A stretch of DNA of 64,000 nt from Desulfoplanes formicivorans (GTDB lineage Bacteria; Desulfobacterota; Desulfovibrionia; Desulfovibrionales; Desulfomicrobiaceae): assembly GCF_001748225.1 (NCBI RefSeq), contig NZ_BDFE01000015.1, positions 361,437-425,436 of the forward strand, in the 5' to 3' direction. The position numbers and the translations under genes are program-made. Positions 1 through 64,000 of the stretch are shown here, piece after piece (position 1 is the first letter of the stretch; every line of letters begins with the position of its first letter). Under the pieces are notes generated by a model. It had not been told where the DNA came from. It was given only the letters and a program-made list of their open reading frames with translations, and ran no database searches.

Positions 1-151
1 GTTGACAAAGTGGTCAATCAGATAATGCAAACGCTGGCGGAAAAACCTCTTTCTGCTGTTTCGTAAACCCGGTCACAGGAAAAACAGAAAAATGACAAAT
101 CCTGCTTGACAAGGGAACGGCTTTCTGGAAAAAGCCTCTTCACGCAACGCG

Positions 152-227
152 TAGGCGCGTAGCTCAGTGGGAGAGCACTTGCTTGACGTGCAAGGGGTCA
201 GGAGTTCAACCCTCCTCGCGCCTACCA
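152..227 (+). tRNA. tRNA-Val (anticodon GAC)
   Basis: Cloverleaf readable by eye: acceptor AGGCGCG/CGCGCCT, D-arm GCTC-AGTGGGA-GAGC, anticodon stem CTTGC/GCAAG with loop TTGACGT (anticodon GAC), T-arm GGAGTTCAACCCTCC, discriminator A, encoded CCA. Confidence 0.9.
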
Positions 228-244
228 AGTAAGAAATCGACGAT

Positions 245-275
245 TAGGGAGGCTAACGCCTCCCTAACTTGTTTT
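245..275 (+). terminator. Rho-independent terminator-like hairpin after tRNA-Val and before thrS
   Basis: Perfect 9-bp stem TAGGGAGGC/GCCTCCCTA with 4-nt loop followed by ACTTGTTTT. Could also be part of a thrS leader structure. Confidence 0.5.
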
Positions 276-301
276 AAGCTTTGAAGCATTGGACGGCGAA
301 C

Positions 302-2233
302 ATGATCAAGATCAACGGCGAGGAAAGAGATGTCCTGGCGGGTCAGACCTGCAAGGACGTTTTGGCACAGGTGCTTTCCGGAAAAAAGCTCAAGTCTACA
401 GTGGCCTGTCTGTGCGATGGCGCGTTGCTGGATCTCGGCCGTGAAGTTCCTTCCGGATGCAGGGAAATGGAACCGGTTTTTCTGGACAGCGAAGCCGGGC
501 TTGAGGTGATCAGGCACAGCGCTGCTCATGTCATGGCCGAGGCGGTCAAGGAACTGTTTCCTTCTGCCAAGGTGACCATCGGTCCGTCTGTGGAAAACGG
601 TTTTTACTACGATTTTGATTATGAGCGGTCCTTTACGCCCGATGATCTTGCGGCCATCGAGGCCAAGATGACCGAGTCCATCCAGGCGAACAAGCCGTTT
701 CAGCGTACTGAAATGTCCGCTGATGCAGCCAAGAAATTGTTTTTGGGCATGGGCGAGACCTATAAGGTTGAGATCATTGACGATCTGGGCGAAGAAACGG
801 TTTCTTTGTACACACACGGAAATTTTACGGATTTGTGCCGTGGTCCCCATGTGCCCTCTACCGGGTTCATCCGGGCCTTCAAACTGACTTCAGTGGCCGG
901 GGCCTATTGGCGGGGCGACGAAAACAAGCCCATGCTCCAGCGCATTTACGGGACCGCCTTTGCAACGGCCAAGGATCTCAAAAAGCATCTCCATCTGATC
1001 GAAGAGGCCAAGAAGCGGGACCATCGCAAGCTGGGCACTCAGCTTGATCTGTTCAGCTTTTCCGATGAGGCGGCTCCGGGCATGCCCATCTGGCATCCCA
1101 AGGGAGCCCTTGTCCGGACCATTCTCGAAGACTTTGAGCGCAAGGAGCATTTGCGCCGCGGCTATGACATTGTGCAGGGGCCGATCATTCTTCGTCGGGA
1201 GTTGTGGGAGAAATCAGGGCATTACGACAACTACCGTGAAAACATGTATTTCACGGAGATTGACGGCCAGGCCTATGGGGTCAAACCCATGAACTGTCTG
1301 TCCCACATGCTCATCTACAAGTCCCAGATCCGCAGCTATCGGGATCTGCCTATCAGGTATTTCGAGCTGGGCAACGTGCACCGCCATGAAAAATCCGGGG
1401 TGCTCCACGGTCTGCTCCGGGTTCGCGAATTCACCCAGGATGATGCCCATATCCTGTGCCGTCCCGATCAGTTGCAGGACGAGATCAAGGGAGTCATTGC
1501 CTTTGTTCAGGATGTCATGGAATTGTTCGGGTTCGAATATTCCATGGAGATCAGTACCCGGCCGGAAAAATCCATTGGCACGGACGAGGATTGGGATCGG
1601 GCTACCGGGGCCCTGCAGCAGGCGCTGGAAAGTTCCGGCCTGGAGTATGAAATCAACGCCGGAGACGGAGCCTTTTACGGGCCCAAGATTGACGTCAAGG
1701 TCAAGGACGCCCTGGGACGTGAATGGCAGTGCGCAACCATTCAATGCGATTTCACCTTGCCAGAGCGTTTCGATCTGGTCTATATAGGTGAGGATGGTGC
1801 ACGGCACAGGCCGGTCATGTTGCATCGGGTCATTCTCGGTGCGGTGGAGCGGTTTCTGGGCATCCTCATCGAGCATTACGCGGGAGCCTTTCCCGTGTGG
1901 CTGGCCCCGGTGCAGGCACGGATTCTCACCGTGACCGAGATGCACAACGAGTATGCCAGCAAGGTGCTCTCCATTCTCAAGCAAGGCGGCATCCGTGTGG
2001 AGGCCGATCTGCGTAACGAGAAACTTGGCTACAAGGTCCGCGAGGCCCAGATGGCCAAGATTCCATATATGCTGGTTGTTGGCGAAAAAGAGATCGAACA
2101 GGGTCTTGTCAGCGTCCGGCTGAGAAATGGTAAGAATCTGGGGGCCATGCCCCTGGAGGAAGTCATTGAATTGGTAACGGCCGATACCTTGGAGCCGTTC
2201 AAAAAGGGAGGAATGAGCTATACAATCTACTAA
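302..2233 (+). CDS. thrS: Threonyl-tRNA synthetase
   Basis: The 650-aa ORF has an N-terminal TGS-like region ([11 protein letters not shown]) and class II aaRS motifs (HRHEKSG, anticodon-binding C-terminus). ATG at 302 is preferred over the TTG at 281 used by the ORF track. Confidence 0.93.
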
Positions 2234-2252
2234 GGCCCGAAGGAATAGGCAG

Positions 2253-2741
2253 ATTCGAGTTCGTGAAGTACGGGTAGTGACCGATGACGGAACCCAGCTT
2301 GGCGTCATGCCCACGCATCAGGCGTTGCAAACGGCTGAAGAACAGGGGCTCGATCTTGTGGAAGTGGCTCCCAATGCACGCCCGCCGGTGTGCAAGATCA
2401 TGGATTACGGGAAGTATCAGTATCAGCAGAAAAAGCAGCAGCAACTTGCCCGGAAAAAGCAGACCACCATCCAGCTCAAGGAAATCAAGTTTCGTCCCAA
2501 GACCGACGATCATGACCTTGAGACCAAGGTTCGGCATATCCGCAGGTTTATTGATGAAGGAAACCGGTGCAAGGTAAGCATCTTTTTCCGTGGTCGGGAA
2601 ATGGCCCACAAGGATCGTGGCTATGCCCTGCTGCAGCGGGTTACCGAGCTGGTCAAGGATATCGCCAAGGTGGAGCAGGCCCCCAGGTCCGAAGGGCGGT
2701 CCATGCATCTGCTCTTGACGCCGTTGCCCAAAACCAAATAA
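2253..2741 (+). CDS. infC: Translation initiation factor IF-3; probable non-canonical AUU start at 2253 (the ORF track used GTG at 2277)
   Basis: The protein matches IF-3 ([41 protein letters not shown]). The in-frame upstream extension [12 protein letters not shown] aligns to the E. coli IF-3 N-terminus (INGEIRAQEVRL). ATT at 2253 is preceded by GAAGGAATAGG (SD-like). An AUU start is the known IF-3 autoregulatory feature. Confidence 0.85.
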
Positions 2742-2928
2742 GAGACTCCTCTGCGTTTCCAGGCTGTGCGCTTTCTTTTTGTCCCCGGACTATCCGGCAG
2801 GACACATGGATCTGGTTGCGGGGCGGGGTTGTGCCTTTTTTGAAAAGATAATCATGAAAGCGGGTGTACCTTCCCGTTACAAGCATCCGTTTTTTCGATA
2901 TATAATGAGTTCATTACAGGAGGGTTGT

Positions 2929-3129
2929 ATGCCTAAGCTGAAAACCAACAAGAGTGCTGCCAAACGGTTCACCACGACCGGCACCGGCAAGGTCAAGCGG
3001 AACCGGAGCAATAGCCAGCACATTTTGACCAAGAAGAACGCCAAACGGAAACGAAGACTGCGTCAGTCCACTACCATGGACAAGAGCACGCTCAAATCCG
3101 TCAAACGGCTCGTCCCCACTATTTTCTAA
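2929..3129 (+). CDS. rpmI: 50S ribosomal protein L35
   Basis: [14 protein letters not shown]..., 66 aa, very basic, preceded by AGGAGGG SD. The larger ORF 2779..3129 is an artefactual 5' extension. Confidence 0.9.
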
Positions 3130-3144
3130 AGGAGTGGCTTTACC

Positions 3145-3498
3145 ATGCGTGTTAAAAGAGGCAAGGCCGCAAACAGGCGGCACAAGAAATATTTGAAGAT
3201 GGCCAAGGGCTACCGCGGAGCCCGAAGCAAGCTGTATCGTACCGCGCGGGAAACGGTTGAGCGGGCTCTTGTCTACTCCTACCGTGACCGCAAACAGAGA
3301 AAGCGCGAATTCCGCAAGCTCTGGATTCTTCGCATCAGCGCAGCCTGCAAGGAACACGGCATTTCCTACAGCCGGTTCATGCACGGTCTCTCCGAGGCCG
3401 AGGTCGGACTGAACAGAAAGATGCTGGCCGATATGGCCGTCAACGATAAGGGATCCTTCGCCAAGTTGGCTGAAATGGCCAAAGCAAAAGTGAATTAG
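3145..3498 (+). CDS. rplT: 50S ribosomal protein L20
   Basis: [36 protein letters not shown]... is the canonical L20 sequence, 117 aa. Confidence 0.95.
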
Positions 3499-3499
3499 C

Positions 3500-4546
3500 G
3501 TGACAAGACAAGCATTGATCGAAATGTTGGAGAGCCTGGTCGGGGAGCTTGAAAAGGCCCTCGGCCAGGTTTCTTCTTTGGAAGACCTGGAAGCGATCCG
3601 GGTTAGGTTTTTGGGACGCAAGGGCGCTCTGGCCGGGCTTATGCCCCAGGTGGGAGCATTGCCTACAGAAGAGCGTCCCGAAGTGGGCAAGGCCGCCAAC
3701 CGGGTCAAGACCGGGATGATGCAGCTTTGGGAGACCAGAAAGCAGGAACTCGAACAGGCTCAGGAGCGGGAATCCCTGGCCGGGTTTGATCCGACCATTC
3801 CCGGACGCACTCCTGACCAGGGTTCGCTGCATCCCATCACCCTGGTGATGAACGACATCTGCAAGACCTTTACGGGCCTGGGTTTCGAGGTGGTTTCCGG
3901 ACCTGAAGTGGAAAACGACTTCTACAATTTCGAGGCCTTGAACCTGCCGCCGGACCATCCGGCCAGGGACATGCAGGATACCCTGTACATCACGGACAAG
4001 ATCCTCATGCGTACCCAGACCTCGCCCCTGCAGGTCCGGACCATGGAACGGCAGAAACCGCCTGTGGCCATCATTGCTCCTGGAAAGGTCTATCGGCGGG
4101 ATTCCGACCTGACCCATACCCCCATGTTTCATCAGATCGAGGGCCTTCTGGTGGACCGGGACGTGACCATGGCCGATCTTCGCGGTACCCTGAATGCCTT
4201 TATCCGGACCACCTTTGGCGCGGACGTGAAGATGCGTTTTCGCCCCAGCTTTTTCCCCTTTACCGAGCCCAGCGCCGAAGTGGACATGAGCTGCGTCATG
4301 TGCAACGGCACGGGTCGCGTGGACGGCAAGCCCTGCCGGGTTTGCAAGGAAAGCGGCTGGGTGGAGATCCTTGGATGCGGGATGGTGGATCCAGCGGTTT
4401 TTACCAACGTGGGGTATGATCCCGAGGTCTATCAGGGCTTTGCCTTCGGGTTGGGGATCGAGCGCATCGCCATGCTCAAGTACGGGATTGGTGATCTGCG
4501 CATGTTTTTTGAAAACGATGTCCGATTCCTGGGACAGTTCGTGTAA
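3500..4546 (+). CDS. pheS: Phenylalanyl-tRNA synthetase alpha subunit
   Basis: Class II aaRS core ([26 protein letters not shown]) aligns along its length to E. coli PheS. The start is uncertain: GTG at 3500, one nucleotide after the rplT stop, or ATG at 3524. Confidence 0.93.
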
Positions 4547-4641
4547 CCCGGGTGTACTCCCCGAGTATGCTTTCGCCCTTTTTCGCGTCATTCCGGACCT
4601 TCCGGAAGCGCAGATTTACATAACAAACAGAGATTTTTCGC

Positions 4642-7041
4642 ATGCTGCTCAGTCTGAACTGGCTACGAGATTTTACCCCCTATGAAGGGGATCTGGACGA
4701 GTTGGCCGATCGCTTGACCATGCTCGGTCTGGAAGTTGACGAGATATCCCATCCCTTTGCCCATCTGGACTCCATTATTGTCGGTCATGTGGTCCAATGC
4801 GAGGCGCATCCGGAATCCGACCACCTGCATGTGTGCAAGGTGGATGTGGATGCCGGGGAACTTCTTGACATTGTCTGTGGTGCTCCCAACGTGGCGCAAG
4901 GGCAGAAGGTTGCCGTGGCTCCGGTGGGAACAATCATGCCCAACGGCATGAAGATCAAGAAGGCCAAACTTCGGGGCATGCCCTCCCGGGGGATGATCTG
5001 CTCGGCCATGGAACTCGAACTTGGCAACGACCACAGCGGGATCATGGTTCTTGACGACTCCCTGGCGCCCGGAACCAAGCTCATTGATGCCCTGGGCCTG
5101 GAAACCAGTGTCCTGGATATCGACATCACCCCCAACCGCGGGGATTGCTTGAGTGTTCTGGGATATGCCCGGGAAATCGCAGCCGCCTACAATCTGCCCC
5201 TGACCATGCCCAGGGTGGAGTGTGTGGAAACCGGACCTTCCTGCCAGGACATGGTTTCCGTACAGATTGATCAGGCCAGCCTGTGTCCGTCCTATCTTGC
5301 CCGCATTATTCAGGGCGTTTCCAATGTTCAGAGCCCGGACTGGATGCGCTACCGTCTTCTGGCCGTGGGCCTTCGCCCCATCAGCGCGGTTGTGGACGTG
5401 ACCAATTACGTGCTCATGGAGCTGGGTCAGCCCTTGCACGCCTTTGACCGCTCCCTGATTCGAGGTGGCAAGATCCGGGTCGCCCCGGCCCGAGAAGGTA
5501 TGGTTTTCACCACGTTGGACAACAAGGAGCGCAAGCTGTTGTCTTCGGACCTGCTCATCTGGGACGGTGAGCGTCCCGTTGCCCTGGCCGGTGTCATGGG
5601 TGGGGCCAATTCCGAAATTTCCGAAGCATCCACCGAAGTCCTGCTTGAAAGCGCTGTTTTCCATCCCGGCACCATCCGCAAGACAGCCAGACGACTGGCC
5701 CTTGGCAGCGATGCCTCCTTCAGGTTCGAACGCGGTGTCGATCAGGTGGGTTCACGTCTGGCCCTGGATCGGGCCGCAGATCTCATTGTCTCCTGTTGCG
5801 GTGGCCAGATCGCCAAGGGTGTGGCCGGATCAGTTCCCAGGCCCTACTCACCCCCGTCCATTGTGTTCCGCCCTGCCAAGGCCACCCGGCTTTTGGCCCT
5901 GGACGTGGAAGAGGGGTATTGTGAAAAGGTGCTCACCTCCCTTGGCTGCGAGCTTGCCAAGGCCAGTGACGGCTACCAGGTGACACCGCCCAGTTACCGC
6001 CTTGATCTCGAGCGTGAGGCCGATCTGATCGAAGAGGTGGCCAGGGTGTACGGCATGGACCGCCTGCCGGTCCGTCTCCCCAGGATCACCAAGAATCTGG
6101 ACGCCATGCTCAATGAAGATCCCCTGTTTGCCTTTAACAGCCGGATCAAGGCCTGGGCCATGGGATGCGGTCTTCATGAAGCCGTCAATTACAGTTTTGT
6201 CGCCACCAAGGACATGGATCGCCTGGCCATCCCCATGGAAGGGCGAGTCGAGATCCTCAATCCCCTGAACGAAGAGCTCAATGTTCTGAGATCCCAGATC
6301 GCTCCGGGGCTGTTCAACTCGCTGAAACACAACCTGGGCCAGGGCGCTACCCGTCTCAGGCTCTTTGAGGTGGCCCAGGTCTTTGTGCAGGATCCGACTT
6401 CGGATACCATGACCAAGGAGACCAACCGTCTGGGGCTTCTGGTGTACGGATCCCGTGAACCCCAGCGTTATCCCTTTGCCGCAGGTGATGTTGACTACAG
6501 TGACATCAAGGGGCTGGTCGAGAGCCTGACAGGGCATCTGGGTATCGGAACCCTGTCCTTTGCTTTGGCCGAAGAGCACCCCTATTTGCAGCCCTGTGTC
6601 CGGGTTCTGGCCGGAGAAACCTTTATCGGTCTGATCGGCATGCTCAAGCCGGCTCTGGCTGATGGGTACAATGCCAGTCACCGGGTCTGGTTTGCCGACA
6701 TGGATCTGGAAACGATCATGGACCTGACCGCCCGGTCGACGTGCACGTTCAGTCCCATTGCCAAATTCCCGGCGGTTCGGCGTGACATCACCATTATTGC
6801 CCCCAAGACCCTGCCTTTTGGCCGGATTGCCGAGGTCATCCTGGCGCGCAAGGAACCCCTGGTGGAGGATGTTGTTCTGCTGGACATCTACACCCCTGAA
6901 GAAGGCGCAAAGGAAAACCATGTCAGTCTGCGCGTGACCTACAGGAGCATGTCCAAGACCCTGAAGGACAAGGAAGTTGACAAGGTGCATACACGCATAG
7001 GACAAGAACTGCTGAACAAGCTGGAAGTCAGGTTCCCGTAA
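4642..7041 (+). CDS. pheT: Phenylalanyl-tRNA synthetase beta subunit
   Basis: 799 aa, starting MLLSLNWLRDF..., with tRNA-binding, B3/4 and B5 regions and a C-terminal anticodon-binding-like domain. Confidence 0.95.
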   Translation: MLLSLNWLRDFTPYEGDLDELADRLTMLGLEVDEISHPFAHLDSIIVGHVVQCEAHPESDHLHVCKVDVDAGELLDIVCGAPNVAQGQKVAVAPVGTIMPNGMKIKKAKLRGMPSRGMICSAMELELGNDHSGIMVLDDSLAPGTKLIDALGLETSVLDIDITPNRGDCLSVLGYAREIAAAYNLPLTMPRVECVETGPSCQDMVSVQIDQASLCPSYLARIIQGVSNVQSPDWMRYRLLAVGLRPISAVVDVTNYVLMELGQPLHAFDRSLIRGGKIRVAPAREGMVFTTLDNKERKLLSSDLLIWDGERPVALAGVMGGANSEISEASTEVLLESAVFHPGTIRKTARRLALGSDASFRFERGVDQVGSRLALDRAADLIVSCCGGQIAKGVAGSVPRPYSPPSIVFRPAKATRLLALDVEEGYCEKVLTSLGCELAKASDGYQVTPPSYRLDLEREADLIEEVARVYGMDRLPVRLPRITKNLDAMLNEDPLFAFNSRIKAWAMGCGLHEAVNYSFVATKDMDRLAIPMEGRVEILNPLNEELNVLRSQIAPGLFNSLKHNLGQGATRLRLFEVAQVFVQDPTSDTMTKETNRLGLLVYGSREPQRYPFAAGDVDYSDIKGLVESLTGHLGIGTLSFALAEEHPYLQPCVRVLAGETFIGLIGMLKPALADGYNASHRVWFADMDLETIMDLTARSTCTFSPIAKFPAVRRDITIIAPKTLPFGRIAEVILARKEPLVEDVVLLDIYTPEEGAKENHVSLRVTYRSMSKTLKDKEVDKVHTRIGQELLNKLEVRFP

Positions 7042-7077
7042 CAGGGGCCAGGGGAGCTAATCATTGATCGAGGTCGC

Positions 7078-7392
7078 ATGTCCGAACCCTTGCCAACGAC
7101 GTACAAGATTGGTCAGGCAGCCAAGGCTGTCGGGGTGGAACCGCATGTGCTCAGATTCTGGGAGACCGAATTCCCCCAGCTCGTTCCCTGTCGCAAACCC
7201 AGCGGCCAGAGGTATTACACGCAGGAGCATATTGATCTGCTCAACCGTATCAAGAAACTGCTGTATGAAGACAAGCTGACCATTGAAGGCGCCCGCAGGC
7301 GTTTGCAGGATCATTCCAGCTTGTCCGCCCTTCTGCAGGAGATACAAACCGAATTGCAAGACCTCAAGAGCCTTCTCCAGGAAGACTCTTGA
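7078..7392 (+). CDS. MerR-family HTH transcriptional regulator (small, no effector domain)
   Basis: YKIGQAAKAVGVEPHVLRFWETEFPQL is a MerR-type HTH, followed by a coiled-coil tail. It lies directly downstream of pheT, as in many delta/gamma-proteobacteria. Confidence 0.7.
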   Translation: MSEPLPTTYKIGQAAKAVGVEPHVLRFWETEFPQLVPCRKPSGQRYYTQEHIDLLNRIKKLLYEDKLTIEGARRRLQDHSSLSALLQEIQTELQDLKSLLQEDS

Positions 7393-7402
7393 GGTCTTTT
7401 TT
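7360..7402 (+). terminator. Rho-independent terminator closing the thrS-pheT-merR transcription unit
   Basis: 11-bp stem GACCTCAAGAG/CTCTTGAGGTC followed by TTTTTTG. It overlaps the 3' end of the MerR-like CDS. Confidence 0.6.
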
Positions 7403-7463
7403 GTTCCAGATTCACGTCTGTTGGTGGACAACAGATGGTGTTACAAGGTGAGAAGGAGAGACC

Positions 7464-8642
7464 ATGCGACTTTCACAACGGATCAACCAGATCCAGCCCT
7501 CGGCCACACTGGCCATGAACGCTTTGACCCAGAAACTCCGGGACCAGGGAAAAGAGGTCATCAGCCTGGCTGTGGGGCAACCCGATTTTTCCACCCCGGA
7601 TCATGTCTGCGCAGCCGCCCATGCGGCCATTGATCAGGGATTCACCAGGTATACGGCTGTTCCCGGTATCCAGGAACTCAGGACGGCTGTGGCCGGGTAT
7701 TTCAAACGATTTTACAATGTAAACGCCGGGGCTGACAACGTTGTGGTGACCAACGGGGGCAAACAGTCTCTGTTCAATCTTTTCCAATGCCTGCTTGATC
7801 CGGGTGACGAGGTGCTTCTTCCTGCTCCCTATTGGGTCAGTTATCCGGCCATGATCCAGCTTGCCCAGGGAAGATCGGTCATCGTGCCCACAGAGCCGGA
7901 TGAGGATTTTCTGGTGTCCGTGGAGGCCCTGGAAGCCCATAGAACCGATGCCACCCGGATGCTTGTGCTCAACACCCCGTCCAACCCCACGGGATGTCAT
8001 TATCCCAGGGAGCGGGTGGACGAAATCGCCCAGTGGGCCGTGGATCATGATATTTTTGTCATCTCCGACGAGATTTACGACCAGCTGGTGTATGCTCCGG
8101 GCAAACCGGTTTCCCTGTCCACCTGGTGGGAAAAACATCCCGAACGCTTTGCCGTGGTCAATGGACTGGCCAAGAGTTTTGCCATGACCGGGTGGCGGAT
8201 CGGGTACACCCTTGCAGGAGATTCCCTGATCAAGGCCCTGTCCAAGATCCAGAGCCAGTGTACTTCCAACATCTGCTCCATTGCCCAAAAGGCAGCACTG
8301 GCTGCCTTGACCGGACCCTGGGAGCCCGTTGTCATGATGCGCGAGGCCTTTGCCGTCCGGCGGAACATGGCCCTTGAACATGTCCGGTCCTGGCCGCATG
8401 TGGTCTGCCCGGCCCCGGTGGGGGCGTTTTATCTTTTCCCCAAGGTGGATCATTATTATAACGATGAAGTCAGGGATTCCACGGCCCTTTGTGCGTACAT
8501 CCTGGAAAAGGCCGGTGTTGCGCTGGTTCCGGGAGCCGCCTTTGGGGACGACCGGTGCGTGCGCATTTCCTACGCCCTGGACGAAGCAACCATTTTGTTG
8601 GCCCTGGACAAAATCCGCGATGTTCTGACCTCCCTGGGGTAA
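7464..8642 (+). CDS. Class I (aspartate/aromatic-type) PLP-dependent aminotransferase
   Basis: 392 aa with the aminotransferase class I/II fold signature (NPTGCHYPRERVDEIAQWAVDHDIFVISDEIYDQLVY; SKSFAMTGWRIGY, Lys-PLP). Confidence 0.85.
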   Translation: MRLSQRINQIQPSATLAMNALTQKLRDQGKEVISLAVGQPDFSTPDHVCAAAHAAIDQGFTRYTAVPGIQELRTAVAGYFKRFYNVNAGADNVVVTNGGKQSLFNLFQCLLDPGDEVLLPAPYWVSYPAMIQLAQGRSVIVPTEPDEDFLVSVEALEAHRTDATRMLVLNTPSNPTGCHYPRERVDEIAQWAVDHDIFVISDEIYDQLVYAPGKPVSLSTWWEKHPERFAVVNGLAKSFAMTGWRIGYTLAGDSLIKALSKIQSQCTSNICSIAQKAALAALTGPWEPVVMMREAFAVRRNMALEHVRSWPHVVCPAPVGAFYLFPKVDHYYNDEVRDSTALCAYILEKAGVALVPGAAFGDDRCVRISYALDEATILLALDKIRDVLTSLG

Positions 8643-8808
8643 GCCGCAGGCGCCTGCTGAAGGCTTCCGGGAGGACGGGTGGATGAAAGGGTTTTCCCCT
8701 TGACGTATTTGGGGTAGTCTTCTGGTATCTTTGTACAGATTTCAGGATGATCTCAACAACTGCGCATAATGCCCCCCGGGTACGCTGCGCACTTTCCAAG
8801 GAGCGATC

Positions 8809-10461
8809 ATGACAAGGAATACGGAGCAGACTCCCGCCTGGACGGCCCTGAAGGCTCACGCCCAAGACATGAAGCACGTGCACATGCGGACCCTGTTTGA
8901 TGAAGATCCGGACAGGTTTGGCATGTTTTCCCGGCGGGTCGGGTCCATTTTGTTCGATTTTTCCAAGAACAGGATCACGGATACGACCATGGACCTCCTC
9001 TTGGCCCTGGCCAAGGAACGCGGGGTGGATGAGGGGATCGCGGCCATGTTCGCGGGCGAGCGGATCAATGTGACCGAGAACCGGGCTGTTCTGCACACGG
9101 CCTTGCGCAACCGCTCGGACAGACCGGTGGTCCTTGATGGCCGCGATGTGATGGTTGATGTCCGGGCCGTTTGGGAGAAGATGCGCGATTTTACCCAAAT
9201 GGTCCGGGAAGGTGTATGGACGGGCTATACGGGGAAGGCAATCACCGATGTGGTCAATATCGGCATTGGCGGGTCGGATCTCGGTCCGAAGATGGCGACC
9301 ATGGCCTTGGCTCATTACTCCCACCCGAGGATGCGTTTTCATTTTGTGTCCAATGTGGACGGGACCCATCTGGCCACAACCCTGCAGGACCTTTCTCCGG
9401 AGACCACCCTGTTTCTGGTGGCCTCCAAGACCTTCACCACCCAGGAGACCATGACCAATGCCTGGTCCGCCCGGAACTGGTTGCTCGATCACGCAGGAGA
9501 TACCCAGGCTGTTGCCAGGCATTTTGTGGCCATGTCCACCAACCAGCAAGGCGTACAGGACTTTGGCATTGATCCCGACAACATGTTCGTGTTCTGGGAT
9601 TGGGTCGGCGGACGATACTCCCTGTGGTCGGCCATTGGCCTGTCCATTGCTCTGTCCATTGGCATGGATGGATTCGAGGAATTGCTCCAGGGGGCGTATG
9701 AAATTGACGAGCATTTCCGTACTGCGGCCCTGGTGGACAATGTTCCGGTGATCATGGGTTTATTGGGTATCTGGTACCGTAATTTCATGGGTGCCCAGTC
9801 CCAGGCCATTCTTCCCTATGACCAGTACCTGGAACGCTTTCCCGCCTATTTGCAGCAGGCAGACATGGAGAGTAACGGCAAGTCCGTGACCCGTGAGGGA
9901 GAGCGGGTTGCCAGCCAGACCGGTCCGATCCTGTGGGGGGAGCCAGGGACCAACGGACAGCATGCCTTTTACCAGCTTTTGCACCAGGGAACGACCCTGG
10001 TACCCTGTGACTTTCTGGCCCCTGCCCATTCCCTGCATCCCCTTGGGGATCATCATGAAAAGTTGCTGGCCAATTTTTTTGCCCAGACCGAGGCCCTCAT
10101 GCGTGGCAGAACCCTTGACGAGGCCAAGGCGGAACTGGCTTCCCAGGGGCTGTCTCCCCTTGAGATTGAAAAGCTTGCACCGCACAAGGTTTTTCCGGGC
10201 AACCGGCCGAGCAATTCCCTTCTGTTCGAACGGCTTGATCCCCAAACCCTGGGCAGTCTCATCGCCTTGTACGAACACAAGATCTTTGTTCAGGGATGGA
10301 TCTGGGGGATCAATTCCTTTGACCAGATGGGCGTGGAACTGGGCAAGGAGCTGGCAGGCAGAATCCTTCCCGAGCTGGTGCAGGATGAACCCGTCATGGT
10401 CCATGACAGTTCGACCAACGGGCTGATCAATTATTGGAAGAAATTGCGTCGAAAAGGATGA
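8809..10461 (+). CDS. pgi: Glucose-6-phosphate isomerase
   Basis: 550 aa with PGI signatures ([11 protein letters not shown], sugar-isomerase domain). SD-like GGAG lies upstream of the ATG. Confidence 0.95.
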
Positions 10462-10504
10462 TCCCTGGCTGGAGTGATGGTCGGGACAGCCCGCCTGGCA
10501 AACC

Positions 10505-12052
10505 GTGCGGGAGGTTGGTTGCCTGAAAGACCATCAGCCGAAAGGAAGCCTCGGGACCGCGCAATGTATTGATTGCCCACAATTGTGTTTGCAGCCACAA
10601 GGAGTTTTTTTGCCCAACCCACTTCGGCCGGATCCGGCCCATCCCTTTCAGATCGTCAAGTTTCTTTCGTGGGGATCGCTCATCTTGATCCTGGGGTTCA
10701 GTCTTTTTTTGTCCGTTTTTTTGGCAAATTATGCCCGCAACATGGTTTTGCAGAAAAAAAAGGACTTTGCCCTGCTTCTGGCCGAGAACCTGAATCATCA
10801 GATCTACCAGCGCTTCACCCTGCCCACGGTTTTGGGGTTTGGCCGGGTTCAGCTGAAGCAAAAGGCCCAGTACAAGCGGTTGGATCAGGTGGTTATCTCG
10901 ACCATTCACAGCTTTCATGTTCTTGATGTGCGCATTTACGATACCTCCAGCCGGATCGCCTACAGCATGAAGGAGGGAGCACTGGAAAAGCAGGAGATAG
11001 GCGGACGTCAGGTTCAGGAGGCCATTGAAAAGCAGCGGTTCAATTTCGAGCTTCTCAGCCGTTTGTCCAACTGGCATGCCCTGTTCACCCTGGATCCTCC
11101 GGCCAGGTCTTTTGTCCTCAGAACCACGTATCCGCTGCGGGCCGAGCGGAAACTGGGACGGCTGAGCGAAGCCGGGCCCCTCATGGGGGTTCTGGTCTTC
11201 ACCCAGGACATCACCGAGGATTACGAGCAGGTCATTCATTTTCAGCGGCTGATCATCGTAACCACGTTTTTGTCCTTTCTGGTTCTTTTTTTTCTGCTGT
11301 GGGTGCTGATCATCCGGGCCGACAGAATTTTTGCCGAGCGCATGCGGGAAAAGAAAAAACTGGAAGACGAACTGCACCAGAACGAAAAACTGGCTTCCAT
11401 GGGCCGTATGGTCGCTTCCATTGCCCATGAGATCCGCAATCCCTTGGGAATCATCCGCAGCAGTGCAGAATTGCTGCTCAAAAGGGCCCGCAAGGAAAAG
11501 GACTCCCGGGCCGGGATCATCCAGGCGGTGCTGGACGAGGCCGAGCGGCTGGGCCGGATCGTGAACGATTTTCTGGACTATGCCCGGCCCAAAACTCCCA
11601 ACAGGGCTGTTCTGGATCTGTGCCGCATTGTTGATCATGTTCTGGCCTTTCTGGAGAATGATCTCGAGGCCCGCCAGATTGCCATTGTCCGGGATTGTCC
11701 GGCCAAGACCCTGATCCAGGGAGACAACGATCTTTTGTACCGGGCCGTGTACAACCTGGTCATCAATGCCACCCAGGCCATGGACGGGCCGGGAACCATC
11801 CGGATCACCGCCTTTGAGCTGGGCCGGGAGGTGATTCTGGAAATCTGTGATACCGGTTCGGGATTTGATGCGGACATGCTCGAGAAGTATCTGGAGCCCT
11901 TTTATACCACCAAGGATTTCGGAACCGGTCTGGGGTTGTCCATTGTGTCCACCATTTTGCAGTCCCATGGGGCCCGACTGGAATTGGACAATGCCCCGGA
12001 AGGCGGAGGCGTGGTTCGTATCGTTTTTGTCCGGCCGGATGCATTGGCTTGA
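10505..12052 (+). CDS. Sensor histidine kinase (one N-terminal TM segment, HisKA + HATPase_c)
   Basis: H-box SIAHEIRNPLGIIRSSAELL plus N, G1 and G2 boxes (GTGLGLSIV). The start is uncertain: GTG at 10505, or TTG at ~10603 after AGGAG. Confidence 0.8.
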   Translation: MREVGCLKDHQPKGSLGTAQCIDCPQLCLQPQGVFLPNPLRPDPAHPFQIVKFLSWGSLILILGFSLFLSVFLANYARNMVLQKKKDFALLLAENLNHQIYQRFTLPTVLGFGRVQLKQKAQYKRLDQVVISTIHSFHVLDVRIYDTSSRIAYSMKEGALEKQEIGGRQVQEAIEKQRFNFELLSRLSNWHALFTLDPPARSFVLRTTYPLRAERKLGRLSEAGPLMGVLVFTQDITEDYEQVIHFQRLIIVTTFLSFLVLFFLLWVLIIRADRIFAERMREKKKLEDELHQNEKLASMGRMVASIAHEIRNPLGIIRSSAELLLKRARKEKDSRAGIIQAVLDEAERLGRIVNDFLDYARPKTPNRAVLDLCRIVDHVLAFLENDLEARQIAIVRDCPAKTLIQGDNDLLYRAVYNLVINATQAMDGPGTIRITAFELGREVILEICDTGSGFDADMLEKYLEPFYTTKDFGTGLGLSIVSTILQSHGARLELDNAPEGGGVVRIVFVRPDALA

Positions 12053-12090
12053 ACGCCTGTCAACAGAACGTTCCGGTAATTTGAGAATGA

Positions 12091-13500
12091 ATGAATGAGG
12101 AAGACATGGAATACGAGGAAAACATCTCCGGAAACATTCTGATCCTGGACGATGAAAAGAATTATCTGCTTGTTCTTCAGGCCATTCTCGAGGATGAAGG
12201 GTATGCGGTAACCGCCCTAGATGATCCCCGTTTGGGAATGACTTTTCTGGACGAGTCCGAGGTGGACGTCCTGGTTACGGACATGAAAATGCCCGGGATG
12301 AGCGGTGAAGAGGTCCTTGACCGGGTCAAAAGGGATTATCCGCATATTCCCGTACTCATCATGACCGCCTTTGGGAGTATCGACAATGCCGTGGAGGCCA
12401 TGAAATGCGGAGCCTTTGATTATATCACAAAGCCTTTTTCCAATGAAGACCTGTTGCTGTCGGTGAACAAGGCCATGAAATTGGCCCGGGCCGAACAGAA
12501 GAATCGCCTTTTACGCCAGTCCATCACCCAGCAGTTTGGCAAACATCACATCCTGGGCCAGTCCAAGGCCATCATGGAGGTCCTGGCTCTCATGGACAGG
12601 GTGGCGGGCTCCAAGAGTTCGGTCCTTGTCACGGGGGAGTCGGGCACGGGCAAGGAACTCGTTGCTCGGGGTATTCATGCTTCATCGGACAGACGGGACA
12701 ATCCGTTCATTTCCGTGAACTGCATGTCATTGAATCCCGGGGTATTGGAAAGTGAGCTTTTTGGGCATGAAAAGGGTTCCTTTACCGGAGCCGTGGCCAG
12801 AAAGCGGGGGCGGTTCGAACAGGCCCATGGCGGAACCCTGTTTCTTGACGAGATCGGCGAACTTTCTGCGGAGTTGCAGGTCAAGTTGCTGCGCGTCCTT
12901 CAGGAACGGGTCATCGAACGGGTGGGAGGGACCACGCCCATTGAGGTGGACTTCAGGCTCATCTGCGCCACCAACAGAGATCTCAAGGCCGAGGTCGAAC
13001 AAGGGCGATTCCGAGAGGATCTCTTTTATCGTCTCAACGTGGTCCACATCCACGTCCCCCCCCTGCGCGAGCGCAGGGAGGACATTCCCCTGCTGGCCGC
13101 CCAGTTTCTGCTTCGATATGCCAGGGAAAACGAGTTGCCCGACAAGACCCTGTCCACCAAGGCGTTGCAGGCTTTGACCGCTTATGAGTGGCCAGGCAAT
13201 GTCCGCCAACTCCAAAATGTCATCGAACGGAGCGTGGTACTCTCTCCTCATGAAACCATTGAACCAGATGATCTGCCTGCCGAGATCAGGGATGAGGAAA
13301 CCCAGTTCAAGAGTGCTGTGGATCTGCTGCCTTCGGAATTGGATCTGGCCCGGACCATGGAAAAGATCGAGGCCGCTCTTATCCGCAGGGCTCTGGTTCA
13401 AAGCCGGTTTATCAAGGTCAAGGCCGCGGAACTTTTGGGTATTTCAAAAAGCCTTTTGCAGTATAAGCTCAAGAAATACAGCATCTCTTCGCGTCCCTGA
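12091..13500 (+). CDS. Sigma-54-dependent response regulator (NtrC family: REC + AAA+ + Fis-type HTH)
   Basis: Receiver domain (ILILDDE...DMKMPGMSG), Walker A GESGTGKE, GAFTGA-like motif (GSFTGA) and a C-terminal HTH. Alternative start at 12106. Confidence 0.9.
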   Translation: MNEEDMEYEENISGNILILDDEKNYLLVLQAILEDEGYAVTALDDPRLGMTFLDESEVDVLVTDMKMPGMSGEEVLDRVKRDYPHIPVLIMTAFGSIDNAVEAMKCGAFDYITKPFSNEDLLLSVNKAMKLARAEQKNRLLRQSITQQFGKHHILGQSKAIMEVLALMDRVAGSKSSVLVTGESGTGKELVARGIHASSDRRDNPFISVNCMSLNPGVLESELFGHEKGSFTGAVARKRGRFEQAHGGTLFLDEIGELSAELQVKLLRVLQERVIERVGGTTPIEVDFRLICATNRDLKAEVEQGRFREDLFYRLNVVHIHVPPLRERREDIPLLAAQFLLRYARENELPDKTLSTKALQALTAYEWPGNVRQLQNVIERSVVLSPHETIEPDDLPAEIRDEETQFKSAVDLLPSELDLARTMEKIEAALIRRALVQSRFIKVKAAELLGISKSLLQYKLKKYSISSRP

Positions 13501-13526
13501 CAGCTTTTTCACCTCGTTGAGACCCC

Positions 13527-16500
13527 ATGAATAGCCAACCCGATGCAGCCGCTTTGTGGGCAGGTAAACTGCGCTCTCTCTTTGCAAGTGGAGACTATAC
13601 GCGCTGGGATGACCTCCCCAAGATCATCACCAAGATCGTGAAGGAATACGACACGAGCGTGGCTGAAGATACCGAAAGCAACGCCTGGGCTGAAGTGCGG
13701 ACGTTTTTGTTTAGGTTGGCGTCCAGGACGGCTCAATGCCCCCTGGCCGTGTCGTGCGCGCATGGATTACTTCATTTTGGGGGCCCGGGAAGGGCGATGG
13801 CTCTGCATATCCTTTCCCGGCCCTCATGGAGTGAAAACGAGGTCGTCGCCCTTCTTGAACGGTTCAACACATTGGAAACATTATGTATGGTGCATCAAGC
13901 CTTGTTGGAGCCGTGCACGTGCAAGGGCTTTTTGCGCACGTGGGCCGAAGGGCAACTCAAACGCTCAAGCGGTTTTGATCCTGAAATTATCTATGCTTTT
14001 TGTGTGCGCATGGGTCGGGAGGGCACTCGGTTGGCTTTCCTTCTCCTGCAACATCTTCTAGGTGGCGGGTTTGCACCCTGGTTTGAAACGTTTCTGCAAA
14101 GCTTTCGGGATGCTGGGGTTCAAGAGGATGGAGTGTTCGCCGTGCATGCCCTGGGTGAACCTTTGTTTGTCCTGATGCTTGCCGATCATCTTCAGGCCCT
14201 TTCTGCAGACAGGCGTATCCGATTTTGCAGGACTGCTGCCGAGCTTTGCCGGGATCAGGCGTCTGCCTTGGGCAGACGTCTTGTGCCCCAGCTAATAGTG
14301 TTGGACGCGGCGACTGTGTGTGCGGTGGTTCGTTGTCTGCTTCTCGTGAAGTGGCCCAAGACCCGTGATGTCTTGCGCCTTCTTGCTCACAAAAGACCTG
14401 AATTGGCACCACTCCTTGAGCATTTTGCTTTTTTTGTCCCCAGCCCATGGGCCATGGGCAGCACTCCCAAACAGGTTCATAGTAATTCGCCTGCTGTAAA
14501 CCGGGCCCTTCTTGCAGGACTTTGTCGCATTGATCCTGATGGTATGGCTAAAATGTGTTCGGCAACGGTGTGGCCAGAAGCAAACCAGGATGATTGCCAT
14601 GTTGTTGCTGACTATGCCCGGGAGTGTTCGCATTGGAGACAGGTCCCGTCGCAACCGACGTTTTGCGGTCCTGACTCATCGGAATGCAAGAAAGGGCGCT
14701 GGCAAAGCCTGTTCCATCTGTTTACCCCCAGGAATACGCTGCTTGAAGAAGCTTTGCATCCCTATGACGGGCTGACAGATCGTCATTTCAAGCAAGACCA
14801 TCTCCACGACCGGGTTATTTCTTCTTGCACGATACGCAATGTGGTGTTTGATGCGTGCTCTTTCACCCATACGGTTTTCGAAAAAGTCCGTTTTCTGGAA
14901 TGCACTTTTACCGCAATCCATTTGAGGGCATGCATCTTCAAAGAATGCACCTTTTCCAGATGTATGTTCAATCAAGGGGCCATGCATGAAATCTCTATGC
15001 AGGGCTGCTTTCTGGAGGATGTGGAAGTTTCCCGGTTTTTGTTTGATGCGTGTTCTTTCTCCCGTCACCGGTTGCAGGGGGGCATGATCGATCAGGTTGC
15101 CTTGCGTACGTGCTCGTTGGAACGCGGCGCCGTGGACATGTGCCTTGTTAGACGGGTTTGCTGGGATACATGCACCCTGTCTTCCGTCAGGATCATCGGT
15201 ACAATGGTGGAGGACGCGTGGATGAGCCGGGCAGAGTGGCATGGGGTGGAGCTTGTTGCCTGTAGGTTGGAGAGGACTCATTTTTTGGGATTGCTCATGC
15301 GCAATGCCAGGGTGGATGACACCCGGTTAACTTCCTGCTGGTTTGAAGGGCTGGATTCCCTGGAGCCGGTTTTCTATGCTTCTTGGCTGGATTCCCTTTT
15401 CTGGGATGTCTGTTTTGAGACCGGGAAGCATGATGCCTTGCCTGAGAGTCTTGATTCGAAATGGGTGCAGGATGTTCTTGTGGCCTGGCGTTACGAGCAG
15501 GTTGTACGGACAACCGAGCAAACCATGTTGCACAACAACAGGCGGCGTATGAACCTGGCCAGCGAAAAGTTTGCGTCTGGCCGGGATGATTTTTTTCGAG
15601 TGCTTCCCTGTTTGTTGTGTTCGTCAAACTTCGAAGAATACATGGGGCTGCAGGGGATACCCAGGTGCACCATTGATGGGTTTACGCCCGACTATTCTCA
15701 GTTATGTATATTGGACAAGCTTTTTCCGTCCATCAGCGAACGTTCGCTGCCTGACGAACACACTACCATTGTTCGTATTGCTGCTGTCTATACCCTGGGC
15801 AGTCTGGGCACGGTGGCCCAGAACAGCAACTCCGATGTAGACGTTTGGGTGTGTCTTGCTGATTCGCAAACGGATACGGTCATGCGTTCCCGGGTGGACA
15901 TGAAATGTGAGGCGCTTTCTCGGTGGGCCAGGGAAGAGTATGACCTGGAGCTACATTTTTTTGTCATGACCCTGGATGCCATCAGGTCTAACCATTTCGG
16001 CATGTTGTCCAGGGAAGGCTCGGGATCGGCTCAGGCCTTGCTTCTCAAAGAGGAGTTTTACCGTACCGCCTTGTTTCTTGGGGGACGCCCTCCCGCATGG
16101 TGGGCGATTCCCTGTTGGACGAGCCGCGTCCAGGAAGGATGTGTGCTTTGTCCTGAAAGGGATGCGCGCAGTTGTGATCTTGGGGAGATCAGCGCCATTC
16201 CCCAGGAAGAGTTTTTCGGGGCTTCTCTGTGGCAAATCGTGGGTTCGGCGCGCAATCCCTATAAGGCCCTGCTCAAGCTGGGATTGCTCGAAAAATACGC
16301 TGTCCAAGGGGCGTCGTTGCACAACATGCTTTCGGAGGCCATCAAGGGCAATCTCCTGCACGGGAAGCAGGAGGTTTCCCAGATCGATCCCTATGGCCTG
16401 CTCTATCACGAGCTTGTACTATTTTACAGCCGATTGGGAGATCGTGAAGGGTGCACCCTGCTCAAGGAAAGTTTTCAGTCCAAGATCCGGATGGAGGAAA

Positions 16501-17390
16501 TGGATCTTTCATGTGGTTACCCCCGTCGGCGTGAAGAGCAAAGCCTGCTTTCCCTGTATGGTCCGTCTTCCCGCATTTCCAGGGACAAGATCGCGGCCCT
16601 GGGTAAACGGTGGAGCATGGCCAAGACCCTTGAAAGGGGCGAGGCCATGAGCTCATTCATGATCAGGGCATACAAACGGATTCAAGGCAAAGTTTCAGCC
16701 AGGGGGAAGGATGTTGCCATCCGTCCCGAAGAGATGACCATGCTCGGGAGAACCATTTTGTCGTATTTTGGTCGGGAACCAGGCAAGGTGCGCCGGATGT
16801 TCTTGATGGAAAAGGATACGGACTACCGGGAAATCTATTTGTATGGCGAGAAAACGTCCGACGGGAAGCATGTGTACGCGGCCAAGGCCCGCAGAGAGCA
16901 CCAACCTAGGATTCTGGAGAGTCTCGAAGTGGTTCGCAGGGATCACAACCCCTTTAGGCTGGTTGCCTGGCTTGCGGTCAACAAATTATTCAGGCCCGGT
17001 GTGGAGGTGAGCGGTAATCCGACCTTGGCCCCCCTGTCCGTATCTTTTTTGCAGGGGGCCCTGCAGGGGGTGTTGGAAACCTTCCCGCCCGAAGATGTGT
17101 TTCGTGTCAAGCAGGAAGAGCTGCTGGAAGAAAAGCGGATAAAAAAGGTGCTTTGTTTCCTGCAAAAGGGGCCCGAGGCAGACGAGGGTGCGGTGGCAGG
17201 TGCGGATATTCTCTATTCCACATCCTGGGGGGAGCTGTACGGTGTGCACCTGGACCATCCGGCCGCGACCATCCGGACCGATCCCTTGGAGTTTTTCGCG
17301 CGTAACCTGCCCTGCCCTCTGGACTGGGAAGCCAAGTTGTACCAGTATCGAACGTCAACAGGCAGAATCATGCCTTTGGTATCCACATAA
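13527..17390 (+). CDS. cyaA: Class I adenylate cyclase (CyaA-type catalytic core) fused to a ~740-aa N-terminal extension containing pentapeptide-type repeats
   Basis: Residues ~750-1100 align to E. coli CyaA: YTLGSLGTVAQNSNSDVDVWVC (E. coli [22 protein letters not shown]), LLLKEEFYRTALFLGG (LLLDEFYRTAVRLAG), EEFFGASLWQIVGSARNPYKALLKLGLLEKY ([31 protein letters not shown]). Residues ~430-610 form a run of A(D/N)LxF-like pentapeptide repeats (VVFDACSFTHTVFEKVRFLECTFTAIHLRACIFKECTFSRCMF...). It is a single uninterrupted ORF. Confidence 0.75.
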   Translation: MNSQPDAAALWAGKLRSLFASGDYTRWDDLPKIITKIVKEYDTSVAEDTESNAWAEVRTFLFRLASRTAQCPLAVSCAHGLLHFGGPGRAMALHILSRPSWSENEVVALLERFNTLETLCMVHQALLEPCTCKGFLRTWAEGQLKRSSGFDPEIIYAFCVRMGREGTRLAFLLLQHLLGGGFAPWFETFLQSFRDAGVQEDGVFAVHALGEPLFVLMLADHLQALSADRRIRFCRTAAELCRDQASALGRRLVPQLIVLDAATVCAVVRCLLLVKWPKTRDVLRLLAHKRPELAPLLEHFAFFVPSPWAMGSTPKQVHSNSPAVNRALLAGLCRIDPDGMAKMCSATVWPEANQDDCHVVADYARECSHWRQVPSQPTFCGPDSSECKKGRWQSLFHLFTPRNTLLEEALHPYDGLTDRHFKQDHLHDRVISSCTIRNVVFDACSFTHTVFEKVRFLECTFTAIHLRACIFKECTFSRCMFNQGAMHEISMQGCFLEDVEVSRFLFDACSFSRHRLQGGMIDQVALRTCSLERGAVDMCLVRRVCWDTCTLSSVRIIGTMVEDAWMSRAEWHGVELVACRLERTHFLGLLMRNARVDDTRLTSCWFEGLDSLEPVFYASWLDSLFWDVCFETGKHDALPESLDSKWVQDVLVAWRYEQVVRTTEQTMLHNNRRRMNLASEKFASGRDDFFRVLPCLLCSSNFEEYMGLQGIPRCTIDGFTPDYSQLCILDKLFPSISERSLPDEHTTIVRIAAVYTLGSLGTVAQNSNSDVDVWVCLADSQTDTVMRSRVDMKCEALSRWAREEYDLELHFFVMTLDAIRSNHFGMLSREGSGSAQALLLKEEFYRTALFLGGRPPAWWAIPCWTSRVQEGCVLCPERDARSCDLGEISAIPQEEFFGASLWQIVGSARNPYKALLKLGLLEKYAVQGASLHNMLSEAIKGNLLHGKQEVSQIDPYGLLYHELVLFYSRLGDREGCTLLKESFQSKIRMEEMDLSCGYPRRREEQSLLSLYGPSSRISRDKIAALGKRWSMAKTLERGEAMSSFMIRAYKRIQGKVSARGKDVAIRPEEMTMLGRTILSYFGREPGKVRRMFLMEKDTDYREIYLYGEKTSDGKHVYAAKARREHQPRILESLEVVRRDHNPFRLVAWLAVNKLFRPGVEVSGNPTLAPLSVSFLQGALQGVLETFPPEDVFRVKQEELLEEKRIKKVLCFLQKGPEADEGAVAGADILYSTSWGELYGVHLDHPAATIRTDPLEFFARNLPCPLDWEAKLYQYRTSTGRIMPLVST

Positions 17391-17420
17391 TCGAAACAAG
17401 TCGGCTCAAAGGAGAAACAC

Positions 17421-17903
17421 ATGGAACTATTGACCGTACCCCTTGAAAAACCCCAGGACATGAATTGTATCCTTGGTCAATCCCATTTCATCAAGACGGT
17501 GGAAGATCTGCACGAAGCCATGGTCAATGCCGTGCCCATGGCCAAGTTCGGGATCGCCTTTTGCGAGGCCTCCCAGGACTGTCTGGTCCGGTACTCGGGA
17601 ACCGATCCGGAACTCGTGGAGCTGGCCAAGAAAAATGCCTATGCCCTGGCTGCCGGACATGTGTTCATCATCCTCATGAAGGATTTGTTCCCCCTCAACG
17701 TGCTCAATGCCGTCAAGAACGTCAACGAGGTCTGTCGCGTGTTCTGCGCCACGGCCAATCCTGTTGAGGTTATCATTGCCCAGACCACGCAGGGCCGAGG
17801 AGTTCTGGGTGTTGTGGATGGGTTCGCCTCCAAGGGCATTGAGACCGAAAAAGACATTGCCGCGCGCAAGGAGTTTTTACGGGCCATCGGCTACAAGGGA
17901 TAA
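17421..17903 (+). CDS. Conserved 160-aa protein, possibly of the adenosine-specific-kinase-like family (PF04008-like); co-transcribed with cyaA
   Basis: MELLTVPLEKPQDMNCILGQSHFIKTVEDLHEAMV... resembles small archaeal/anaerobe proteins of that family, from memory only. 31-nt gap after cyaA, GGAG SD, strong terminator right after. Confidence 0.4.
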   Translation: MELLTVPLEKPQDMNCILGQSHFIKTVEDLHEAMVNAVPMAKFGIAFCEASQDCLVRYSGTDPELVELAKKNAYALAAGHVFIILMKDLFPLNVLNAVKNVNEVCRVFCATANPVEVIIAQTTQGRGVLGVVDGFASKGIETEKDIAARKEFLRAIGYKG

Positions 17904-17938
17904 AGGGATAAGGCCCTTTGTGTACGCTTGACCATTAC

Positions 17939-17976
17939 ATCCTTTGCAGGTTGCTGCCTGCAAAGGATTACTTTTT
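17939..17976 (+). terminator. Rho-independent terminator of the cyaA two-gene operon
   Basis: 12-bp perfect stem ATCCTTTGCAGG/CCTGCAAAGGAT, 6-nt loop, then TACTTTTTGG. Confidence 0.7.
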
Positions 17977-18187
17977 GGAAACCCCAAAAGGTAAGACAAT
18001 CAAGGGCTTGGCAAAGAACTTATCGGGTCCGAAGTGTTTCCTGGGTGTAACATGCTGAAATGACAGCCACTGATTTGAGGGGCGCTGCCTGCTCACAGAC
18101 AGACCGTGCCATGGTATGGAAGATGCTACGGCAATGGATGGTTTTGGACCGGATTACCATTTTTCAAGATCATTCAAGGAGCGTCCC

Positions 18188-18547
18188 ATGTCCTGTCCTG
18201 GTTGTCTGCAACCATTTATCATCCTTTCCTCCCGCATCGTGAACAATCGGCTCCTGGATATCCGAGGCTTCACCCATGAAGGGATCCTTGATATCGAGTT
18301 GGTTCAGCATCCCGAGATCCCTCTTGGGGACGAGGAGCCGTCTCTGGCACAGGACGATGCCCTGGATACCATCGAGGCCTTCAGGGAGGGGCTCATGGAT
18401 CGTTTGGGTGAACGCGAAATGACCTGGCTCAGAATGCCCATCTCAGGCGTGTACTCCCTGGAGGTCCGACAGGCCGGAAGGGCGGTGCTCTTCTGGATGG
18501 GTCGGGAAAAGCAGGTCAGCTGGGCGCCGCTCAAGGAAGATGATTGA
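18188..18547 (+). CDS. Hypothetical protein (119 aa from the SD-supported ATG; ORF track start 18116)
   Basis: AAGGAG then 6 nt then ATG at 18188. GC-rich third positions. No recognisable family. Confidence 0.3.
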   Translation: MSCPGCLQPFIILSSRIVNNRLLDIRGFTHEGILDIELVQHPEIPLGDEEPSLAQDDALDTIEAFREGLMDRLGEREMTWLRMPISGVYSLEVRQAGRAVLFWMGREKQVSWAPLKEDD

Positions 18548-18676
18548 AATCCCCTTGTTATTTTAGGGGATAATAACGACAGGAACTTTCATGAAATTTC
18601 CATTGCCTTTTCTTGCCTTCTTGGGCAAGGCGGACTCAGGAAGACTGTCAAGGAACCACTCAAGGAGGCATGCAAT

Positions 18677-18901
18677 ATGTTCAAGGGAAGCGCTGTAACA
18701 TTGGGGGCCGGCGATCCCTATTTCTGTACCTGGAACGAACGGAATTCCCAAAGTTTTGTTCCCAAGCCGTCACCGCGTCTGTTCCACCGGCTCGAGGAAC
18801 ATGTTCTCGAACGGATTATCAGGGCGTGCGACCGTTTTTTTGCCGTGGCCATTTTTGCCTGTGGCTGGGTGATCAAGGCGGATGATTCGCCGTACAGATA
18901 G
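18677..18901 (+). CDS. Hypothetical small protein (74 aa)
   Basis: Strong SD AAGGAGG 8 nt before the ATG, GC3 ~64%, followed by a rho-independent terminator (18928-18958). No homology recognised. Confidence 0.25.
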   Translation: MFKGSAVTLGAGDPYFCTWNERNSQSFVPKPSPRLFHRLEEHVLERIIRACDRFFAVAIFACGWVIKADDSPYR

Positions 18902-18927
18902 AAAAGGTTGTTTGTGCGGTATTGCAA

Positions 18928-18958
18928 AAGCCCCTGCTTGCAGGGGCTTTTGTCGTTT
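18928..18958 (+). terminator. Rho-independent terminator
   Basis: Stem GCCCCTG/CAGGGGC followed by TTTTGTCGTTT. Confidence 0.55.
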
Positions 18959-19283
18959 GGGCTCCACCCAGGTGGAGCAGGAACCTGGAATCTGGCTAAA
19001 ATGTCAATATTGTTAAATATTATTTATTACAATATGATAAGAACTAAAGGAAAAGGTGCTGCCGGCTGGAGTTCAACGGTGCTGTGATTATAACTTGCTG
19101 AAACATAATGAATATTATGATTATGGACTCGGTTGTTGTTCCATGTGAATATAGTTTTCATAATTGTGTATGTGAACGAGGCCATGTCCCTTGGATGTTC
19201 TAAAAATAACAAAATTGTTCAAAGTAAAGTGCGTTTTGTGGGAAATATATTTTTTAATTAGTTATATCAATACATTAAGAATA

Positions 19284-19299
19284 TGGCACCTCTCTTGCT
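19284..19299 (+). promoter_or_regulatory. Sigma-54 (-24/-12) promoter for amtB-glnK
   Basis: TGGCACctctcTTGCT is an exact match to the RpoN consensus TGGCAC-N5-TTGCW, 55 nt upstream of the amtB ATG and downstream of a ~300-bp AT-rich (~30% GC) enhancer-like region. Confidence 0.8.
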
Positions 19300-19353
19300 G
19301 TTTGTGGGGAACAACAATGTTTTCCAACCAATTGCAACAAGGGAGGTTTTTTT

Positions 19354-20736
19354 ATGTCGTGGTCGTGCAGGAGGTCATCTTTCAGAACAGTTTTCAACAC
19401 AATGTGGCTTACGGGTGCCCTGGTGTGCGCCGTTCTTCCCACGGCAGCCCTTGCTGAATCGGAATCCCTTTCCCAGGGCAATGCCAATATCTTGTGGACA
19501 CTGATGGCCGCTTTTCTGGTCATGTTCATGCAGGCCGGATTTGCCATGGTGGAGACCGGCTTTACCCGGGCCAAGAATGCCGGGAACATTCTCATGAAAA
19601 ATGTCATGGATTTTGGTGTGGGCTCCATAGCCTTTTTATTTGTGGGCTTTGCCCTGATGTTCGGTCTGGATGTGGGGGGTGTTTTCGGAGCCAGTGGTTT
19701 TGGTCTTTCAGGGGTCACTCCGGCAACTCCGGATGGACAATGGACCCTGACATTCTGGTTCTTTCAGTCGGTATTTTGCGCCACTGCCGCCACCATTGTG
19801 TCGGGCGGAGTTGCTGAGCGAACCAAGTTCGGCTCGTATCTCATTGTCAGTCTGGTCCTTTCCACCATCATTTATCCCATTTCCGGCCATTGGTGCTGGG
19901 GCAGCCTGTGGCTTGGGGATTCCGGTGCCGGCTGGCTTGAAGGCATGGGATTCACCGATTTTGCCGGCTCCACGGTTGTCCACTCGGTGGGAGGCTGGAT
20001 AGCCCTTGCCGGAGCCATTGTCCTTGGTCCCCGCATTGGCAAATATTCTCCGGACGGTAAGGCCAAAGCCATTCCCGGGCATAACATCCCTCTGGCCGCA
20101 CTGGGCGTGTTTATCCTCTGGTTCGGGTGGTTCGGTTTCAATGCCGGCAGCACCACCACGGCCGATGGAACCATCGGGTACATCGCCGTCAACACGTCCC
20201 TGGCCGCTTGTGCCGGTGCCATTGGTGCCATGATCATGGCCTGGATCAAGTTTGGCAAGCCTGACACCTCCATGACCTTGAATGGCGTGCTCGCCGGACT
20301 GGTGGGAATCACGGCCGGATGTTACGAGGTCGCTCCTTCCGGGTCCATTCTCATCGGGCTTATGGCGGGCTTTCTGGTGGTCCTGTCTGTGGAGTTCATC
20401 GACAAGGTTCTGCACATTGATGATCCTGTTGGCGCGGTTTCCGTGCACGGCGTTTGCGGTGCCTTTGGTACCCTGGTGGTTGGTCTGTTCGCGGCCCCGG
20501 GATACGGGGATCAGGTCGGCCTGTTCTATGGCGGCGGCATCAGCCTTTTGCTGGTCCAGCTTGTGGGCATAGCCGTTGTTTTTGCCTGGGCGTTTGGCAC
20601 CGGTCTGGTTCTCTTCAAGGTTATCAAGGCTGTCTGCGGCATCAGGGTCAGTGAAACCGAAGAGCTCAAGGGACTGGATATTACCGAACACGGCATGGAG
20701 TCCTACAACGGCTTCCAGATCTTTACCACCGAATAG
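19354..20736 (+). CDS. amtB: Ammonium transporter (Amt family)
   Basis: 460 aa, 11-12 TM, Amt signatures (GFAMVETGFTRAKN, FNAGS), signal-peptide-like N-terminus. SD GGGAGG 8 nt before the ATG. Confidence 0.95.
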   Translation: MSWSCRRSSFRTVFNTMWLTGALVCAVLPTAALAESESLSQGNANILWTLMAAFLVMFMQAGFAMVETGFTRAKNAGNILMKNVMDFGVGSIAFLFVGFALMFGLDVGGVFGASGFGLSGVTPATPDGQWTLTFWFFQSVFCATAATIVSGGVAERTKFGSYLIVSLVLSTIIYPISGHWCWGSLWLGDSGAGWLEGMGFTDFAGSTVVHSVGGWIALAGAIVLGPRIGKYSPDGKAKAIPGHNIPLAALGVFILWFGWFGFNAGSTTTADGTIGYIAVNTSLAACAGAIGAMIMAWIKFGKPDTSMTLNGVLAGLVGITAGCYEVAPSGSILIGLMAGFLVVLSVEFIDKVLHIDDPVGAVSVHGVCGAFGTLVVGLFAAPGYGDQVGLFYGGGISLLLVQLVGIAVVFAWAFGTGLVLFKVIKAVCGIRVSETEELKGLDITEHGMESYNGFQIFTTE

Positions 20737-20799
20737 GGATATGGCCACAGATACCTGCCATATGAATAACGACGCCAAGATCAAGGAGAAAGACACATT

Positions 20800-21141
20800 A
20801 TGAAACTCGTCATTGCCTATATCCGGCCCGAACGGCTCAACGCCGTCAAGCAGGCCCTGTATGAAAGGAAAATCTATAACATGTCCGTGACCAACAGCCT
20901 GGGCAGCGGCCGTCAAAAGGGTTTTACCGAAACCTACCGCGGAGTGGTCATGGAGGTGAATCTCCTGAAGAAAATTCGTCTGGAAATCGGCTTGAACGAT
21001 GATTTTCTGGACGCTGCCCTGGCCGCTATCAAACAGGGCGCTCAAACGGGTGCCGAAGGGGATGGAGTTATTTTTGTCCAGGATCTGGAGCAGGCCATCC
21101 GCATCCGTACCGAAGAAGAAGGCCCGACCGCCATGGGCTGA
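20800..21141 (+). CDS. glnK: P-II family nitrogen regulatory protein, amtB-linked (GlnK-like, divergent T-loop)
   Basis: 113 aa with PII fold motifs (GSGRQKGFTETYRG). It sits immediately downstream of amtB. The T-loop position that is Tyr51 in enteric PII is Met here. Confidence 0.8.
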   Translation: MKLVIAYIRPERLNAVKQALYERKIYNMSVTNSLGSGRQKGFTETYRGVVMEVNLLKKIRLEIGLNDDFLDAALAAIKQGAQTGAEGDGVIFVQDLEQAIRIRTEEEGPTAMG

Positions 21142-21211
21142 TTTCTCGAACATACCAATCCGCATACCTCCTTACCTTTGTGCCGGAGGAGGCCGCATCT
21201 CCGGCACCACA

Positions 21212-21248
21212 AGGCCCCTGTATCGTGCAGGGGCCTTGTTTGTGTTTT
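21212..21248 (+). terminator. Rho-independent terminator after glnK
   Basis: Stem AGGCCCCTG/CAGGGGCCT, loop TATCGTG, then TGTTTGTGTTTT. It is preceded by a second 9-bp hairpin at 21180-21207. Confidence 0.65.
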
Positions 21249-21455
21249 GGGGGGATAAGTATTTTCTGTGGCCGGAAGATGGTGACTGCCTGGCCAAGAT
21301 GGATTAGGGATGGTGCACCCAAGGCTGGGGAAATCGTGCACAATCAGCAACGGCCATGTTGTCTTGGGCTGTTTGGTCTCTGGCATGCTGTGAAAAGAAA
21401 CTTTTTTTTCTTGGTCAGGACGCGTCGCATTGGCAATCAATAACCAGGAGCCCCC

Positions 21456-22736
21456 ATGGGCCATATCATAGCCAAGGACATCTATCGCCAGCTGGGCGAA
21501 AAAATCGATAACACCACGGTGCGCACCCCGTGGAATCCGGCGTTGCGGGACCTTTTGCAGGCATTGTACACCAAGGAAGAAGCGGATTTTATTGTGCGCA
21601 TGCCCTATCGGCCTTCGTCGTTGGAACGGCTGCAGAAGATCATGGGCATGGAGCTTCTTTCCCTGCAGAAACGTCTGGAATCCCTGTGCCACAAGGGACT
21701 AGTCTGTGATATCTGGGAGGGAGGCGAATATGTGTACATGGTGAGCCCCCTTGTTATCGGGTTTTTCGAATTCACCATGATGCGCACCAAGGGGGAGTTG
21801 TCTCCCAAAAAATGGGCCGAACTTTTCCATGCCTACATGTTTGGCAGCTCCGGGTTTTTTGATGCCAATTTCGGGGATGAGCAGCAGGTTTCCATCATGC
21901 GTGCCCTGCCCCATGAACAGACTTTGGGCGATCATGTGGAGATCCTGGATTATGAAAAGGCCCAGGCCCTCATGGACGCCCAGACCTCCTTTGCCGTGGG
22001 CATCTGTTCCTGCCGCCATGAAAAGGAGCATCTGGGAGGACGACCGTGTGACGTGCCCCTGGAAACCTGTACCTCCATGGGGTCAGGAGCCGAGTTTCTC
22101 ATCAGAAACGGGTTTGCCCGGTCCATTTCCAGGGAGGAGATGGAGGACATCACGGCAAGGTCCAGGGACATGGGATTTGTCCTGTCCACGGACAATGTCA
22201 GGCAGGACGCAGGATTTATCTGCCATTGCTGCTCGTGCTGCTGCAATCTGCTTCGGGGGATCAGGGAAACCGGGTATTCCGGCATTCTGGTCTCATCCAG
22301 CTTTATGGCCCGGTGCGACGAGGACCTGTGCAACGGCTGCGGTCAATGCGTCCGGGCCTGCCCCATTGATGCCATCACCCTGGTGGAGGTTCCGGCTCAA
22401 GCTGGGGAACGGCCGCGCAAGAAACCCGTGGTCAATGAGGACTATTGCCTGGGCTGCGGGGTGTGCGGACTGAAATGCCCCACCAAGGCCATGCGTCTGG
22501 ATGAGCGGACCCGGAAGGTCTTTCATCCCGAGGATTCCATGGAACGGGTCATCCTCCAGAGTCTGGAGCGGGGGACATTGCAGAATCTGCTGTTCGACAA
22601 TCCCAACAGTCGGACCCAGGGGTTCATGCGCGGGCTGGTGGGAGCGTTTTTGCGGCTTTCTCCGGTGAAAAAGGCACTCATGAGTGAGGCCCTGCGTTCG
22701 CGTTTTCTGGACGGGCTGCGTCGGGCCGGAGGGTGA
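21456..22736 (+). CDS. Cys-rich iron-sulfur protein with two C-terminal 4Fe-4S ferredoxin-type motifs
   Basis: CNGCGQCVRACP and CLGCGVCGLKCP (CxxCxxCxxxCP x2), plus an upstream Cys cluster (CSCRHEKEHLGGRPCDVPLETC, CHCCSCCCN). Precise family not recognised. Confidence 0.6.
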   Translation: MGHIIAKDIYRQLGEKIDNTTVRTPWNPALRDLLQALYTKEEADFIVRMPYRPSSLERLQKIMGMELLSLQKRLESLCHKGLVCDIWEGGEYVYMVSPLVIGFFEFTMMRTKGELSPKKWAELFHAYMFGSSGFFDANFGDEQQVSIMRALPHEQTLGDHVEILDYEKAQALMDAQTSFAVGICSCRHEKEHLGGRPCDVPLETCTSMGSGAEFLIRNGFARSISREEMEDITARSRDMGFVLSTDNVRQDAGFICHCCSCCCNLLRGIRETGYSGILVSSSFMARCDEDLCNGCGQCVRACPIDAITLVEVPAQAGERPRKKPVVNEDYCLGCGVCGLKCPTKAMRLDERTRKVFHPEDSMERVILQSLERGTLQNLLFDNPNSRTQGFMRGLVGAFLRLSPVKKALMSEALRSRFLDGLRRAGG

Positions 22737-22739
22737 AAA

Positions 22740-22949
22740 TCAGGATAGGTAAGCAGGGAAGATAGCTTCTTGCCATGAGTCGGGATAGAAACTGTAGTTG
22801 TGCAATAAACAGGACAAATCAAGCTCGGCAAACCCGAACCCCTCAGGGAGAACCTGGCCGGTTTCTGGTCCCGGCGGATCGATGAAAGCAACCGTTTGAT
22901 CTATTGTGTGGACAACGGTGATCTGGTCATCATCTCCTGTCGGTATCAT
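22740..22949 (-). CDS. Short ORF (69 aa) translationally coupled to vapB; the expected toxin position, but no PIN domain recognisable
   Basis: Its start overlaps the vapB stop (ATGA at 22949). The sequence MIPTGDDDQITVVHTIDQTVAFIDPPG... lacks the PIN acidic quartet and is half the length of VapC. Confidence 0.3.
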   Translation of the reverse strand: MIPTGDDDQITVVHTIDQTVAFIDPPGPETGQVLPEGFGFAELDLSCLLHNYSFYPDSWQEAIFPAYLS

Positions 22950-23152
22950 TATGACTGATCGAATCGTCTTTTCTGCACGACGGGCTGCGCCCGACCCTCT
23001 TCCAGAAAATCTTCGGAAAACTCCTCAAGTGAATGGAAAAAACTATCCCACGTGGGCACGGCAGGTGTGAGAACAACCTGATCGCCTTTTCGGGTGGTTG
23101 TGATCTCATCGCCGGGAAGGCTTGCAACGTAAAGATTGTGGTTGGGTATCAT
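22949..23152 (-). CDS. vapB: Type II antitoxin, VapB/VagC (AbrB/SpoVT fold) family
   Basis: 67 aa. The N-terminal swapped-hairpin region (LPGDEITTTRKGDQVVLTP) and the C-terminus TWDSFFHSLEEFSEDFLEEGRAQPVVQKR match the VagC pattern (WsgFFds..sEDFmaeRnQP.mQeRE). Confidence 0.6.
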   Translation of the reverse strand: MIPNHNLYVASLPGDEITTTRKGDQVVLTPAVPTWDSFFHSLEEFSEDFLEEGRAQPVVQKRRFDQS

Positions 23153-23220
23153 GTACTCGTGTTGGGATAAAGCGGAACCTTTTTTTCAAAATGCATTGAA
23201 TTATTGACGTTGGAGTGATC

Positions 23221-25044
23221 ATGTTGGTCAGACGGTTGTCTTTGCTGGTCGTATGCCTTGTTTCTGTCTTCTTTCTGGGATGTCAGCTTTCCTCCTCTTC
23301 CCTTGAGAATGCCTCGCCAACCCTGACATCATCTTTCTCCGGTGGAGAAGCCTCCTTGCCCGGCAGTCGATTTCCTCTCACCATCATGCATCTTAACGAC
23401 ACCCATTCTCATCTCACGTCTCTTGAGGATCAGTCCATTCTGCTGGATGGCGTGAAGACCTCTGTGGACATGGGCGGTCTGGCCCGCATCAGGACCCGGG
23501 TTGAGCAGATCCGTTCCCAGCATGCTCATACGCTCCTGCTTCATGCCGGGGATGCGGTCCAGGGAACCTTGTTCTTTACCCGGTATCAGGGCGATGCGGA
23601 CGTGGCCGCCCTTAATCTGCTGGGTGTGGATGCCATGGCCGTGGGCAACCATGAGTTTGACAAGGGGCCCCAACTTCTGGCTCGGTGGGCAGACAAGGCG
23701 GATTTCCCCTTGCTTGGTGCCAATGTCGATGTTTCGGGTGAGCCGCGGCTTCAGGGGAAGATCAGGCCCTACGTGATCAAGACCCTTGGGGGGCATCAGG
23801 TAGGGATCATCGGGTTGACCACCCCGGAGACCGCTTTTGTATCCAGTCCGGGGGAGACGGTACAATTCGATGACGTGGCCGCAACGGCCAGAAACATGAT
23901 CACCGAGCTCAAGGGCCAGGGGGTAAACAAGATCATTGCCTTGACCCATCTGGGCTATGAACAGGACATGGCCCTTGCCAGGGGTGTGGACGGGATTGAT
24001 CTCATTGTGGGTGGTCACTCCCATTCCCTGCTAGGGGAAAACAGGGACCTCGGCATGACGGTTGACGGACCTTACCCCACCAGGGTCACCTCCCCGGATG
24101 GCTCGCCCGTGTACATTGTCCAGGCCTGGGCCAAGGCCCGTGAGCTGGGAACCCTTGGTGTGAAGTTCAATGGCGAGGGGGTGATTGAGGCGTGGGAGGC
24201 TGATCCTGTCATCGTGTTGGGAGACAGGTTCAAGCGCAAGGATGGTTCCGGGAAAAAAATCATGATGACGGGAAAGGCGCACAAGATGATTCTGGACGCG
24301 ATCAACGACACTGCGGGAATGGCTGTTGTTGAACCTGACCAGACCATGGCCGCCCTGATCGCTCCTTATGCCGAGGGGGTAAAAGAGATGGCCACCGAAG
24401 TGGTCGCCCGCGTGGCCGAAGATCTTGACCATGTTCGCGTTCCCGGTTTCGACCGATACGGCAAACGGGATGATTGTCCCAACGGCAGTCTTGTGGCCCC
24501 GCTGGTTGCCGATTCCCTGCTCTGGAAGGCCAATGCCCACGGGCTGCGTGCGGATCTGGCCCTGCAAAACGCCGGCGGGGTAAGGACCTCCCTGCATGAA
24601 GGCGGGCTGACCGTGGGCCATGTCTACACCCTGTTGCCTTTTGGCAATACGTTGGTGGTGTTGGAGCTTTCCGGTCGAGAGGTGCACCTGGCCATTGAAC
24701 AGGGGGTGGACGCGGCCCTGCATGGCAATGCAGGGGCTTTTCCCTATCCGAGTCATGCTCGTTTTTTGCTGCATCCGGGGGCTTCCAAGGGAAGTCGGGT
24801 CACGGACATGGAGATCAGGGACGCCGATGGCGTCTGGCAGCCCCTTGATGCGGACAGGATCTACCGCGTGGCCGTAAACAGTTATATGGCCAGGGGCGGT
24901 GACAGGTACCATGTTCTGGAACAGAGTGTAAAAAAACGGTATGATACCGGGTTCGTGGATGCTCAGACGTTCCTTGAGTACGCAGCTCATCGCAATATTT
25001 TGCATAGGCCTGAACAGACCGGCATCCGTGTCGTGAGTGAATGA
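23221..25044 (+). CDS. 5'-nucleotidase / 2',3'-cyclic phosphodiesterase family lipoprotein (UshA-like metallophosphatase)
   Basis: Lipoprotein signal peptide with lipobox FFLGC, calcineurin-like metallophosphoesterase motifs (MHLNDTHSH, GNHEFD) and a C-terminal 5'-nucleotidase substrate-binding domain. ATG at 23221 is preferred (TGGAG SD) over GTG at 23215. Confidence 0.85.
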   Translation: MLVRRLSLLVVCLVSVFFLGCQLSSSSLENASPTLTSSFSGGEASLPGSRFPLTIMHLNDTHSHLTSLEDQSILLDGVKTSVDMGGLARIRTRVEQIRSQHAHTLLLHAGDAVQGTLFFTRYQGDADVAALNLLGVDAMAVGNHEFDKGPQLLARWADKADFPLLGANVDVSGEPRLQGKIRPYVIKTLGGHQVGIIGLTTPETAFVSSPGETVQFDDVAATARNMITELKGQGVNKIIALTHLGYEQDMALARGVDGIDLIVGGHSHSLLGENRDLGMTVDGPYPTRVTSPDGSPVYIVQAWAKARELGTLGVKFNGEGVIEAWEADPVIVLGDRFKRKDGSGKKIMMTGKAHKMILDAINDTAGMAVVEPDQTMAALIAPYAEGVKEMATEVVARVAEDLDHVRVPGFDRYGKRDDCPNGSLVAPLVADSLLWKANAHGLRADLALQNAGGVRTSLHEGGLTVGHVYTLLPFGNTLVVLELSGREVHLAIEQGVDAALHGNAGAFPYPSHARFLLHPGASKGSRVTDMEIRDADGVWQPLDADRIYRVAVNSYMARGGDRYHVLEQSVKKRYDTGFVDAQTFLEYAAHRNILHRPEQTGIRVVSE

Positions 25045-25089
25045 CGAAGGTCATTCACCAGCCCCCCCTTTTTCAAGGAGACCGCTTTC

Positions 25090-26379
25090 ATGCGCATTGT
25101 CACCACCCATACCAATACAGATTTCGATGCCCTGGCCTCCATGGTGGCGGCCACCTTTCTGTATCCCGGAACCATCGGCATCCTGCCCAGCCAGATACGG
25201 TCTAATGTGAAGGCCTTTTTATCCCTGCATCAGGACCTTTTTCATATTGTTCCGCGCAAGGGGTTTGATCTCGAAGGGGTGAAGGAGCTTGTGGTTGTGG
25301 ACGCCAACAATTGGGGACGGCTGGAGCGGATGACCGAGCTGAAGGACAGGGATGGCGTAAAGATCCATGTGTGGGATCATCACATGCAGGGAGCAAATAT
25401 AGAGACCGAACGCATGCGTCGCCATGAACTCGGGGCCAATGTGACCCAGATGGTGGAGGAGATGAAGGCCCGGGATTGCGCCTTTTCACCCATGCACGCC
25501 ACCTTGTTTCTGCTCGGGATTTACGATGACACAGGCAGACTTTCCTATCCTTCGGCAACCCCCAGGGACGCGGCCATGACCGGATTTCTCCTGGAAAACG
25601 GGGCGGATCTGAACGTGGCCACAGCTTATCTTTCGTCTTCGTTTGATAACGGCCAGACCGACATTCTGACCAGTATGCTGGCCAGAGACGAGGTCGTTTC
25701 CGTGTCCGGGTTCGACGTGGCCGTGTGCCTTGTTGATCAGGAATGCGGTTCGGCCATGCTCGCTCCGGTGGTCACCAAGTACAAGGAGATCAAGGGGGTG
25801 GACGGGGTGTTTGGCGTTTTCAGGCTGGATGATCAATCGTGCATTGTCATTGCCAGGTCAGGACATCGGGATCTGGATGTGGGTTCGGTTATCCGTATCC
25901 TGGGCGGAGGAGGGCACCCGGCCGCCGGTTCGGCCATGGTCAAGTCAGGGGATGTGGATGCCTTGTACGCTCAGGTGTGCGATCTGGTCAGGGAAATGGA
26001 CAAGCCCCAGGTGACTGTTGCAAAGATCATGTCCGGTGCGGGCAACTGGTTGACCCCGTCCATGAAACTTGAGGAAGCACGCATGGTTTTGGACCAGGAA
26101 CCTTTGCATGCTGCCCTGGTGGTGGAAAACGGTGCATGCCTGGGCCTTCTGGGCCCGGTGGAGATGAGCAAGGTCAAACGGCCGTCACAATGTGCCTCTC
26201 CGGTCAAGGCGTTCATGCGCAGAAATATCCAAACCATCGGACCGGATCAGGGCATCCAGGAGGCCCTGCGGCTGTTTTCCAACACGGGTGTGCCCATGCT
26301 GCCCGTTGTTCGGGAGGGCAAGGTGGTGGGCAAGGTGACCCGAACGGATCTGATGCTGCAAATGTACGATCTGGGGTAA
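25090..26379 (+). CDS. DHH/DHHA1 phosphoesterase with a C-terminal CBS pair (NrnA-like)
   Basis: DHH motifs (HTNTDFDALAS, VVDANN, WDHHM), a DHHA1 GGGH motif (GGGGHPAAG), then two CBS-like modules. Confidence 0.8.
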   Translation: MRIVTTHTNTDFDALASMVAATFLYPGTIGILPSQIRSNVKAFLSLHQDLFHIVPRKGFDLEGVKELVVVDANNWGRLERMTELKDRDGVKIHVWDHHMQGANIETERMRRHELGANVTQMVEEMKARDCAFSPMHATLFLLGIYDDTGRLSYPSATPRDAAMTGFLLENGADLNVATAYLSSSFDNGQTDILTSMLARDEVVSVSGFDVAVCLVDQECGSAMLAPVVTKYKEIKGVDGVFGVFRLDDQSCIVIARSGHRDLDVGSVIRILGGGGHPAAGSAMVKSGDVDALYAQVCDLVREMDKPQVTVAKIMSGAGNWLTPSMKLEEARMVLDQEPLHAALVVENGACLGLLGPVEMSKVKRPSQCASPVKAFMRRNIQTIGPDQGIQEALRLFSNTGVPMLPVVREGKVVGKVTRTDLMLQMYDLG

Positions 26380-26410
26380 ACCTTGCTGGTCGTACTCGGT
26401 TGCATTTTAT

Positions 26411-26460
26411 AAAAAAACCGGCCCTTTCTCCGTAGAATATAACGGAGAAAGAGCCGGTTT
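26411..26460. terminator. Bidirectional rho-independent terminator
   Basis: 16-bp stem CCGGCCCTTTCTCCGT/ACGGAGAAAGAGCCGG (1 mismatch) with an 8-nt loop, flanked by A7 on the 5' side and TTT on the 3' side. It serves the convergent DHH gene (+) and the small ORF (-). Confidence 0.7.
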
Positions 26461-26485
26461 GGTATGTGTGTTCAGATGAAAGGAA

Positions 26486-26617
26486 TCAGAATCCCCATCT
26501 GAATTTGATCCACGCCCCGTTGGCCGTGAAGTCGTCGTTGTACTGGGTGGTGCAGCATCCAGGAGACATGGATAGCGTTTGTAACGCAAATAGGGTCAGG
26601 AACCATGGAGATTTCAT
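26486..26617 (-). CDS. Candidate small secreted/lipo-peptide (43 aa): MKSPWFLTLFALQTLSMSPGCCTTQYNDDFTANGAWIKFRWGF
   Basis: Hydrophobic signal-like N-terminus ending SPGC, short Cys-containing mature part, then the bidirectional terminator. No clear SD. It forms part of the longer minus-strand ORF 26486..26773. Confidence 0.2.
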   Translation of the reverse strand: MKSPWFLTLFALQTLSMSPGCCTTQYNDDFTANGAWIKFRWGF

Positions 26618-27341
26618 GATCAGAAACAGCTCATGGTTTATCAACGTGTTATCAAGGCTGAGCACCATGGGAAGGGGGTCATGTTTGCTGATTAAAGTAA
26701 CGGTTTGGATGATGGGTCGTGCGTCACCACCCATCAGGATGATTTTTGCCTGGATAAAGGTTTGCAGTTGCAAGCATCTATTTTTGATTCAGATCGGGAG
26801 TGCTTTCTGAATCCCGCGTCAAACATCGAAGAGTTTAAATTTATTAAACTCTTGCAAATATGGGTTGAAAAATATATTGCAACAAGTGTTATACACATGC
26901 TGATTTTTTTCTAGACTATTTTTTTTTGGCCTGTTTTTGATTTTTGTTATAAAAAAAGGATAGATAGAATTCGTCATAAATAGATGCTGCGATTGTCTGG
27001 CAGTAACATCTGCTCACACTGCGGCAACAGATCTTTCTGTGGTATTGGGCGAGACGAGCAGTCACGGAGCCATCACTTCCTTTTATCCAAGAACGCCTAG
27101 GCATATGGGCATTATGAAAGCAGGTCATGCCCACAGCCGTGAGTCGAATGCGAAGAAAGTGTCTTGCTCTTTATAGTGCAGCCTTTTGATTAGTTGGCAT
27201 TGGGACCACAGTTCAAGACGCCACCCAGAGCATACAGCATTGTGATACAGTACAAACCAGTTGCGACAGAAGCCCTTTTCCCCCGGATGCGCGTGTTTCA
27301 TGCCGTCTGTACGTTCGCACCCTTCAGGAGTCCCGTCTTCA

Positions 27342-28445
27342 ATGCGCATTTTAGCTTACTGCTCATTTTTTTTCCTGTGCTGGGGAATCTGTTCCCCCTG
27401 CCTGGCCGCCAATAGTTCCTCAGCGCCTGCAGCCCCCACATCTCAACCTTCGGATGTCACCCCGAAAGCAAGAAACATCGCCTATTTTGAAGCTGGTCCC
27501 TATTGGGAATTCGCCATTATACAGGATCATGTTGTTGAGGCTCTTGGTCAACGCGGCATCCTTGATCACCTGGCGTTCCCGGAACGTCTTGTCATCAGTC
27601 CCGGATGGGTCGCTACGGAGGATGTATACCGTGCTGAAGCCAGAAAATTGATGAATGACCCCTCGGTGGATCTCATCATCAGCATGGGTACCGTGGCGAC
27701 CCAGGCCCTGCTGGCTGAAAACAACGGCAAGACGCCCATTGTTTCCATTGACGTGGCCGACCCTGTTGGTTCGGGTATTGTTGATGCGGAAACAGGCAAG
27801 GGACCGGCAAACCTGACGCTGTACTACATAAAGGACAAGTGGCGCAAAGTTTTTGTGCTTTTTTATCAGGCATTGCCGTTCAAGAGGCTGGGAATCATGT
27901 ATCATGATTCTCCGGAGGGGCGTTCCTATTCTAACCTCAACGAGGCCCGGGAGGTTGCTCGGGAATATGGTTTCACCCTTGTGGAGTATGCGGATCTCGA
28001 CAAGGAAGAAAGCGTGCAGTCCTGTGCCGCCGGCGTCAACACCTTGCTCAAAAAGGACATTGATGCTTTCTATATTTCCGCTTTGAATTGCTTTGACTGG
28101 ACCCATGCAAACCCCAAACCCATACTTGATCTCTTGCATGAGCACGGCATCTGGACCTTTGCCCGTGACGGAAGCGTGCAGGTGCGCCATGGGGCGCTCA
28201 TGGGACTCTCCACCCTCGACTATATTCAGTTGGCAGAGTTTTATGCCGACAGAATCGGTCATCTGCTGGGACTTCTTCCCGAAGACACGCCTCTGGTCCA
28301 GGGAGAGTATCATCCGAAAATTACACTGAACCTGGACACGGCAGAGTCCATGCATCTTGATGTGCCGCGGGTGTTGCTTATTACCGCCGATGAAATATTC
28401 GATTCCAGCCTCACTGCTGTGCGTGATGTCCATATGGAAAAATAG
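27342..28445 (+). CDS. Periplasmic substrate-binding protein of the ABC_sub_bind type (PF04392-like), orphan (no adjacent permease)
   Basis: Signal peptide MRILAYCSFFFLCWGICSPCLAANSS from the ATG at 27342 (AGGAG upstream), then the typical family pattern (IAYFEAGPYWEF..., IISMGTVATQALL). The ORF track start at 27261 is probably an over-extension. Confidence 0.6.
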   Translation: MRILAYCSFFFLCWGICSPCLAANSSSAPAAPTSQPSDVTPKARNIAYFEAGPYWEFAIIQDHVVEALGQRGILDHLAFPERLVISPGWVATEDVYRAEARKLMNDPSVDLIISMGTVATQALLAENNGKTPIVSIDVADPVGSGIVDAETGKGPANLTLYYIKDKWRKVFVLFYQALPFKRLGIMYHDSPEGRSYSNLNEAREVAREYGFTLVEYADLDKEESVQSCAAGVNTLLKKDIDAFYISALNCFDWTHANPKPILDLLHEHGIWTFARDGSVQVRHGALMGLSTLDYIQLAEFYADRIGHLLGLLPEDTPLVQGEYHPKITLNLDTAESMHLDVPRVLLITADEIFDSSLTAVRDVHMEK

Positions 28446-28490
28446 GGTCAGGCAAATCGTTGAAACAAATTTGAACACAAGGAGGATCAA

Positions 28491-29075
28491 ATGGCCAAAA
28501 AAAAAGCCGAGACAGGGAATGACGCATTGAAGGAACAGCCGGTGGAGAATATGGCGGAAAATACGCAAGACCACGAGGCTCGCGTATTACCCTCTGAAGA
28601 CGAGATTGACGCCATTATCCGCAAACGTGTGTACGCGGCCGTTGGCGTGGGATTTGTTCCTGTCCCGCTGGTGGATCTTGCCGCATTGACTGCTGTTCAG
28701 TTGGAATTGATCCATGCATTGGCCAAGGCCTATGGCGTGGAATTCAAAAAGGAACGGGCCAAATCCATTATTTCGTCTCTGTGCGGCGGCGTTGTTTCCG
28801 TGGCGTCAGTGCCTTTTTTTGCTTCCCTTTTCAAAAGCCTTCCTGTTGTGGGCAGTACTGCAGGAGCCGCCACCGTTTGTATCGTTGGGGGCGGGGTTAC
28901 CTATGCCATTGGTTCGGTTTTTGATCGTCATTTCAGGCACGGAGGCACCCTGCTTGATTTTGATGCCCAGAACGCCAAATCCTATTTCAAGACCAAGGTG
29001 GAAGAAGGGAAGGATATTGCTGCCAAAATGAAACCGAAAAAGGACGATGCCGCTGGTGAAGCTGCTACCCTTTGA
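28491..29075 (+). CDS. DUF697-like protein (YcjF-type membrane-associated domain)
   Basis: The central segment RKRVYAAVGVGFVPVPLVDLAALTAVQLELIHALAKAYGVEF resembles DUF697 family proteins, from memory only. It has charged N- and C-terminal tails. Confidence 0.45.
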   Translation: MAKKKAETGNDALKEQPVENMAENTQDHEARVLPSEDEIDAIIRKRVYAAVGVGFVPVPLVDLAALTAVQLELIHALAKAYGVEFKKERAKSIISSLCGGVVSVASVPFFASLFKSLPVVGSTAGAATVCIVGGGVTYAIGSVFDRHFRHGGTLLDFDAQNAKSYFKTKVEEGKDIAAKMKPKKDDAAGEAATL

Positions 29076-29239
29076 TCGGTTGGTATGCTCAAGGTTTTCA
29101 GCCCCGTTTGCCCCGGATCATGATCCGGAACAAACGGGGCTCGTCAGAAAAAAAGCATGTTCGTCCCATGTATGGTACGTGTCACGGTCGGGGAGGAGCA
29201 TGCTGCATGACTATCGTGTACTCTGTAGCTGCATGAGAA

Positions 29240-30988
29240 TTGTGCAAGTGTTTTGAGGAGCAGGGCGGTGTTCATGACATTATTGACAAGACGACTCATA
29301 TGAAATCCATGTTGGACATCAAGAATTCGTATTTTTTCACTCTGCTCAGATCCCGGTCCGGTCCTGAAGGAACCAAACTCGTTGCTGCCTGTCTTGCAGC
29401 AGGCCTGATGCAGGGATTGGCTGTTTTCACCGTGTTGCAGGGGCTGGAACAGCTTTGTGACACAGGGATCCGCTTTCATACCTTTTTGGCATTTCTGGTG
29501 TGTCTGGGTATTTTTTACTATCTTTTCAGGTATATGACGGAGCACGCCGCTTTGATCGCACTCCGGGGCGTCATGGAGTGGCGAATGCGTGTGGCCACCA
29601 AACTTCGCGGCATTTCGTTGAAGGAGTATGACAAACTGGACAAGGGCTGGGTACAGTCCGCTCTGGTGGATGAGCGCGAAATGGTGGTGGAGGCCACCCG
29701 GATGCTCATGGCGTCAGCTGCAAGCACCATTATGATTCTGGTGTCCTTTCTCAAGATGTTCACGGTATCCGTACCCGGCGCCCTTGTTGTTATTGTGTTT
29801 TTGTGTCTGGGATTGGTGATCTTTCTGCGTCTTGTTCACGGGGTCTACGCCTTCATGGAAACGGCCGGGAGTGCTGAAACGGATTTTTCAGCCAGTCTGC
29901 TGGATTTGCAGGATGGATTTCGTCAGCTGAAGCAACACAAGCCCAAGACTTCGGATCTTTTTGCCAACTATGTCATGCCCGGTCTGGGGCGGGCAGCAGC
30001 GGCCCGCAAGGCAACGGAGCGACGCCATGCCCTGGCCATTTCGTTTTTTGCGGTTTTCAATCTGCTGATTTTGGGACTTATTCTTTTTTTGATGCCGGGC
30101 TTTCTGGGCCTTGATGTCACTGCCACCTCAACCATTCTGGTACTGAGCATGTTCAGTTTGAGTCCCATGATGAGTCTGGTGGGATTTGTTCCCCTTTTGA
30201 CCAAGGTGGAAATGAACCTGCAGGATCTGACCTCTTTGGAACAGCGCCTGGATTCCATGGCCGAGGAATTTGAGATCAAGGGGATAGCTACCCATTGGCA
30301 GCACAAGGATCCTGTAGTCCCCCCTTTCGAGTCCCTGTGCCTTCGTGATGTTCGGTTTGATTATTTTGACAAGCAGGGAATGCGCGTTTTTGGCATTCAC
30401 GTGGATGAATTTGTGCTGCGGCGTGGAGAACTGGTTTTCATCCGGGGGGGGAATGGATCAGGTAAATCCACCTTCATGAACGTGCTTTCCGGGTTGTATG
30501 CGGCTCAATCAGGCATGTTTTTCTGCAATGACCGGCCCCTGGCGGATTGGGGTATGGAAGTATATCGTAATCTGTTCGCGGTTCTGCCCTCGGAATTTCA
30601 TCTTTTTCGCACTCCCTTGGGCGTGCATGCCCCAGCAGATCAAGTTGAAGATGTTCTGCGACTGATGCGCATCGAATCCAAAGTCTCTGTGAACCAGGAC
30701 GGCTCTTTTTCCACCCTGGAACTTTCTGCTGGCCAGCGAAAACGTCTGGCCCTTGCCTGTGCCTTGTTGGAAGATCGGGATGTGTATCTGTTTGATGAAG
30801 TTGCAGCGGATTTCGATCCGGGATTTCGAAACTTTTTTTATGAATCCCTGTTGCCGGATCTGCAACGCAAAGGGAAAACCATTTTGGCCATCTCCCACGA
30901 TGACAGGTATTTTCATGTAGCCGATCGTGTTTTGTGCATGCGAGACGGTGTCTTTACTGAAAACGGCCACGACAAGGAAAAGTCATGA
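29240..30988 (+). CDS. Fused permease/ATPase ABC exporter of the cyclic-peptide transporter type (SyrD/YojI-like)
   Basis: Six N-terminal TM helices, then an NBD with Walker A GGNGSGKST, an atypical signature LSAGQRKRLALA and Walker B VYLFDE. Alternative start at ATG 29300. Confidence 0.8.
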   Translation: MCKCFEEQGGVHDIIDKTTHMKSMLDIKNSYFFTLLRSRSGPEGTKLVAACLAAGLMQGLAVFTVLQGLEQLCDTGIRFHTFLAFLVCLGIFYYLFRYMTEHAALIALRGVMEWRMRVATKLRGISLKEYDKLDKGWVQSALVDEREMVVEATRMLMASAASTIMILVSFLKMFTVSVPGALVVIVFLCLGLVIFLRLVHGVYAFMETAGSAETDFSASLLDLQDGFRQLKQHKPKTSDLFANYVMPGLGRAAAARKATERRHALAISFFAVFNLLILGLILFLMPGFLGLDVTATSTILVLSMFSLSPMMSLVGFVPLLTKVEMNLQDLTSLEQRLDSMAEEFEIKGIATHWQHKDPVVPPFESLCLRDVRFDYFDKQGMRVFGIHVDEFVLRRGELVFIRGGNGSGKSTFMNVLSGLYAAQSGMFFCNDRPLADWGMEVYRNLFAVLPSEFHLFRTPLGVHAPADQVEDVLRLMRIESKVSVNQDGSFSTLELSAGQRKRLALACALLEDRDVYLFDEVAADFDPGFRNFFYESLLPDLQRKGKTILAISHDDRYFHVADRVLCMRDGVFTENGHDKEKS

Positions 30989-31461
30989 GAATTTTTTTTG
31001 TTTGCATTTTTCTGGTCGTCGGAGCGGTTATTTTGGGGACAAAAGGATATCATTCCCTGGAACCGAAAACAAATATTGAAATGGTGCGGGCATTGTATGA
31101 AGAAGTCAACAAGACTCTCCCATCTGTTGTAAGCTCAAAAGAGCATGTTGCTATTATTCATGAACGTCTCGAGTGTTATAAAACAAATTATGATTATACG
31201 AAGAGAATACGGACTTGCAACAATTCCTATGTTAAAGATTTGGTAGAACAGGCAAGAAAAGATATTCAGTCTCATCCTGACATGGGAAATTTTGTTAAAA
31301 AAATAAATATATGTCCTGTAATGTACAGTATGTGTGTTGGCCAGACTGGAAATGACGTAGAAAGATGTGTTGTTTTTGAAAAACAATGCATAGATCATAT
31401 GCTTGATAAATTTTGGCGTGGTGGAGAATCTTATATACAACAACAATATCGATTTCACTAA
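30985..31461 (+). CDS. Hypothetical Cys-rich secreted protein encoded in a low-GC islet
   Basis: N-terminal TM/signal (MRIFFVCIFLVVGAVILG), 8 Cys in the mature part, ~35% GC against ~58% for the neighbourhood. The start overlaps the ABC gene stop (ATGA). Confidence 0.4.
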   Translation: MRIFFVCIFLVVGAVILGTKGYHSLEPKTNIEMVRALYEEVNKTLPSVVSSKEHVAIIHERLECYKTNYDYTKRIRTCNNSYVKDLVEQARKDIQSHPDMGNFVKKINICPVMYSMCVGQTGNDVERCVVFEKQCIDHMLDKFWRGGESYIQQQYRFH

Positions 31462-32540
31462 TGAATAAAAAACTTTTGTGCATACGTCGAAAATTAAGCA
31501 AATACAGAACGCATTGTATTGTTTTTGGTTTGGCATTCACGCTTATACTTGTGTTTCTTTGGCCGCAAATGGTCATTTCCGTCCGTCCTGGTGAATTGGG
31601 CGTTCTGTATTCCCGGTTTGGCGGGGGAACCCAGTTGGACAGAACCTATCAGGAAGGGCTGCACCTCATCGCCCCATGGAACATCCTGTTTATTTATGAT
31701 GTCCGCATTCAGGAGGAAACCCAGGAGGTGGACGTCCTGACCGTAGATGGTCTGACCGTGAAAGTGGAGGCCTCGTTGCGATATCAGCTGGTGCGCGACA
31801 GCCTGCCCCTTTTGCATCAGCAGATCGGCCCGGAATATAAGCGCAAGGTCGTCCTGCCCATCATGACCTCGGCCGTGAGGCAGACTGTGGGCAGCTATCG
31901 TCCCGACGATTTGTACTCCTCGGCCAGGCAGGAACTCCAGGACAAGATGCTGGTTGATGCTGCCGAAGAAATGGGGCGCATACCCATTCTCGTGCACTGT
32001 TTTGTGGTCAGAAAAATCGTGCTGCCTGAAATACTGAGCAAGGCCATAGAGGATAAGCTGGTAACGGAACAAAAATATCTGCGTTATCACTATCTTTTGC
32101 TTGAAGCCCGGGAAGAGGCCAAGCGCAAGGCCATCGAGGCTCAGGGCATCCGGTACTATCAGCGGTTGGTCAACGAAAATATGACGGATAATTATCTGCG
32201 CTTCGAGGGCATCCGTGCCACCCAGAACCTGGCTGCATCGCAAAACGCCAAGATCGTGGTGGTGGGAGGCGGCAAGGATGGGCTGCCCATCATCCTCAAT
32301 GCACAGGATGCGTCAAAACCAGTGGATGGGGAAAACGCCACGCTTCAGAATGTGTCCAACGCATCTGCCAAGCAAGCTGCTCCGGTCACCGGTCCTGCCG
32401 AAGACCCTGCCATGCGTGAAAAGGGTGGCGACACGGGATGGAAGGATCGCAAGGCACAATTTGCTGATTTTCTCAAACAGCTTGATGCAACCCTGCTCAA
32501 TCCGGAAAAAACCGTCCTGGGAGATACTTCTGAAAAATGA
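31461..32540 (+). CDS. SPFH/band-7 (prohibitin/HflC-like) membrane protein
   Basis: N-terminal TM helix, then an SPFH domain (VRPGELGVLYSRFGG...LHLIAPWNILFIYDVRIQE...LTVDGLTVKVEASLRY), a coiled-coil and an Ala/Pro-rich tail. The ATG at 31461 overlaps the preceding stop (TAATG). Confidence 0.7.
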   Translation: MNKKLLCIRRKLSKYRTHCIVFGLAFTLILVFLWPQMVISVRPGELGVLYSRFGGGTQLDRTYQEGLHLIAPWNILFIYDVRIQEETQEVDVLTVDGLTVKVEASLRYQLVRDSLPLLHQQIGPEYKRKVVLPIMTSAVRQTVGSYRPDDLYSSARQELQDKMLVDAAEEMGRIPILVHCFVVRKIVLPEILSKAIEDKLVTEQKYLRYHYLLLEAREEAKRKAIEAQGIRYYQRLVNENMTDNYLRFEGIRATQNLAASQNAKIVVVGGGKDGLPIILNAQDASKPVDGENATLQNVSNASAKQAAPVTGPAEDPAMREKGGDTGWKDRKAQFADFLKQLDATLLNPEKTVLGDTSEK

Positions 32541-32617
32541 TGGAGCAGGGTGCTGACGTATGCAATGTCTTTGAGTCCAATACTCTTTTATAGAATGATC
32601 AGCAGGGGGATAAGGAG

Positions 32618-32827
32618 ATGCAACTATCTTTTCTGATTTTCTTGGGAAGCCTGTTTGTCGGCTACCTGGGGCGTAATTGCCGGTTTGGCTTCTGGGGGAA
32701 TTTTTTCGCCAGCATGCTCTTGACCCCTCCTGTGGGCTTCCTGCTTGTTCTGGCTGCTCAGCCCAAAAAGGACGCAGCTTCCTCCCAAAAGGACCGGGAC
32801 CATCTTTCGTGTTCGGAGCATTCATAA
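32618..32827 (+). CDS. Possible small membrane protein (69 aa, 2 TM)
   Basis: G-rich SD (GGGGGATAAGGAG) upstream and two hydrophobic helices. No homology recognised. Confidence 0.25.
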   Translation: MQLSFLIFLGSLFVGYLGRNCRFGFWGNFFASMLLTPPVGFLLVLAAQPKKDAASSQKDRDHLSCSEHS

Positions 32828-33171
32828 CGTTTGGGGTGTTATGGACAGAGGCTTTGTATCTTTCCCTCCATGTGCGGGCCACTTTCCTTTTTCCTTTTAC
32901 GGGACAGGGTTGCGCCAGGCTGTTGGCTTGCTTCTTCCCTTGTCTCCATCATGTCATGGCTACAGCCTTTTGGGGCGCCAACAAACGGCCTCTCCTTTTC
33001 CCCCTGGAGTTGCCGTGGGGTGTTTTGGGTCCCATGAGAGTGCGCGTCACGTATCTTCAGGTACAACGCGTCAGCAAACGATTTTCAGTTCCCCTTGGAC
33101 GTGCTCGTGGTTTCTGCCGAAATATTGAACAAAGGCGTCCGGCCGTATTACCCGAGGAGAACTGACCTCTG

Positions 33172-35613
33172 ATGAAAAAAGGCAATCCCCTTGTTTCCCT
33201 GCGTCTTTCCATAGGCATTCTTTCCACCCTGGTTTTCGTGCTGACCATGGGGTTTAATGCCCTCTTGTCCGTATCCACCCTGGATCGGCTGGCCACCCGT
33301 TCTCTTCTTGCCGGGTATCGGAGTGCCGGGGAGCATCTGGCTCTGACCATTGAACGGGGATTACGCTTTAAGCCTTTGGAAAGATATACGGGCATGACCG
33401 ATCTGCTGCATGACCTGCGTGACGGTGCAGAAGGGATTGTGCGCGTGGAAATCGAGGATTCCCAGGGTAACCTGCTTTATGCGGTTCCTCAGGAAACCGA
33501 CCTGCAGAAAAGAAAGACCGAGAAGGGAAGATCGTCGGAGTCCGAAGTGTCATCCACCCGGCAGACCTTTGATCGTTCAGTGCTGGATGACCCCTCCCTG
33601 ATGCTCCGGGATTCCTGGGCGGGACCTGCAACCTATCGCATCCTTGTGCCCCTCCGGCATAAGGATGGGCTGGTGGGAGGTATAGCTCTGGAAATCTCCA
33701 GAGAAAGACTCGGTTCCGTGACCCGGGGCTTCATGCGCTGGGCCCTGCTGCTCCTGGGTGTTTCCTGCGTGATGATCTGTGTTGCCTTGGCTGGTTGGAT
33801 CGGCATGATGACGGCGACTCCTCAGGCCCGTGCCCGATTTTCCAGATCCCTTTCCATTCTGTTGATTGTGCTCATCGGCGGCACGCAGTTGGCGTACTCC
33901 GGGGCCATGCTGACCTTGTTTCATTCGTTTATGGAGCAGACCCTCCGGGACAAGGCCGGATTCACGGCCCATTACATAGAGCGTGATTTCGAATACATGG
34001 TCCACAAGGGCGTGGATGTGCGTTCCTTCAAGGATTCGGGTGCCCTGCTTGATCGTATCGTTGCCATGCATCCGGAACTGAGCGGGGCTGCATTGGTCCT
34101 GCCGGAGGGCCATGTGCTGGCCTCTGCAGGGCAATTGGACGGGGGGGCGGAATATGTGGAGACGTCCATTGATGCCTATTGGCCCAGCCGTTTTCGTCAG
34201 CGGCTGGGGGTCATGAATATCCGTCTGTATCCGGATACCGGCTACCTGGCTGGCAAGGTCCGTTCCCTGGCCATTGATCTGACCACCTCCCTGGTGATCA
34301 GTCTGCTTTTTCTGATGGAGCTTGCCCGCCTTTTGCGCATGCTGTCCGTGCGCATGGCCCAAGCCATTTTTACGGAAAAGGAACAGGAAGCCCCTGTTTT
34401 GCACAACGAGATGCTGGTGACCCTGCGTGCTGCAGGGTTCCTGTTCTTTTTGGGCTATGACATGTGCATTTCCTTTATCCCTCTCATGGCCCGCGAACTC
34501 CCTGCCCCCATGTGGGGGATTTCCCGGGAGGTATTGCAGGGAATGCCCATTTCAGCCGAGATGATCTGCGCCGGGGTGGCCCTGCTTTTGGGAGGGATCC
34601 TTTCCGAACGATTCGGATGGCGGCGTGGTTTCATTCTGGGGGCAGCAGTTGCCTCCCTTGGCCTTGTTGTGGCCGGGACAGCCTCCTCGCTGCCGGGTTT
34701 TATCGCCGGGCGCGGTATTTCCGGTTTCGGGTTTGGTCTGGTTTTGATGGCCGCCCAGATAGGCACGCTTGATAATAAAAATTCCGGGGCTGGCTTGGCC
34801 GGAGTCTTTGCTGGCATTTTTGCGGGCAGTATCTGCGGATCAGCCGCCGGGGCTCTGCTGGCTGAACGTCTGGGATTTGAGACCGTCTTGCTTGTTGCTG
34901 CCGTGCTGGTGCCTTTTTCCATTTTCGCCTTGGTCCTGAACAGATCCAAAGCGCATACTCCTGACCCGTCTTTTCAGGAGCCAAGCCGAAAAGAAGGGAG
35001 CGAGGCGGCCCTGGTCTGGGCGTTTCTCAAAGATCCCCGCATGCAATTTTTGCTGGTCTTCATAGGTTTTCCTGTTGCCTTATGTCTGACCGGATTTTTG
35101 TATTACATGCTTCCTCTGATGCTTGCCGAAAACCAGGCAACACAAGGAGATATCGGGCGTTTTTTCATGGTTTACGGCCTGTGTTTTATCACTGCGGGAC
35201 CTCTTTGGGGCCGTCTTCTGGATCGATCCCGCAAAAAGGCATTTTTTGCCATGCTCACGGGTCTGCTTTCAGGGGCATCCATGGTCATTGCGGGGTTGTC
35301 ATCCCAGATGGTCGTTGTTGTCTTTGCCGTGATCCTCAGCGGTATGGCTCAATGCCTGGCCGCTCCCTCGACCATGCTTTGCATTGTTGCCTTGCCCTCG
35401 GCACAGCGTCTGGGGCGGGGCAAGACCGCCGGCATCTACAGGACCCTGGAGCGCGTTGGTCAGGTACTGGGGCCGATTCTTTTTGGGGTCGCCCTGGCGC
35501 ATTTTGGCGTGTCGGCCATATTGCTATGGGTGGGAGTCGGGGGCTGCGTGCTGGCTGTGGCATTCATGTGTTTGTGGCGGCTCAACAGTCCGTCAGGGGA
35601 CAAAGGCGTTTGA
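33172..35613 (+). CDS. MFS transporter fused to a ~400-aa N-terminal two-TM extracytoplasmic sensor-like domain
   Basis: Residues ~420-813 are a 12-TM MFS fold (GYDMCISFIPLMAREL..., GRGISGFGFGLVLMAAQ). The N-terminus has a TM helix, a ~160-aa soluble domain, a TM helix and a ~200-aa linker, resembling a periplasmic sensor module. Confidence 0.7.
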   Translation: MKKGNPLVSLRLSIGILSTLVFVLTMGFNALLSVSTLDRLATRSLLAGYRSAGEHLALTIERGLRFKPLERYTGMTDLLHDLRDGAEGIVRVEIEDSQGNLLYAVPQETDLQKRKTEKGRSSESEVSSTRQTFDRSVLDDPSLMLRDSWAGPATYRILVPLRHKDGLVGGIALEISRERLGSVTRGFMRWALLLLGVSCVMICVALAGWIGMMTATPQARARFSRSLSILLIVLIGGTQLAYSGAMLTLFHSFMEQTLRDKAGFTAHYIERDFEYMVHKGVDVRSFKDSGALLDRIVAMHPELSGAALVLPEGHVLASAGQLDGGAEYVETSIDAYWPSRFRQRLGVMNIRLYPDTGYLAGKVRSLAIDLTTSLVISLLFLMELARLLRMLSVRMAQAIFTEKEQEAPVLHNEMLVTLRAAGFLFFLGYDMCISFIPLMARELPAPMWGISREVLQGMPISAEMICAGVALLLGGILSERFGWRRGFILGAAVASLGLVVAGTASSLPGFIAGRGISGFGFGLVLMAAQIGTLDNKNSGAGLAGVFAGIFAGSICGSAAGALLAERLGFETVLLVAAVLVPFSIFALVLNRSKAHTPDPSFQEPSRKEGSEAALVWAFLKDPRMQFLLVFIGFPVALCLTGFLYYMLPLMLAENQATQGDIGRFFMVYGLCFITAGPLWGRLLDRSRKKAFFAMLTGLLSGASMVIAGLSSQMVVVVFAVILSGMAQCLAAPSTMLCIVALPSAQRLGRGKTAGIYRTLERVGQVLGPILFGVALAHFGVSAILLWVGVGGCVLAVAFMCLWRLNSPSGDKGV

Positions 35614-36451
35614 TTTCAGACATGAGAGGATCCTGCATGCCTCCGGGAAGGTACCAGGAGAGCATTTCCTGATAATCTTCCGAGGTAACAATGGCGTTTC
35701 CCTTTTCCCGGAATCGTCTGAAATCAGCTTCCGTGGGATAGCTGTAGTATCGCCGGGCGGATGGGTCCTGAGGATGTGTCTGCAGGTGGTCGCCCTGGAT
35801 GAGGGTAGGCAGGTGACGCAGGAACGTAGCAACTCCTGCAAAGTATGTGTGTACAAAGTTCCACAACAGGGAGCGGGAGTAGTTGACAGGGGTCCATCCG
35901 ATTTCAACCACGGGGCCGCTGTCAATGCCCTTGTCAATCTGAAAAAGGGTGCATCCCGAACGGTCATGCTCCTGGAGCATGGCCCAGAAAGGGGCACACA
36001 ATCCCTGGATTTGAGGGAGCCTGCCCGGGTGCATGCCGTAGGCGCCCAAAGGGGGGATTTCAAGGATTTCTTCGGGAAAGATGTAGTCGTAGCGGCAGGA
36101 GAGAATCAGATCCGGAGCCAGACGTTGCATTGCATCTATGACCTCTCTGGAACGGGCTCGACCCCAGTGGTGCACCGGAAGCTGAAACATGGATGAAAGC
36201 CCTGCAGGTGTCAGGCAAAGGGCACCGCTTCCCACGGGAACATGCTGTTCCAGAAAGGGGTAGAAAGTTTCCAGGGGAAAATCACGTTCGTAGGTGAGCA
36301 GCGTGGCTGCCGAGGGGGTTTCCCGTTCAGCCTTGAGGACATAGTCGGACAAAATGACATGGATTTGGTGATGCGGGGCCAGGGCTCGAACCAGAATGTT
36401 CAAGGCCAGATTGCCGGCCAGGTCGTGTTTTGCACAGATGGCTATCTTCAT
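35582..36451 (-). CDS. Formyltransferase-family protein (Fmt/ArnA N-terminal domain-like)
   Basis: Formyl_trans_N pattern (MKIAICAKHDLAGNLALNIL..., DLILSCRYDYIFPEEIL, GAYGMHPGRLPQIQG). Its 3' end overlaps the MFS gene by ~30 nt (convergent). Confidence 0.7.
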   Translation of the reverse strand: MKIAICAKHDLAGNLALNILVRALAPHHQIHVILSDYVLKAERETPSAATLLTYERDFPLETFYPFLEQHVPVGSGALCLTPAGLSSMFQLPVHHWGRARSREVIDAMQRLAPDLILSCRYDYIFPEEILEIPPLGAYGMHPGRLPQIQGLCAPFWAMLQEHDRSGCTLFQIDKGIDSGPVVEIGWTPVNYSRSLLWNFVHTYFAGVATFLRHLPTLIQGDHLQTHPQDPSARRYYSYPTEADFRRFREKGNAIVTSEDYQEMLSWYLPGGMQDPLMSEIKRLCPLTDC

Positions 36452-36807
36452 GGGGATTCCATAGGGTGGGAGGATTGGATGTTCTGTGTAACATTTTGTC
36501 TAACGTATTACATACCATACCTTTTTTGGGCATGCCAGCCCCATTTTCTCGGTATCTGTGGCTGTGAAGCAAGAATGATGTCTCTTTTTCACGGGGATCC
36601 CGCAGATGGAACAGGTTGGGACCACGTGGCCAGAACCATGCGTAATGTTTGAAGGCGAAAGTGGCCAGCCATCTCTGCTGTGATCATATCAATTTATTTT
36701 TATTGATAAATGGTTACGTTGCCGGTGTAAAACAAGTTACGAGTACTGTACCGTAGAACATCATGCATGTAAGGTCCAAAGTGTCGTATGACAGAACGGG
36801 AGTTGCC

Positions 36808-38256
36808 GTGAAGAACTGCTTATGGATTGCGTTCATTCTTCTTGCCGGATGTTCTTTGTCGCCTTCGTATCATCGTCCTGTACAGGATATTCCGGTTTCC
36901 TGGGAGAATCGGGCAGGAACACGGCTTGAAGAGCAGTGGTGGCAACGGTTCAATGATCCTGTGCTCAATGGCCTGGTGGAGAGGGCTCTGGAGCACAACC
37001 TTGACCTTGCCACATCCTTTGCCCGGTTGGAGCAGGCAGCGGCTGCCGTGGGCCTGAGCCGATCCGATCTTGCTCCTACCCCGTCTCTGGACGGCAGCGG
37101 CAGCCAGACCTGGACATCGACCCGCATTTATGGCGCTCCTCCCCCAGGATCTGAAGAATACAGCAACCATGATATCTATGTCGGAGCTGCCTGGGAACTC
37201 GATTTCTGGGGGAAATACCGTAATGCGCTCCAGAGCGGGCAGGCCGCTTTCCTGGCAACCGCGGCCGATGTTGAGGCCATACGCCTGCTCATAGCCGGTA
37301 CCACGGTCAAGGCATATTTTGCCCTGCTCAGTGCCGAGTTTCAGATCCGCATAGCAGAAAAGACCCTTGAACAGCGTCTGCAGGCTTTTGAATTCTATGA
37401 AGTGAATGAAAAATTTGGCTTTTACAGCAAAACGGATCTTCTGCGGGCCAAAAGCGAGGTAGAGGATGCCCGGTATACCCTGGCTGTGGCCCGCATGGAT
37501 GCCGATTCGGCACACAGTGCACTGCTCCTCCTGCTGGGACGTTCTCCTTCCGCGATTTTCTCCGACTCGGTAAACACGTCCACCTCTCTTGATCTCCTTC
37601 CTGTCGTGCCTGTCCTTCCGGACGGCCTGCCTTCCGAACTGCTGATGCGTCGTCCCGATCTCCGCTCTGCCGAGCAGCTTCTGCAGGCAGCTCATTTTGA
37701 TGTGGGGGTTGTTCGAGCCGATTATTTTCCTTCCATTTCCCTGACCGGTCAGTCGGGTCTGGCGGCCATGTATGCCGGTGATCTCACCCAAAGTGGCGCA
37801 GAAAGCTGGACCTACGGCCTGTCCATCCACCTTCCCCTTGATTTCTGGAGGACGAGGTTCCGTGAACAGATGGCCGAGGCCAAATGCCGTGAGGCTGCTG
37901 CAGACTATGACAAGGCCGTGCAGTCGGCGTTCAGAGATATTCGTGACGCATTGAACCGGCAGGCCCGGCTGGCCGAGGCATCAGATGCTCTGGAACGTCA
38001 GGTGAAAGATCTCAAGGAGGCGGTGATCAAGGCTGATGACCGCTATCGCAACGGCTATTCCAATTTTCTGGATGTCCTGGATGCCGACCGCTCCCATTTT
38101 GCGGCCCAGCTTGCCTGGGCGCGCACCCGCACTCAACAATTGAACGCCATGGTGGATGTCTGCCTGGCCCTTGGCGGTGGTTGGACCGGGGAGGCGGCAT
38201 CTTCTTCAACGCAATCCATGACAACGGGTGAACGTGCCAATGGGGGTTCGCAATGA
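36808..38256 (+). CDS. RND-efflux outer-membrane lipoprotein (NodT/OprM family)
   Basis: GTG at 36808 with GGGAG SD gives the lipoprotein signal MKNCLWIAFILLAGCSLSP. TolC-like tandem repeats follow. The stop overlaps the MFP start. Confidence 0.85.
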   Translation: MKNCLWIAFILLAGCSLSPSYHRPVQDIPVSWENRAGTRLEEQWWQRFNDPVLNGLVERALEHNLDLATSFARLEQAAAAVGLSRSDLAPTPSLDGSGSQTWTSTRIYGAPPPGSEEYSNHDIYVGAAWELDFWGKYRNALQSGQAAFLATAADVEAIRLLIAGTTVKAYFALLSAEFQIRIAEKTLEQRLQAFEFYEVNEKFGFYSKTDLLRAKSEVEDARYTLAVARMDADSAHSALLLLLGRSPSAIFSDSVNTSTSLDLLPVVPVLPDGLPSELLMRRPDLRSAEQLLQAAHFDVGVVRADYFPSISLTGQSGLAAMYAGDLTQSGAESWTYGLSIHLPLDFWRTRFREQMAEAKCREAAADYDKAVQSAFRDIRDALNRQARLAEASDALERQVKDLKEAVIKADDRYRNGYSNFLDVLDADRSHFAAQLAWARTRTQQLNAMVDVCLALGGGWTGEAASSSTQSMTTGERANGGSQ

Positions 38257-39440
38257 AGTTTTTTTCTGGATTACAATTGGTTGCAGTCATTCTTTTGGGA
38301 CTTCTTCTGACTTCATTGTGGAGTTGCCTGCCCGAGAATGAAAACAAGACGTCCAAGAAGGGGGCAATCCCCCCCGCTCCCATGGTGCTGGTGGACAAGG
38401 TGACGCCCGCTGACATTCCATTGCAGCGAACCTTCACGGGTCACGTGGAAGGAATACGCTCGGCAGAGGTTCGGGCCCAGGTTACTGGAATTCTTGAAAA
38501 ACGGTTGTATGACGAAGGCAAGAAGGTCAAGGCCGGGGATGTGCTTTTTGAGATTGATCCCTCTTCGTACCAGGCGGTGGTGGATCAGGCGGCTGCCAGG
38601 GTGGCAAGCATCAGGGCGCGGTTGGCCAGGGCCAAGCGGGATCTGGACCGGGCTCTGCCTTTGGCCGAAAGAAATTCCATCAGTCAGCGGGATCTGGATG
38701 CCGTGCAAACGGAATACGAGTCGTCCCGGGCGGGCCTTGCCGAGGCTGAAGCAGCCCTGCGGGCAGCACGCATCAATCTTGATTTGACCCGTGTCAAGGC
38801 TCCCATTGACGGATTCGCGAGCATGGCCCGCCACAATGTGGGCAGTCTCATCCAGGCTGGATCATCGCAGAGTCTGCTGACCACCATCCATGATGTGGAT
38901 ACCGTCCAGGTGGTCTTTCCGGTTTCAGATACGCAGGTGCGCCGTATTCAGGGGTATCTGGCCGATGGACGTGCTGTCATGAATACGCCCATCTCTGCCC
39001 ATCTTTTCATTGATGAGGAACATCCCTATCCTCATGCGGGCAATATGGTTTTCGGCAATCCGGTCATCAGCCGCGAAACCGGATGCATGATCGCCAAGGC
39101 GAGCTTTCCCAATCCTGAAAAAACGCTGCTGCCCGGGCAGGTGGTCCGGGTTACCCTGGATATTCTGACCTTCATCAATGCCCTTGCCGTTCCCGAGCAG
39201 GCCGTGCTGCAGGGACGTGACTCTGCCATGGTTATTGTCGTTGCCCCGGACGACACCACAAGGTTTAAGCCCATTGAAATCCTGGCACGGGTGGGCCGAT
39301 TGGTGCTGGTGGCGTCGGGACTCGAGGGAGATGAACGAATCATTGTGGAAGGGGTGAGAAAGGTGGGCCCCGGCATGAAGGTGAATCCCCGCATGGCCAA
39401 CCCTGCAGACCAGTCGGGAACAACCGGAACAAAGGTATAA
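38253..39440 (+). CDS. RND efflux periplasmic adaptor (membrane fusion protein)
   Basis: HlyD/AcrA-like: N-terminal TM/lipobox, coiled-coil hairpin and beta-barrel domains (VLFEIDPSSYQA..., INLDLTRVKAPIDG). Confidence 0.85.
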   Translation: MKFFSGLQLVAVILLGLLLTSLWSCLPENENKTSKKGAIPPAPMVLVDKVTPADIPLQRTFTGHVEGIRSAEVRAQVTGILEKRLYDEGKKVKAGDVLFEIDPSSYQAVVDQAAARVASIRARLARAKRDLDRALPLAERNSISQRDLDAVQTEYESSRAGLAEAEAALRAARINLDLTRVKAPIDGFASMARHNVGSLIQAGSSQSLLTTIHDVDTVQVVFPVSDTQVRRIQGYLADGRAVMNTPISAHLFIDEEHPYPHAGNMVFGNPVISRETGCMIAKASFPNPEKTLLPGQVVRVTLDILTFINALAVPEQAVLQGRDSAMVIVVAPDDTTRFKPIEILARVGRLVLVASGLEGDERIIVEGVRKVGPGMKVNPRMANPADQSGTTGTKV

Positions 39441-39444
39441 GGGT

Positions 39445-42400
39445 ATGGGAGAGTTCTTTTTTTTACGTCGTCCGGTACTGGCCATGGTAATCTCTCTGCT
39501 CATTGTCATCATGGGCTCCCTGGCCCTGCAGCGTCTGCCCGTGGCCCAGTATCCGGACCTGGTGCCTCCCACCGTATCTGTCACGGCCATCTATCCGGGT
39601 GCCAGTCCCGAGGTCATTTCCCAGACCGTGGCGGCTCCTCTGGAACAGGCGGTCAACGGTGCCAAGGATCTTTTGTATGTCCAGTCCACCTCCTCGGCCA
39701 GCGGGGTCATGTCCATGACAGTGACCTTTGCCCTGGGAACCGATCCCGAGGTGGCCAGCAATCGGGTCAGCAATCTGATCCAGACCGCCCAGGCAGGATT
39801 ACCTGAAGAGGTCCGCCGTCTGGGGGTCAGCGTGACCTCGGGTTCGGGATCTTTTTTGATGATTATCACCCTGTCCAGCCCTGATGGTCGTTATGACAGC
39901 CTGTTTTTGAACAATTATGCGGCGTTGAACGTGATCGATCGCCTCAAGCGCGTGCCCGGTGTGGCCTCGGCGGCGTCTCTCATTGCCGAGGAATATTCCA
40001 TGCGCATCTGGTTCGATCCGGCCAAGCTGGCCGCTTTCGGGTTGACCCCCCAGGATATTGCCAGGGCAATCCGCGAGCAGAATGCCCAGTATGCTGCCGG
40101 GACCATGGGCCTGCAACCAGCTCCGGATGATCTGAAAACAACCTGGCTGGTGAGTACGCAGGGACGCATGGCCACCCAGGAGGAATTCGGGGACATCATT
40201 GTCCGGGTGGATGAAACAAAGGGGATCATGCGGTTGCGGGACGTTGCGCGCATTGAACTTGGTGCCGCTGATTACGGGGTGCGCAGCAAGCTGAACGGCC
40301 AACCTGTTGCCGGAATCAGTATTACCCTCACCCCGGGAGCCAACGCCCTGCAGACCGCCCAGGACATCAGAGCCTCCATGGAGGAACTGAGTCGGGATTT
40401 TCCTCCTGGTGTGGAATACGCCATTCCCTACAATGTGACCACCTTTGTGCGTATTTCCATTGAGGAGGTGGTGCATACCCTCTTTGAGGCCATGATCCTT
40501 GTGGCCCTGGTCATCTTCATTTTTCTGCAGAATCTTCGCGCAACCCTCATCCCCTGCATTGCCGTGCCCGTGGCCATTGTGGGAACCTTTGCCGGCATGT
40601 ATGCATTGGGGTTCTCCATCAATACCCTGACCTTGTTCGGCATGGTGCTGGCCATAGGCATCGTGGTGGATGACGCCATCGTGGTCCTGGAAAATGTGGA
40701 GCGGATCATGCGTGACGAGCAATTGTCCCCCCGGGAGGCCACGTCCAAGGCCATGCGGGAGGTGACCGGGCCGGTCATCGCCATTGTCCTGGTCCTTTGT
40801 TCCGTATTTGTGCCGGTTTCCTTCATGGGAGGGATGACCGGAGAGATGTTCCGGCAATTCGGGATCACCATTGCCCTGTCAGTGACCATTTCCGGCATTG
40901 TGGCCCTGACCCTGACCCCGGTCATGTGTGCCTGGCTTCTCAGGCCGGGCCATGGACGCGAGAGATGGTTCACACGCATGTTCAACCGGATTTTTGACGG
41001 GCTGACCAGCGTTTATCTGGCAGGAGTTCGTCTTCTCCTGCGTTTTTCTCTGCTGGGAGTGGTGCTCCTGTGTCTTCTGGGCTGGGGCATGTGGGAACTG
41101 TTCCAAAGCGTACCCCAAGGCCTGGCGCCGGACGAGGACCAGGGCTACGTCATTGCCGTGGCCATGCTTCCTGAGGGAGCCACCATGCCCCGTACGGATG
41201 CAGCCCTGGATAGGCTGTCTTCGACCATGCTCAAGGATCCTTCGGTGGATGCCGTGCTGACCATCGCGGGTATGGATCTCCTTGGCGGACGGGGCACCGT
41301 GGGCAATGCGGGGGCTGCCTTTGTCATGCTCCGCCCCTGGGAAGAGCGGAGGACTCCGGATCAGTCCTCTTCGGCCATTGCAGGCAGGATTTTTGGCATC
41401 GGGGTGACCGACGGCATGCTCGCGGCCTTCAACCCTCCGCCCATCGTGGGGTTGAGCACCGTGGGCGGGCTGGAAGGATTTCTGCAAAATACCTCGGGGG
41501 CATCCATTGAGGAGATGGCGGCCCAGGCAGCGAAACTTTCTGCGGCCGCTGCTGCCAGGCCCGAGTTCAAGGGGGTGGGGAGCGGTCTGAATCTGGGAAC
41601 CCCCAAGGTCTTTCTCGCCCTTGACGTGGAAAAGGCCAAGCTCATGGATGTATCCGTGGCGGATGTTTACCAGACCCTGAGTGCCACGCTGGCCGGGACG
41701 TACATCAACGATTTTACCCTGTATGGCCGGGCCTTCAAGGTGTACATGCAGGCGGAATCCCGGTTTCGCACAAGTCCCGAGGATCTGGAGTCCATTTTCG
41801 TGCGCAGCCGCAGGGGCGCCATGATCCCCCTGGACAATCTGGTTTCCACCATGCCTACCAGCGGGGCCTTTGCCCTGGAACGCTTCAATGGTCTTCCGGC
41901 GGCCCGCATTTCGGGGCAGGCCGCTCCCGGATACAGTAATCTCCAGGCCATGAAGGCTCTGGAAGAGCTGGTGCGGACCGAGCTTCCCCCGGGATATTCC
42001 CTTGGCTGGAGCGGGTCTTCCTTTCAGGAAAAGGCCAGCGGCGGCACCAATTACCGGGCCCTTGTCTTGGGGTTGGGGCTGGTTTTTCTCATCCTGGCTG
42101 CCCAGTACGAGAGCTGGACCCTGCCTGCTGCAGTTATTCTGGCTGTCCCCTTTGCCCTTTTCGGGGCCCTGGTGACGATTTTTGCGGTGGGGTATGCCAA
42201 CGATATCTATGTGCAGGTGGCCATGGTCACCCTTATCGGTCTCGCGGCCAAGAATGCCATTCTTATTGTGGAGTTTGCGGCTGCTCAATGTGCGGCCGGG
42301 CGTTCTCCGGCCCAGGCGGCCCTGGAAGCGGCACAACTGCGATTTCGGCCCATTGTGATGACCTCTCTGGCCTTTATCCTGGGGTGTGTGCCCCTGGTCA

Positions 42401-42570
42401 TCTCATCGGGGGCCGGTTCGGGGAGCAGACATGTGCTGGGAAGCAGCGTTATCGGGGGGATGATAGCCGCCACGGTTATTTCGCCCCTGTTTGTGCCCTG
42501 GTTTTTCAAGGTTGTCATGAGCTGGAAACGATCGACTGCCACGGGGGCAGAACAGAAGAACACATCATAG
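39445..42570 (+). CDS. RND efflux permease (AcrB/HAE1 family)
   Basis: 1041 aa, 12 TM with two large periplasmic loops, typical AcrB N-terminus (FFLRRPVLAMVISLLIVIMG). Confidence 0.95.
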   Translation: MGEFFFLRRPVLAMVISLLIVIMGSLALQRLPVAQYPDLVPPTVSVTAIYPGASPEVISQTVAAPLEQAVNGAKDLLYVQSTSSASGVMSMTVTFALGTDPEVASNRVSNLIQTAQAGLPEEVRRLGVSVTSGSGSFLMIITLSSPDGRYDSLFLNNYAALNVIDRLKRVPGVASAASLIAEEYSMRIWFDPAKLAAFGLTPQDIARAIREQNAQYAAGTMGLQPAPDDLKTTWLVSTQGRMATQEEFGDIIVRVDETKGIMRLRDVARIELGAADYGVRSKLNGQPVAGISITLTPGANALQTAQDIRASMEELSRDFPPGVEYAIPYNVTTFVRISIEEVVHTLFEAMILVALVIFIFLQNLRATLIPCIAVPVAIVGTFAGMYALGFSINTLTLFGMVLAIGIVVDDAIVVLENVERIMRDEQLSPREATSKAMREVTGPVIAIVLVLCSVFVPVSFMGGMTGEMFRQFGITIALSVTISGIVALTLTPVMCAWLLRPGHGRERWFTRMFNRIFDGLTSVYLAGVRLLLRFSLLGVVLLCLLGWGMWELFQSVPQGLAPDEDQGYVIAVAMLPEGATMPRTDAALDRLSSTMLKDPSVDAVLTIAGMDLLGGRGTVGNAGAAFVMLRPWEERRTPDQSSSAIAGRIFGIGVTDGMLAAFNPPPIVGLSTVGGLEGFLQNTSGASIEEMAAQAAKLSAAAAARPEFKGVGSGLNLGTPKVFLALDVEKAKLMDVSVADVYQTLSATLAGTYINDFTLYGRAFKVYMQAESRFRTSPEDLESIFVRSRRGAMIPLDNLVSTMPTSGAFALERFNGLPAARISGQAAPGYSNLQAMKALEELVRTELPPGYSLGWSGSSFQEKASGGTNYRALVLGLGLVFLILAAQYESWTLPAAVILAVPFALFGALVTIFAVGYANDIYVQVAMVTLIGLAAKNAILIVEFAAAQCAAGRSPAQAALEAAQLRFRPIVMTSLAFILGCVPLVISSGAGSGSRHVLGSSVIGGMIAATVISPLFVPWFFKVVMSWKRSTATGAEQKNTS

Positions 42571-42767
42571 CGATCCCTCAAAGACCAATGGTCTGCAGGC
42601 GGAATGCATGAAAAGGAACCGAAATCGCATGAGGTGTGTAACCTGCACATATGCAGGTTACAAAAAAGTGGTCAGGAACGAAGCATGGTTCCTGCCGGGA
42701 CAAGGTACAGGCCGGTCCGGCTTTTCAGAATATCTGGACGTTTAGATGGATTCCCAAGAGGTTGTTC

Positions 42768-45700
42768 ATGACGAGATACGTTGCTGTTTTTTCCGGTATT
42801 GGAACCCAGTGGCCGGGGATGGGCCGCGAACTCATGGTTCAGGGGGGCGCATTTGCCGCAGGATTTCGTGAATTTGACCAGGCCTTTGCCCCCATGGCCG
42901 GCTGGTCTGTGGAACAGATGCTCTACACACAATCCGGTGACATCCGACCTGCCCATATGGGCCATCCCTGTGTACTGGCTGTGGAGTGCGGCCTGTTTCG
43001 TGCGTTGCAGGAGAGTGGTTTTGAGCCGGATATGATCATGGGGCACAGCGGGGGCGAAGTCACTGCGGCCTGGGCTGCAGGGGTGCTTTCGACAACCGAT
43101 GCGGCCAGGGTGGCTCTGGCGCACAGTCAGTTGCTGGTCCGGGTCAGCGGTCAAGGGCGGATGGCTTTTGTGGGACTGCCTGCTGACAATGTGGAGCGCA
43201 TGATTCAGCCGTATAACGATCGTGTGCAGATTGCGGCCATCAATGCCCCGTCGGGAACCGTGTGCAGTGGGGACCCGAAAGCGTTGCAGGCATTGGGGGA
43301 TGCCTGTCCTGCCCATGTCTTTTTCCGCATGCTTGCCGTGGATGTTCCCTTTCACAGTAAGGTCATTGAAGCACATCTAAAAGAGTTTGCCGAGTCTTTG
43401 GCCACGCTCACCCCGCAACCAGCCCGTATTCCCATCCTGTCCTCGCTGCACGGCAAAGTTGCCCGGCCCGGAGATTTTGATGCGGCCTATTGGTGTCGGC
43501 ACATTGGTGAACCGGTGCGTTTCGAGGCTGCCATGCGTTGTGCCCTGGATAGGGGCGCTGCCTGTTTTGTGGAAATCGCTCCCCATGCCGTGTTGCAGGA
43601 TTCCATGGCCGAGACCGCATCCGCCATGGGTCACAGGGTGGAAAGCACGGGAACCATGTGCCGGAATACGGACGCCAGCCAGACATTGCAGCAAGCCACG
43701 GACATCCTGAAGGGCTGGAAAGAGGCACCATCGGCATGTTCCGGTATCTCTGATGCCCATTTGGGACAGGCGGCAGACAAATCCCGGAGGCGGCGTCGCA
43801 GCGAGTTGAAAAAACTGATCCGCCAAGAGCTGAAACAGGTGCTGCCGGAGTGCGAGATGGGCGATGACGAGCCCTTCCGTACCCATGGTCTGACGTCATT
43901 GCTGGCAGTGCGTTTCTGTTCCGGCCTGGGCCAATCACTGGGACTTGCGCTGCCGGTTTCCACGGTGTTCAACCATCCCGACATCACCCGGTTGGCCGAT
44001 CATCTGTCATGTCTTGGTGATGACGTTGCAACCGGGTCCGGCGAGTCCGTCAGCTGTAAGCATCTGGAAGAACCGCTGGCCGTTGTGGGTGTGGGCTGCC
44101 GTCTGCCCGGCGGGATCAATTCCATGGATGAGTATTGGCGTTTCCTGGTTGACGGCAAGGATGCGGTTATTCCGGTGCCGCAGGATCGGTGGGATCGGGA
44201 GCGGTACTATGACCCGGATCGTAACGCTCCGGGCAAGATGTACACCTGTGAGGCCGCTTTTCTGACAGCTCCCAGTCCCCGTCTCCAGGATTTTGACGCA
44301 CATTTTTTCAATATATCCTCCCGTGAGGCGGCCCAGCTTGATCCGCAGCAGCGTCTGCTTCTTGAGGTAAGCTGGGAAGCTTTTGAGCACGCAGGTATCG
44401 ATCCCTTTGCCTGGCGCGGCAAGAATGTTGGCGTGTTTGTGGGTATGACCAACAACGAGTACAGCCACGCCCACCGTGAATCCTATGTGCGGGAACGCAT
44501 TGACGCCTATTCCCTCACCGGCACGACGCTGAGCGGAGCCTGTGGCAGAGTTTCCTATTATTACGGTTTTGAAGGACCCTGCTTTTCCGTTGATACGGCC
44601 TGTTCTTCGAGTATGGTTGCCCTGCATGCTGCCTGCCGGAGTCTGCGTCAGGGTGAATCCGACATGGCCCTGGTGGGGGGGGTGACCCTGATGCTCACGC
44701 CGGATCTGCACATTTGCTTCAGTAAACTCGGGGCTATCAGTCCGGACGGACGAAGCAAGGCCTTTGATGACAGCGCAGATGGTTATGGCCGGGGAGAGGG
44801 TGCCGTGGTCGTGCTTTTGAAGCGGTTGAGGGATGCCCAGAGGGACAAGGATCGTATTCTGGGACTGGTCCGGGGTACGGCCCTGAATCAGGATGGCAAG
44901 AGCAATGGTCTGACGTCCCCCAATGGTTTGTCACAGCAGAAGGTCATTGCCCAGGCGTTGCGTGATGCCGCCCTGCGGCCCGAAGATGTCAGCTATGTGG
45001 AGGCCCATGGTACGGGCACGGCTCTTGGCGATGCCATTGAGCTCGAGGCCCTTGCGGATGCCTATCGGCCCAGTCCGGGCACGCTGCTGCGCATAGGATC
45101 TGTCAAGGCCAATATCGGGCATCTGGAGCCGGTTTCCGCCCTTGCCTCCCTGGCCAAGCTCATGTTGTGCCTGGAGCATGGGGCTCTCCCGGCAAATATT
45201 CATATCAAGACTCCCAATACCCGCTTTGACTGGCAGGGACGGGGCGTGGAGGCACCGCGGACATTACAGCCCTGGGAGGGTGAACATCCGCGCCGTGCCG
45301 GGATGAGTTCTTTTGGTTTTTCCGGGGTCAATGGTCACGCCATTATCGAGGAATATGTGGAGCCTGCGGTTGAGGAATCCACACAGGAGCCATCGGCCTT
45401 TCTGCTCCTGCTTTCAGCCAAGACAGAGGAAGCCCTGCGGGATCTGGCCCAGGCAACCGCCCTTGAGGTACAGGATATGACGCCGCATCACCTGGCGGCC
45501 CTGTGCCGCAGTGCCGCGTGCCGGAGGCACCATTTTGCCTGGCGGGTGGCCGTTGTGGGCAGTACCCCCGGCGAGGTGGCGGAACAGTTGCGAACGGCCA
45601 TGCCTGTGCGGGCAGCAGCACAACCCGAGACAATGGGGTTGCTGTTTACCGGGCAGGGTTCGCAGTATCCGGACATGGGACGCTCCCTGTTTGCCATGTA

Positions 45701-48700
45701 TCCGGTCTTTCGCAAGGCACTGGAGGAATGTGACCTTCTTCTTCAAGCCCATGATTTTGATTTGCTGCAGGCGATCTATGGCGGCATGTCGGCAGAGGAG
45801 CTGGCTCGTACGGAGTATGCCCAGCCGGTTATAGCCTCGGTGTCGTATGCTCTCTGGCGTTTGTGGGAATCTTTTGGCCTGGGTTTTGATTATGTGGCCG
45901 GGCACAGCATTGGTGAATACCCGGCCGCTGTGGCCTCCGGGGTGATGCGCCTGGAAGACATGCTTGTTTTGGCACTTCATCGGGGACGGTGCATGGCCCA
46001 GGCTCCGTCAGGAGGTATGGCCGCGGTCTTTGCCTCCGAGGATGAGGTGGCCGGATTGCTGGCCGGGCACCCGCAGATCTGTATTGCAGCGATCAATGCT
46101 CCTGTAAGCCTGACGGTTTCCGGGCCCCAGGCCGCCCTGGCTGCCTTTCTCAAGGATCTGAAAGATCGCGGTGTGGCGTATCGGGAACTGCGTGTATCCC
46201 ATGCCTTTCATTCACCGGATATGGACAAAGCAGCCAAGGCCTTTGAAGGTCCGCTGCAGGAGGTGGAGCTGGCCCGGCCAACACGCATGGACATGATTTC
46301 CACGGTCAGCGGGCAGATGGCTTCCCTCGAACTGACACGTTGGACCTATTGGCGTGATCAGATTGTCGCGCCGGTTCGGTTTTTCAGCGCCGTGCAGACC
46401 ATGAGCGAGCAGTGTTCTCTGGCCGTTGAGGCCGGTCCATCCACGGCATTGTCCGGACTGGTCTGGCAATGTGGCCTCACGTTGCAGTGTTTCCCTACCT
46501 TAAGCCCCAAGCAGGACGGATTGAGGTCCCTGTTCGGGGCCATGGCCAGTCTGTATGGTGAGGGTGTGGTCCTGAACTGGGATGAAGTGTTTGCCTCGTT
46601 TCCTGACCAATATGTGCCCCTGCCCGGATATCCCTGGCAGCGTCAACAGCATTGGATGGATGTGCAGGTGGATCCGCCGTCGGGGTTTGTCCGGAGTGAC
46701 CACGTGCCGGGCCACCGTCTGGACAGCCCGGCGTTGGGGGATAGCGCTGTCTTTGTCATGGATTTTTCCGAGACCGGTCCCGGATTCGTGCAGGAACATG
46801 TCATTTTCGGCAAGGCCATCAGTCCTGCTGCCGGTCACATGGCCATGATCCTGGCCGCAGTGCGGGAATTGAGGGGCACGGAATGCTGTCAGCTGGGCAA
46901 CGTGGATTTTCTCAGCCCGCTGGTGGTGGAACCGGGGCAGACCCGGCACGTGCAGGTGATTATCGAGACCCCGCAGGCTTCCGAGAGCCGGTTTCGTCTT
47001 GTGAGCCGACAGGGGGAGGAAGACTGGCTGACCCATTGTACCGGCACGGTGATTTTCCAGCCGGGACCGGAATCCGTTCCCGTGCGCAAACCAGGGCAGT
47101 TGTTCGCGCATCGGGAAACCAAAACCGCCTTTTATGACCGTTTCCTGGGACAGGGATATGAAGTGGGGCCCGGTTTTCAGCGTATCGAAGATATTTCGGT
47201 CCGGGATGGCGAGTCCATGTGCCGGGTACAGGCCCGGCGTGGCGATCCCGGCGAGGCCGGGCATGTGATCTACCCCGGAGCTCTGGATGCCGTGCTGCAG
47301 ACCATCCTGCCGCCTTTTTTCCACGAACTGGCCGATACCATGATGACCGAGGAGGCCTTGCTCATCCCGCTGCATGTGGAACGGTTGAGCCTGTGGCGAC
47401 CGGTACCCGAGGCCTTGTGGTGCCATGCCCGGGCCAGACGGGGATCCGGAGATGCAACCCTGGAGGGCGGTACTCTTGCCATGGATGACAAGGGACAGGT
47501 GGTCATGGAGCTGTCCGGATTCGTGTTCCGCATGACCGATAGGGCCACCCTGTACCGCCAGATGCACAGTGATCCCCTGCAACAGGTTTATGTGCAGCAA
47601 TGGGATGACGCGCAGCTGCCAAAGGCCGGTTCCGGGCAGGTGTATGTGGCATCGCTGGGCCGAGCTGAAACAGGGGCTCGTCTGGCCGAGGTCCTTGGCG
47701 CCCATGTTCTGCCGACATCAGGCAGGGAATTGGCCCGGGCCCTGGCTGATGTGGATACTTCAGGCGGTCATCTGCTGCTGGTACATGGTCCTTGTTCCGA
47801 CGTGGATGATCTGGCCGCAGGGGAAATACGGGTCTGTCAGGATATGCTGGTTGCGTTGCAGCAGGCCGTATCCTTTGGATTGCGCGTGCATGTGATCACC
47901 AGCGGGGTGATGAAGGTGCTGGAAGACGATGAAGTGCAGCCATCCGGGGCAGGATTGTGGGGTGTTGGAGGCAGTTTCGCCCTGGAGCATCCGGATCTCT
48001 GGGGTGGTTGTGTGGACATGCCCGGTACGGCGTGGAGCGACGAGGACATGCAGCTCTGTGCCAGGCTGTGTCAGGCCGAATCAGTGCAGGATCACCGGGC
48101 TGTACGTCATGGTCGTGTATATGCCCAGTCATTGGTACACCTCAAGTCGGACCGTCAGGCAGATGCCGTCCCGTTGTCCGGAACGCATGTGATCAGTGGC
48201 GGATCCGGTTCCCTTGGGCTGCATCTGGCACGGTGGCTTGGGGACAAGGGCGCCGAGGCCGTGGCCCTGATGTCCCGTTCAGGAATCCGTTCGGAATCCG
48301 GGCGTCAGGCCCTGGAGGATCTGCGTCAAAAGGGGGTGCGTGTTTTTGATCTGCAGGTGGACGTGACCGATGTGCTGCAGGTTGAGGCGGCCTTGACCGG
48401 TTTGCGACAGGAGGCTCCCCCCCTGCGTGGAGTCTATCATGCGGCCGGTCTTCTGGATGACGGAGTGATCATGGAGATGACCCCAAAGCGTATGCACAAG
48501 GTCATGGAGCCCAAAATTACCGGAGCCGTTAATCTGCACCTGGCCACAAGGGATGATGAACTGCAGCATTTTGTTCTCTATTCCTCGGCCGGAACCCTGC
48601 TCGGAGCTCAGGGACAAAGCAACTATAATGCGGCCAATCTTTTTTTCAACGTGTTTGCCTGGTGGCGCCAGCAGCAGGGATTGGCGGGTAACAGTGTGTG

Positions 48701-49343
48701 CTGGGGGCCATGGGCCGAGGGAGGCATGGCCGTGGCAACCAAGCGCCGAGGGGCGCATCTGGAACGTCAGGGCATTGTTTCCCTGCAAGCTGACGATGCT
48801 CTGGCAGCATTTCAGGCCGCATCTCCCCTGGCACCGTGTTTTGGGGTCATGCATATGGACTGGAAACGTTTTGCACAGGCCCGGTCTGAATCCCTGCAAC
48901 AGGGTTCGAACGGCTATTTCGCGTCCCTGATATCCACCCAATGGTTGCACCAGGATGACATGCAAAACGTTGAGGCTGTATTGGGCGATGCGACCGATGC
49001 GGCGAGCCTGCTGGAAGGTTTGCGCCTTGTGGCCTGCCGGTTGATCGGGGTTAGCGATCCTGCCCATCTGGCCGTGGAGGTGCCCTTGCTGGAGCAGGGG
49101 TTTGATTCCCTCCTGGCCGTGGAATTCCGTAACATTATCGGTCGGGAGCTGGGTCGGACCATACCCGTATCCCTGATTTTTGAATATCCGACCCTGGAAA
49201 AGATAGCGGGATGGCTGAGGGGGAGCAACGGTTCGGAAACAGAGGAGCAGATACCCGTGGAAATCGCAAACGTGGACCATTTTGCCGACCGGGACCGGCA
49301 GGCCTTGCTGAACGACATTGACAGTTTGCTGGGGGAAGATTGA
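42768..49343 (+). CDS. Type I polyketide synthase: loading AT-ACP, then KS-AT-DH-KR-ACP
   Basis: Loading AT (GHSGGE), ACP-like (HGLTSLLAV), KS (DTACSSSMVALH...EAHGTGTALGD), AT (GHSIGE; HAFHS suggests a malonyl-specific AT), DH (HVIFGKAISP = HxxxGxxxxP), KR (GGSGSLGLHLARWL) and ACP (GFDSLLAVEF). Start taken at ATG 42768; the ORF track extends to 42651. Confidence 0.9.
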   Translation: MTRYVAVFSGIGTQWPGMGRELMVQGGAFAAGFREFDQAFAPMAGWSVEQMLYTQSGDIRPAHMGHPCVLAVECGLFRALQESGFEPDMIMGHSGGEVTAAWAAGVLSTTDAARVALAHSQLLVRVSGQGRMAFVGLPADNVERMIQPYNDRVQIAAINAPSGTVCSGDPKALQALGDACPAHVFFRMLAVDVPFHSKVIEAHLKEFAESLATLTPQPARIPILSSLHGKVARPGDFDAAYWCRHIGEPVRFEAAMRCALDRGAACFVEIAPHAVLQDSMAETASAMGHRVESTGTMCRNTDASQTLQQATDILKGWKEAPSACSGISDAHLGQAADKSRRRRRSELKKLIRQELKQVLPECEMGDDEPFRTHGLTSLLAVRFCSGLGQSLGLALPVSTVFNHPDITRLADHLSCLGDDVATGSGESVSCKHLEEPLAVVGVGCRLPGGINSMDEYWRFLVDGKDAVIPVPQDRWDRERYYDPDRNAPGKMYTCEAAFLTAPSPRLQDFDAHFFNISSREAAQLDPQQRLLLEVSWEAFEHAGIDPFAWRGKNVGVFVGMTNNEYSHAHRESYVRERIDAYSLTGTTLSGACGRVSYYYGFEGPCFSVDTACSSSMVALHAACRSLRQGESDMALVGGVTLMLTPDLHICFSKLGAISPDGRSKAFDDSADGYGRGEGAVVVLLKRLRDAQRDKDRILGLVRGTALNQDGKSNGLTSPNGLSQQKVIAQALRDAALRPEDVSYVEAHGTGTALGDAIELEALADAYRPSPGTLLRIGSVKANIGHLEPVSALASLAKLMLCLEHGALPANIHIKTPNTRFDWQGRGVEAPRTLQPWEGEHPRRAGMSSFGFSGVNGHAIIEEYVEPAVEESTQEPSAFLLLLSAKTEEALRDLAQATALEVQDMTPHHLAALCRSAACRRHHFAWRVAVVGSTPGEVAEQLRTAMPVRAAAQPETMGLLFTGQGSQYPDMGRSLFAMYPVFRKALEECDLLLQAHDFDLLQAIYGGMSAEELARTEYAQPVIASVSYALWRLWESFGLGFDYVAGHSIGEYPAAVASGVMRLEDMLVLALHRGRCMAQAPSGGMAAVFASEDEVAGLLAGHPQICIAAINAPVSLTVSGPQAALAAFLKDLKDRGVAYRELRVSHAFHSPDMDKAAKAFEGPLQEVELARPTRMDMISTVSGQMASLELTRWTYWRDQIVAPVRFFSAVQTMSEQCSLAVEAGPSTALSGLVWQCGLTLQCFPTLSPKQDGLRSLFGAMASLYGEGVVLNWDEVFASFPDQYVPLPGYPWQRQQHWMDVQVDPPSGFVRSDHVPGHRLDSPALGDSAVFVMDFSETGPGFVQEHVIFGKAISPAAGHMAMILAAVRELRGTECCQLGNVDFLSPLVVEPGQTRHVQVIIETPQASESRFRLVSRQGEEDWLTHCTGTVIFQPGPESVPVRKPGQLFAHRETKTAFYDRFLGQGYEVGPGFQRIEDISVRDGESMCRVQARRGDPGEAGHVIYPGALDAVLQTILPPFFHELADTMMTEEALLIPLHVERLSLWRPVPEALWCHARARRGSGDATLEGGTLAMDDKGQVVMELSGFVFRMTDRATLYRQMHSDPLQQVYVQQWDDAQLPKAGSGQVYVASLGRAETGARLAEVLGAHVLPTSGRELARALADVDTSGGHLLLVHGPCSDVDDLAAGEIRVCQDMLVALQQAVSFGLRVHVITSGVMKVLEDDEVQPSGAGLWGVGGSFALEHPDLWGGCVDMPGTAWSDEDMQLCARLCQAESVQDHRAVRHGRVYAQSLVHLKSDRQADAVPLSGTHVISGGSGSLGLHLARWLGDKGAEAVALMSRSGIRSESGRQALEDLRQKGVRVFDLQVDVTDVLQVEAALTGLRQEAPPLRGVYHAAGLLDDGVIMEMTPKRMHKVMEPKITGAVNLHLATRDDELQHFVLYSSAGTLLGAQGQSNYNAANLFFNVFAWWRQQQGLAGNSVCWGPWAEGGMAVATKRRGAHLERQGIVSLQADDALAAFQAASPLAPCFGVMHMDWKRFAQARSESLQQGSNGYFASLISTQWLHQDDMQNVEAVLGDATDAASLLEGLRLVACRLIGVSDPAHLAVEVPLLEQGFDSLLAVEFRNIIGRELGRTIPVSLIFEYPTLEKIAGWLRGSNGSETEEQIPVEIANVDHFADRDRQALLNDIDSLLGED

Positions 49344-52252
49344 TGGATCGTGCACGGGAAGAGCAGTACAAGACTGCATTACGCAGGGCGCGGGATCTCA
49401 TTCATGAGCTGCAGGGAGAGGTGCAGACCATGCATGAACCCGTGGCCATCATAGGCATGTCCTGCCTTTTTCCTGGTGATGCCCACCGGGATGCGGACAC
49501 GCCGGACCTCTTTGGCCATCTGCTGCGTTCCGGATACGATGCGGTTGTCCGGGTGCCCGAAGAGCGTGCAGCATTGTGGCAAAGCCGTCATGACCAAGAC
49601 GCAGCTCCGCGTGTACCCGGCCTTGAGTATGCGGCCCTGCTCAAACATGATCTTTTTGCCTTTGACCGGGAGCTTTTCGGACAGATCCCTGCGGAAGCGG
49701 CCATGAATGACCCTCAGCACCGTCTGTTGCTGGAATTGTCATGGCAGGCCCTGCTGGATGCTGGCTTGCTGCCGTCGGCTCTGGCCGGTGAGGACGTTGG
49801 CGTTTTCACAGGCAAGACCGGCACGGAGTACCTTTTCGACCAGTTGGGTACGGACCGCAATTCCGCAGATGATCCCTATGTCATGACCGGGAACATGAAC
49901 AGTGCCCAGGCCGGACGCATTTCCTATTTTTACGATTGGAACGGGCCCTGCCAGGCCGTGGAATCGGCGTGTTCCACTGCCCTGCTTGCCGTGATGAATG
50001 CCGTGAACAGTCTGCGGGCCGGTGAATGTACGCTGGCCATGGTTGGATCGGTCAATCTGCTGCTGGGGCCCACGCCCAGTCATTGGTTGAACGCCATGCA
50101 TTCCCTGGCGCCCGACGGACGGTGCAAGGCCTTTGGAAACAGCGCAAACGGCTTTGGCCGAGGTGAGGGCGGCGGCGTTCTTGTGCTGGAGCGATTATCC
50201 GATGCCCAGCGTCAGGGGCATCGCATCCATGCCGTGATTCTGGGCGGAGCTGTGGGCTCGGACGGCAGGAGTGCGGGATTCACCGTCCCCAGTGCGGCCG
50301 GGCAACGGCACGTTATCTCGCGGGCCCTGGCCAATGCGGGCATACAGCCTGCCCAGGTGGGGTTTGTGGAAACACATGGAACAGGCACCCCTGTGGGAGA
50401 TCCCATTGAGGTGGAGAGCCTGGCCCGGGTTTATGGATCACGCAAGAACAAACTCCTTATCGGGTCGGTCAAAAGCAATATCGCCCACCTGGAAGCAGCA
50501 GCGGGCATGGCCGGACTGATCAAGGCCGTACTTGCGGTACGCGACGGCGTGATACCCGCCAGTCTGCATTGCACCCCGCTGAACGGTTTGCTGGTGTGGG
50601 ATCAACTGCCCGTCCAGGTTGTGGCAGAGACCCGGCCCTGGCCTGAAGGGTATGAACGGCGCATCGCCGGTATTGACAGCTTCGGGATCACAGGAACTCT
50701 TGTACATCTTTTGGTGGCTCAGCCGCCGGAGCCCGTGTCTGACAAGGCCGGGACCACGAGGGCAGAGCCGGATTACCGGGTACTGCCCTTGTCCGCGCGC
50801 TCTGCTGCCGGTCTGAGTCGTCTGGCTGCTGGTTGTGCACGGCTGCTGGAACAGGGGGAGGATTTTTCGGCCATGTGCACGGCTGCTGCTGCGCGGCCCC
50901 AGGAACCGGAACGCCTGGCCCTGGTTGCGGCTGATGCACAAGAAGCCTTGACCGGTCTGCGCGCCTTTGTTGCCGGCAAGAAAAAGCGGTGTGTTGTTCG
51001 GGGAAGGCAGGGAAAAACCAGGCCCGGCATCCTGTTTCTGTGCAGTGGTCAGGGCTCGCAACAGGGCGGCATGGGCCGGGAGCTGGCCGCCTTGTTTCCG
51101 GTTTTTCGCCAAGTGCTGGAGCGGTGTGATGAGCTGGCTGCGCCGCGTCTGGGGTATTCCCTGCTGGAGGTCATGTTTGCCGAGAACGATCCCCGACTCC
51201 AGGATATCCGTTGTGTTCAGCCGGCCATTTATGCCCATCAGGCGGCTCTGGCCGCTCTCTGGCGGGAATGTGGCGTGCAGCCTGACGCTGTTTTCGGACA
51301 CAGTATCGGAGAATATGCAGCCGCTCATATTGCAGGGGTGTTGGACTTGGAGACGGGTCTGGACATAACCCTGACCCGTGGTGAGCTGGCAGCTTCCATC
51401 CGTGACCAGGGAGCCATGGCAGCCGTTCTGGGGAGCGAAAGCGAAGTGGCCGACGTCCTGAGCACGTTTCCCGGGGTGTCCCTGGCAGCGGTCAATGGCC
51501 CTGCGACCGTGACCATTGCCGGAGAACAGGGCCAGGTGGATGATGCCGTGCAGAGTCTGCGCAAACGCGGTCTGGAGAGTCGGCCTCTTCCCGTGTCCCT
51601 GGCATTTCACAGCCCCATGATCGAACCCATGCTTGATGATTTCCGAACCTTTTTGCGCGGCAAAACCTTTTCTGCGCCCAGGTTGCGCATGCTCTCGGGG
51701 TGCAGTGGCGAGTATCTGTCTGCAGATACGGACTGGGCGGATTATTTTTGTCGCCAGACGCGCAGGCCCGTACGTTTTCTTGATGCCATGCTCCACGCCC
51801 GGGAGGATGTCTACATCGAGCTTGGTGCCAGCCCGATTCTGACCTCATACGGTCGTCAGTGCCGGGAAGATGGCATATGGCTTTTTTCCCAGAATCCCGG
51901 CGCGGTGATGCAACCTCTGGCTCAGAGTCTGGCCCGCCTTTATGTCATGGGCTGTGAACCGGATTGGGGCTGGGAGGCTGACGGTGTGCTGCGACCTGAA
52001 GCCATGCCGGTTTATCCTTTTGAACGGGAACACCTGCTGCCTGATTTTGTGCAGCATCCCGTGCCCAGGGCACCTGGAAACAAAGGGCCGATCATGCCGG
52101 ATTCTTCCTTCAGCCCTGAAAAGATGGCTGGACATGGAGGGGGAGATGTGTCTGCGCAACTGGCCTTGCTGCAACAGGAAACATTCCGGCAGGTCTGCCA
52201 GATGCAGCAGGAGTTTTTGGGTGCCGGTTCTGATGGAGAAAAAGGGGCATGA
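49340..52252 (+). CDS. Polyketide synthase KS-AT didomain protein without an ACP
   Basis: KS (ESACSTALLAV, ETHGTGTPVGD, SNIAHLEAAAG) plus AT (GHSIGEYAAAHIAG, LAFHSP). The ~100-aa tail has no carrier-protein motif. The start overlaps the PKS1 stop (ATGA). Confidence 0.9.
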   Translation: MMDRAREEQYKTALRRARDLIHELQGEVQTMHEPVAIIGMSCLFPGDAHRDADTPDLFGHLLRSGYDAVVRVPEERAALWQSRHDQDAAPRVPGLEYAALLKHDLFAFDRELFGQIPAEAAMNDPQHRLLLELSWQALLDAGLLPSALAGEDVGVFTGKTGTEYLFDQLGTDRNSADDPYVMTGNMNSAQAGRISYFYDWNGPCQAVESACSTALLAVMNAVNSLRAGECTLAMVGSVNLLLGPTPSHWLNAMHSLAPDGRCKAFGNSANGFGRGEGGGVLVLERLSDAQRQGHRIHAVILGGAVGSDGRSAGFTVPSAAGQRHVISRALANAGIQPAQVGFVETHGTGTPVGDPIEVESLARVYGSRKNKLLIGSVKSNIAHLEAAAGMAGLIKAVLAVRDGVIPASLHCTPLNGLLVWDQLPVQVVAETRPWPEGYERRIAGIDSFGITGTLVHLLVAQPPEPVSDKAGTTRAEPDYRVLPLSARSAAGLSRLAAGCARLLEQGEDFSAMCTAAAARPQEPERLALVAADAQEALTGLRAFVAGKKKRCVVRGRQGKTRPGILFLCSGQGSQQGGMGRELAALFPVFRQVLERCDELAAPRLGYSLLEVMFAENDPRLQDIRCVQPAIYAHQAALAALWRECGVQPDAVFGHSIGEYAAAHIAGVLDLETGLDITLTRGELAASIRDQGAMAAVLGSESEVADVLSTFPGVSLAAVNGPATVTIAGEQGQVDDAVQSLRKRGLESRPLPVSLAFHSPMIEPMLDDFRTFLRGKTFSAPRLRMLSGCSGEYLSADTDWADYFCRQTRRPVRFLDAMLHAREDVYIELGASPILTSYGRQCREDGIWLFSQNPGAVMQPLAQSLARLYVMGCEPDWGWEADGVLRPEAMPVYPFEREHLLPDFVQHPVPRAPGNKGPIMPDSSFSPEKMAGHGGGDVSAQLALLQQETFRQVCQMQQEFLGAGSDGEKGA

Positions 52253-53001
52253 TCACCCTGTTTTTGCTTGGTCATGCAGGCGGAAGTGCTTCCATGTATC
52301 CGGCGCTTTTCCCGAATTTGTCATCCCGGGTACAACTCGTACCTCTGGATCTGCCCGGGCACGGCCAGCGCATGGGCGAGGCCCTGTTGGACAATATCCC
52401 GGATATGGTTGCCGATTTGCAGTGTCAGGTGGAGGCCTATGTCGACGGCAACAAGAACGATTATGCGTTGTTCGGCCACAGCATGGGCGGTATCCTGGCC
52501 TATGCATTGACCACGGCCTTGCAGGAAACGGCACGCATGATGCCGCAGCACGTGATTATTTCCAGTACCTGTACGCCGGGACGTCACCATATTGCGCCCC
52601 AGTTGCCCTTTCTTCCCGATGAGGAGTTGTGGGTAAAAAGCGCCGGCTATTTCGGTGGGATACAGGATCAGATTGTTGCCAGTCGCGAGTTGATGACCTT
52701 GTTTGTTCCCATTTTGCGCACCGATCTGAAGGCCGTTTTGGACTGGTCTCCCTCGCCTTGTGAGGCCGTGGACGTGCCCATGACCGTCGTGTGTGGTGAC
52801 AGGGATATTGTTGATGAGGCTGACGTTCTGGTTTGGAGGCGTTATACCACGGAAGATTTTGTTTCATCAGTCCTGCCGGGAGGGCATTTTCATGTTCTGG
52901 AACGGCCATCCGGAGTGGAGACGGTTCTGAAAAACACCCTTGGACAATATGTTTCAGGGCATGGGAATTGTTCTGCCGCATATGATCCCCGGGAGTCATG
53001 A
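52249..53001 (+). CDS. Type II thioesterase (alpha/beta hydrolase)
   Basis: 250 aa with GHSMGG nucleophile elbow and TEII-like length. The start overlaps the PKS2 stop (ATGA). Confidence 0.85.
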   Translation: MITLFLLGHAGGSASMYPALFPNLSSRVQLVPLDLPGHGQRMGEALLDNIPDMVADLQCQVEAYVDGNKNDYALFGHSMGGILAYALTTALQETARMMPQHVIISSTCTPGRHHIAPQLPFLPDEELWVKSAGYFGGIQDQIVASRELMTLFVPILRTDLKAVLDWSPSPCEAVDVPMTVVCGDRDIVDEADVLVWRRYTTEDFVSSVLPGGHFHVLERPSGVETVLKNTLGQYVSGHGNCSAAYDPRES

Positions 53002-53087
53002 ACAATGCAGGGACCCATCCGGAGGCTGCCTGGTTTTTGATCCATGTTGTCCTTTTGTCCAGCCGCGCCAGATACCCGGACAAACCT

Positions 53088-53789
53088 TCAAGCCGTGTGG
53101 CCTGGAGGTTTTTTTATGCCCGAAACCAGGTCCTCGGCTGTGGGCAGAAGCAAGGGCATGACTGATGGGGGCGGCGGTGTGCCCACTGTCAGCCAGTATC
53201 CCTTTTCCAATGGATAATGGCGCCAGAACCAGGACAGATTTTTGGCTGTCAGGGGACATGTGAGTGTCTCCATGTCCAGGGGGTTGGTCAGCAAGCCCGT
53301 GCCCAGGGCCTTGAGAATGGCTTCCTTGATGGTCCAGCGTCTGATGAGATCCGATGCGGGATCTGGCTGTTGGCGGATGACCTGCAGTTCCGTTGGGGTG
53401 AAGGCAATGGCAAATTCTTCCACTTGCAGCGGGCGTACCTTTTCCACATCCACGCCGATACACGACTGGTCGGCACTGCCTATGGCACAGACCGCCCAGC
53501 GGCCGGAATGACTGAGACTGATGGGCCGCCCACTGCCCGCAAGTATTGGTCTGCCCTTGGACTCATGACCCAACGCGGCCAATCCCCTGTCCATGTTCCA
53601 TCCCTCAAGATATTGCATGCCGTAAGCCACGAGCAGCCTGGCCAGCATCCGTTGCAACCGATCACTCCTGCGCCGGTTGCGACGGATAAAACGGCTGTCG
53701 GCGTCCGGGATCAGGGAGAGGAACGTGGTTTCGTCTACCCTGTCCATGTGCTCGACAGGTGCAGCCAGGAGCAGGGAGGTGGTCTTCAT
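53088..53789 (-). CDS. Sfp-type 4'-phosphopantetheinyl transferase
   Basis: PPTase motifs IGVDVEKV and WTIKEAILKALGTG. ATG at 53787-53789 overlaps the NRPS TGA (ATGA coupling). The ORF track start at 53810 is probably an over-extension. Confidence 0.8.
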   Translation of the reverse strand: MKTTSLLLAAPVEHMDRVDETTFLSLIPDADSRFIRRNRRRSDRLQRMLARLLVAYGMQYLEGWNMDRGLAALGHESKGRPILAGSGRPISLSHSGRWAVCAIGSADQSCIGVDVEKVRPLQVEEFAIAFTPTELQVIRQQPDPASDLIRRWTIKEAILKALGTGLLTNPLDMETLTCPLTAKNLSWFWRHYPLEKGYWLTVGTPPPPSVMPLLLPTAEDLVSGIKKPPGHTA

Positions 53790-56700
53790 GCGGTTCTTCC
53801 CGGGGTGCAAAGAGCGATGATTTCATGAAGATATGTTTGCATCTTTTCAAGCAGATCTTCCAGATACCGGGGAGAGAACTCGGCAGGATGTGCATCCACG
53901 TTGAGTCTGAGCCGATGGTCCTGGACCAGACCGGTCACTGCCAGTTTGGCCTGTTGGGGAAAATCGTTGTCAACATCACTGGAAAATCCAAGTTCTTCCA
54001 GAGTGAACGGGCCGCTGGTGCTGCCTGAGACGTCGCCCAGATAGTTGAACAGGACGTCGGCTTCGTAGTCCTGCAATGCTTCAATTTCGGCTAGATACCG
54101 TAAGACCCCGAAGCCCAGCCCCTTGGACGGAACAGCACGGAGGGAACGGTGCACGGAGCGGATGGTGGCAGGGATATCCGTGGCCGCGCACAGCACTGTT
54201 GGATGCACCGTGGTGAACCAGCCCACAATGCCCCCAAGGGAAAGATTTTCAAACAATTCCTGGCGTCCGTGGCCTTCCAGATCCACCAGGAGTTTCCGGG
54301 TGCCGCTTTGTGATTTCACGGCCAGCAGCAAAGCCGTGAGCAGCAGATCATTGATATTGGTATCATAGGCCTTGTGGCATGGGCCCAAAAGAAGCCGGGT
54401 ATTTTTTTTGTCCAGAATCAGATCTCTGGTGATGAGTTCGCAACTGCGTCGTGTCTCAACGGTGCCCTGTACAGGTATCCCTGAGGGTCTGGACGCGAGC
54501 TGTTTTTTCCAGAAATCCCTTTGCTGCTGTACCTCCGGACTCTGTGCATGCTTGATCAGGCGTGCGGCCCATTGGGCAAAGGAACCATGCTGAGCCAGGG
54601 GGGCACTGGGAAGTTCCACGGGAAGATCGTGGTCCACACAGTGCAGGGCTGCAGCCAGATCGCCCAGGATGAGGTGCCAGGACACTCCGTCCACAACAAG
54701 GTGATGGATGATGAGGGCCAACCGGTCCGGTTCCTTGTCTTTCCGGCCTGGGACCAGAACAGCCCAGGCCAAAGGCCCCCTGGCCAGGTCCAGGTTGTGG
54801 GCAATGTCGGCAGCCACCTGTTGCAACTCGTCCGCAGTACAGGTTCGCAGACCAAACCTGTTGTGACCGCTGGTAAGGATATGTTGTTGCCGCTGACCCT
54901 TTTCCAGGGGATAGACAGCACGCAGCATGTCGTGGCGTCGGCTGAGTTCGGCAAGTGCTTTTTTGTATACGGTGGCCGGTCGGCAACGATCCGTGCGCAG
55001 AATCACGGATTGAAAAAACTGTGCGTGATTCATGTCCAGGGAAAAGAGCCACCGCTGGATCGGAGTGAGGGGAACGTTCTGGATGCTTGGTCGGGGAGCC
55101 GCTGCAATCTCCTCGATGATGGCCGCCAGGCTTCTTACATGTGGATCCTTGAGCATGGAAAAGTGGTTGCCCGGGCAGTAACGTTCCTCCATGCCGCCCA
55201 GGGCCAGATTTTCCCAGCCCAGGGGGCGGGTCTCAAAGGACTGGTAGGAGCCGTTCACCGGATCCTTGGGACGGATACATGTCATGGGTATGGGCAGGGG
55301 CTGAGGTTCATAATGGGCCCACGCCAGAAGCTGGGCCTGAAGAAAGGCATGCAGGCGCTTCATTGATGGCACGGATGGAGCACCATCTTCATAACCGGTC
55401 AGGGCTTCCAGTCCGACAGCAATGGCCTGTTCAGGCACTTCCTGAGGAATCTGGTCTCTGGGGACGGGGTTTCCAAGGTCATCGTCCAGCAGATGGTCTC
55501 GGGTGTTCAAGGAGATCACGCCGCGTACCGGGCAGTCGGCCTCGAGCAACTGGCGGGCAATTTCCCAGGCGGTCATGCCGGCCATGCACAGGCCCACCAA
55601 CAGGAAATCTCCCCTGGGAAACCGTTGGATCAGGCTCGGCACATAGCGTGCAGCCACCTTTTCCAGCTGCGTGTCCGGTTGCTGGCCATGATCAATGCCG
55701 AAGGGAGGGAGGACAAAAACAGGCCGTTCCTTGGGCAGGGCATTGATCAGATGGTGATAGCAGCGCACAGACCCACCGGTCGTATGGACCAGGACAAGGG
55801 GACATCCGCTGCCTTCGCGCACGGGTATGAGAAATGGCTGTTTCTCTTCCTCACCTTCCTGTAGGTCGCGTATACGACGGGCCAAGGTGCGTATGGTCAC
55901 GCCGTTCATGAGTTCGGAAATGGGTATACTGCAGTTCAGATTGGTTTCCACGTGGGCAATCAGGCGCATGGCCTTGAGGGAATCCCCGCCCATTTCAAAA
56001 AAATCGTCATCCAGGAAAACCGTGTCCATGCCCAGCACATCCAGCCAGATACGGGCCAGGGCCAACTCCAGGGCTGTTGATGGCGGTTCACCCTCGGTAT
56101 GCTGTGGCCGGACGAGTTCAGGCAGGGCTGCCTGGTCGATTTTTCCGTTGGTATTCAGGGGCAAGGCTTCCATGCGAATGAATAGGGCAGGGATCATATA
56201 TGCGGGCAGTTTGCGACGCAGCAGAGCCCGCAATGCGGTTTCGTCCCATTTTTCGGCCACAACATAGGCGCAGAGTACAACATCACCGTTGGCATCCGGT
56301 CGGGCCAGGACGGCTGCCGAACGGATCTCCGGCCGGGCCAGCAGAATCTGCTCGATTTCCGCCGGTTCGATACGGAAACCGCGGATACTGAGCTGATTGT
56401 CGATTCTTCCCAGAAATTCCATGGTGCCGTCGGGAAGACGACGGCAAAGGTCCCCGGTACGGTACATGCGGGCGTATTCCCCCTCCTTGTCCCTGGCAAA
56501 GGGGTTGGGGACGAAAGCATGGGTCGTCTGATCCGGCTGGTTGCGGTAGCCGCGGGCCAGGGCCTTTCCCGACAGATGCAGTTCTCCGGGCAGGCCGTCG
56601 GGCTGGAGATGACCATGGCGATCCAGAATGAGACATTGGGTGCCGGCCACGAATCGGCCGATGGGGATGGGTTTGTTTTCCTCCTGCACCAGATGGTGCG

Positions 56701-59700
56701 TGGCCATGATGGTTGCTTCACTGGGCCCGTATTCGTTGTACAGTTTGTAGGGCTGGGGGCGAAAGGTGCGCAGGGCGTCTCCTCCGGTGGCCAGCAGTCG
56801 CAGGGATCGTGGAGGAGCCAATGTCTGGAACTGCTCGGCCAGCACGGTGGGAATGTTGGCCAGGGTGATCCCATGGGTATCAAAGTGGGTATGCATGCGC
56901 TGCAGGCTGGTACGATGGGGGTCGTCAAGCACATCTATGGTTGCGCCTGCCGCAAGGATCGGGAAAATGCCCCAGGCCGCCGCATCAAAGGCAAAACTGA
57001 AGACAAGACCGGCACGATCCTCGGGAGTGACCTCATAGGCCTGGATATGCCAGGTGCAGAAATTGGCCAGACTCCGGTGTTCGATCATGACCCCCTTGGG
57101 TTGGCCTGTGGTGCCCGAAGTGTAGACCACATAGGCAAGACTTTCCGGATGTGGCGCGGGCAGACTCTTGGATGTGGGCGTGTATGATGTGCGGACATCA
57201 AGACGCGGTCCGTCAAAGGCGGTTGCCAGTTCCGCCATGGAGGGGTCACTGATGAGAACACAGGGAGCAGCGTCCGAAAGGATATGGGTCATTCGGTCTT
57301 GGGGATATGCCGGATCCAGAGTCACATAGGCACTACCTGATTTGAGGATGGCCAGCAGGGCCACCATGTACTCTGCCGAGCGGGGCAGGAGTATGGCGAT
57401 GGTGCGTTCCGGACCGGCACCCAGTTCGCGCAGTTTGTGAGCCAGAGCATCGCTTCGTGTGTCCAGTTCCTCATAGGTCAGGCTGTTGTCCCCACAGACC
57501 ACAGCAATGTTTTGGCCGTGACGGGCCACGCTGCTGCGGAACAGATCCACCACTGTCGTATCTTTGGAAGAAACCGCCATGGGGGAGATTGTTGCTGGAA
57601 CACAAAGGCTCAGCGCTGATGGAATGATGTCCGGATTGTCTGCCATCTGGTGTAGTACGTGCAGAAAATGATTGCCCAGATCCTGCACCAGCCATGTGTC
57701 CAGGGCCGTGGCGTTAAATTGCAGACGTCCGTTGAGTTCCTGTCCCTGTTCAAAGACCAGAGCCAGATCGTAGTTGGTCTGGTTGAATCCCCCGGATGTG
57801 GTTATGCCAAGGGCCTGGTCAGGATGTGATGACGGCAGATTTTCAAAGACAAACAGGTGGTTGATAAGGCCATTGCCCAGAGGAGTAAGCTGCTGAATAT
57901 GGGCCAGGGGAATATGGGCATGGGGTTCCATGCGAAGCATGTCTGCCTGTACCCGGGTCAATACCTGGCGCAGGGGCTGGTTGTCCGGGAATGTAATGCG
58001 CATGGGTACGGTGTTGACAAACAATCCGACCATGTTTTCCACGTGGGGCAGATCAATATTGCGTCCCGAGAGCACTGTGCCGAAAACCACGTCGTCATTA
58101 TTGACCGCTCTACTGAGAACCAGGGCCCAGGCGGTCTGCAGCACGGTGTTTATGGTGACCTGGCAGTCCCCTGCCAAGGCGGTCAGTTTGCGGGACAGGT
58201 CAGACCCGCAATGAAGGGGAATGGTTTGGCCGTCATAGGGACCCTGTGCCTTGATGCGGTGTCCGGGCAGATCCGTGGATTCGGCCCCCTGCAGCCATTG
58301 GCGCCAGAAGGCTTGTGCAGCAGCGTGATCCTGTGAAGCCAGCCAGTGTATGTAGGTACTGAAGGGCGCGGTGGGAGCAGGAGGCTCGGCGCTGAATAAT
58401 TCCGAGGCCAGGATACCCATGCTCCAGCCGTCGAGGATACTATGCTGGAAAGAAACCAGCAGGGCATGGTGATTGGGTCCCAGCACACAGAGAATCAGGC
58501 GAAAAAGCGGTCCCTCTTCCAGGTCAAGGCCGTGCTCGCGCACCGAACGCTGCAGCTCTTCCATGCGCTCGAGCTGCTTATCTTCTGGCAGGTCCTGCAG
58601 ATCTTCTTCTTCAAGGACAACACCTGCATCAGATACTTCAATGAGCCAGGGGCTGCTCAGCCCTTTCCACGCAAAAAGTGTGCGCAACATGGCATGGCGC
58701 TGTACACACCCAGCCAACCGAGTTCGTAATGCCTCGATATCCAGGGGGCCGCGCAGGTCCAGATTGCTCTGCTCTATGTAGGTTGCTGATTCGGGCTCGC
58801 GGGTGTGATGGTAGAGCAGACCTTCCTGCATGGGGGTCAATGGATGCACTGCCAGCAGGCGTTTCCCAAAACGTTGACCAAGAATGTGCAGATCCCGCTC
58901 GGGTGGTTGCGGTGTGGGACTGACAGGGACTGGTGGCTCTGTTGTGCGGGATTTCTGCAGTTTGGCGGCCACCTGGCACAGTCTTGGATGATTGAACAGA
59001 AGTTGCGATGTCAGCTGATATCCCCGGGCCCGCAGGCGGGAGACCACCATCATGGCTTTGATGGAATCGCCGCCCAGGGCAAAAAAGTTGTCCTCCCTGC
59101 CGGGAGAGGCAACATCGAGTACCTCCCTCCAAATTGCAGCCACCGTCTTTTCCTGTTCCGTGCGTGGCTGCGATGGGGCTGGGGCTGCTTCTTCCTGTGG
59201 TGCAGGAAGTGCCGCATGGTCGATTTTGCCGTTGGCTGTGAGTGGCAGATGCTGCAGGGAGCAGATGCGTCCCGGGACCATCCAGCGCGGCAGCCGTGTT
59301 GTCAGCCAATCAAGCAGAAACTCCGTATCCTCCATCCTCGGCGTGACATACGCTGTCAGCAGGTTTTTTTCTCCATCTTCATGCAGTACGGCCACAGCGT
59401 TGTCCACGCTGTCATGGGCCAGGAGTGCGGATTCGATTTCTCCCAGCTCCAGACGTTGTCCCCGCAGTTTGACCTGTCCGTCCATGCGGCCGATGAAGTC
59501 GAGGTTGCCGTCGGGCATGAGGCGGCAGATGTCCCCGGTGCGGTACATGCGGGCGTGGGGTCCTTCTTGGGCAAAGGGATTGGCCACAAAGGCCCGGGCT
59601 GTCTGCTCTGGTCGGTTGAGATAGCCTCTGGCGATCTGGATACCGGACAGATGCAGCTCTCCGGGAGCGCCAAAGGGCTGCAACTGGCCATGTCGGCCAA

Positions 59701-62700
59701 GGATATGACATCGGGTATTGGCAATGGGGGTGCCGATGGGGGGGCTGGTGCGTGACGTGGTCACGGGCCAGCTCGTGGCACACACCGTGAATTCCGTTGG
59801 GCCGTAGCAGTTGCGCAGCTGGTAGGAACGTGGAGTCAGGGGGCCTGGTTTGTCGCCTGCCAGGGTGACCACACGCAGGTCGGGAAACTCATGGCCGTCC
59901 AGAACCTGATGGCCCACCTGGGGGGGCAGAAAGGACACTGAAATGCCGTGTGCATGAAAATAGTCGCGCAGGGCTTCGATATCCAGCCGCAGGGGTTCGG
60001 GAATGATATGCAGGGTCGCTCCGGCGGTCAGGGCCGGAAAGATTTCATACACAGAAGCGTCAAATGTCCATGGCGCATAGGTCGTGCACACATCGGTTGC
60101 GGTGAGGGGAAAATCCGTATGCTGCCAGCGGCACAGGTTGACCAGGCCGGCATGCTCCAGAAGTACCCCTTTGGGCTGACCCGTGGAGCCCGAAGTATAG
60201 ATGACATAGGCCAGATGCTGTGGCCGGGGTGCCGAAGGAACAGGGGACGCATGTTCCTGCAGGTTGGCAAGGTCCACTCGCGTTACTGAGGCCAGGGTGA
60301 GCAGATGGCGCGTTGCCTGAGTGTCCACAAGGATGGAAAGCCCTGCGTCCTGTGCAATAAATTCCAGACGTTCTGCAGGCCAGGAAGGATCAAGGGGAAG
60401 ATAGGCTGCGCCGGCTTTCATGATGCCCAGAGCCGCTATGACGAAATCTTCATTGCGCGGCATGAGGATCCCCACCATGGTCTCGGTGGTGACCCCCTGG
60501 GCGGCCAGACGGGCGGCCAGAGCATCGGTACGAGCATCAAGTTCGCCATAGGAACAGGTACCCTCTGCGCACACAAGGGCTGTCTTCCCGGGGTTCTGTC
60601 GGGCAACGGCGCGGAACAGATCAACCACGGTACTGTCTGTCTCGAAGGTTCGATCCGTGCGATTGCAGTGGACCAGAAGACGACGTTTTTCTGCCGCAGT
60701 GAGCATGGGCAGGGTGGAAATGGCCGCATCGGGCGTCTGGACGGCCCCTTCCAGCAGAGTCAGGTAGTGTTCGCGAAGGGCCTCCACTCGCCACGTTTCA
60801 AAGCTGGCCGTGTCGTAGTGAAAGGTACAGCTCAGACGGTCTGCATCAGTCCATTCAACGGCAAATTCCACGTCAGTATACCCGGAACTGTGCAGAGGGG
60901 TGATGGTCAATGCATCGGGTGTTCTGACCGGGGGCTGGTTTTCGAGAACAAAGAGCTGATGCATGGCCTCGCCGGTAAGTTCGTTGAGCTGGGCCATGGG
61001 ACAATGTGCATGGGCCTCGGCCTGCAGATTCCAGTCCTGTATGGAGGAGGCGAAATCTATAAAGGGTTGTTGCGGTGTATAGACCGCCCGGACCGGTACT
61101 GTTTGTACGCAGAGTCCCACAAGCTCTTCCACGTTGGGGATGGTGGCCGGACGGCCCGAGATGACGTTGCCGAAAAGGACGTCGTCTTGGTCTGCATGAC
61201 GGGCAAGGACAATGGCCCAGGCCGCCTGGAGCAGCGTGTTCAGGGTCAGACCGTGCTTGGATGCCAGGGAACGCAGACCCTGCTCCACCTGGCGGGTGAG
61301 CTGGAAGGGAAGTTGTGCCGGGCCCGTCTCGGTTGTCTGAAGCTGATTGTCCACACTTCGGCGCGGAAGCAGAGCCGGTGATGACAACTCCCTCAATGTT
61401 TCCTGCCACCATTTCAGGTTTTCAAGGGGATCCTGACGGGTCAGTTCACGGATGTGTGCCAGGAAGGACACCGGCGGTTTTTCCGGTGTTTCCGGGGCAA
61501 AGAGTTCCCCAAGCACCTGGCCGAGGCTCCAGCCGTCCATAACAATATGATGCCAGGACAAAAGCATTCGGAATCGTTGGGATTCGAGACGGAAAAGCAG
61601 GATGCGGACCAGAGGATCCCTGTCCAGCCTAGGCACGGGCATGTCTGCCTGGGCTTTCCGGATGGCTGCTTCCTGGGCGCTTTGAGGCAGGTTGCGCAGA
61701 TCCTGGTAGCGAAAGAACGATGCTTTGTTGTCCAGTACCACCTGCCAGGGCTGGTGTTCATCATGAACAAAAATGGTGCGCAGGGCGTCATGGCGTCGGG
61801 TGATCTCCTGCCAGCGGTTTTGCAGAGCTGTCGGATCCAGCTTCCCTTGTATTTCTGCCCAGTTGTCAATGATATAAGCCCCGGGATCGCGTTGGGCCGC
61901 AGCAAGCATGGCCGTCTGCATGGGGGTAAGACGGCATATGGTGGTGATGTTGGGCACACGCTTTGACAGATGTTCGCGGGTGGCTGTCTGTACGGTCGGA
62001 TCATGCCATGTGGTGTTCAGGTCTGCCTTGTCTGCAGCCGCGGGATGCATGCTTTTGGCCACTGTGGCCAGATCGGTGCGTGCATAAAGTTCTTTGAGCT
62101 CCAAGTGGTAGCCCCGGCTCCATAGGCGTGAGGCAACCATCAGGGCTTTGATGGAATCACCGCCAAGTTGAAAGAAGTCGTCGTCAAGTCCTACTCGTTC
62201 CAGGTCCAGCACCTCGGCCAGTACGTCGCAGAGATTTTTCTGGGCCTCATTTTCAGGCGCTTTGAATACTGCCTGAAGCATCTCGGGCGCGGGCAGGGCT
62301 TTGGTGTTGATCTTGCCGCTGACGGTCAAAGGCAGGGAATCGAGAAAGATGACATGTTCCGGAACCATGTAGGGAGGGAGTTGTTCCCTTGCAAAGGAGG
62401 CTATGGTCTCCTGATCAAGTTCGGCCTTATTTTTGGGCAGAACATAGGCACACAATTGTCCCTGATGGACCCGGAGGACGCATTGCTCCACAAGGGGATG
62501 CGTCTGGAGGGTTGATTCGATTTCCCCCGGTTCGATGCGGTGCCCCCGGATCTTGAGCTGCGCATCAATACGGCCCAAGAATTCGATGCTGCCGTCGGGT
62601 TGCCAGCAGCAAAGGTCTCCGGTGCGGTACATCCTTTGGGTGTCGGGGCCTGTGGCATAGGGGTTGGGGACAAACACGGTTTCGGTCAGATCGGGCCGGT

Positions 62701-64000
62701 TCAGATACCCGCGGGCCACCTGAATACCTGTGATGCACAATTCTCCGGGGATACCAACGGGCAGGAGATGGTCGTGCTCATCCAGAATGAACATGTCTGT
62801 ATTGTGCACGGGTTTGCCAATGGAGCGCGGATTGGCCTGACCGGCATCCCGACAGCTGGTGGAGGTGATGGTGCATTCTGTGGGGCCGTAGTTGTTCAAC
62901 AGGCTGAAGGGAGGATTATCCCGGGGCGTGAAAACGTCACCACCGGCGGTCAGGGTTTTCAGACTATCAACAGCAGATCCTTCCTTGAGAAAGAGGGTTG
63001 CCATGTGTGGGGGCATCCACGTGTCGGTGATACCGTTATGACGCAGATAACGGGTCAGGGCACGGAGATCATGCCGCAGGTCCTCGTCAAGTATATACAG
63101 TGTGGCCCCGGCCGTGAGGCCGGGGAAGATTTCCCAGATGGAGACGTCAAAGGCGTGTGCGGCAAAATGGGTCAGGCGTGAATCGGGATTCAGGGCATAA
63201 TGACGTGCGGTCCACAGGGTCTGGTTGGTCAGGCTGCGGTGTTCAACCGCAACCCCTTTGGGCAGTCCGGTAGTGCCTGAGGTATAGATGACATAGGCCA
63301 GATCCGTGATTCGGGGCGCAGGAAGGGGGGCTGCTTTGCTGGTAAACAACTGTGCCTTGTTCACATCAAAGCAGGGCAGTTGGGTATCCAGGGAGGAGAT
63401 CAGCTCGGTTTCGCTGATGAGCGCCACGGCACCGGAGTCTTCAAGCTGAAACTGCAGGCGTTGTCGGGGGGCGTCCACGGCCAGGGGCAGAAAAGCCCCT
63501 CCAGCCTTGAGCACTGCCAGCAGGGACACGGGAAAGGCGAGTCCTCTGTGGAGAAGCACGGCCACCACCTGTTCCGGGCCGGCGCCTGCATCACGCAGGC
63601 GTGTTGCCAGGGCATCGCTGTGCTGATCCAGCTCTTTATAGGTCAGGTGCTTGTGGCCAAAGACGAGCGCGGTTGCCTGGGGTTGGCTGGCAGCCTTCTG
63701 GCGGAATAATTCAACCACCGTGACCGGAGGATAGCTCACCTCGGGTGCCCGGAAATGGTTCAGGATCATGTCCTGCATGCTTGGGGAAACCAGACAGACG
63801 TCCCCCAACAGCATGTCCGGGGTGCGGCTGATGTTTTCGAGCACGGTCACGTAGGCATGGGCCAGAGATCGGATACGCCACTCGTCAAAACAGGCCCCGT
63901 TGTAAACCAGCATGCCTGCCAGGCGGTCCTGAGGTTCCCAGACCACGGCAAAATCGAAGTTGGTCTGACTGAATTCCTCGATCACCTCGCCCTGGATTCC
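53786..64000 (-). CDS. Non-ribosomal peptide synthetase, 5'-partial (runs off the window): ...C(partial)-A-T-C-A-T-C-A-T-TE(Cys)-C(terminal)
   Basis: Three adenylation domains (YTSGTTGLPKG / YTSGSTGQPKG / YTSGTTGQPKG; NYGPTE; GELCITG/GELHLSG; RTGD; KIRGHRIE), three T domains (LGGDSIKA x2, MGGDSLKA), condensation domains with HHxxxDG-type motifs (HHIVMDGWS, QHSILDGWS, IHHLVVDGVS), a TE-like alpha/beta-hydrolase domain with GLCMAG in place of GxSxG, and a final C domain. The first residues in the window lie inside a C domain, so the gene continues beyond 64000. Confidence 0.95.
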   Translation of the reverse strand, partial: GIQGEVIEEFSQTNFDFAVVWEPQDRLAGMLVYNGACFDEWRIRSLAHAYVTVLENISRTPDMLLGDVCLVSPSMQDMILNHFRAPEVSYPPVTVVELFRQKAASQPQATALVFGHKHLTYKELDQHSDALATRLRDAGAGPEQVVAVLLHRGLAFPVSLLAVLKAGGAFLPLAVDAPRQRLQFQLEDSGAVALISETELISSLDTQLPCFDVNKAQLFTSKAAPLPAPRITDLAYVIYTSGTTGLPKGVAVEHRSLTNQTLWTARHYALNPDSRLTHFAAHAFDVSIWEIFPGLTAGATLYILDEDLRHDLRALTRYLRHNGITDTWMPPHMATLFLKEGSAVDSLKTLTAGGDVFTPRDNPPFSLLNNYGPTECTITSTSCRDAGQANPRSIGKPVHNTDMFILDEHDHLLPVGIPGELCITGIQVARGYLNRPDLTETVFVPNPYATGPDTQRMYRTGDLCCWQPDGSIEFLGRIDAQLKIRGHRIEPGEIESTLQTHPLVEQCVLRVHQGQLCAYVLPKNKAELDQETIASFAREQLPPYMVPEHVIFLDSLPLTVSGKINTKALPAPEMLQAVFKAPENEAQKNLCDVLAEVLDLERVGLDDDFFQLGGDSIKALMVASRLWSRGYHLELKELYARTDLATVAKSMHPAAADKADLNTTWHDPTVQTATREHLSKRVPNITTICRLTPMQTAMLAAAQRDPGAYIIDNWAEIQGKLDPTALQNRWQEITRRHDALRTIFVHDEHQPWQVVLDNKASFFRYQDLRNLPQSAQEAAIRKAQADMPVPRLDRDPLVRILLFRLESQRFRMLLSWHHIVMDGWSLGQVLGELFAPETPEKPPVSFLAHIRELTRQDPLENLKWWQETLRELSSPALLPRRSVDNQLQTTETGPAQLPFQLTRQVEQGLRSLASKHGLTLNTLLQAAWAIVLARHADQDDVLFGNVISGRPATIPNVEELVGLCVQTVPVRAVYTPQQPFIDFASSIQDWNLQAEAHAHCPMAQLNELTGEAMHQLFVLENQPPVRTPDALTITPLHSSGYTDVEFAVEWTDADRLSCTFHYDTASFETWRVEALREHYLTLLEGAVQTPDAAISTLPMLTAAEKRRLLVHCNRTDRTFETDSTVVDLFRAVARQNPGKTALVCAEGTCSYGELDARTDALAARLAAQGVTTETMVGILMPRNEDFVIAALGIMKAGAAYLPLDPSWPAERLEFIAQDAGLSILVDTQATRHLLTLASVTRVDLANLQEHASPVPSAPRPQHLAYVIYTSGSTGQPKGVLLEHAGLVNLCRWQHTDFPLTATDVCTTYAPWTFDASVYEIFPALTAGATLHIIPEPLRLDIEALRDYFHAHGISVSFLPPQVGHQVLDGHEFPDLRVVTLAGDKPGPLTPRSYQLRNCYGPTEFTVCATSWPVTTSRTSPPIGTPIANTRCHILGRHGQLQPFGAPGELHLSGIQIARGYLNRPEQTARAFVANPFAQEGPHARMYRTGDICRLMPDGNLDFIGRMDGQVKLRGQRLELGEIESALLAHDSVDNAVAVLHEDGEKNLLTAYVTPRMEDTEFLLDWLTTRLPRWMVPGRICSLQHLPLTANGKIDHAALPAPQEEAAPAPSQPRTEQEKTVAAIWREVLDVASPGREDNFFALGGDSIKAMMVVSRLRARGYQLTSQLLFNHPRLCQVAAKLQKSRTTEPPVPVSPTPQPPERDLHILGQRFGKRLLAVHPLTPMQEGLLYHHTREPESATYIEQSNLDLRGPLDIEALRTRLAGCVQRHAMLRTLFAWKGLSSPWLIEVSDAGVVLEEEDLQDLPEDKQLERMEELQRSVREHGLDLEEGPLFRLILCVLGPNHHALLVSFQHSILDGWSMGILASELFSAEPPAPTAPFSTYIHWLASQDHAAAQAFWRQWLQGAESTDLPGHRIKAQGPYDGQTIPLHCGSDLSRKLTALAGDCQVTINTVLQTAWALVLSRAVNNDDVVFGTVLSGRNIDLPHVENMVGLFVNTVPMRITFPDNQPLRQVLTRVQADMLRMEPHAHIPLAHIQQLTPLGNGLINHLFVFENLPSSHPDQALGITTSGGFNQTNYDLALVFEQGQELNGRLQFNATALDTWLVQDLGNHFLHVLHQMADNPDIIPSALSLCVPATISPMAVSSKDTTVVDLFRSSVARHGQNIAVVCGDNSLTYEELDTRSDALAHKLRELGAGPERTIAILLPRSAEYMVALLAILKSGSAYVTLDPAYPQDRMTHILSDAAPCVLISDPSMAELATAFDGPRLDVRTSYTPTSKSLPAPHPESLAYVVYTSGTTGQPKGVMIEHRSLANFCTWHIQAYEVTPEDRAGLVFSFAFDAAAWGIFPILAAGATIDVLDDPHRTSLQRMHTHFDTHGITLANIPTVLAEQFQTLAPPRSLRLLATGGDALRTFRPQPYKLYNEYGPSEATIMATHHLVQEENKPIPIGRFVAGTQCLILDRHGHLQPDGLPGELHLSGKALARGYRNQPDQTTHAFVPNPFARDKEGEYARMYRTGDLCRRLPDGTMEFLGRIDNQLSIRGFRIEPAEIEQILLARPEIRSAAVLARPDANGDVVLCAYVVAEKWDETALRALLRRKLPAYMIPALFIRMEALPLNTNGKIDQAALPELVRPQHTEGEPPSTALELALARIWLDVLGMDTVFLDDDFFEMGGDSLKAMRLIAHVETNLNCSIPISELMNGVTIRTLARRIRDLQEGEEEKQPFLIPVREGSGCPLVLVHTTGGSVRCYHHLINALPKERPVFVLPPFGIDHGQQPDTQLEKVAARYVPSLIQRFPRGDFLLVGLCMAGMTAWEIARQLLEADCPVRGVISLNTRDHLLDDDLGNPVPRDQIPQEVPEQAIAVGLEALTGYEDGAPSVPSMKRLHAFLQAQLLAWAHYEPQPLPIPMTCIRPKDPVNGSYQSFETRPLGWENLALGGMEERYCPGNHFSMLKDPHVRSLAAIIEEIAAAPRPSIQNVPLTPIQRWLFSLDMNHAQFFQSVILRTDRCRPATVYKKALAELSRRHDMLRAVYPLEKGQRQQHILTSGHNRFGLRTCTADELQQVAADIAHNLDLARGPLAWAVLVPGRKDKEPDRLALIIHHLVVDGVSWHLILGDLAAALHCVDHDLPVELPSAPLAQHGSFAQWAARLIKHAQSPEVQQQRDFWKKQLASRPSGIPVQGTVETRRSCELITRDLILDKKNTRLLLGPCHKAYDTNINDLLLTALLLAVKSQSGTRKLLVDLEGHGRQELFENLSLGGIVGWFTTVHPTVLCAATDIPATIRSVHRSLRAVPSKGLGFGVLRYLAEIEALQDYEADVLFNYLGDVSGSTSGPFTLEELGFSSDVDNDFPQQAKLAVTGLVQDHRLRLNVDAHPAEFSPRYLEDLLEKMQTYLHEIIALCTPGRTA

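Follow-up and report, generated by a model that had tools for sequence, protein, structure and literature searches.

An orphan hybrid PKS/NRPS gene cluster of Desulfoplanes formicivorans with a cysteine thioesterase ahead of an epimerization domain and an apparently lost precursor cassette

Introduction

What are the PKS and NRPS genes at the end of a 64,000-nucleotide stretch of Desulfoplanes formicivorans DNA (here called the window) designed to make, and do they still make it? We read positions 42.7-64 kb of the window as the core of an orphan hybrid cis-AT type I PKS/NRPS cluster, apparently functional, which would run from about 27.2 kb to about 6 kb past the window end. Its product is predicted to be a D-rich peptide capped by a beta-amino acyl unit, and a precursor cassette has probably been lost. 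We give this explanation as a whole a probability of about 0.72. The cluster is of an ordinary kind. Distinctive are the NRPS terminus, where a Cys-thioesterase is followed by an epimerase, and the loss of a precursor-supply cassette that relatives have kept.

Results

The cluster and its genomic context

A sequence-only reading of the window had described a hybrid PKS/NRPS cluster, incomplete in the window, that includes an Sfp-type PPTase and a type II thioesterase, and had guessed a sulfate reducer as host. This outline is in good agreement with our results. All genes named were found in place with very strong Pfam support, the PPTase and NRPS genes are convergent with the PKS genes, and the NRPS gene runs off the window edge. 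The NCBI protein P0001, from the sulfate reducer D. formicivorans, has exactly the sequence of PKS2 (100% identity), which bears out the guessed host. The context genes reported earlier—thrS, amtB, the PF04008 gene, Fe-S proteins, OMF-MFP-RND, the MFS fusion, the formyltransferase-like gene and the ABC exporter—were likewise recovered with Pfam or NCBIfam, as were infC, pheS and pheT. The convergent order PKS1-PKS2-TEII / PPTase-NRPS is common to the orthologous loci L162 and L164 (68% identity).

PKS genes, type II thioesterase and PPTase

The PKS1 reading frame occupies 42651-49343 on the plus strand. Pfam reports Acyl_transf_1 (2.5e-114) and PP-binding in two stretches each, ketoacyl-synt (1e-90), PS-DH and KR, in the order AT_L-ACP_L-KS-AT-DH-KR-ACP, as expected from the loading AT-ACP and KS-AT-DH-KR-ACP module proposed before. 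The first 39 codons of the frame overlap the remnant of another gene; by orthologue alignment, translation most likely begins at Met40 (nt 42768), where the orthologues begin, which leaves 42768..49343 as the likely extent. AT_L (approximately 42786-43694) carries the motifs GHSGG and VPFH and has a His where the carboxylate-binding Arg would be expected; these motifs are kept in six PKS1 homologues. It is followed, again at approximate positions, by ACP_L (Ser416 near 43896), a KS with Cys-His-His (44070-45206), a second AT with HAFH, the malonyl type (45636-46521), a DH with HxxxGxxxxP (46719-47546), a KR with LDD, the B-type (48180-48719), and the C-terminal ACP (49020-49217). The signatures DTACSSS, HGTGT, NIGH, GHSIGE and FDSL are those of a modular type I cis-AT PKS.

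PKS2 (49343..52252, ORF from 49340, plus strand) consists of KS (49436-50572, Cys-His-His intact) and AT (51035-51859, LAFH) only, with the motifs ESACST, HGTGT, NIAH and GHSIGE. Pfam finds no ACP in it. It departs from the rule of one ACP per extension module; in the orthologues the ACP forms the N-terminus of the NRPS, and the module is split. A conserved C-terminal helix of PKS2 is probably a docking element.

The type II thioesterase (52249..53001, plus strand; PF00975, 4e-30, 106 bits) shows GHSMGG. The PPTase (53088..53789, ORF to 53810, minus strand) has a PF01648 (ACPS) match of 4e-15 and 56 bits (cut-off 25) and, with 233-240 aa, the size of the Sfp type. In NCBIfam it comes closest to AusB and HetI but stays under both equivalog cut-offs. 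Its start is likely the ATG at 53789, overlapping the NRPS stop. The ATGA overlap that had been claimed for each start is present at PKS2/TEII (52249-52252) and also at the NRPS/PPTase junction (53789-53786), but PKS1/PKS2 is joined by TGATG, a 1-nt TGA/ATG overlap at 49343.

NRPS modules and their stereochemistry

The window contains 10.2 kb from the 3' end of the NRPS gene (53786..64000, minus strand), an uninterrupted frame of 3,404 codons whose 5' end lies beyond the window. In order of translation, and at approximate positions, Pfam places a partial C2 (63764-64000), A2 (62312-63706), T2 (62060-62233), C3 (60674-61939), A3 (59225-60616), T3 (58964-59146), C4 (57626-58846), A4 (56141-57532) and T4 (55871-56059). 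C-A-T is thus repeated, with A core motifs and HHxxxDG, and two C domains are complete and one is partial. In C4 the motif begins with QH: its first His is replaced, and the second, catalytic one is retained.

A tri-modular NRPS of more than 3,400 aa, as described earlier, is what the window contains, namely three A-T pairs; the orthologues, however, are four-module proteins of about 5,400 aa. They carry four A domains and begin with ACP-aminotransferase-C, a start seen in every relative that shows the NRPS 5' end (51-68% identical). In L162 and L164 it reads PP-binding-Aminotran_3-Condensation, and L001 and L027 (63% and 58% identity), compared for NRPS architecture alone, have the same start. 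Because the relatives' NRPS begins in this way, PKS2 is predicted to feed a split module, partly beyond the window, that makes a beta-amino acid in the manner of mycosubtilin or microcystin synthesis and is followed by four amino-acid modules. The Stachelhaus codes in the window, DVWWTGNITK, DAYFTACVCK and, for module 4, DAWNAGEIMK, are identical in modules 2-4 of L001; for none of the three was a matching known specificity code found.

In comparison with PDB entries, C3 and C4 are closest to TycB1, SrfA-C, McyB and PvdL, all C domains after E domains (1e-45 to 1e-66), and reach only 1e-18 to 1e-23 against LCL domains; the nearest entry to C3 is McyB. Read from L001, C2 is D-donor-like as are C3 and C4, and C1 is LCL-like. 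By these comparisons C2-C4 would belong to the D-donor clade, dual E/C and DCL taken together, although NRPS modules 1-3 contain no E domain, either in the window or in the architecture of the relatives. The peptide is probably D-rich, given this clade for C2-C4 and an E domain dedicated to the final residue.

A thioesterase followed by an epimerization domain

The 3' end of the NRPS gene, left undescribed by the sequence-only reading, encodes A-T-TE-E according to Pfam, motifs and PDB comparison. The last domain (53804..55081, minus strand) might be taken for a further condensation domain; this assignment was rejected. It carries every signature motif of an E domain (PIQRW, HHLVVDGVSW, EGHGRQE, GWFT and FNYLG), and its best PDB matches are the E domains of PvdL, TycB, TycA and GrsA (1e-44 to 1e-57), with C domains at 1e-12 or weaker. 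TIGR01720 scores 72 bits on it against a cut-off of 74.2. The order T-TE-E, instead of the canonical T-E-TE, is found in the window NRPS and in eight family members.

The embedded thioesterase (55109..55801, minus strand) matches PF00975, and its AlphaFold model (pLDDT 77, pTM 0.82) has the alpha/beta-hydrolase TE fold, with Cys90 at the nucleophile elbow following beta5 and His232 (GNHF) following beta8. The best Foldseek match is the AB3403 TE, and the probability is 1.0 to the TEs of AB3403, Vlm2, Pks13 and NocB. The domain does not follow the pattern of a Ser nucleophile with Asp after beta6: the nucleophile is Cys in GLCMAG and the residue after beta6 is Asn in SLNT, both conserved in the homologues. 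Alignment and model place a conserved Asp199 (RPKDPV) after the predicted beta7, at position II; AB3403 has Asp there too. We assume that the domain is active, although Asn stands where the canonical acid would be.

For NRPS TE domains of known structure, a Cys-TE with its acid relocated to position II was reported only in ObiF1 and SulM (PMC11298585). The Cys nucleophile, the Asn at position I and the conserved Asp at position II would suit a TE of this strained-ring-forming type, in which the C-terminal residue, once epimerised by the trailing E domain, would be closed into a beta-lactone or beta-lactam. We consider this very improbable: by sequence and by fold the AB3403 TE is nearest, ObiF1 and SulM are absent from the phmmer matches and from the top 50 Foldseek matches, and according to the alignment AB3403 bears the position-II Asp as well without using it.

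A broader idea is more tentative than the cluster assignment and rather unlikely to hold in full. The combination of a T-TE-E terminus (Cys, Asn-I and Asp-II in the TE) with three C domains of the D-donor type but lacking any E domain upstream may define a mode of off-loading not described so far. Every alpha-residue would be epimerised, the last one by the E domain after the TE, and an all-D, beta-amino-acid-capped (cyclo)peptide would be released via a thioester acyl-enzyme. The arrangement could then characterise a family of BGCs across anaerobic Desulfovibrionales and other uncultured lineages.

An FkbH remnant and the state of the cluster

Directly upstream of PKS1, tblastn with residues 288-338 of the L162 FkbH gave a match of 51% identity (E 5e-10) to 42593..42754 on the plus strand. 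Its translation shows a remnant that covers the C-terminal 50 codons or so of an FkbH-like (HAD-IIIC) gene. In L161, L162, L164 and L165 an intact 3HCDH-ACP-ACAD-FkbH cassette occupies this place. By tblastn, no other gene of the cassette occurs in the window, so that only the remnant is left of an FkbH-dependent pathway to a glycerate-derived unit, and no D. formicivorans sequence is among the 120 best FkbH homologues. We therefore interpret the remnant as the probable relic of a deleted cassette; the lineage would have lost a supply of glycerate-derived precursor that its relatives kept, and the pathway of D. formicivorans may yield another product or no longer work fully.

Does the loss mean that the whole cluster is decaying? 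The cassette might have gone through insertion of, or replacement by, the RND operon, the essential precursor with it, and the megasynthases would then be silent passengers. The remnant right behind the RND stop, the intact cassettes of four relatives, the missing FkbH homologue and the QH change in C4 all fit such a course. Nevertheless, we regard it as improbable. The core reading frames contain no stop codon over about 19.7 kb, every catalytic motif checked in the core genes is intact, and C4 keeps its catalytic His. The dN/dS values of 0.17-0.27 against the relative L163 (83% identical) indicate that the core genes are under purifying selection. Moreover, the cassette is evidently not obligatory for the PKS pair, since the Lentisphaerae locus L166 carries the pair without it. 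The earlier remark that disrupted core genes were not seen is hence correct for the core, but the accessory precursor cassette is reduced to a remnant. We retain an apparently functional core with a lost cassette.

Accessory and transport genes

The genes between 27 and 35.6 kb, all on the plus strand, begin with a periplasmic substrate-binding protein (SBP, PF04392; 27261..28445), with tblastn matches of 34-43% identity in L161, L165 and L001. A SyrD/PvdE-like ABC exporter resembling the cyclic-peptide export type follows (29240..30988; ABC_tran; TIGR01194 280.2 bits, cut-off 286.2), then a conserved hypothetical protein of 158 aa without a Pfam match (30985..31461) and an SPFH/Band7 protein (31413..32540, PF01145); L161 and L165 hold homologues of all three, syntenic for the exporter and the Band7 protein. 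The last is an MFS fusion of 813 aa (33172..35613), with MFS_1 in residues 421-745 and no Pfam domain in its N-terminal half; its residues 22-775 align with the L165 homologue. Downstream lie a formyltransferase-like gene on the minus strand (35582..36451; Formyl_trans_N 2.9e-11; PRK06988 68 bits, cut-off 316) and, on the plus strand, genes assigned by Pfam as OMF (36763-38256), MFP (38253-39440) and RND pump (39445-42570), the last ending 23 nt before the FkbH remnant.

A self-contained export apparatus had been proposed for these genes. Synteny in relatives marks its ABC exporter and MFS fusion, and likewise the SBP and Band7 genes, as conserved members of the cluster. For the RND-MFP-OMF operon and the formyltransferase, membership is not supported: tblastn found no counterpart in the cluster sequence of relatives examined, and they sit where the cassette appears to have been deleted. 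A role of both in the pathway, in outer-membrane export and in the transfer of an N-formyl group to the beta-amine or to a side chain, is doubtful. RND or MacAB-type pumps are often found in Gram-negative peptide clusters, and the operon runs in the same direction as the adjoining PKS1, whose start lies only 197 nt after the RND stop, so that co-transcription is possible. Against this, the FkbH cassette fills the same position in relatives, and the formyltransferase is a weak match on the opposite strand, with neither F-domain logic nor an N-hydroxylase present.

Discussion

Proposed assembly line

The Sfp-type PPTase would prime the carrier domains, and the type II TE would clear mis-primed ones. 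The loss of the carboxylate-binding Arg suggests that AT_L-ACP_L loads a monocarboxylic (non-malonyl) starter. From its domains, KS-AT(malonyl)-KR(B-type)-DH-ACP, PKS1 should form a 2-enoyl thioester, which PKS2 would extend once more, onto the ACP at the NRPS N-terminus. There, judging from L001, L027, L162 and L164, an embedded class-III aminotransferase outside the window would convert the 3-keto into a 3-amino group. Four C-A-T modules (2-4 in the window) would add four amino acids, with C1 of the L-donor type and C2-C4 of the D-donor/dual E/C clade, and the last residue would be epimerised by its own E domain. Release would fall to the Cys-thioesterase, most plausibly with ring closure to a macrolactam at the free beta-amine as in iturins, otherwise by hydrolysis, and the conserved ABC exporter and MFS protein would export the product. 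This product should be a small peptide beginning with a polyketide-derived beta-amino acid.

Comparison with known systems

The terminus has the same domain set as canonical C-A-T-E-TE modules, with an E domain complete in its motifs; only the order differs. Unrelated NRPS fragments from the homologue search (P0125, P0126, P0214, P0215) show T-E-TE with Ser thioesterases. The TE of AB3403, a C-A-T-TE NRPS of Acinetobacter baumannii, is the best match in sequence (E 4e-15) and shares a Cys in a GxCxG-like nucleophile elbow, but has Asp at acid position I (IDTR) where our domain has Asn (LNTR), and no E domain follows it. ObiF1 (obafluorin) and SulM (sulfazecin) share the Cys and, by the AlphaFold model, a candidate acid residue after beta7. 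In contrast, the module context differs, specific proximity in sequence or fold is not detectable, and nothing here points to a beta-hydroxy or beta-amino C-terminal residue.

The relatives' 3HCDH, ACP, acyl-CoA dehydrogenase and FkbH-like genes directly before PKS1 resemble the FkbH/FkbI/FkbJ/FkbK-type (ZmaN/E/D/G-type) hydroxymalonyl-/methoxymalonyl-ACP cassettes; the O-methyltransferase is not seen in the relatives, and the window keeps only the end of the FkbH-like gene.

MycA of mycosubtilin/iturin synthesis (AL-ACP-KS-ACP-AMT-C-A-T), which leads to beta-amino fatty acid lipopeptides, likewise uses an embedded class-III aminotransferase to transaminate a KS-made beta-keto thioester on the ACP before C receives it, as the ACP-AMT-C of the orthologues suggests, and a TE-terminated NRPS permits ring closure via the beta-amine. 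Here, however, AT_L-ACP_L loading and a full reducing PKS module replace the fatty acyl-AMP ligase, an AT accompanies the KS, and the module is split over two proteins on opposite strands; four A domains in the orthologues, not seven, and a T-TE(Cys)-E terminus complete the difference from the iturin family. The McyE-type module of microcystin/nodularin synthesis (KS-AT-ACP-AMT-C-A-T-C after reducing PKS modules) differs in its methyltransferase domains, absent here, in a polyketide much longer than our two extensions, in release architecture, and in the break that lies here between AT and ACP. It agrees in the overall plan, a cis-AT chain with DH/KR, then KS-AT, ACP-AMT and NRPS modules, and among PDB entries the McyB C domain is the nearest to our C3.

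Core genes and their junctions

The ORF list and the Pfam scans match the gene list of the sequence-only reading, including the PPTase and the type II thioesterase (TEII) that it had assigned to a hybrid PKS/NRPS, and the housekeeping genes flanking the cluster are as it gave them. On the plus strand, the PKS1 ORF extends over 42651-49343, with a start at nt 42768 according to the orthologues. It carries two Acyl_transf_1 and two PP-binding stretches as well as KS, DH and KR in the order AT_L-ACP_L-KS-AT-DH-KR-ACP, where AT_L and ACP_L are the loading domains. PKS2, from an ATG at 49343 to 52252 (+), comprises KS and AT without a carrier domain by Pfam, and TEII (250 aa) follows at 52249-53001 (+). 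Along its whole length, PKS2 is 100% identical to an NCBI type I polyketide synthase from D. formicivorans. Converging from the minus strand are the PPTase (53088-53789, approximately 233 aa) and the NRPS, with 3,404 codons open between 53786 and the edge of the window. Successive starts and stops were said to overlap as ATGA. This is true of PKS2/TEII, and of NRPS/PPTase as well, but the PKS1/PKS2 junction reads TGATG. Similarly, the NRPS described as tri-modular is so within the window but not as a whole gene: judged from relatives, there are four modules, of which 2-4 lie in the window.

The core frames are intact, in agreement with the earlier statement that no core gene is disrupted, and dN/dS values of 0.17-0.27 (a range without PKS1) against L163, the locus of a relative at 83% identity, indicate that the core genes are under purifying selection. 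Where TEII and PPTase converge, and also 5' of the RND operon, promoter and terminator scans gave nothing beyond what shuffled sequence would yield, and tRNA and Rfam scans of the window found no element near the cluster. The sole RNA gene detected in the window is a tRNA-Val(GAC) at 153-227 (+), directly 5' of thrS.

Cluster limits and loss of the FkbH cassette

L161 and L165 show synteny for the genes of SBP (27261-28445), a TIGR01194-like ABC exporter (29240-30988), a 158-aa ORF, Band7 and the MFS fusion, and L001 does so in part; all three are loci of relatives carrying homologous cluster genes. With conserved accessory genes from SBP onwards, the left cluster border is shifted to about 27.2 kb. 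The export apparatus proposed earlier is thus supported for the ABC exporter and the MFS fusion, but not for the RND-MFP-OMF operon and the formyltransferase-like gene, which, like DUF697, have no counterpart in the relatives' cluster parts compared. After the MFS gene, L161 and L165 carry an Ala_racemase_N-family PLP-dependent gene (21819-22946 and 21363-22496, respectively), to which tblastn of the window found no counterpart.

GC content is 47-51% in the SBP/ABC/Band7 stretch (26000-32000), near the 49.8% of the genome as a whole, and rises to 58-62% in the RND pump and PKS/NRPS core (40000-64000). This contrast could stem from amino-acid composition or from a foreign origin. The D. formicivorans genome paper (3.0 Mb, 49.8% GC, 26 contigs) leaves the cluster unmentioned. 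Further to the left, a 1,287-aa protein (13527-17390, +) has pentapeptide repeats at aa 434-501 and, at aa 662-1212, a class-I (CyaA-type) adenylate cyclase; a histidine kinase gene (10505-12052) and a sigma-54 activator gene (12091-13500) lie upstream of it.

Directly 5' of PKS1, L161, L162, L164 and L165 harbour genes for an ACP, an acyl-CoA dehydrogenase and an FkbH-like protein, the last annotated in the sources as 'FkbH-like' or 'HAD-IIIC'. In L162, L164 and L165, the first gene of this cassette encodes a 3-hydroxyacyl-CoA dehydrogenase; the L161 locus begins at the ACP. In the window, a remnant at 42593-42754 corresponds to the last approximately 50 codons of the FkbH-like gene; it starts 23 nt past the RND pump stop and ends just 5' of the PKS1 start. 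No D. formicivorans FkbH occurs among the best 120 homologues. Going by this absence and by the remnant, the cassette was lost at this site in D. formicivorans, which makes the remnant a trace of recent remodelling of precursor supply inside one BGC family.

Polyketide modules and probable transfer to the NRPS

Cys-His-His is kept in the KS of both PKS1 and PKS2, and both PKS1 ACPs possess the phosphopantetheine-site serine. The extender AT of PKS1 is assigned to the malonyl type because it shows GHSIGE, the carboxylate-binding Arg and HAFH. Its DH exhibits HxxxGxxxxP, GYxYGPxF and DxxxQ, and its KR the LDD motif (B-type) together with the Ser/Tyr/Asn residues. The loading AT carries GHSGGE and VPFH, and a His replaces the carboxylate-binding Arg. 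This pattern is kept in six homologues and argues for a non-malonyl starter, monocarboxylic or otherwise special. The AT motif of PKS2 reads LAFHS in the window and its closest relative and HAFHC in other relatives. A pair of PKS1 and PKS2 (KS-AT without ACP) was also observed in a Lentisphaerae MAG (MHBQ01000005.1, locus L166, 3470-12901), where the 10 kb around it contain neither an NRPS nor a PPTase nor an FkbH cassette. It therefore seems that the pair is mobile as a unit and is employed in other settings too.

The 5' part of the NRPS gene was read from relatives. Orthologues in two Desulfovibrionaceae MAGs, L001 (5,400 aa, 63% identity) and L027 (5,717 aa, 58% identity), start with PP-binding, class-III aminotransferase and Condensation domains, followed by A-T-C-A-T and so on, and the NRPSs called in L162 and L164 (5,423 and 5,431 aa) also begin with PP-binding/Aminotran_3. 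Contigs found via PKS2 homologues share the convergent order of the window, PKS1-PKS2-TEII on one strand and PPTase-NRPS on the other. From this order and the domains at the NRPS start in relatives, PKS2 would very probably acylate the ACP that the NRPS carries. Transamination would then turn the 3-keto thioester so formed into a 3-amino thioester, as happens on MycA in mycosubtilin and on McyE in microcystin biosynthesis. An AT and ACP split across convergent operons represents a useful case for docking studies. A metagenome scan with the NRPS N-terminal fragment as query gave no match above 42% identity.

Immediately 5' of the orthologous NRPS lies an autotransporter gene (L001 170-3847, L027 45-2807; the window equivalent would fall beyond 64000). 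The L001 passenger contains a beta-lactamase/S12-peptidase-fold domain (PF00144), and a role as surface peptidase on a D-residue-containing product is speculation.

Adenylation codes and condensation domains

The Stachelhaus codes of the window's three A domains are DVWWTGNITK, DAYFTACVCK and DAWNAGEIMK. L001 has identical codes in these modules and DAWYLGSITK in module 1. Positions follow a GrsA reference sequence, validated only by its giving DAWTIAAICK at the canonical positions. A literature search on these codes found no relevant work and no substrate match.

By PDB similarity, C3 and C4 are far nearer to D-donor C domains (TycB1, SrfA-C, McyB, PvdL) than to LCL domains; C2 of L001 behaves in the same D-donor-like manner, and its C1 is LCL-like. 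As modules 1-3 are devoid of an E domain, a dual E/C function of C2-C4 and a D-rich peptide may reasonably be inferred. If the C domains act in this way, the trailing E domain would be there for the final residue. The C4 His motif (approximately 58450, minus strand; NRPS residue approximately 1852) reads QHSILDG in the window and L163, with Gln for the first His, and HHxxxDG in other relatives; the second, catalytic His is retained.

A thioesterase followed by an epimerization domain

After the window's third T, Pfam matches a domain of the Thioesterase family, followed by one reported as 'Condensation'. This last domain carries PIQRW, HHLVVDGVSW, EGHGRQE, GWFT and FNYLG. In the PDB it comes closest to E domains, namely those of PvdL, TycB, bacitracin synthase 3, TycA and GrsA (1e-44 to 1e-57), whereas true C domains match at 1e-12 or weaker, and the E-associated model TIGR01720 is matched by it but not by the internal C domains. 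By these features it is an epimerization domain; an ester-forming C domain is ruled out by the E-domain motifs and PDB matches.

The thioesterase has a Cys in the nucleophile elbow (GLCMAG), an Asn in SLNT, an Asp in RPxDPV and a His in GNHF. The Asn stands where most NRPS thioesterases have their catalytic Asp. All of this is kept in six aligned NRPS loci, with the variants AFCLAG and RPLDAV in L027, and the database NRPS fragments P0121-P0123 agree in whatever features they show. In an AlphaFold model (pLDDT 77, pTM 0.82), Cys90 follows beta5, Asn117 follows beta6, Asp199 follows beta7 and His232 follows beta8. Foldseek backs the fold, its top match being the AB3403 thioesterase, which is the top sequence match too and likewise a Cys enzyme. 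Among structurally characterised NRPS thioesterases, a Cys nucleophile together with an acid after beta7 is known only from ObiF1 and SulM (PMC11298585); no specific relatedness of the window's thioesterase to either was found.

A search for T-TE-E tails yielded no full-length NRPS, all matches listed being shorter than 1,350 aa; unrelated NRPS fragments in the same search show, in contrast, the usual T-E-TE order and Ser thioesterases. We found no paper with a T-TE-E notation. The conserved T-TE(Cys)-E order, with its Cys/Asn/Asp/His thioesterase, offers a natural experiment on carrier domains that serve release and epimerization domains.

Predicted product and comparison with known systems

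The best prediction for the product is a (2-enoyl-derived) 3-amino-acyl tetrapeptide that is probably rich in D-residues; the Cys-thioesterase would release it either as a linear acid or, with ring closure, as a macrolactam. A siderophore was considered and ruled out, as no hydroxamate, catechol or TonB receptor genes were seen. The family is spread over Desulfovibrionales MAGs (including Desulfovibrionaceae), and the PKS pair also occurs in other phyla. Our literature search found no relevant work on sulfate-reducer PKS/NRPS chemistry, and the literature searched contains almost no characterised PKS/NRPS products from sulfate reducers that are strict anaerobes. With the cluster in a cultured type strain (Pf12B) and a conserved family in MAGs of Desulfovibrionaceae and of other lineages, its chemistry and ecological role are directly testable.

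As a hybrid PKS/NRPS, the cluster belongs to a known general type. Its enzymology is of known kinds, leaving established assembly-line logic uncontradicted and changing no major paradigm. From the described systems compared, it departs in three ways: AT and ACP are split across convergent operons, the NRPS ends in a conserved T-TE(Cys; Asn/Asp)-E, and the FkbH cassette has been lost specifically in this lineage.

Follow-up and report, generated by a model that had tools for sequence, protein, structure and literature searches.

The NRPS encoded at one edge of the 64,000-nucleotide stretch of Desulfoplanes formicivorans DNA analyzed here (the window) ends in a rare and conserved arrangement, in which the last carrier (T) domain is followed by a thioesterase (TE) with a predicted cysteine nucleophile and then by what is, judged from its sequence, a complete epimerization (E) domain with all its catalytic residues. 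The reading we favor, which we consider reasonably probable, is that this T–TE(Cys)–E unit epimerizes the C-terminal residue and that the Cys-TE releases a beta-amino-acyl tetrapeptide, probably as a macrolactam.

Domain order and its distribution

The NRPS frame runs uninterrupted on the minus strand to a TGA stop (53786-53788) and is open past the end of the window (Table 1). In its last 769 residues, Pfam recognized a PP-binding domain (58.8 bits, residues 13 to 75), a Thioesterase domain (PF00975; 52.8 bits against a cut-off of 26.4, residues 99 to 329, profile positions 2 to 224 of 226), and a Condensation domain (PF00668; 159.3 bits, residues 339 to 764). Because of these scores, the order of T domain, alpha/beta hydrolase, and condensation-superfamily domain is taken as real and lies far beyond chance. 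The TE is not the last domain of the synthetase, as 436 residues (the E domain) come after it, and the E domain does not sit directly behind its partner T domain, from which the TE of about 250 residues separates it.

A previous reading of this DNA from its letters (the sequence-only reading) had described the terminus as T–TE(Cys)–C at positions 53786 to 55700. All the peptide strings that it quoted were found on the minus strand in a single reading frame. The Cys-TE after the last T domain and the full-length condensation-superfamily domain behind it were confirmed, whereas the identity of the latter had to be revised from C to E. The range misses the first ~100 nucleotides of the TE and the whole T domain, and no strand was stated.

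Table 1 Features of the NRPS terminus and of the neighboring genes in the window
Feature	Position	Strand	Remarks
NRPS, C-terminal 3404 aa	53786..64000	-	(C)-A-T-C-A-T-C-A-T-TE-E; belongs to a hybrid cluster
Last carrier (T) domain	55871..56059	-	Core FFEMGGDSLKAM; GGDS type; phosphopantetheine Ser codon 55979-55981
Type I thioesterase (alpha/beta hydrolase), predicted	55109..55801	-	Pfam, alignment, AF2 model
TE nucleophile Cys, predicted	55586-55588	-	GLCMAG; codon TGC
TE Asn at the canonical triad-acid position after beta6	55505-55507	-	SLNTR
TE Asp two residues after beta7	55262-55264	-	RPKDP
TE His after beta8	55163-55165	-	GNHFSM
Epimerization (E) domain, predicted	53804..55081	-	"C domain" of the sequence-only reading
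E1		-	PIQRW
E2	54701-54703	-	HHLVVDGVSW; position of the catalytic His
E3		-	NDLLLTAL
E4	54275-54277	-	EGHGRQ; position of the Glu
E5		-	GWFTTVHP
E6		-	GLGFGVLRY
E7	54044-54046	-	FNYLG; position of the Asn
Sfp-type 4'-phosphopantetheinyl transferase (PPTase)	53088..53810	-	Overlaps the NRPS stop
Stand-alone type II thioesterase (TEII)	52249..53001	+	Convergent with the NRPS
KS-AT protein	49340..52252	+	Without carrier domain
Type I PKS	42651..49343	+	AT-ACP-KS-AT-DH-KR-ACP
RND efflux system	36763..42570	+	Outer-membrane factor, membrane-fusion protein, AcrB-type pump; beside the PKS

A word-indexed search with the TE alone retrieved one fragment only, and the family sharing this terminus was found by an exhaustive representative search. 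It is a small family of hybrid PKS-NRPS synthetases, about 15 in number, that come from Desulfovibrionales, "Deltaproteobacteria," and Accumulibacter MAGs, with the T–TE–E order present in P0001, P0002, L001, L003, P0122 to P0126, P0129, P0135, P0186, and L007 to L009. These come from more than 12 independent contigs of different projects (32 to 67% identity), and over the T–TE–E unit the members are only 30 to 57% identical to the window protein; the E domain is full length in every one of them. The L003 copy carries a frameshift within the TE lid. The hosts are anaerobic Desulfovibrionales and MAGs. That the domain order is unusual, as had been proposed, was borne out by the 153 nearest TE-containing proteins: just 13, all from this family, carry any domain after the TE, while in the other 140 no E- or C-like domain follows the last TE match, and most of them stop within about 35 residues of it. 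Two further matches have unrelated architectures, namely, L002 (Pseudomonas, from the genome scan; 28% over part of the E domain) and L010 (from the metagenomes; 46% over 46 residues). Literature searches returned nothing on a TE–E order, on NRPSs of Desulfoplanes or Desulfovibrionaceae, or under the phrase "cysteine thioesterase."

Full-length homologues have an ACP-aminotransferase-C start, four A domains, and one E domain only, at the C terminus. All seven members with a recorded N terminus start with the aminotransferase domain; in those whose start is complete, an ACP stands in front of it (PP-binding and Aminotran_3 in P0122).

The predicted epimerization and thioesterase domains

When the last domain was compared with the PDB by phmmer, the ten best matches were all E domains (about 1e-57 to 1e-43), including those of PvdL, TycB3-E (6ta8), bacitracin synthase 3, TycA-E (2xhg), and GrsA-E (5isw), and the best C domain followed at 5e-12. 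The E-domain model TIGR01720 matched with 1.4e-19 and 70.5 bits, slightly below its cut-off of 74.2. All seven E motifs (E1 to E7) are present, and His132, Asp136, Glu274, and Asn351 are shared without exception by 11 family members and five canonical E domains. The domain is therefore not the C domain of the sequence-only reading, and because it is an E domain, the reasoning attached to that reading, in which terminal C domains release or cyclize the product, does not apply here. Nor does it look like a degenerate remnant, a condition that the same reading had named as contrary to its proposal, since the catalytic HHxxxDG and all seven motifs are intact; it is a predicted and apparently functional epimerase. 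In an AF2 model of the T–TE–E unit (pTM 0.70), the T–TE linker has a pLDDT of <50 and the TE–E junction one of 75 to 83, so that TE and E appear rigidly joined in the model.

The AF2 model of the TE (pLDDT 86.8, pTM 0.88) places Cys87 on the nucleophile elbow, between strand 82-86 and helix 89-102, in agreement with the position that had been claimed for it. In the alignment, its column holds a Cys in AB3403 (GWCFGG) and the nucleophilic Ser in the tautomycetin TE (GHSSGG) and the Pks13 TE (GWSLGG). Asn114 lies directly after beta6 and aligns with the Asp of the AB3403 sequence MIDTR; Asp195 lies after beta7, two residues past strand 188-193, and His228 after beta8. The Foldseek top 50 for this model are all TE domains, with those of NRPS/PKS type at the top and AB3403, Vlm2, Pks13, SkyXY, and NocB as the nearest structures. 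By alignment and model, the domain is a genuine type I thioesterase with Cys as its putative nucleophile and His as its putative general base.

Within the family, Cys87, Asn114, Arg116, and His228 are invariant, Glu205 is nearly so, and the motif G-L-C-M/L-A/G/S/T-G occurs in all members. An Asn stands at the usual position of the triad Asp in 13 of the 13 family members found among the 153 nearest TE-containing proteins. Most members have an Asp or Glu after beta7, and the Asp195 column is Ala in P0129 and P0135. Asp195 and Glu205 are alternative candidates for the triad acid. The TE may instead use a Cys-His-Asn triad like that of papain, set in an alpha/beta-hydrolase fold.

The best match to this TE in both sequence (2e-14) and structure (Foldseek 3.9e-17, TM 0.74) is that of AB3403 from Acinetobacter baumannii (PDB 4ZXH/4ZXI), although they share only about 22% identity. 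Both have the Cys in the same column. However, AB3403 ends in its TE (C-A-PCP-TE) and keeps an Asp at position I, after beta6 (PMC11298585), while the window family has an invariant Asn there and continues into the E domain.

Carrier domains, A-domain codes, and gene neighborhood

The last T domain carries GGDSL, with the Asp found in 10 of 11 T–TE–E family members. T domains preceding canonical E domains have GGDS in 64 of 65 cases, whereas those preceding ordinary TEs have GGHS in 85 of 112 and the Asp in 4 of 112. Nevertheless, the GGDS core does not point specifically to a T–E partnership in this case, as every T domain of the window synthetase, including those that precede C domains, is of this type. 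The last A domain has the Stachelhaus code DAWNAGEIMK (DAWNxxE[IV]MK in most members), extracted against a GrsA reference whose own ten residues reproduce DAWTIAAICK. It gave no specificity match, and none of the A-domain codes of the synthetase, which are conserved across the family, matched a specificity that we could assign.

In every locus read, the next gene downstream is the Sfp-type PPTase, found at the equivalent position in L001, L003, L004/L005, and L008, and no downstream NRPS or other acceptor-carrying protein was seen; the earlier idea of an acyl transfer to a downstream partner thus finds no counterpart in these loci. L004/L005 also share the synteny of PKS, KS-AT, and TEII genes with the window, and they carry a PF00144-autotransporter gene in addition. 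The ACP-aminotransferase start of the window NRPS is extrapolated from the collinear homologues because its own N terminus lies beyond the window, and the KS-AT protein presumably works with this N-terminal ACP. The RND efflux system is a possible exporter of the product.

Proposed termination and its alternatives

In mycosubtilin and iturin biosynthesis, an aminotransferase domain makes a beta-amino acyl starter, and MycA of this pathway, like McyE of microcystin, belongs to an aminotransferase-primed synthetase. Both of these lipopeptide-type systems have KS-AT and then ACP-AMT-C-A-T, as in the arrangement of the family studied here, a logic that leaves the beta-amine of the starter free for ring closure at release; they end, however, in an ordinary Ser-TE with the E domains inside modules, while the family consists of four modules with TE(Cys)–E at the end. 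By the same logic, the PKS genes of the window would assemble a short beta-keto acyl chain on the N-terminal ACP, the aminotransferase domain would turn it into a beta-amino acyl starter, and four amino acids would be joined to it. While the peptide is bound to the last T domain, the E domain would equilibrate its C-terminal residue between L and D, probably before transfer to the TE. The Cys-TE would then accept the peptide as an acyl-thioester, more reactive than the usual oxoester, and release it most plausibly through attack of the free beta-amine to give a small, 16-membered macrolactam, or alternatively by hydrolysis to a linear peptide.

The unit would thereby serve the same function as a canonical T–E–TE terminus, of which ACV synthetase is an example, with the two catalytic domains swapped. 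T–E–TE proteins in our data set have the same three domain types and E domains 34% (P0004 and P0005) or 30% (P0008) identical to that of the window, but they use a Ser-TE (GHSFGG/GYSFGG), and T is fused directly to E. C-terminal epimerization and release are likewise combined in NocB-TE and SkyXY-TE (PDB 6OJC/6OJD and 7CRN), structural neighbors of the window TE (TM 0.67 to 0.81), although there the Ser-TE itself epimerizes and no E domain is involved, while the window has a separate, complete E domain after a Cys-TE.

A much less likely possibility is that the terminal E domain is shared by several or all four GGDS carrier domains of the ~5400-residue synthetase, rather than serving only (or at all) the last one, and feeds internal C domains of a DCL-like type. 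As noted, full-length members carry their only E domain at the C terminus, and all T domains are GGDS. Against small reference sets chosen solely by domain context, the internal C domains gave their highest scores with C domains located directly after E domains (median, 187 versus 102 bits). When the database was searched with C3, the closest relatives came from E-C or N-terminal contexts. Both results point to a DCL-like type and are compatible with dual E/C domains, which fall in the same clade as DCL and are not distinguishable here. Dual E/C domains are, however, tied to T domains of the LGGHSI rather than GGDSI type (PMC10212144), which agrees with a shared E domain. It is questionable, however, whether the domain could sterically reach T domains >3000 residues away. 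We know of no precedent for one E domain serving several T domains; if true, a single E domain serving all modules would represent a new way for assembly lines to operate.

The sequence-only reading had compared the TE with those of ObiF and SulM. The Cys-TEs of ObiF1 and SulM close the strained four-membered ring of the obafluorin beta-lactone and the sulfazecin beta-lactam, which here would form on the C-terminal residue. Like the window TE, both use Cys as the nucleophile and lack an Asp at position I. Their catalytic Asp is at position II, in the loop after beta7 (PMC11298585), where the window has Asp195, and ObiF1 also has a domain behind its TE, although that is MbtH-like (PMC10510592, PMC11298585) and the one in the window is an E domain. 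The specific analogy is weak. The position-II acid is absent from P0129 and P0135, and AB3403, a position-I enzyme, has an Asp there as well. SulM is recognized by a Gln-Cys-Asn motif and an Arg-rich pocket (PMC11298585), while the window has G-L-C-M-A-G. The family profile aligned with the SulM TE, whose sequence was taken from the OCR text of the PMC11298585 supplement, at an hhalign probability of 1.3% and in the N-terminal half, too weak to place the C-terminal triad residues, and neither ObiF nor SulM appears in the Foldseek top 50. A Cys nucleophile is common among relatives of the window TE (about 54 of ~190 aligned domains). The predicted beta-amino-acyl tetrapeptide chain also exceeds the products of <370 Da discussed for such enzymes (PMC11298585). 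The last A-domain code is unlike the Thr, Ser, or Dap codes known to us. We consider four-membered ring closure very unlikely.

Equally improbable, in our judgment, is an inactive E domain that persists as a remnant or as a structural or docking module and leaves release to be set by the TE alone. Nothing favors it directly other than the unusual location, as E domains normally sit immediately behind T. It was rejected because of conservation: the catalytic His, Asp, Glu, and Asn and the seven motifs are retained in a full-length domain across members as divergent as those described above.

A terminal condensation domain that releases, cyclizes, or hands the chain over to a downstream acceptor can be considered refuted at the sequence level and hardly credible. 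Placement in PF00668 (159 bits) and the HHxxxDG motif would fit it, but PF00668 also covers E domains, and the PDB ranking, the TIGR01720 match, and motifs such as EGHGR and FNYLG, which are absent from C domains, all identify an E domain; downstream, no gene in the loci read encodes an acceptor-carrying protein. On the reading favored here, release would not be mediated by a C domain. Finally, an artefact of assembly or annotation, such as a chimeric contig or wrongly fused genes, in line with the L003 frameshift, is practically dismissed by conservation of the order across independent contigs and by its single uninterrupted frame in the genome of a cultured isolate.

NRPS termination usually takes the form of T–TE, T–R, T–C, or T–E–TE, and a conserved T–TE(Cys, Asn)–E ending would be misread by prediction tools, just as the sequence-only reading took it for a terminal C domain. 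The architecture bears on why some TEs use Cys, on whether a thiol nucleophile can do without the triad acid, and on how release sets the stereochemistry of the C-terminal residue. Its host here, Desulfoplanes formicivorans, is a sulfate reducer whose group has so far yielded hardly any natural products, and since it is cultured, both the product and the enzymology are experimentally reachable.

Domain architecture of the synthetase ending

The nonribosomal peptide synthetase (NRPS) was read in a single minus-strand frame that continues past the window end at 64000, with the in-window Pfam order (C)-A-T-C-A-T-C-A-T-TE-'Condensation'. All peptide strings quoted in the sequence-only reading were found on that strand. 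The reading had proposed a carrier domain (T), a Cys thioesterase (TE) and a condensation (C) domain; the Cys-TE and the trailing domain stand, but the latter is an epimerization (E) domain, and the ending is T–TE(Cys)–E.

The ten top matches of the terminal domain in a phmmer search against all PDB chains were all E domains (4e-57 to 1e-43), from PvdL, TycB3-E (6TA8), bacitracin synthase 3, TycA-E (2XHG) and GrsA-E (5ISW); C domains began only at 5e-12, more than 30 orders of magnitude weaker. NCBIfam TIGR01720, the JGI label of many homologues with canonical E domains, matched at 1.4e-19 and 70.5 bits, slightly below its cut-off of 74.2. Seven of seven E motifs were found, and the His and Asp of HHxxxDG, the Glu of EGHGR and the Asn of FNY were invariant in 11 members of the family (synthetases with the T–TE(Cys)–E ending) and five canonical E domains. 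The argument built on a terminal C domain therefore no longer applies.

The TE matched PF00975 at 52.8 bits (cut-off 26.4), and its closest solved structure was the AB3403 TE (4ZXH, 2e-14), in which LGGWCFGG lies opposite LVGLCMAG, Cys on Cys. The nucleophilic Ser of the tautomycetin and Pks13 TEs occupies the same column. An AlphaFold2 model from 11 family sequences (pLDDT 86.8, pTM 0.88) placed Cys87 in a nucleophile elbow (strand 82-86, helix 89-102), bearing out the Cys as occupying the nucleophile position, with Asn114 directly after strand 109-113, Lys-Asp195 after strand 188-193 and Gly-Asn-His228 after strand 219-224. The residue after beta6 ("position I") is the triad Asp in nearly all NRPS TEs, AB3403 included (PMC11298585). 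Here it is Asn (SLNTR versus MIDTR in AB3403), a feature that the sequence-only reading did not mention. Of the candidates for completing the triad, Asn114 is invariant across the family, Glu205 nearly invariant and Asp195 partly conserved; the invariant Asn raises the possibility of a Cys-His-Asn triad within an alpha/beta-hydrolase fold.

Features of the window with their positions and strands
Feature	Positions	Strand
NRPS stop codon (TGA)	53786-53788	minus
Terminal domain string IIHHLVVDG	54712-54686	minus
Asn after beta6 of the TE	55505-55507	minus
TE Cys motif GLCMAG	55594-55577	minus
PLVLVHTTGG, quoted in the sequence-only reading	55801-55772	minus
Last T domain string MGGDSLKAM	55993-55967	minus
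GGDS carrier domains	62162-62164, 59072-59074, 55988-55990	minus
Internal C domains	about 61.9-60.6 kb, 58.86-57.53 kb	minus
KS-AT, no carrier domain	49340-52252	plus
PKS, begins with AT-ACP loading didomain	42651-49343	plus
ABC substrate-binding, ABC ATPase and Band_7/SPFH genes	27261-32540	plus
813-aa MFS protein	33172-35613	plus
ORF without Pfam match	35384-36196	
1287-aa cyclase protein	13527-17390	plus

Gene cluster and likely product

Exact matches in the protein collection were found for six window proteins. Five of these matches carry D. formicivorans accessions (within GAU08599-GAU08624), and the remaining protein, the PKS, clusters with the 2191-aa GAU08622 entry. The full-length homologue P0122 (TE 67% identical) has the order ACP–aminotransferase–C–A–T–(C–A–T)x3–TE–E, and its locus shares with the window the NRPS followed by an Sfp-type PPTase, a convergent type II TE, the KS-AT (970 aa) and the PKS (AT-ACP-KS-AT-DH-KR-ACP). 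The carrier that the KS-AT lacks is apparently supplied by the NRPS through an N-terminal ACP such as P0122 shows, so that one module would be split over two convergently transcribed genes. Mycosubtilin, iturin and microcystin are primed with a beta-amino-acyl unit, and the carrier-less KS-AT with the ACP-aminotransferase start reproduces this logic. The aminotransferase domain opens all seven family members with an N terminus on record, preceded by an ACP in the four or five whose start is intact. The A-domain codes DAWYLGTVTK, DVWWTGNxTK and DAYFTACVCK are kept across the family, and DAWNxxE[IV]MK in most members, pointing to a set of related products built as a beta-amino-acyl tetrapeptide. 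At each locus read, the NRPS is followed by the PPTase gene and by no further NRPS, which argues that the T–TE–E unit terminates the assembly line.

The ABC and Band_7/SPFH genes of the window flank its MFS/RND/PKS block. In other loci the two ABC genes (L001, 12785-16371) or the Band_7 gene (L008, 9463-10575) lie directly after the PPTase. This pattern resembles a variable insertion of the PKS-plus-efflux block, or else a rearrangement of the cluster between relatives. Directly upstream of the homologous NRPS in L004 (6341-9922) and L005 (2147-5806) is a protein of ~1200 aa with a beta-lactamase-fold domain (PF00144) and an autotransporter domain, adjoining a DUF697 gene; the matching D. formicivorans region lies past the window end. 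SurE, a peptide cyclase, and ClbP, a prodrug peptidase, both belong to PF00144, and extracellular processing of the product might be the role of this protein. The 813-aa protein, encoded shortly before the RND efflux genes, has its MFS domain confined to residues ~421-745, its first ~400 residues being without Pfam match. Elsewhere in the window, pentapeptide repeats (residues ~430-500) occur together with the N-terminal and catalytic domains of a class I adenylate cyclase in the 1287-aa protein, which has a long N-terminal region without Pfam match.

Distribution of the ending

The T–TE–E ending was found in MAGs of Betaproteobacteria (P0001, 40% identical over 98%), Deltaproteobacteria (P0002, 64%) and Desulfovibrionaceae (L001, 56%, with a collinear NRPS), and in L003. 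An exhaustive search covering 1.84 billion representatives gave P0122, P0123/P0269, P0124, P0126, P0129, P0135/P0271, P0186 and, from a Candidatus Accumulibacter MAG, P0125/P0270; three further contigs (L007-L009) came from scanning 241 million metagenome records. In L003, a frameshift in the TE lid (about 9.6-10.0 kb) divides the NRPS into gene calls of 3791 and 495 aa (P0003), which reflects either faulty assembly or a pseudogene.

Exactly 13 of the 153 proteins carrying the closest TE domains have any domain after the TE, and all 13 combine the Cys, Asn114 and the E domain; in most of the remaining proteins the chain stops no more than about 35 residues past the TE match. With a Cys nucleophile in about 54 of ~190 aligned related TE domains, the Cys alone is not rare, and it is the combination of features that sets the family apart.

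Proposed termination mechanism

The domain identities are direct observations, and from them termination would most likely proceed as follows. With the peptide bound to the last T domain, its C-terminal residue would be racemised by the E domain. The Cys-TE would capture the chain as an acyl-thioester and release it, in the most plausible case through the free beta-amine attacking the thioester to give a 16-membered lactam, or alternatively by hydrolysis. For SulM and ObiF, the Cys has been explained by a thioester being more reactive than an oxoester, with hydrolysis after Cys-to-Ser exchange (PMC11298585). Such reactivity would suit formation of a small, strained ring. Thiol nucleophiles are also less reliant on a charged partner in the triad, the Cys-His-Asn of papain being an example, and the invariant Asn would agree with this. 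A GGDS motif marks the last T domain, as it does 64 of 65 T domains preceding canonical E domains in our data set, whereas those preceding ordinary TEs have GGHS in 85 of 112 cases. In the AlphaFold2 model of T–TE–E (pLDDT 81.6, pTM 0.70), pLDDT falls below 50 in the disordered linker between T and TE but is 75-83 across the short TE–E junction, suggesting a rigid TE–E didomain.

All T domains of the family synthetases, the last included, are GGDS, and each synthetase has one E domain only, the terminal one. Either this E domain may be shared and serve more than one module, or dual E/C activity may reside in the internal C domains. Dual E/C domains have been associated with LGGHSI-type T domains (PMC10212144). 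The three internal C domains scored a median of 187 bits against C domains directly after E and 102 bits against those after GGHSL-type T domains; their nearest database relatives stand in E-C or N-terminal contexts, and by sequence they resemble DCL domains.

The unit would work like the T–E–TE ending of ACV synthetase and of the homologues P0004, P0005 and P0008 with the order swapped, although the TEs of these three homologues use Ser rather than a thiol. NocB and SkyXY combine epimerisation and release within one Ser-TE, whereas here they fall to separate fused domains. The proposed analogy with ObiF and SulM holds for the Cys, common to the window TE, AB3403, ObiF1 and SulM, but the QCN motif and specific relatedness are lacking, and ObiF1 and SulM are absent from the Foldseek top 50 of the TE model, which matched only NRPS/PKS thioesterases (AB3403, Vlm2, GbnD6, Pks13, SkyXY, RedJ, tautomycetin TE, DEBS, NocB). 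AB3403 in turn differs by its Asp at position I. A domain behind the TE is not unprecedented, since ObiF1 has an MbtH-like domain there (PMC10510592), in place of the E domain seen here. In the open-access literature we found no paper describing the TE–E order. The window comes from D. formicivorans, an anaerobic, sulfate-reducing member of the Desulfovibrionales available in culture, and its T–TE(Cys)–E ending represents a way of terminating the assembly line that is conserved and as yet uncharacterised.
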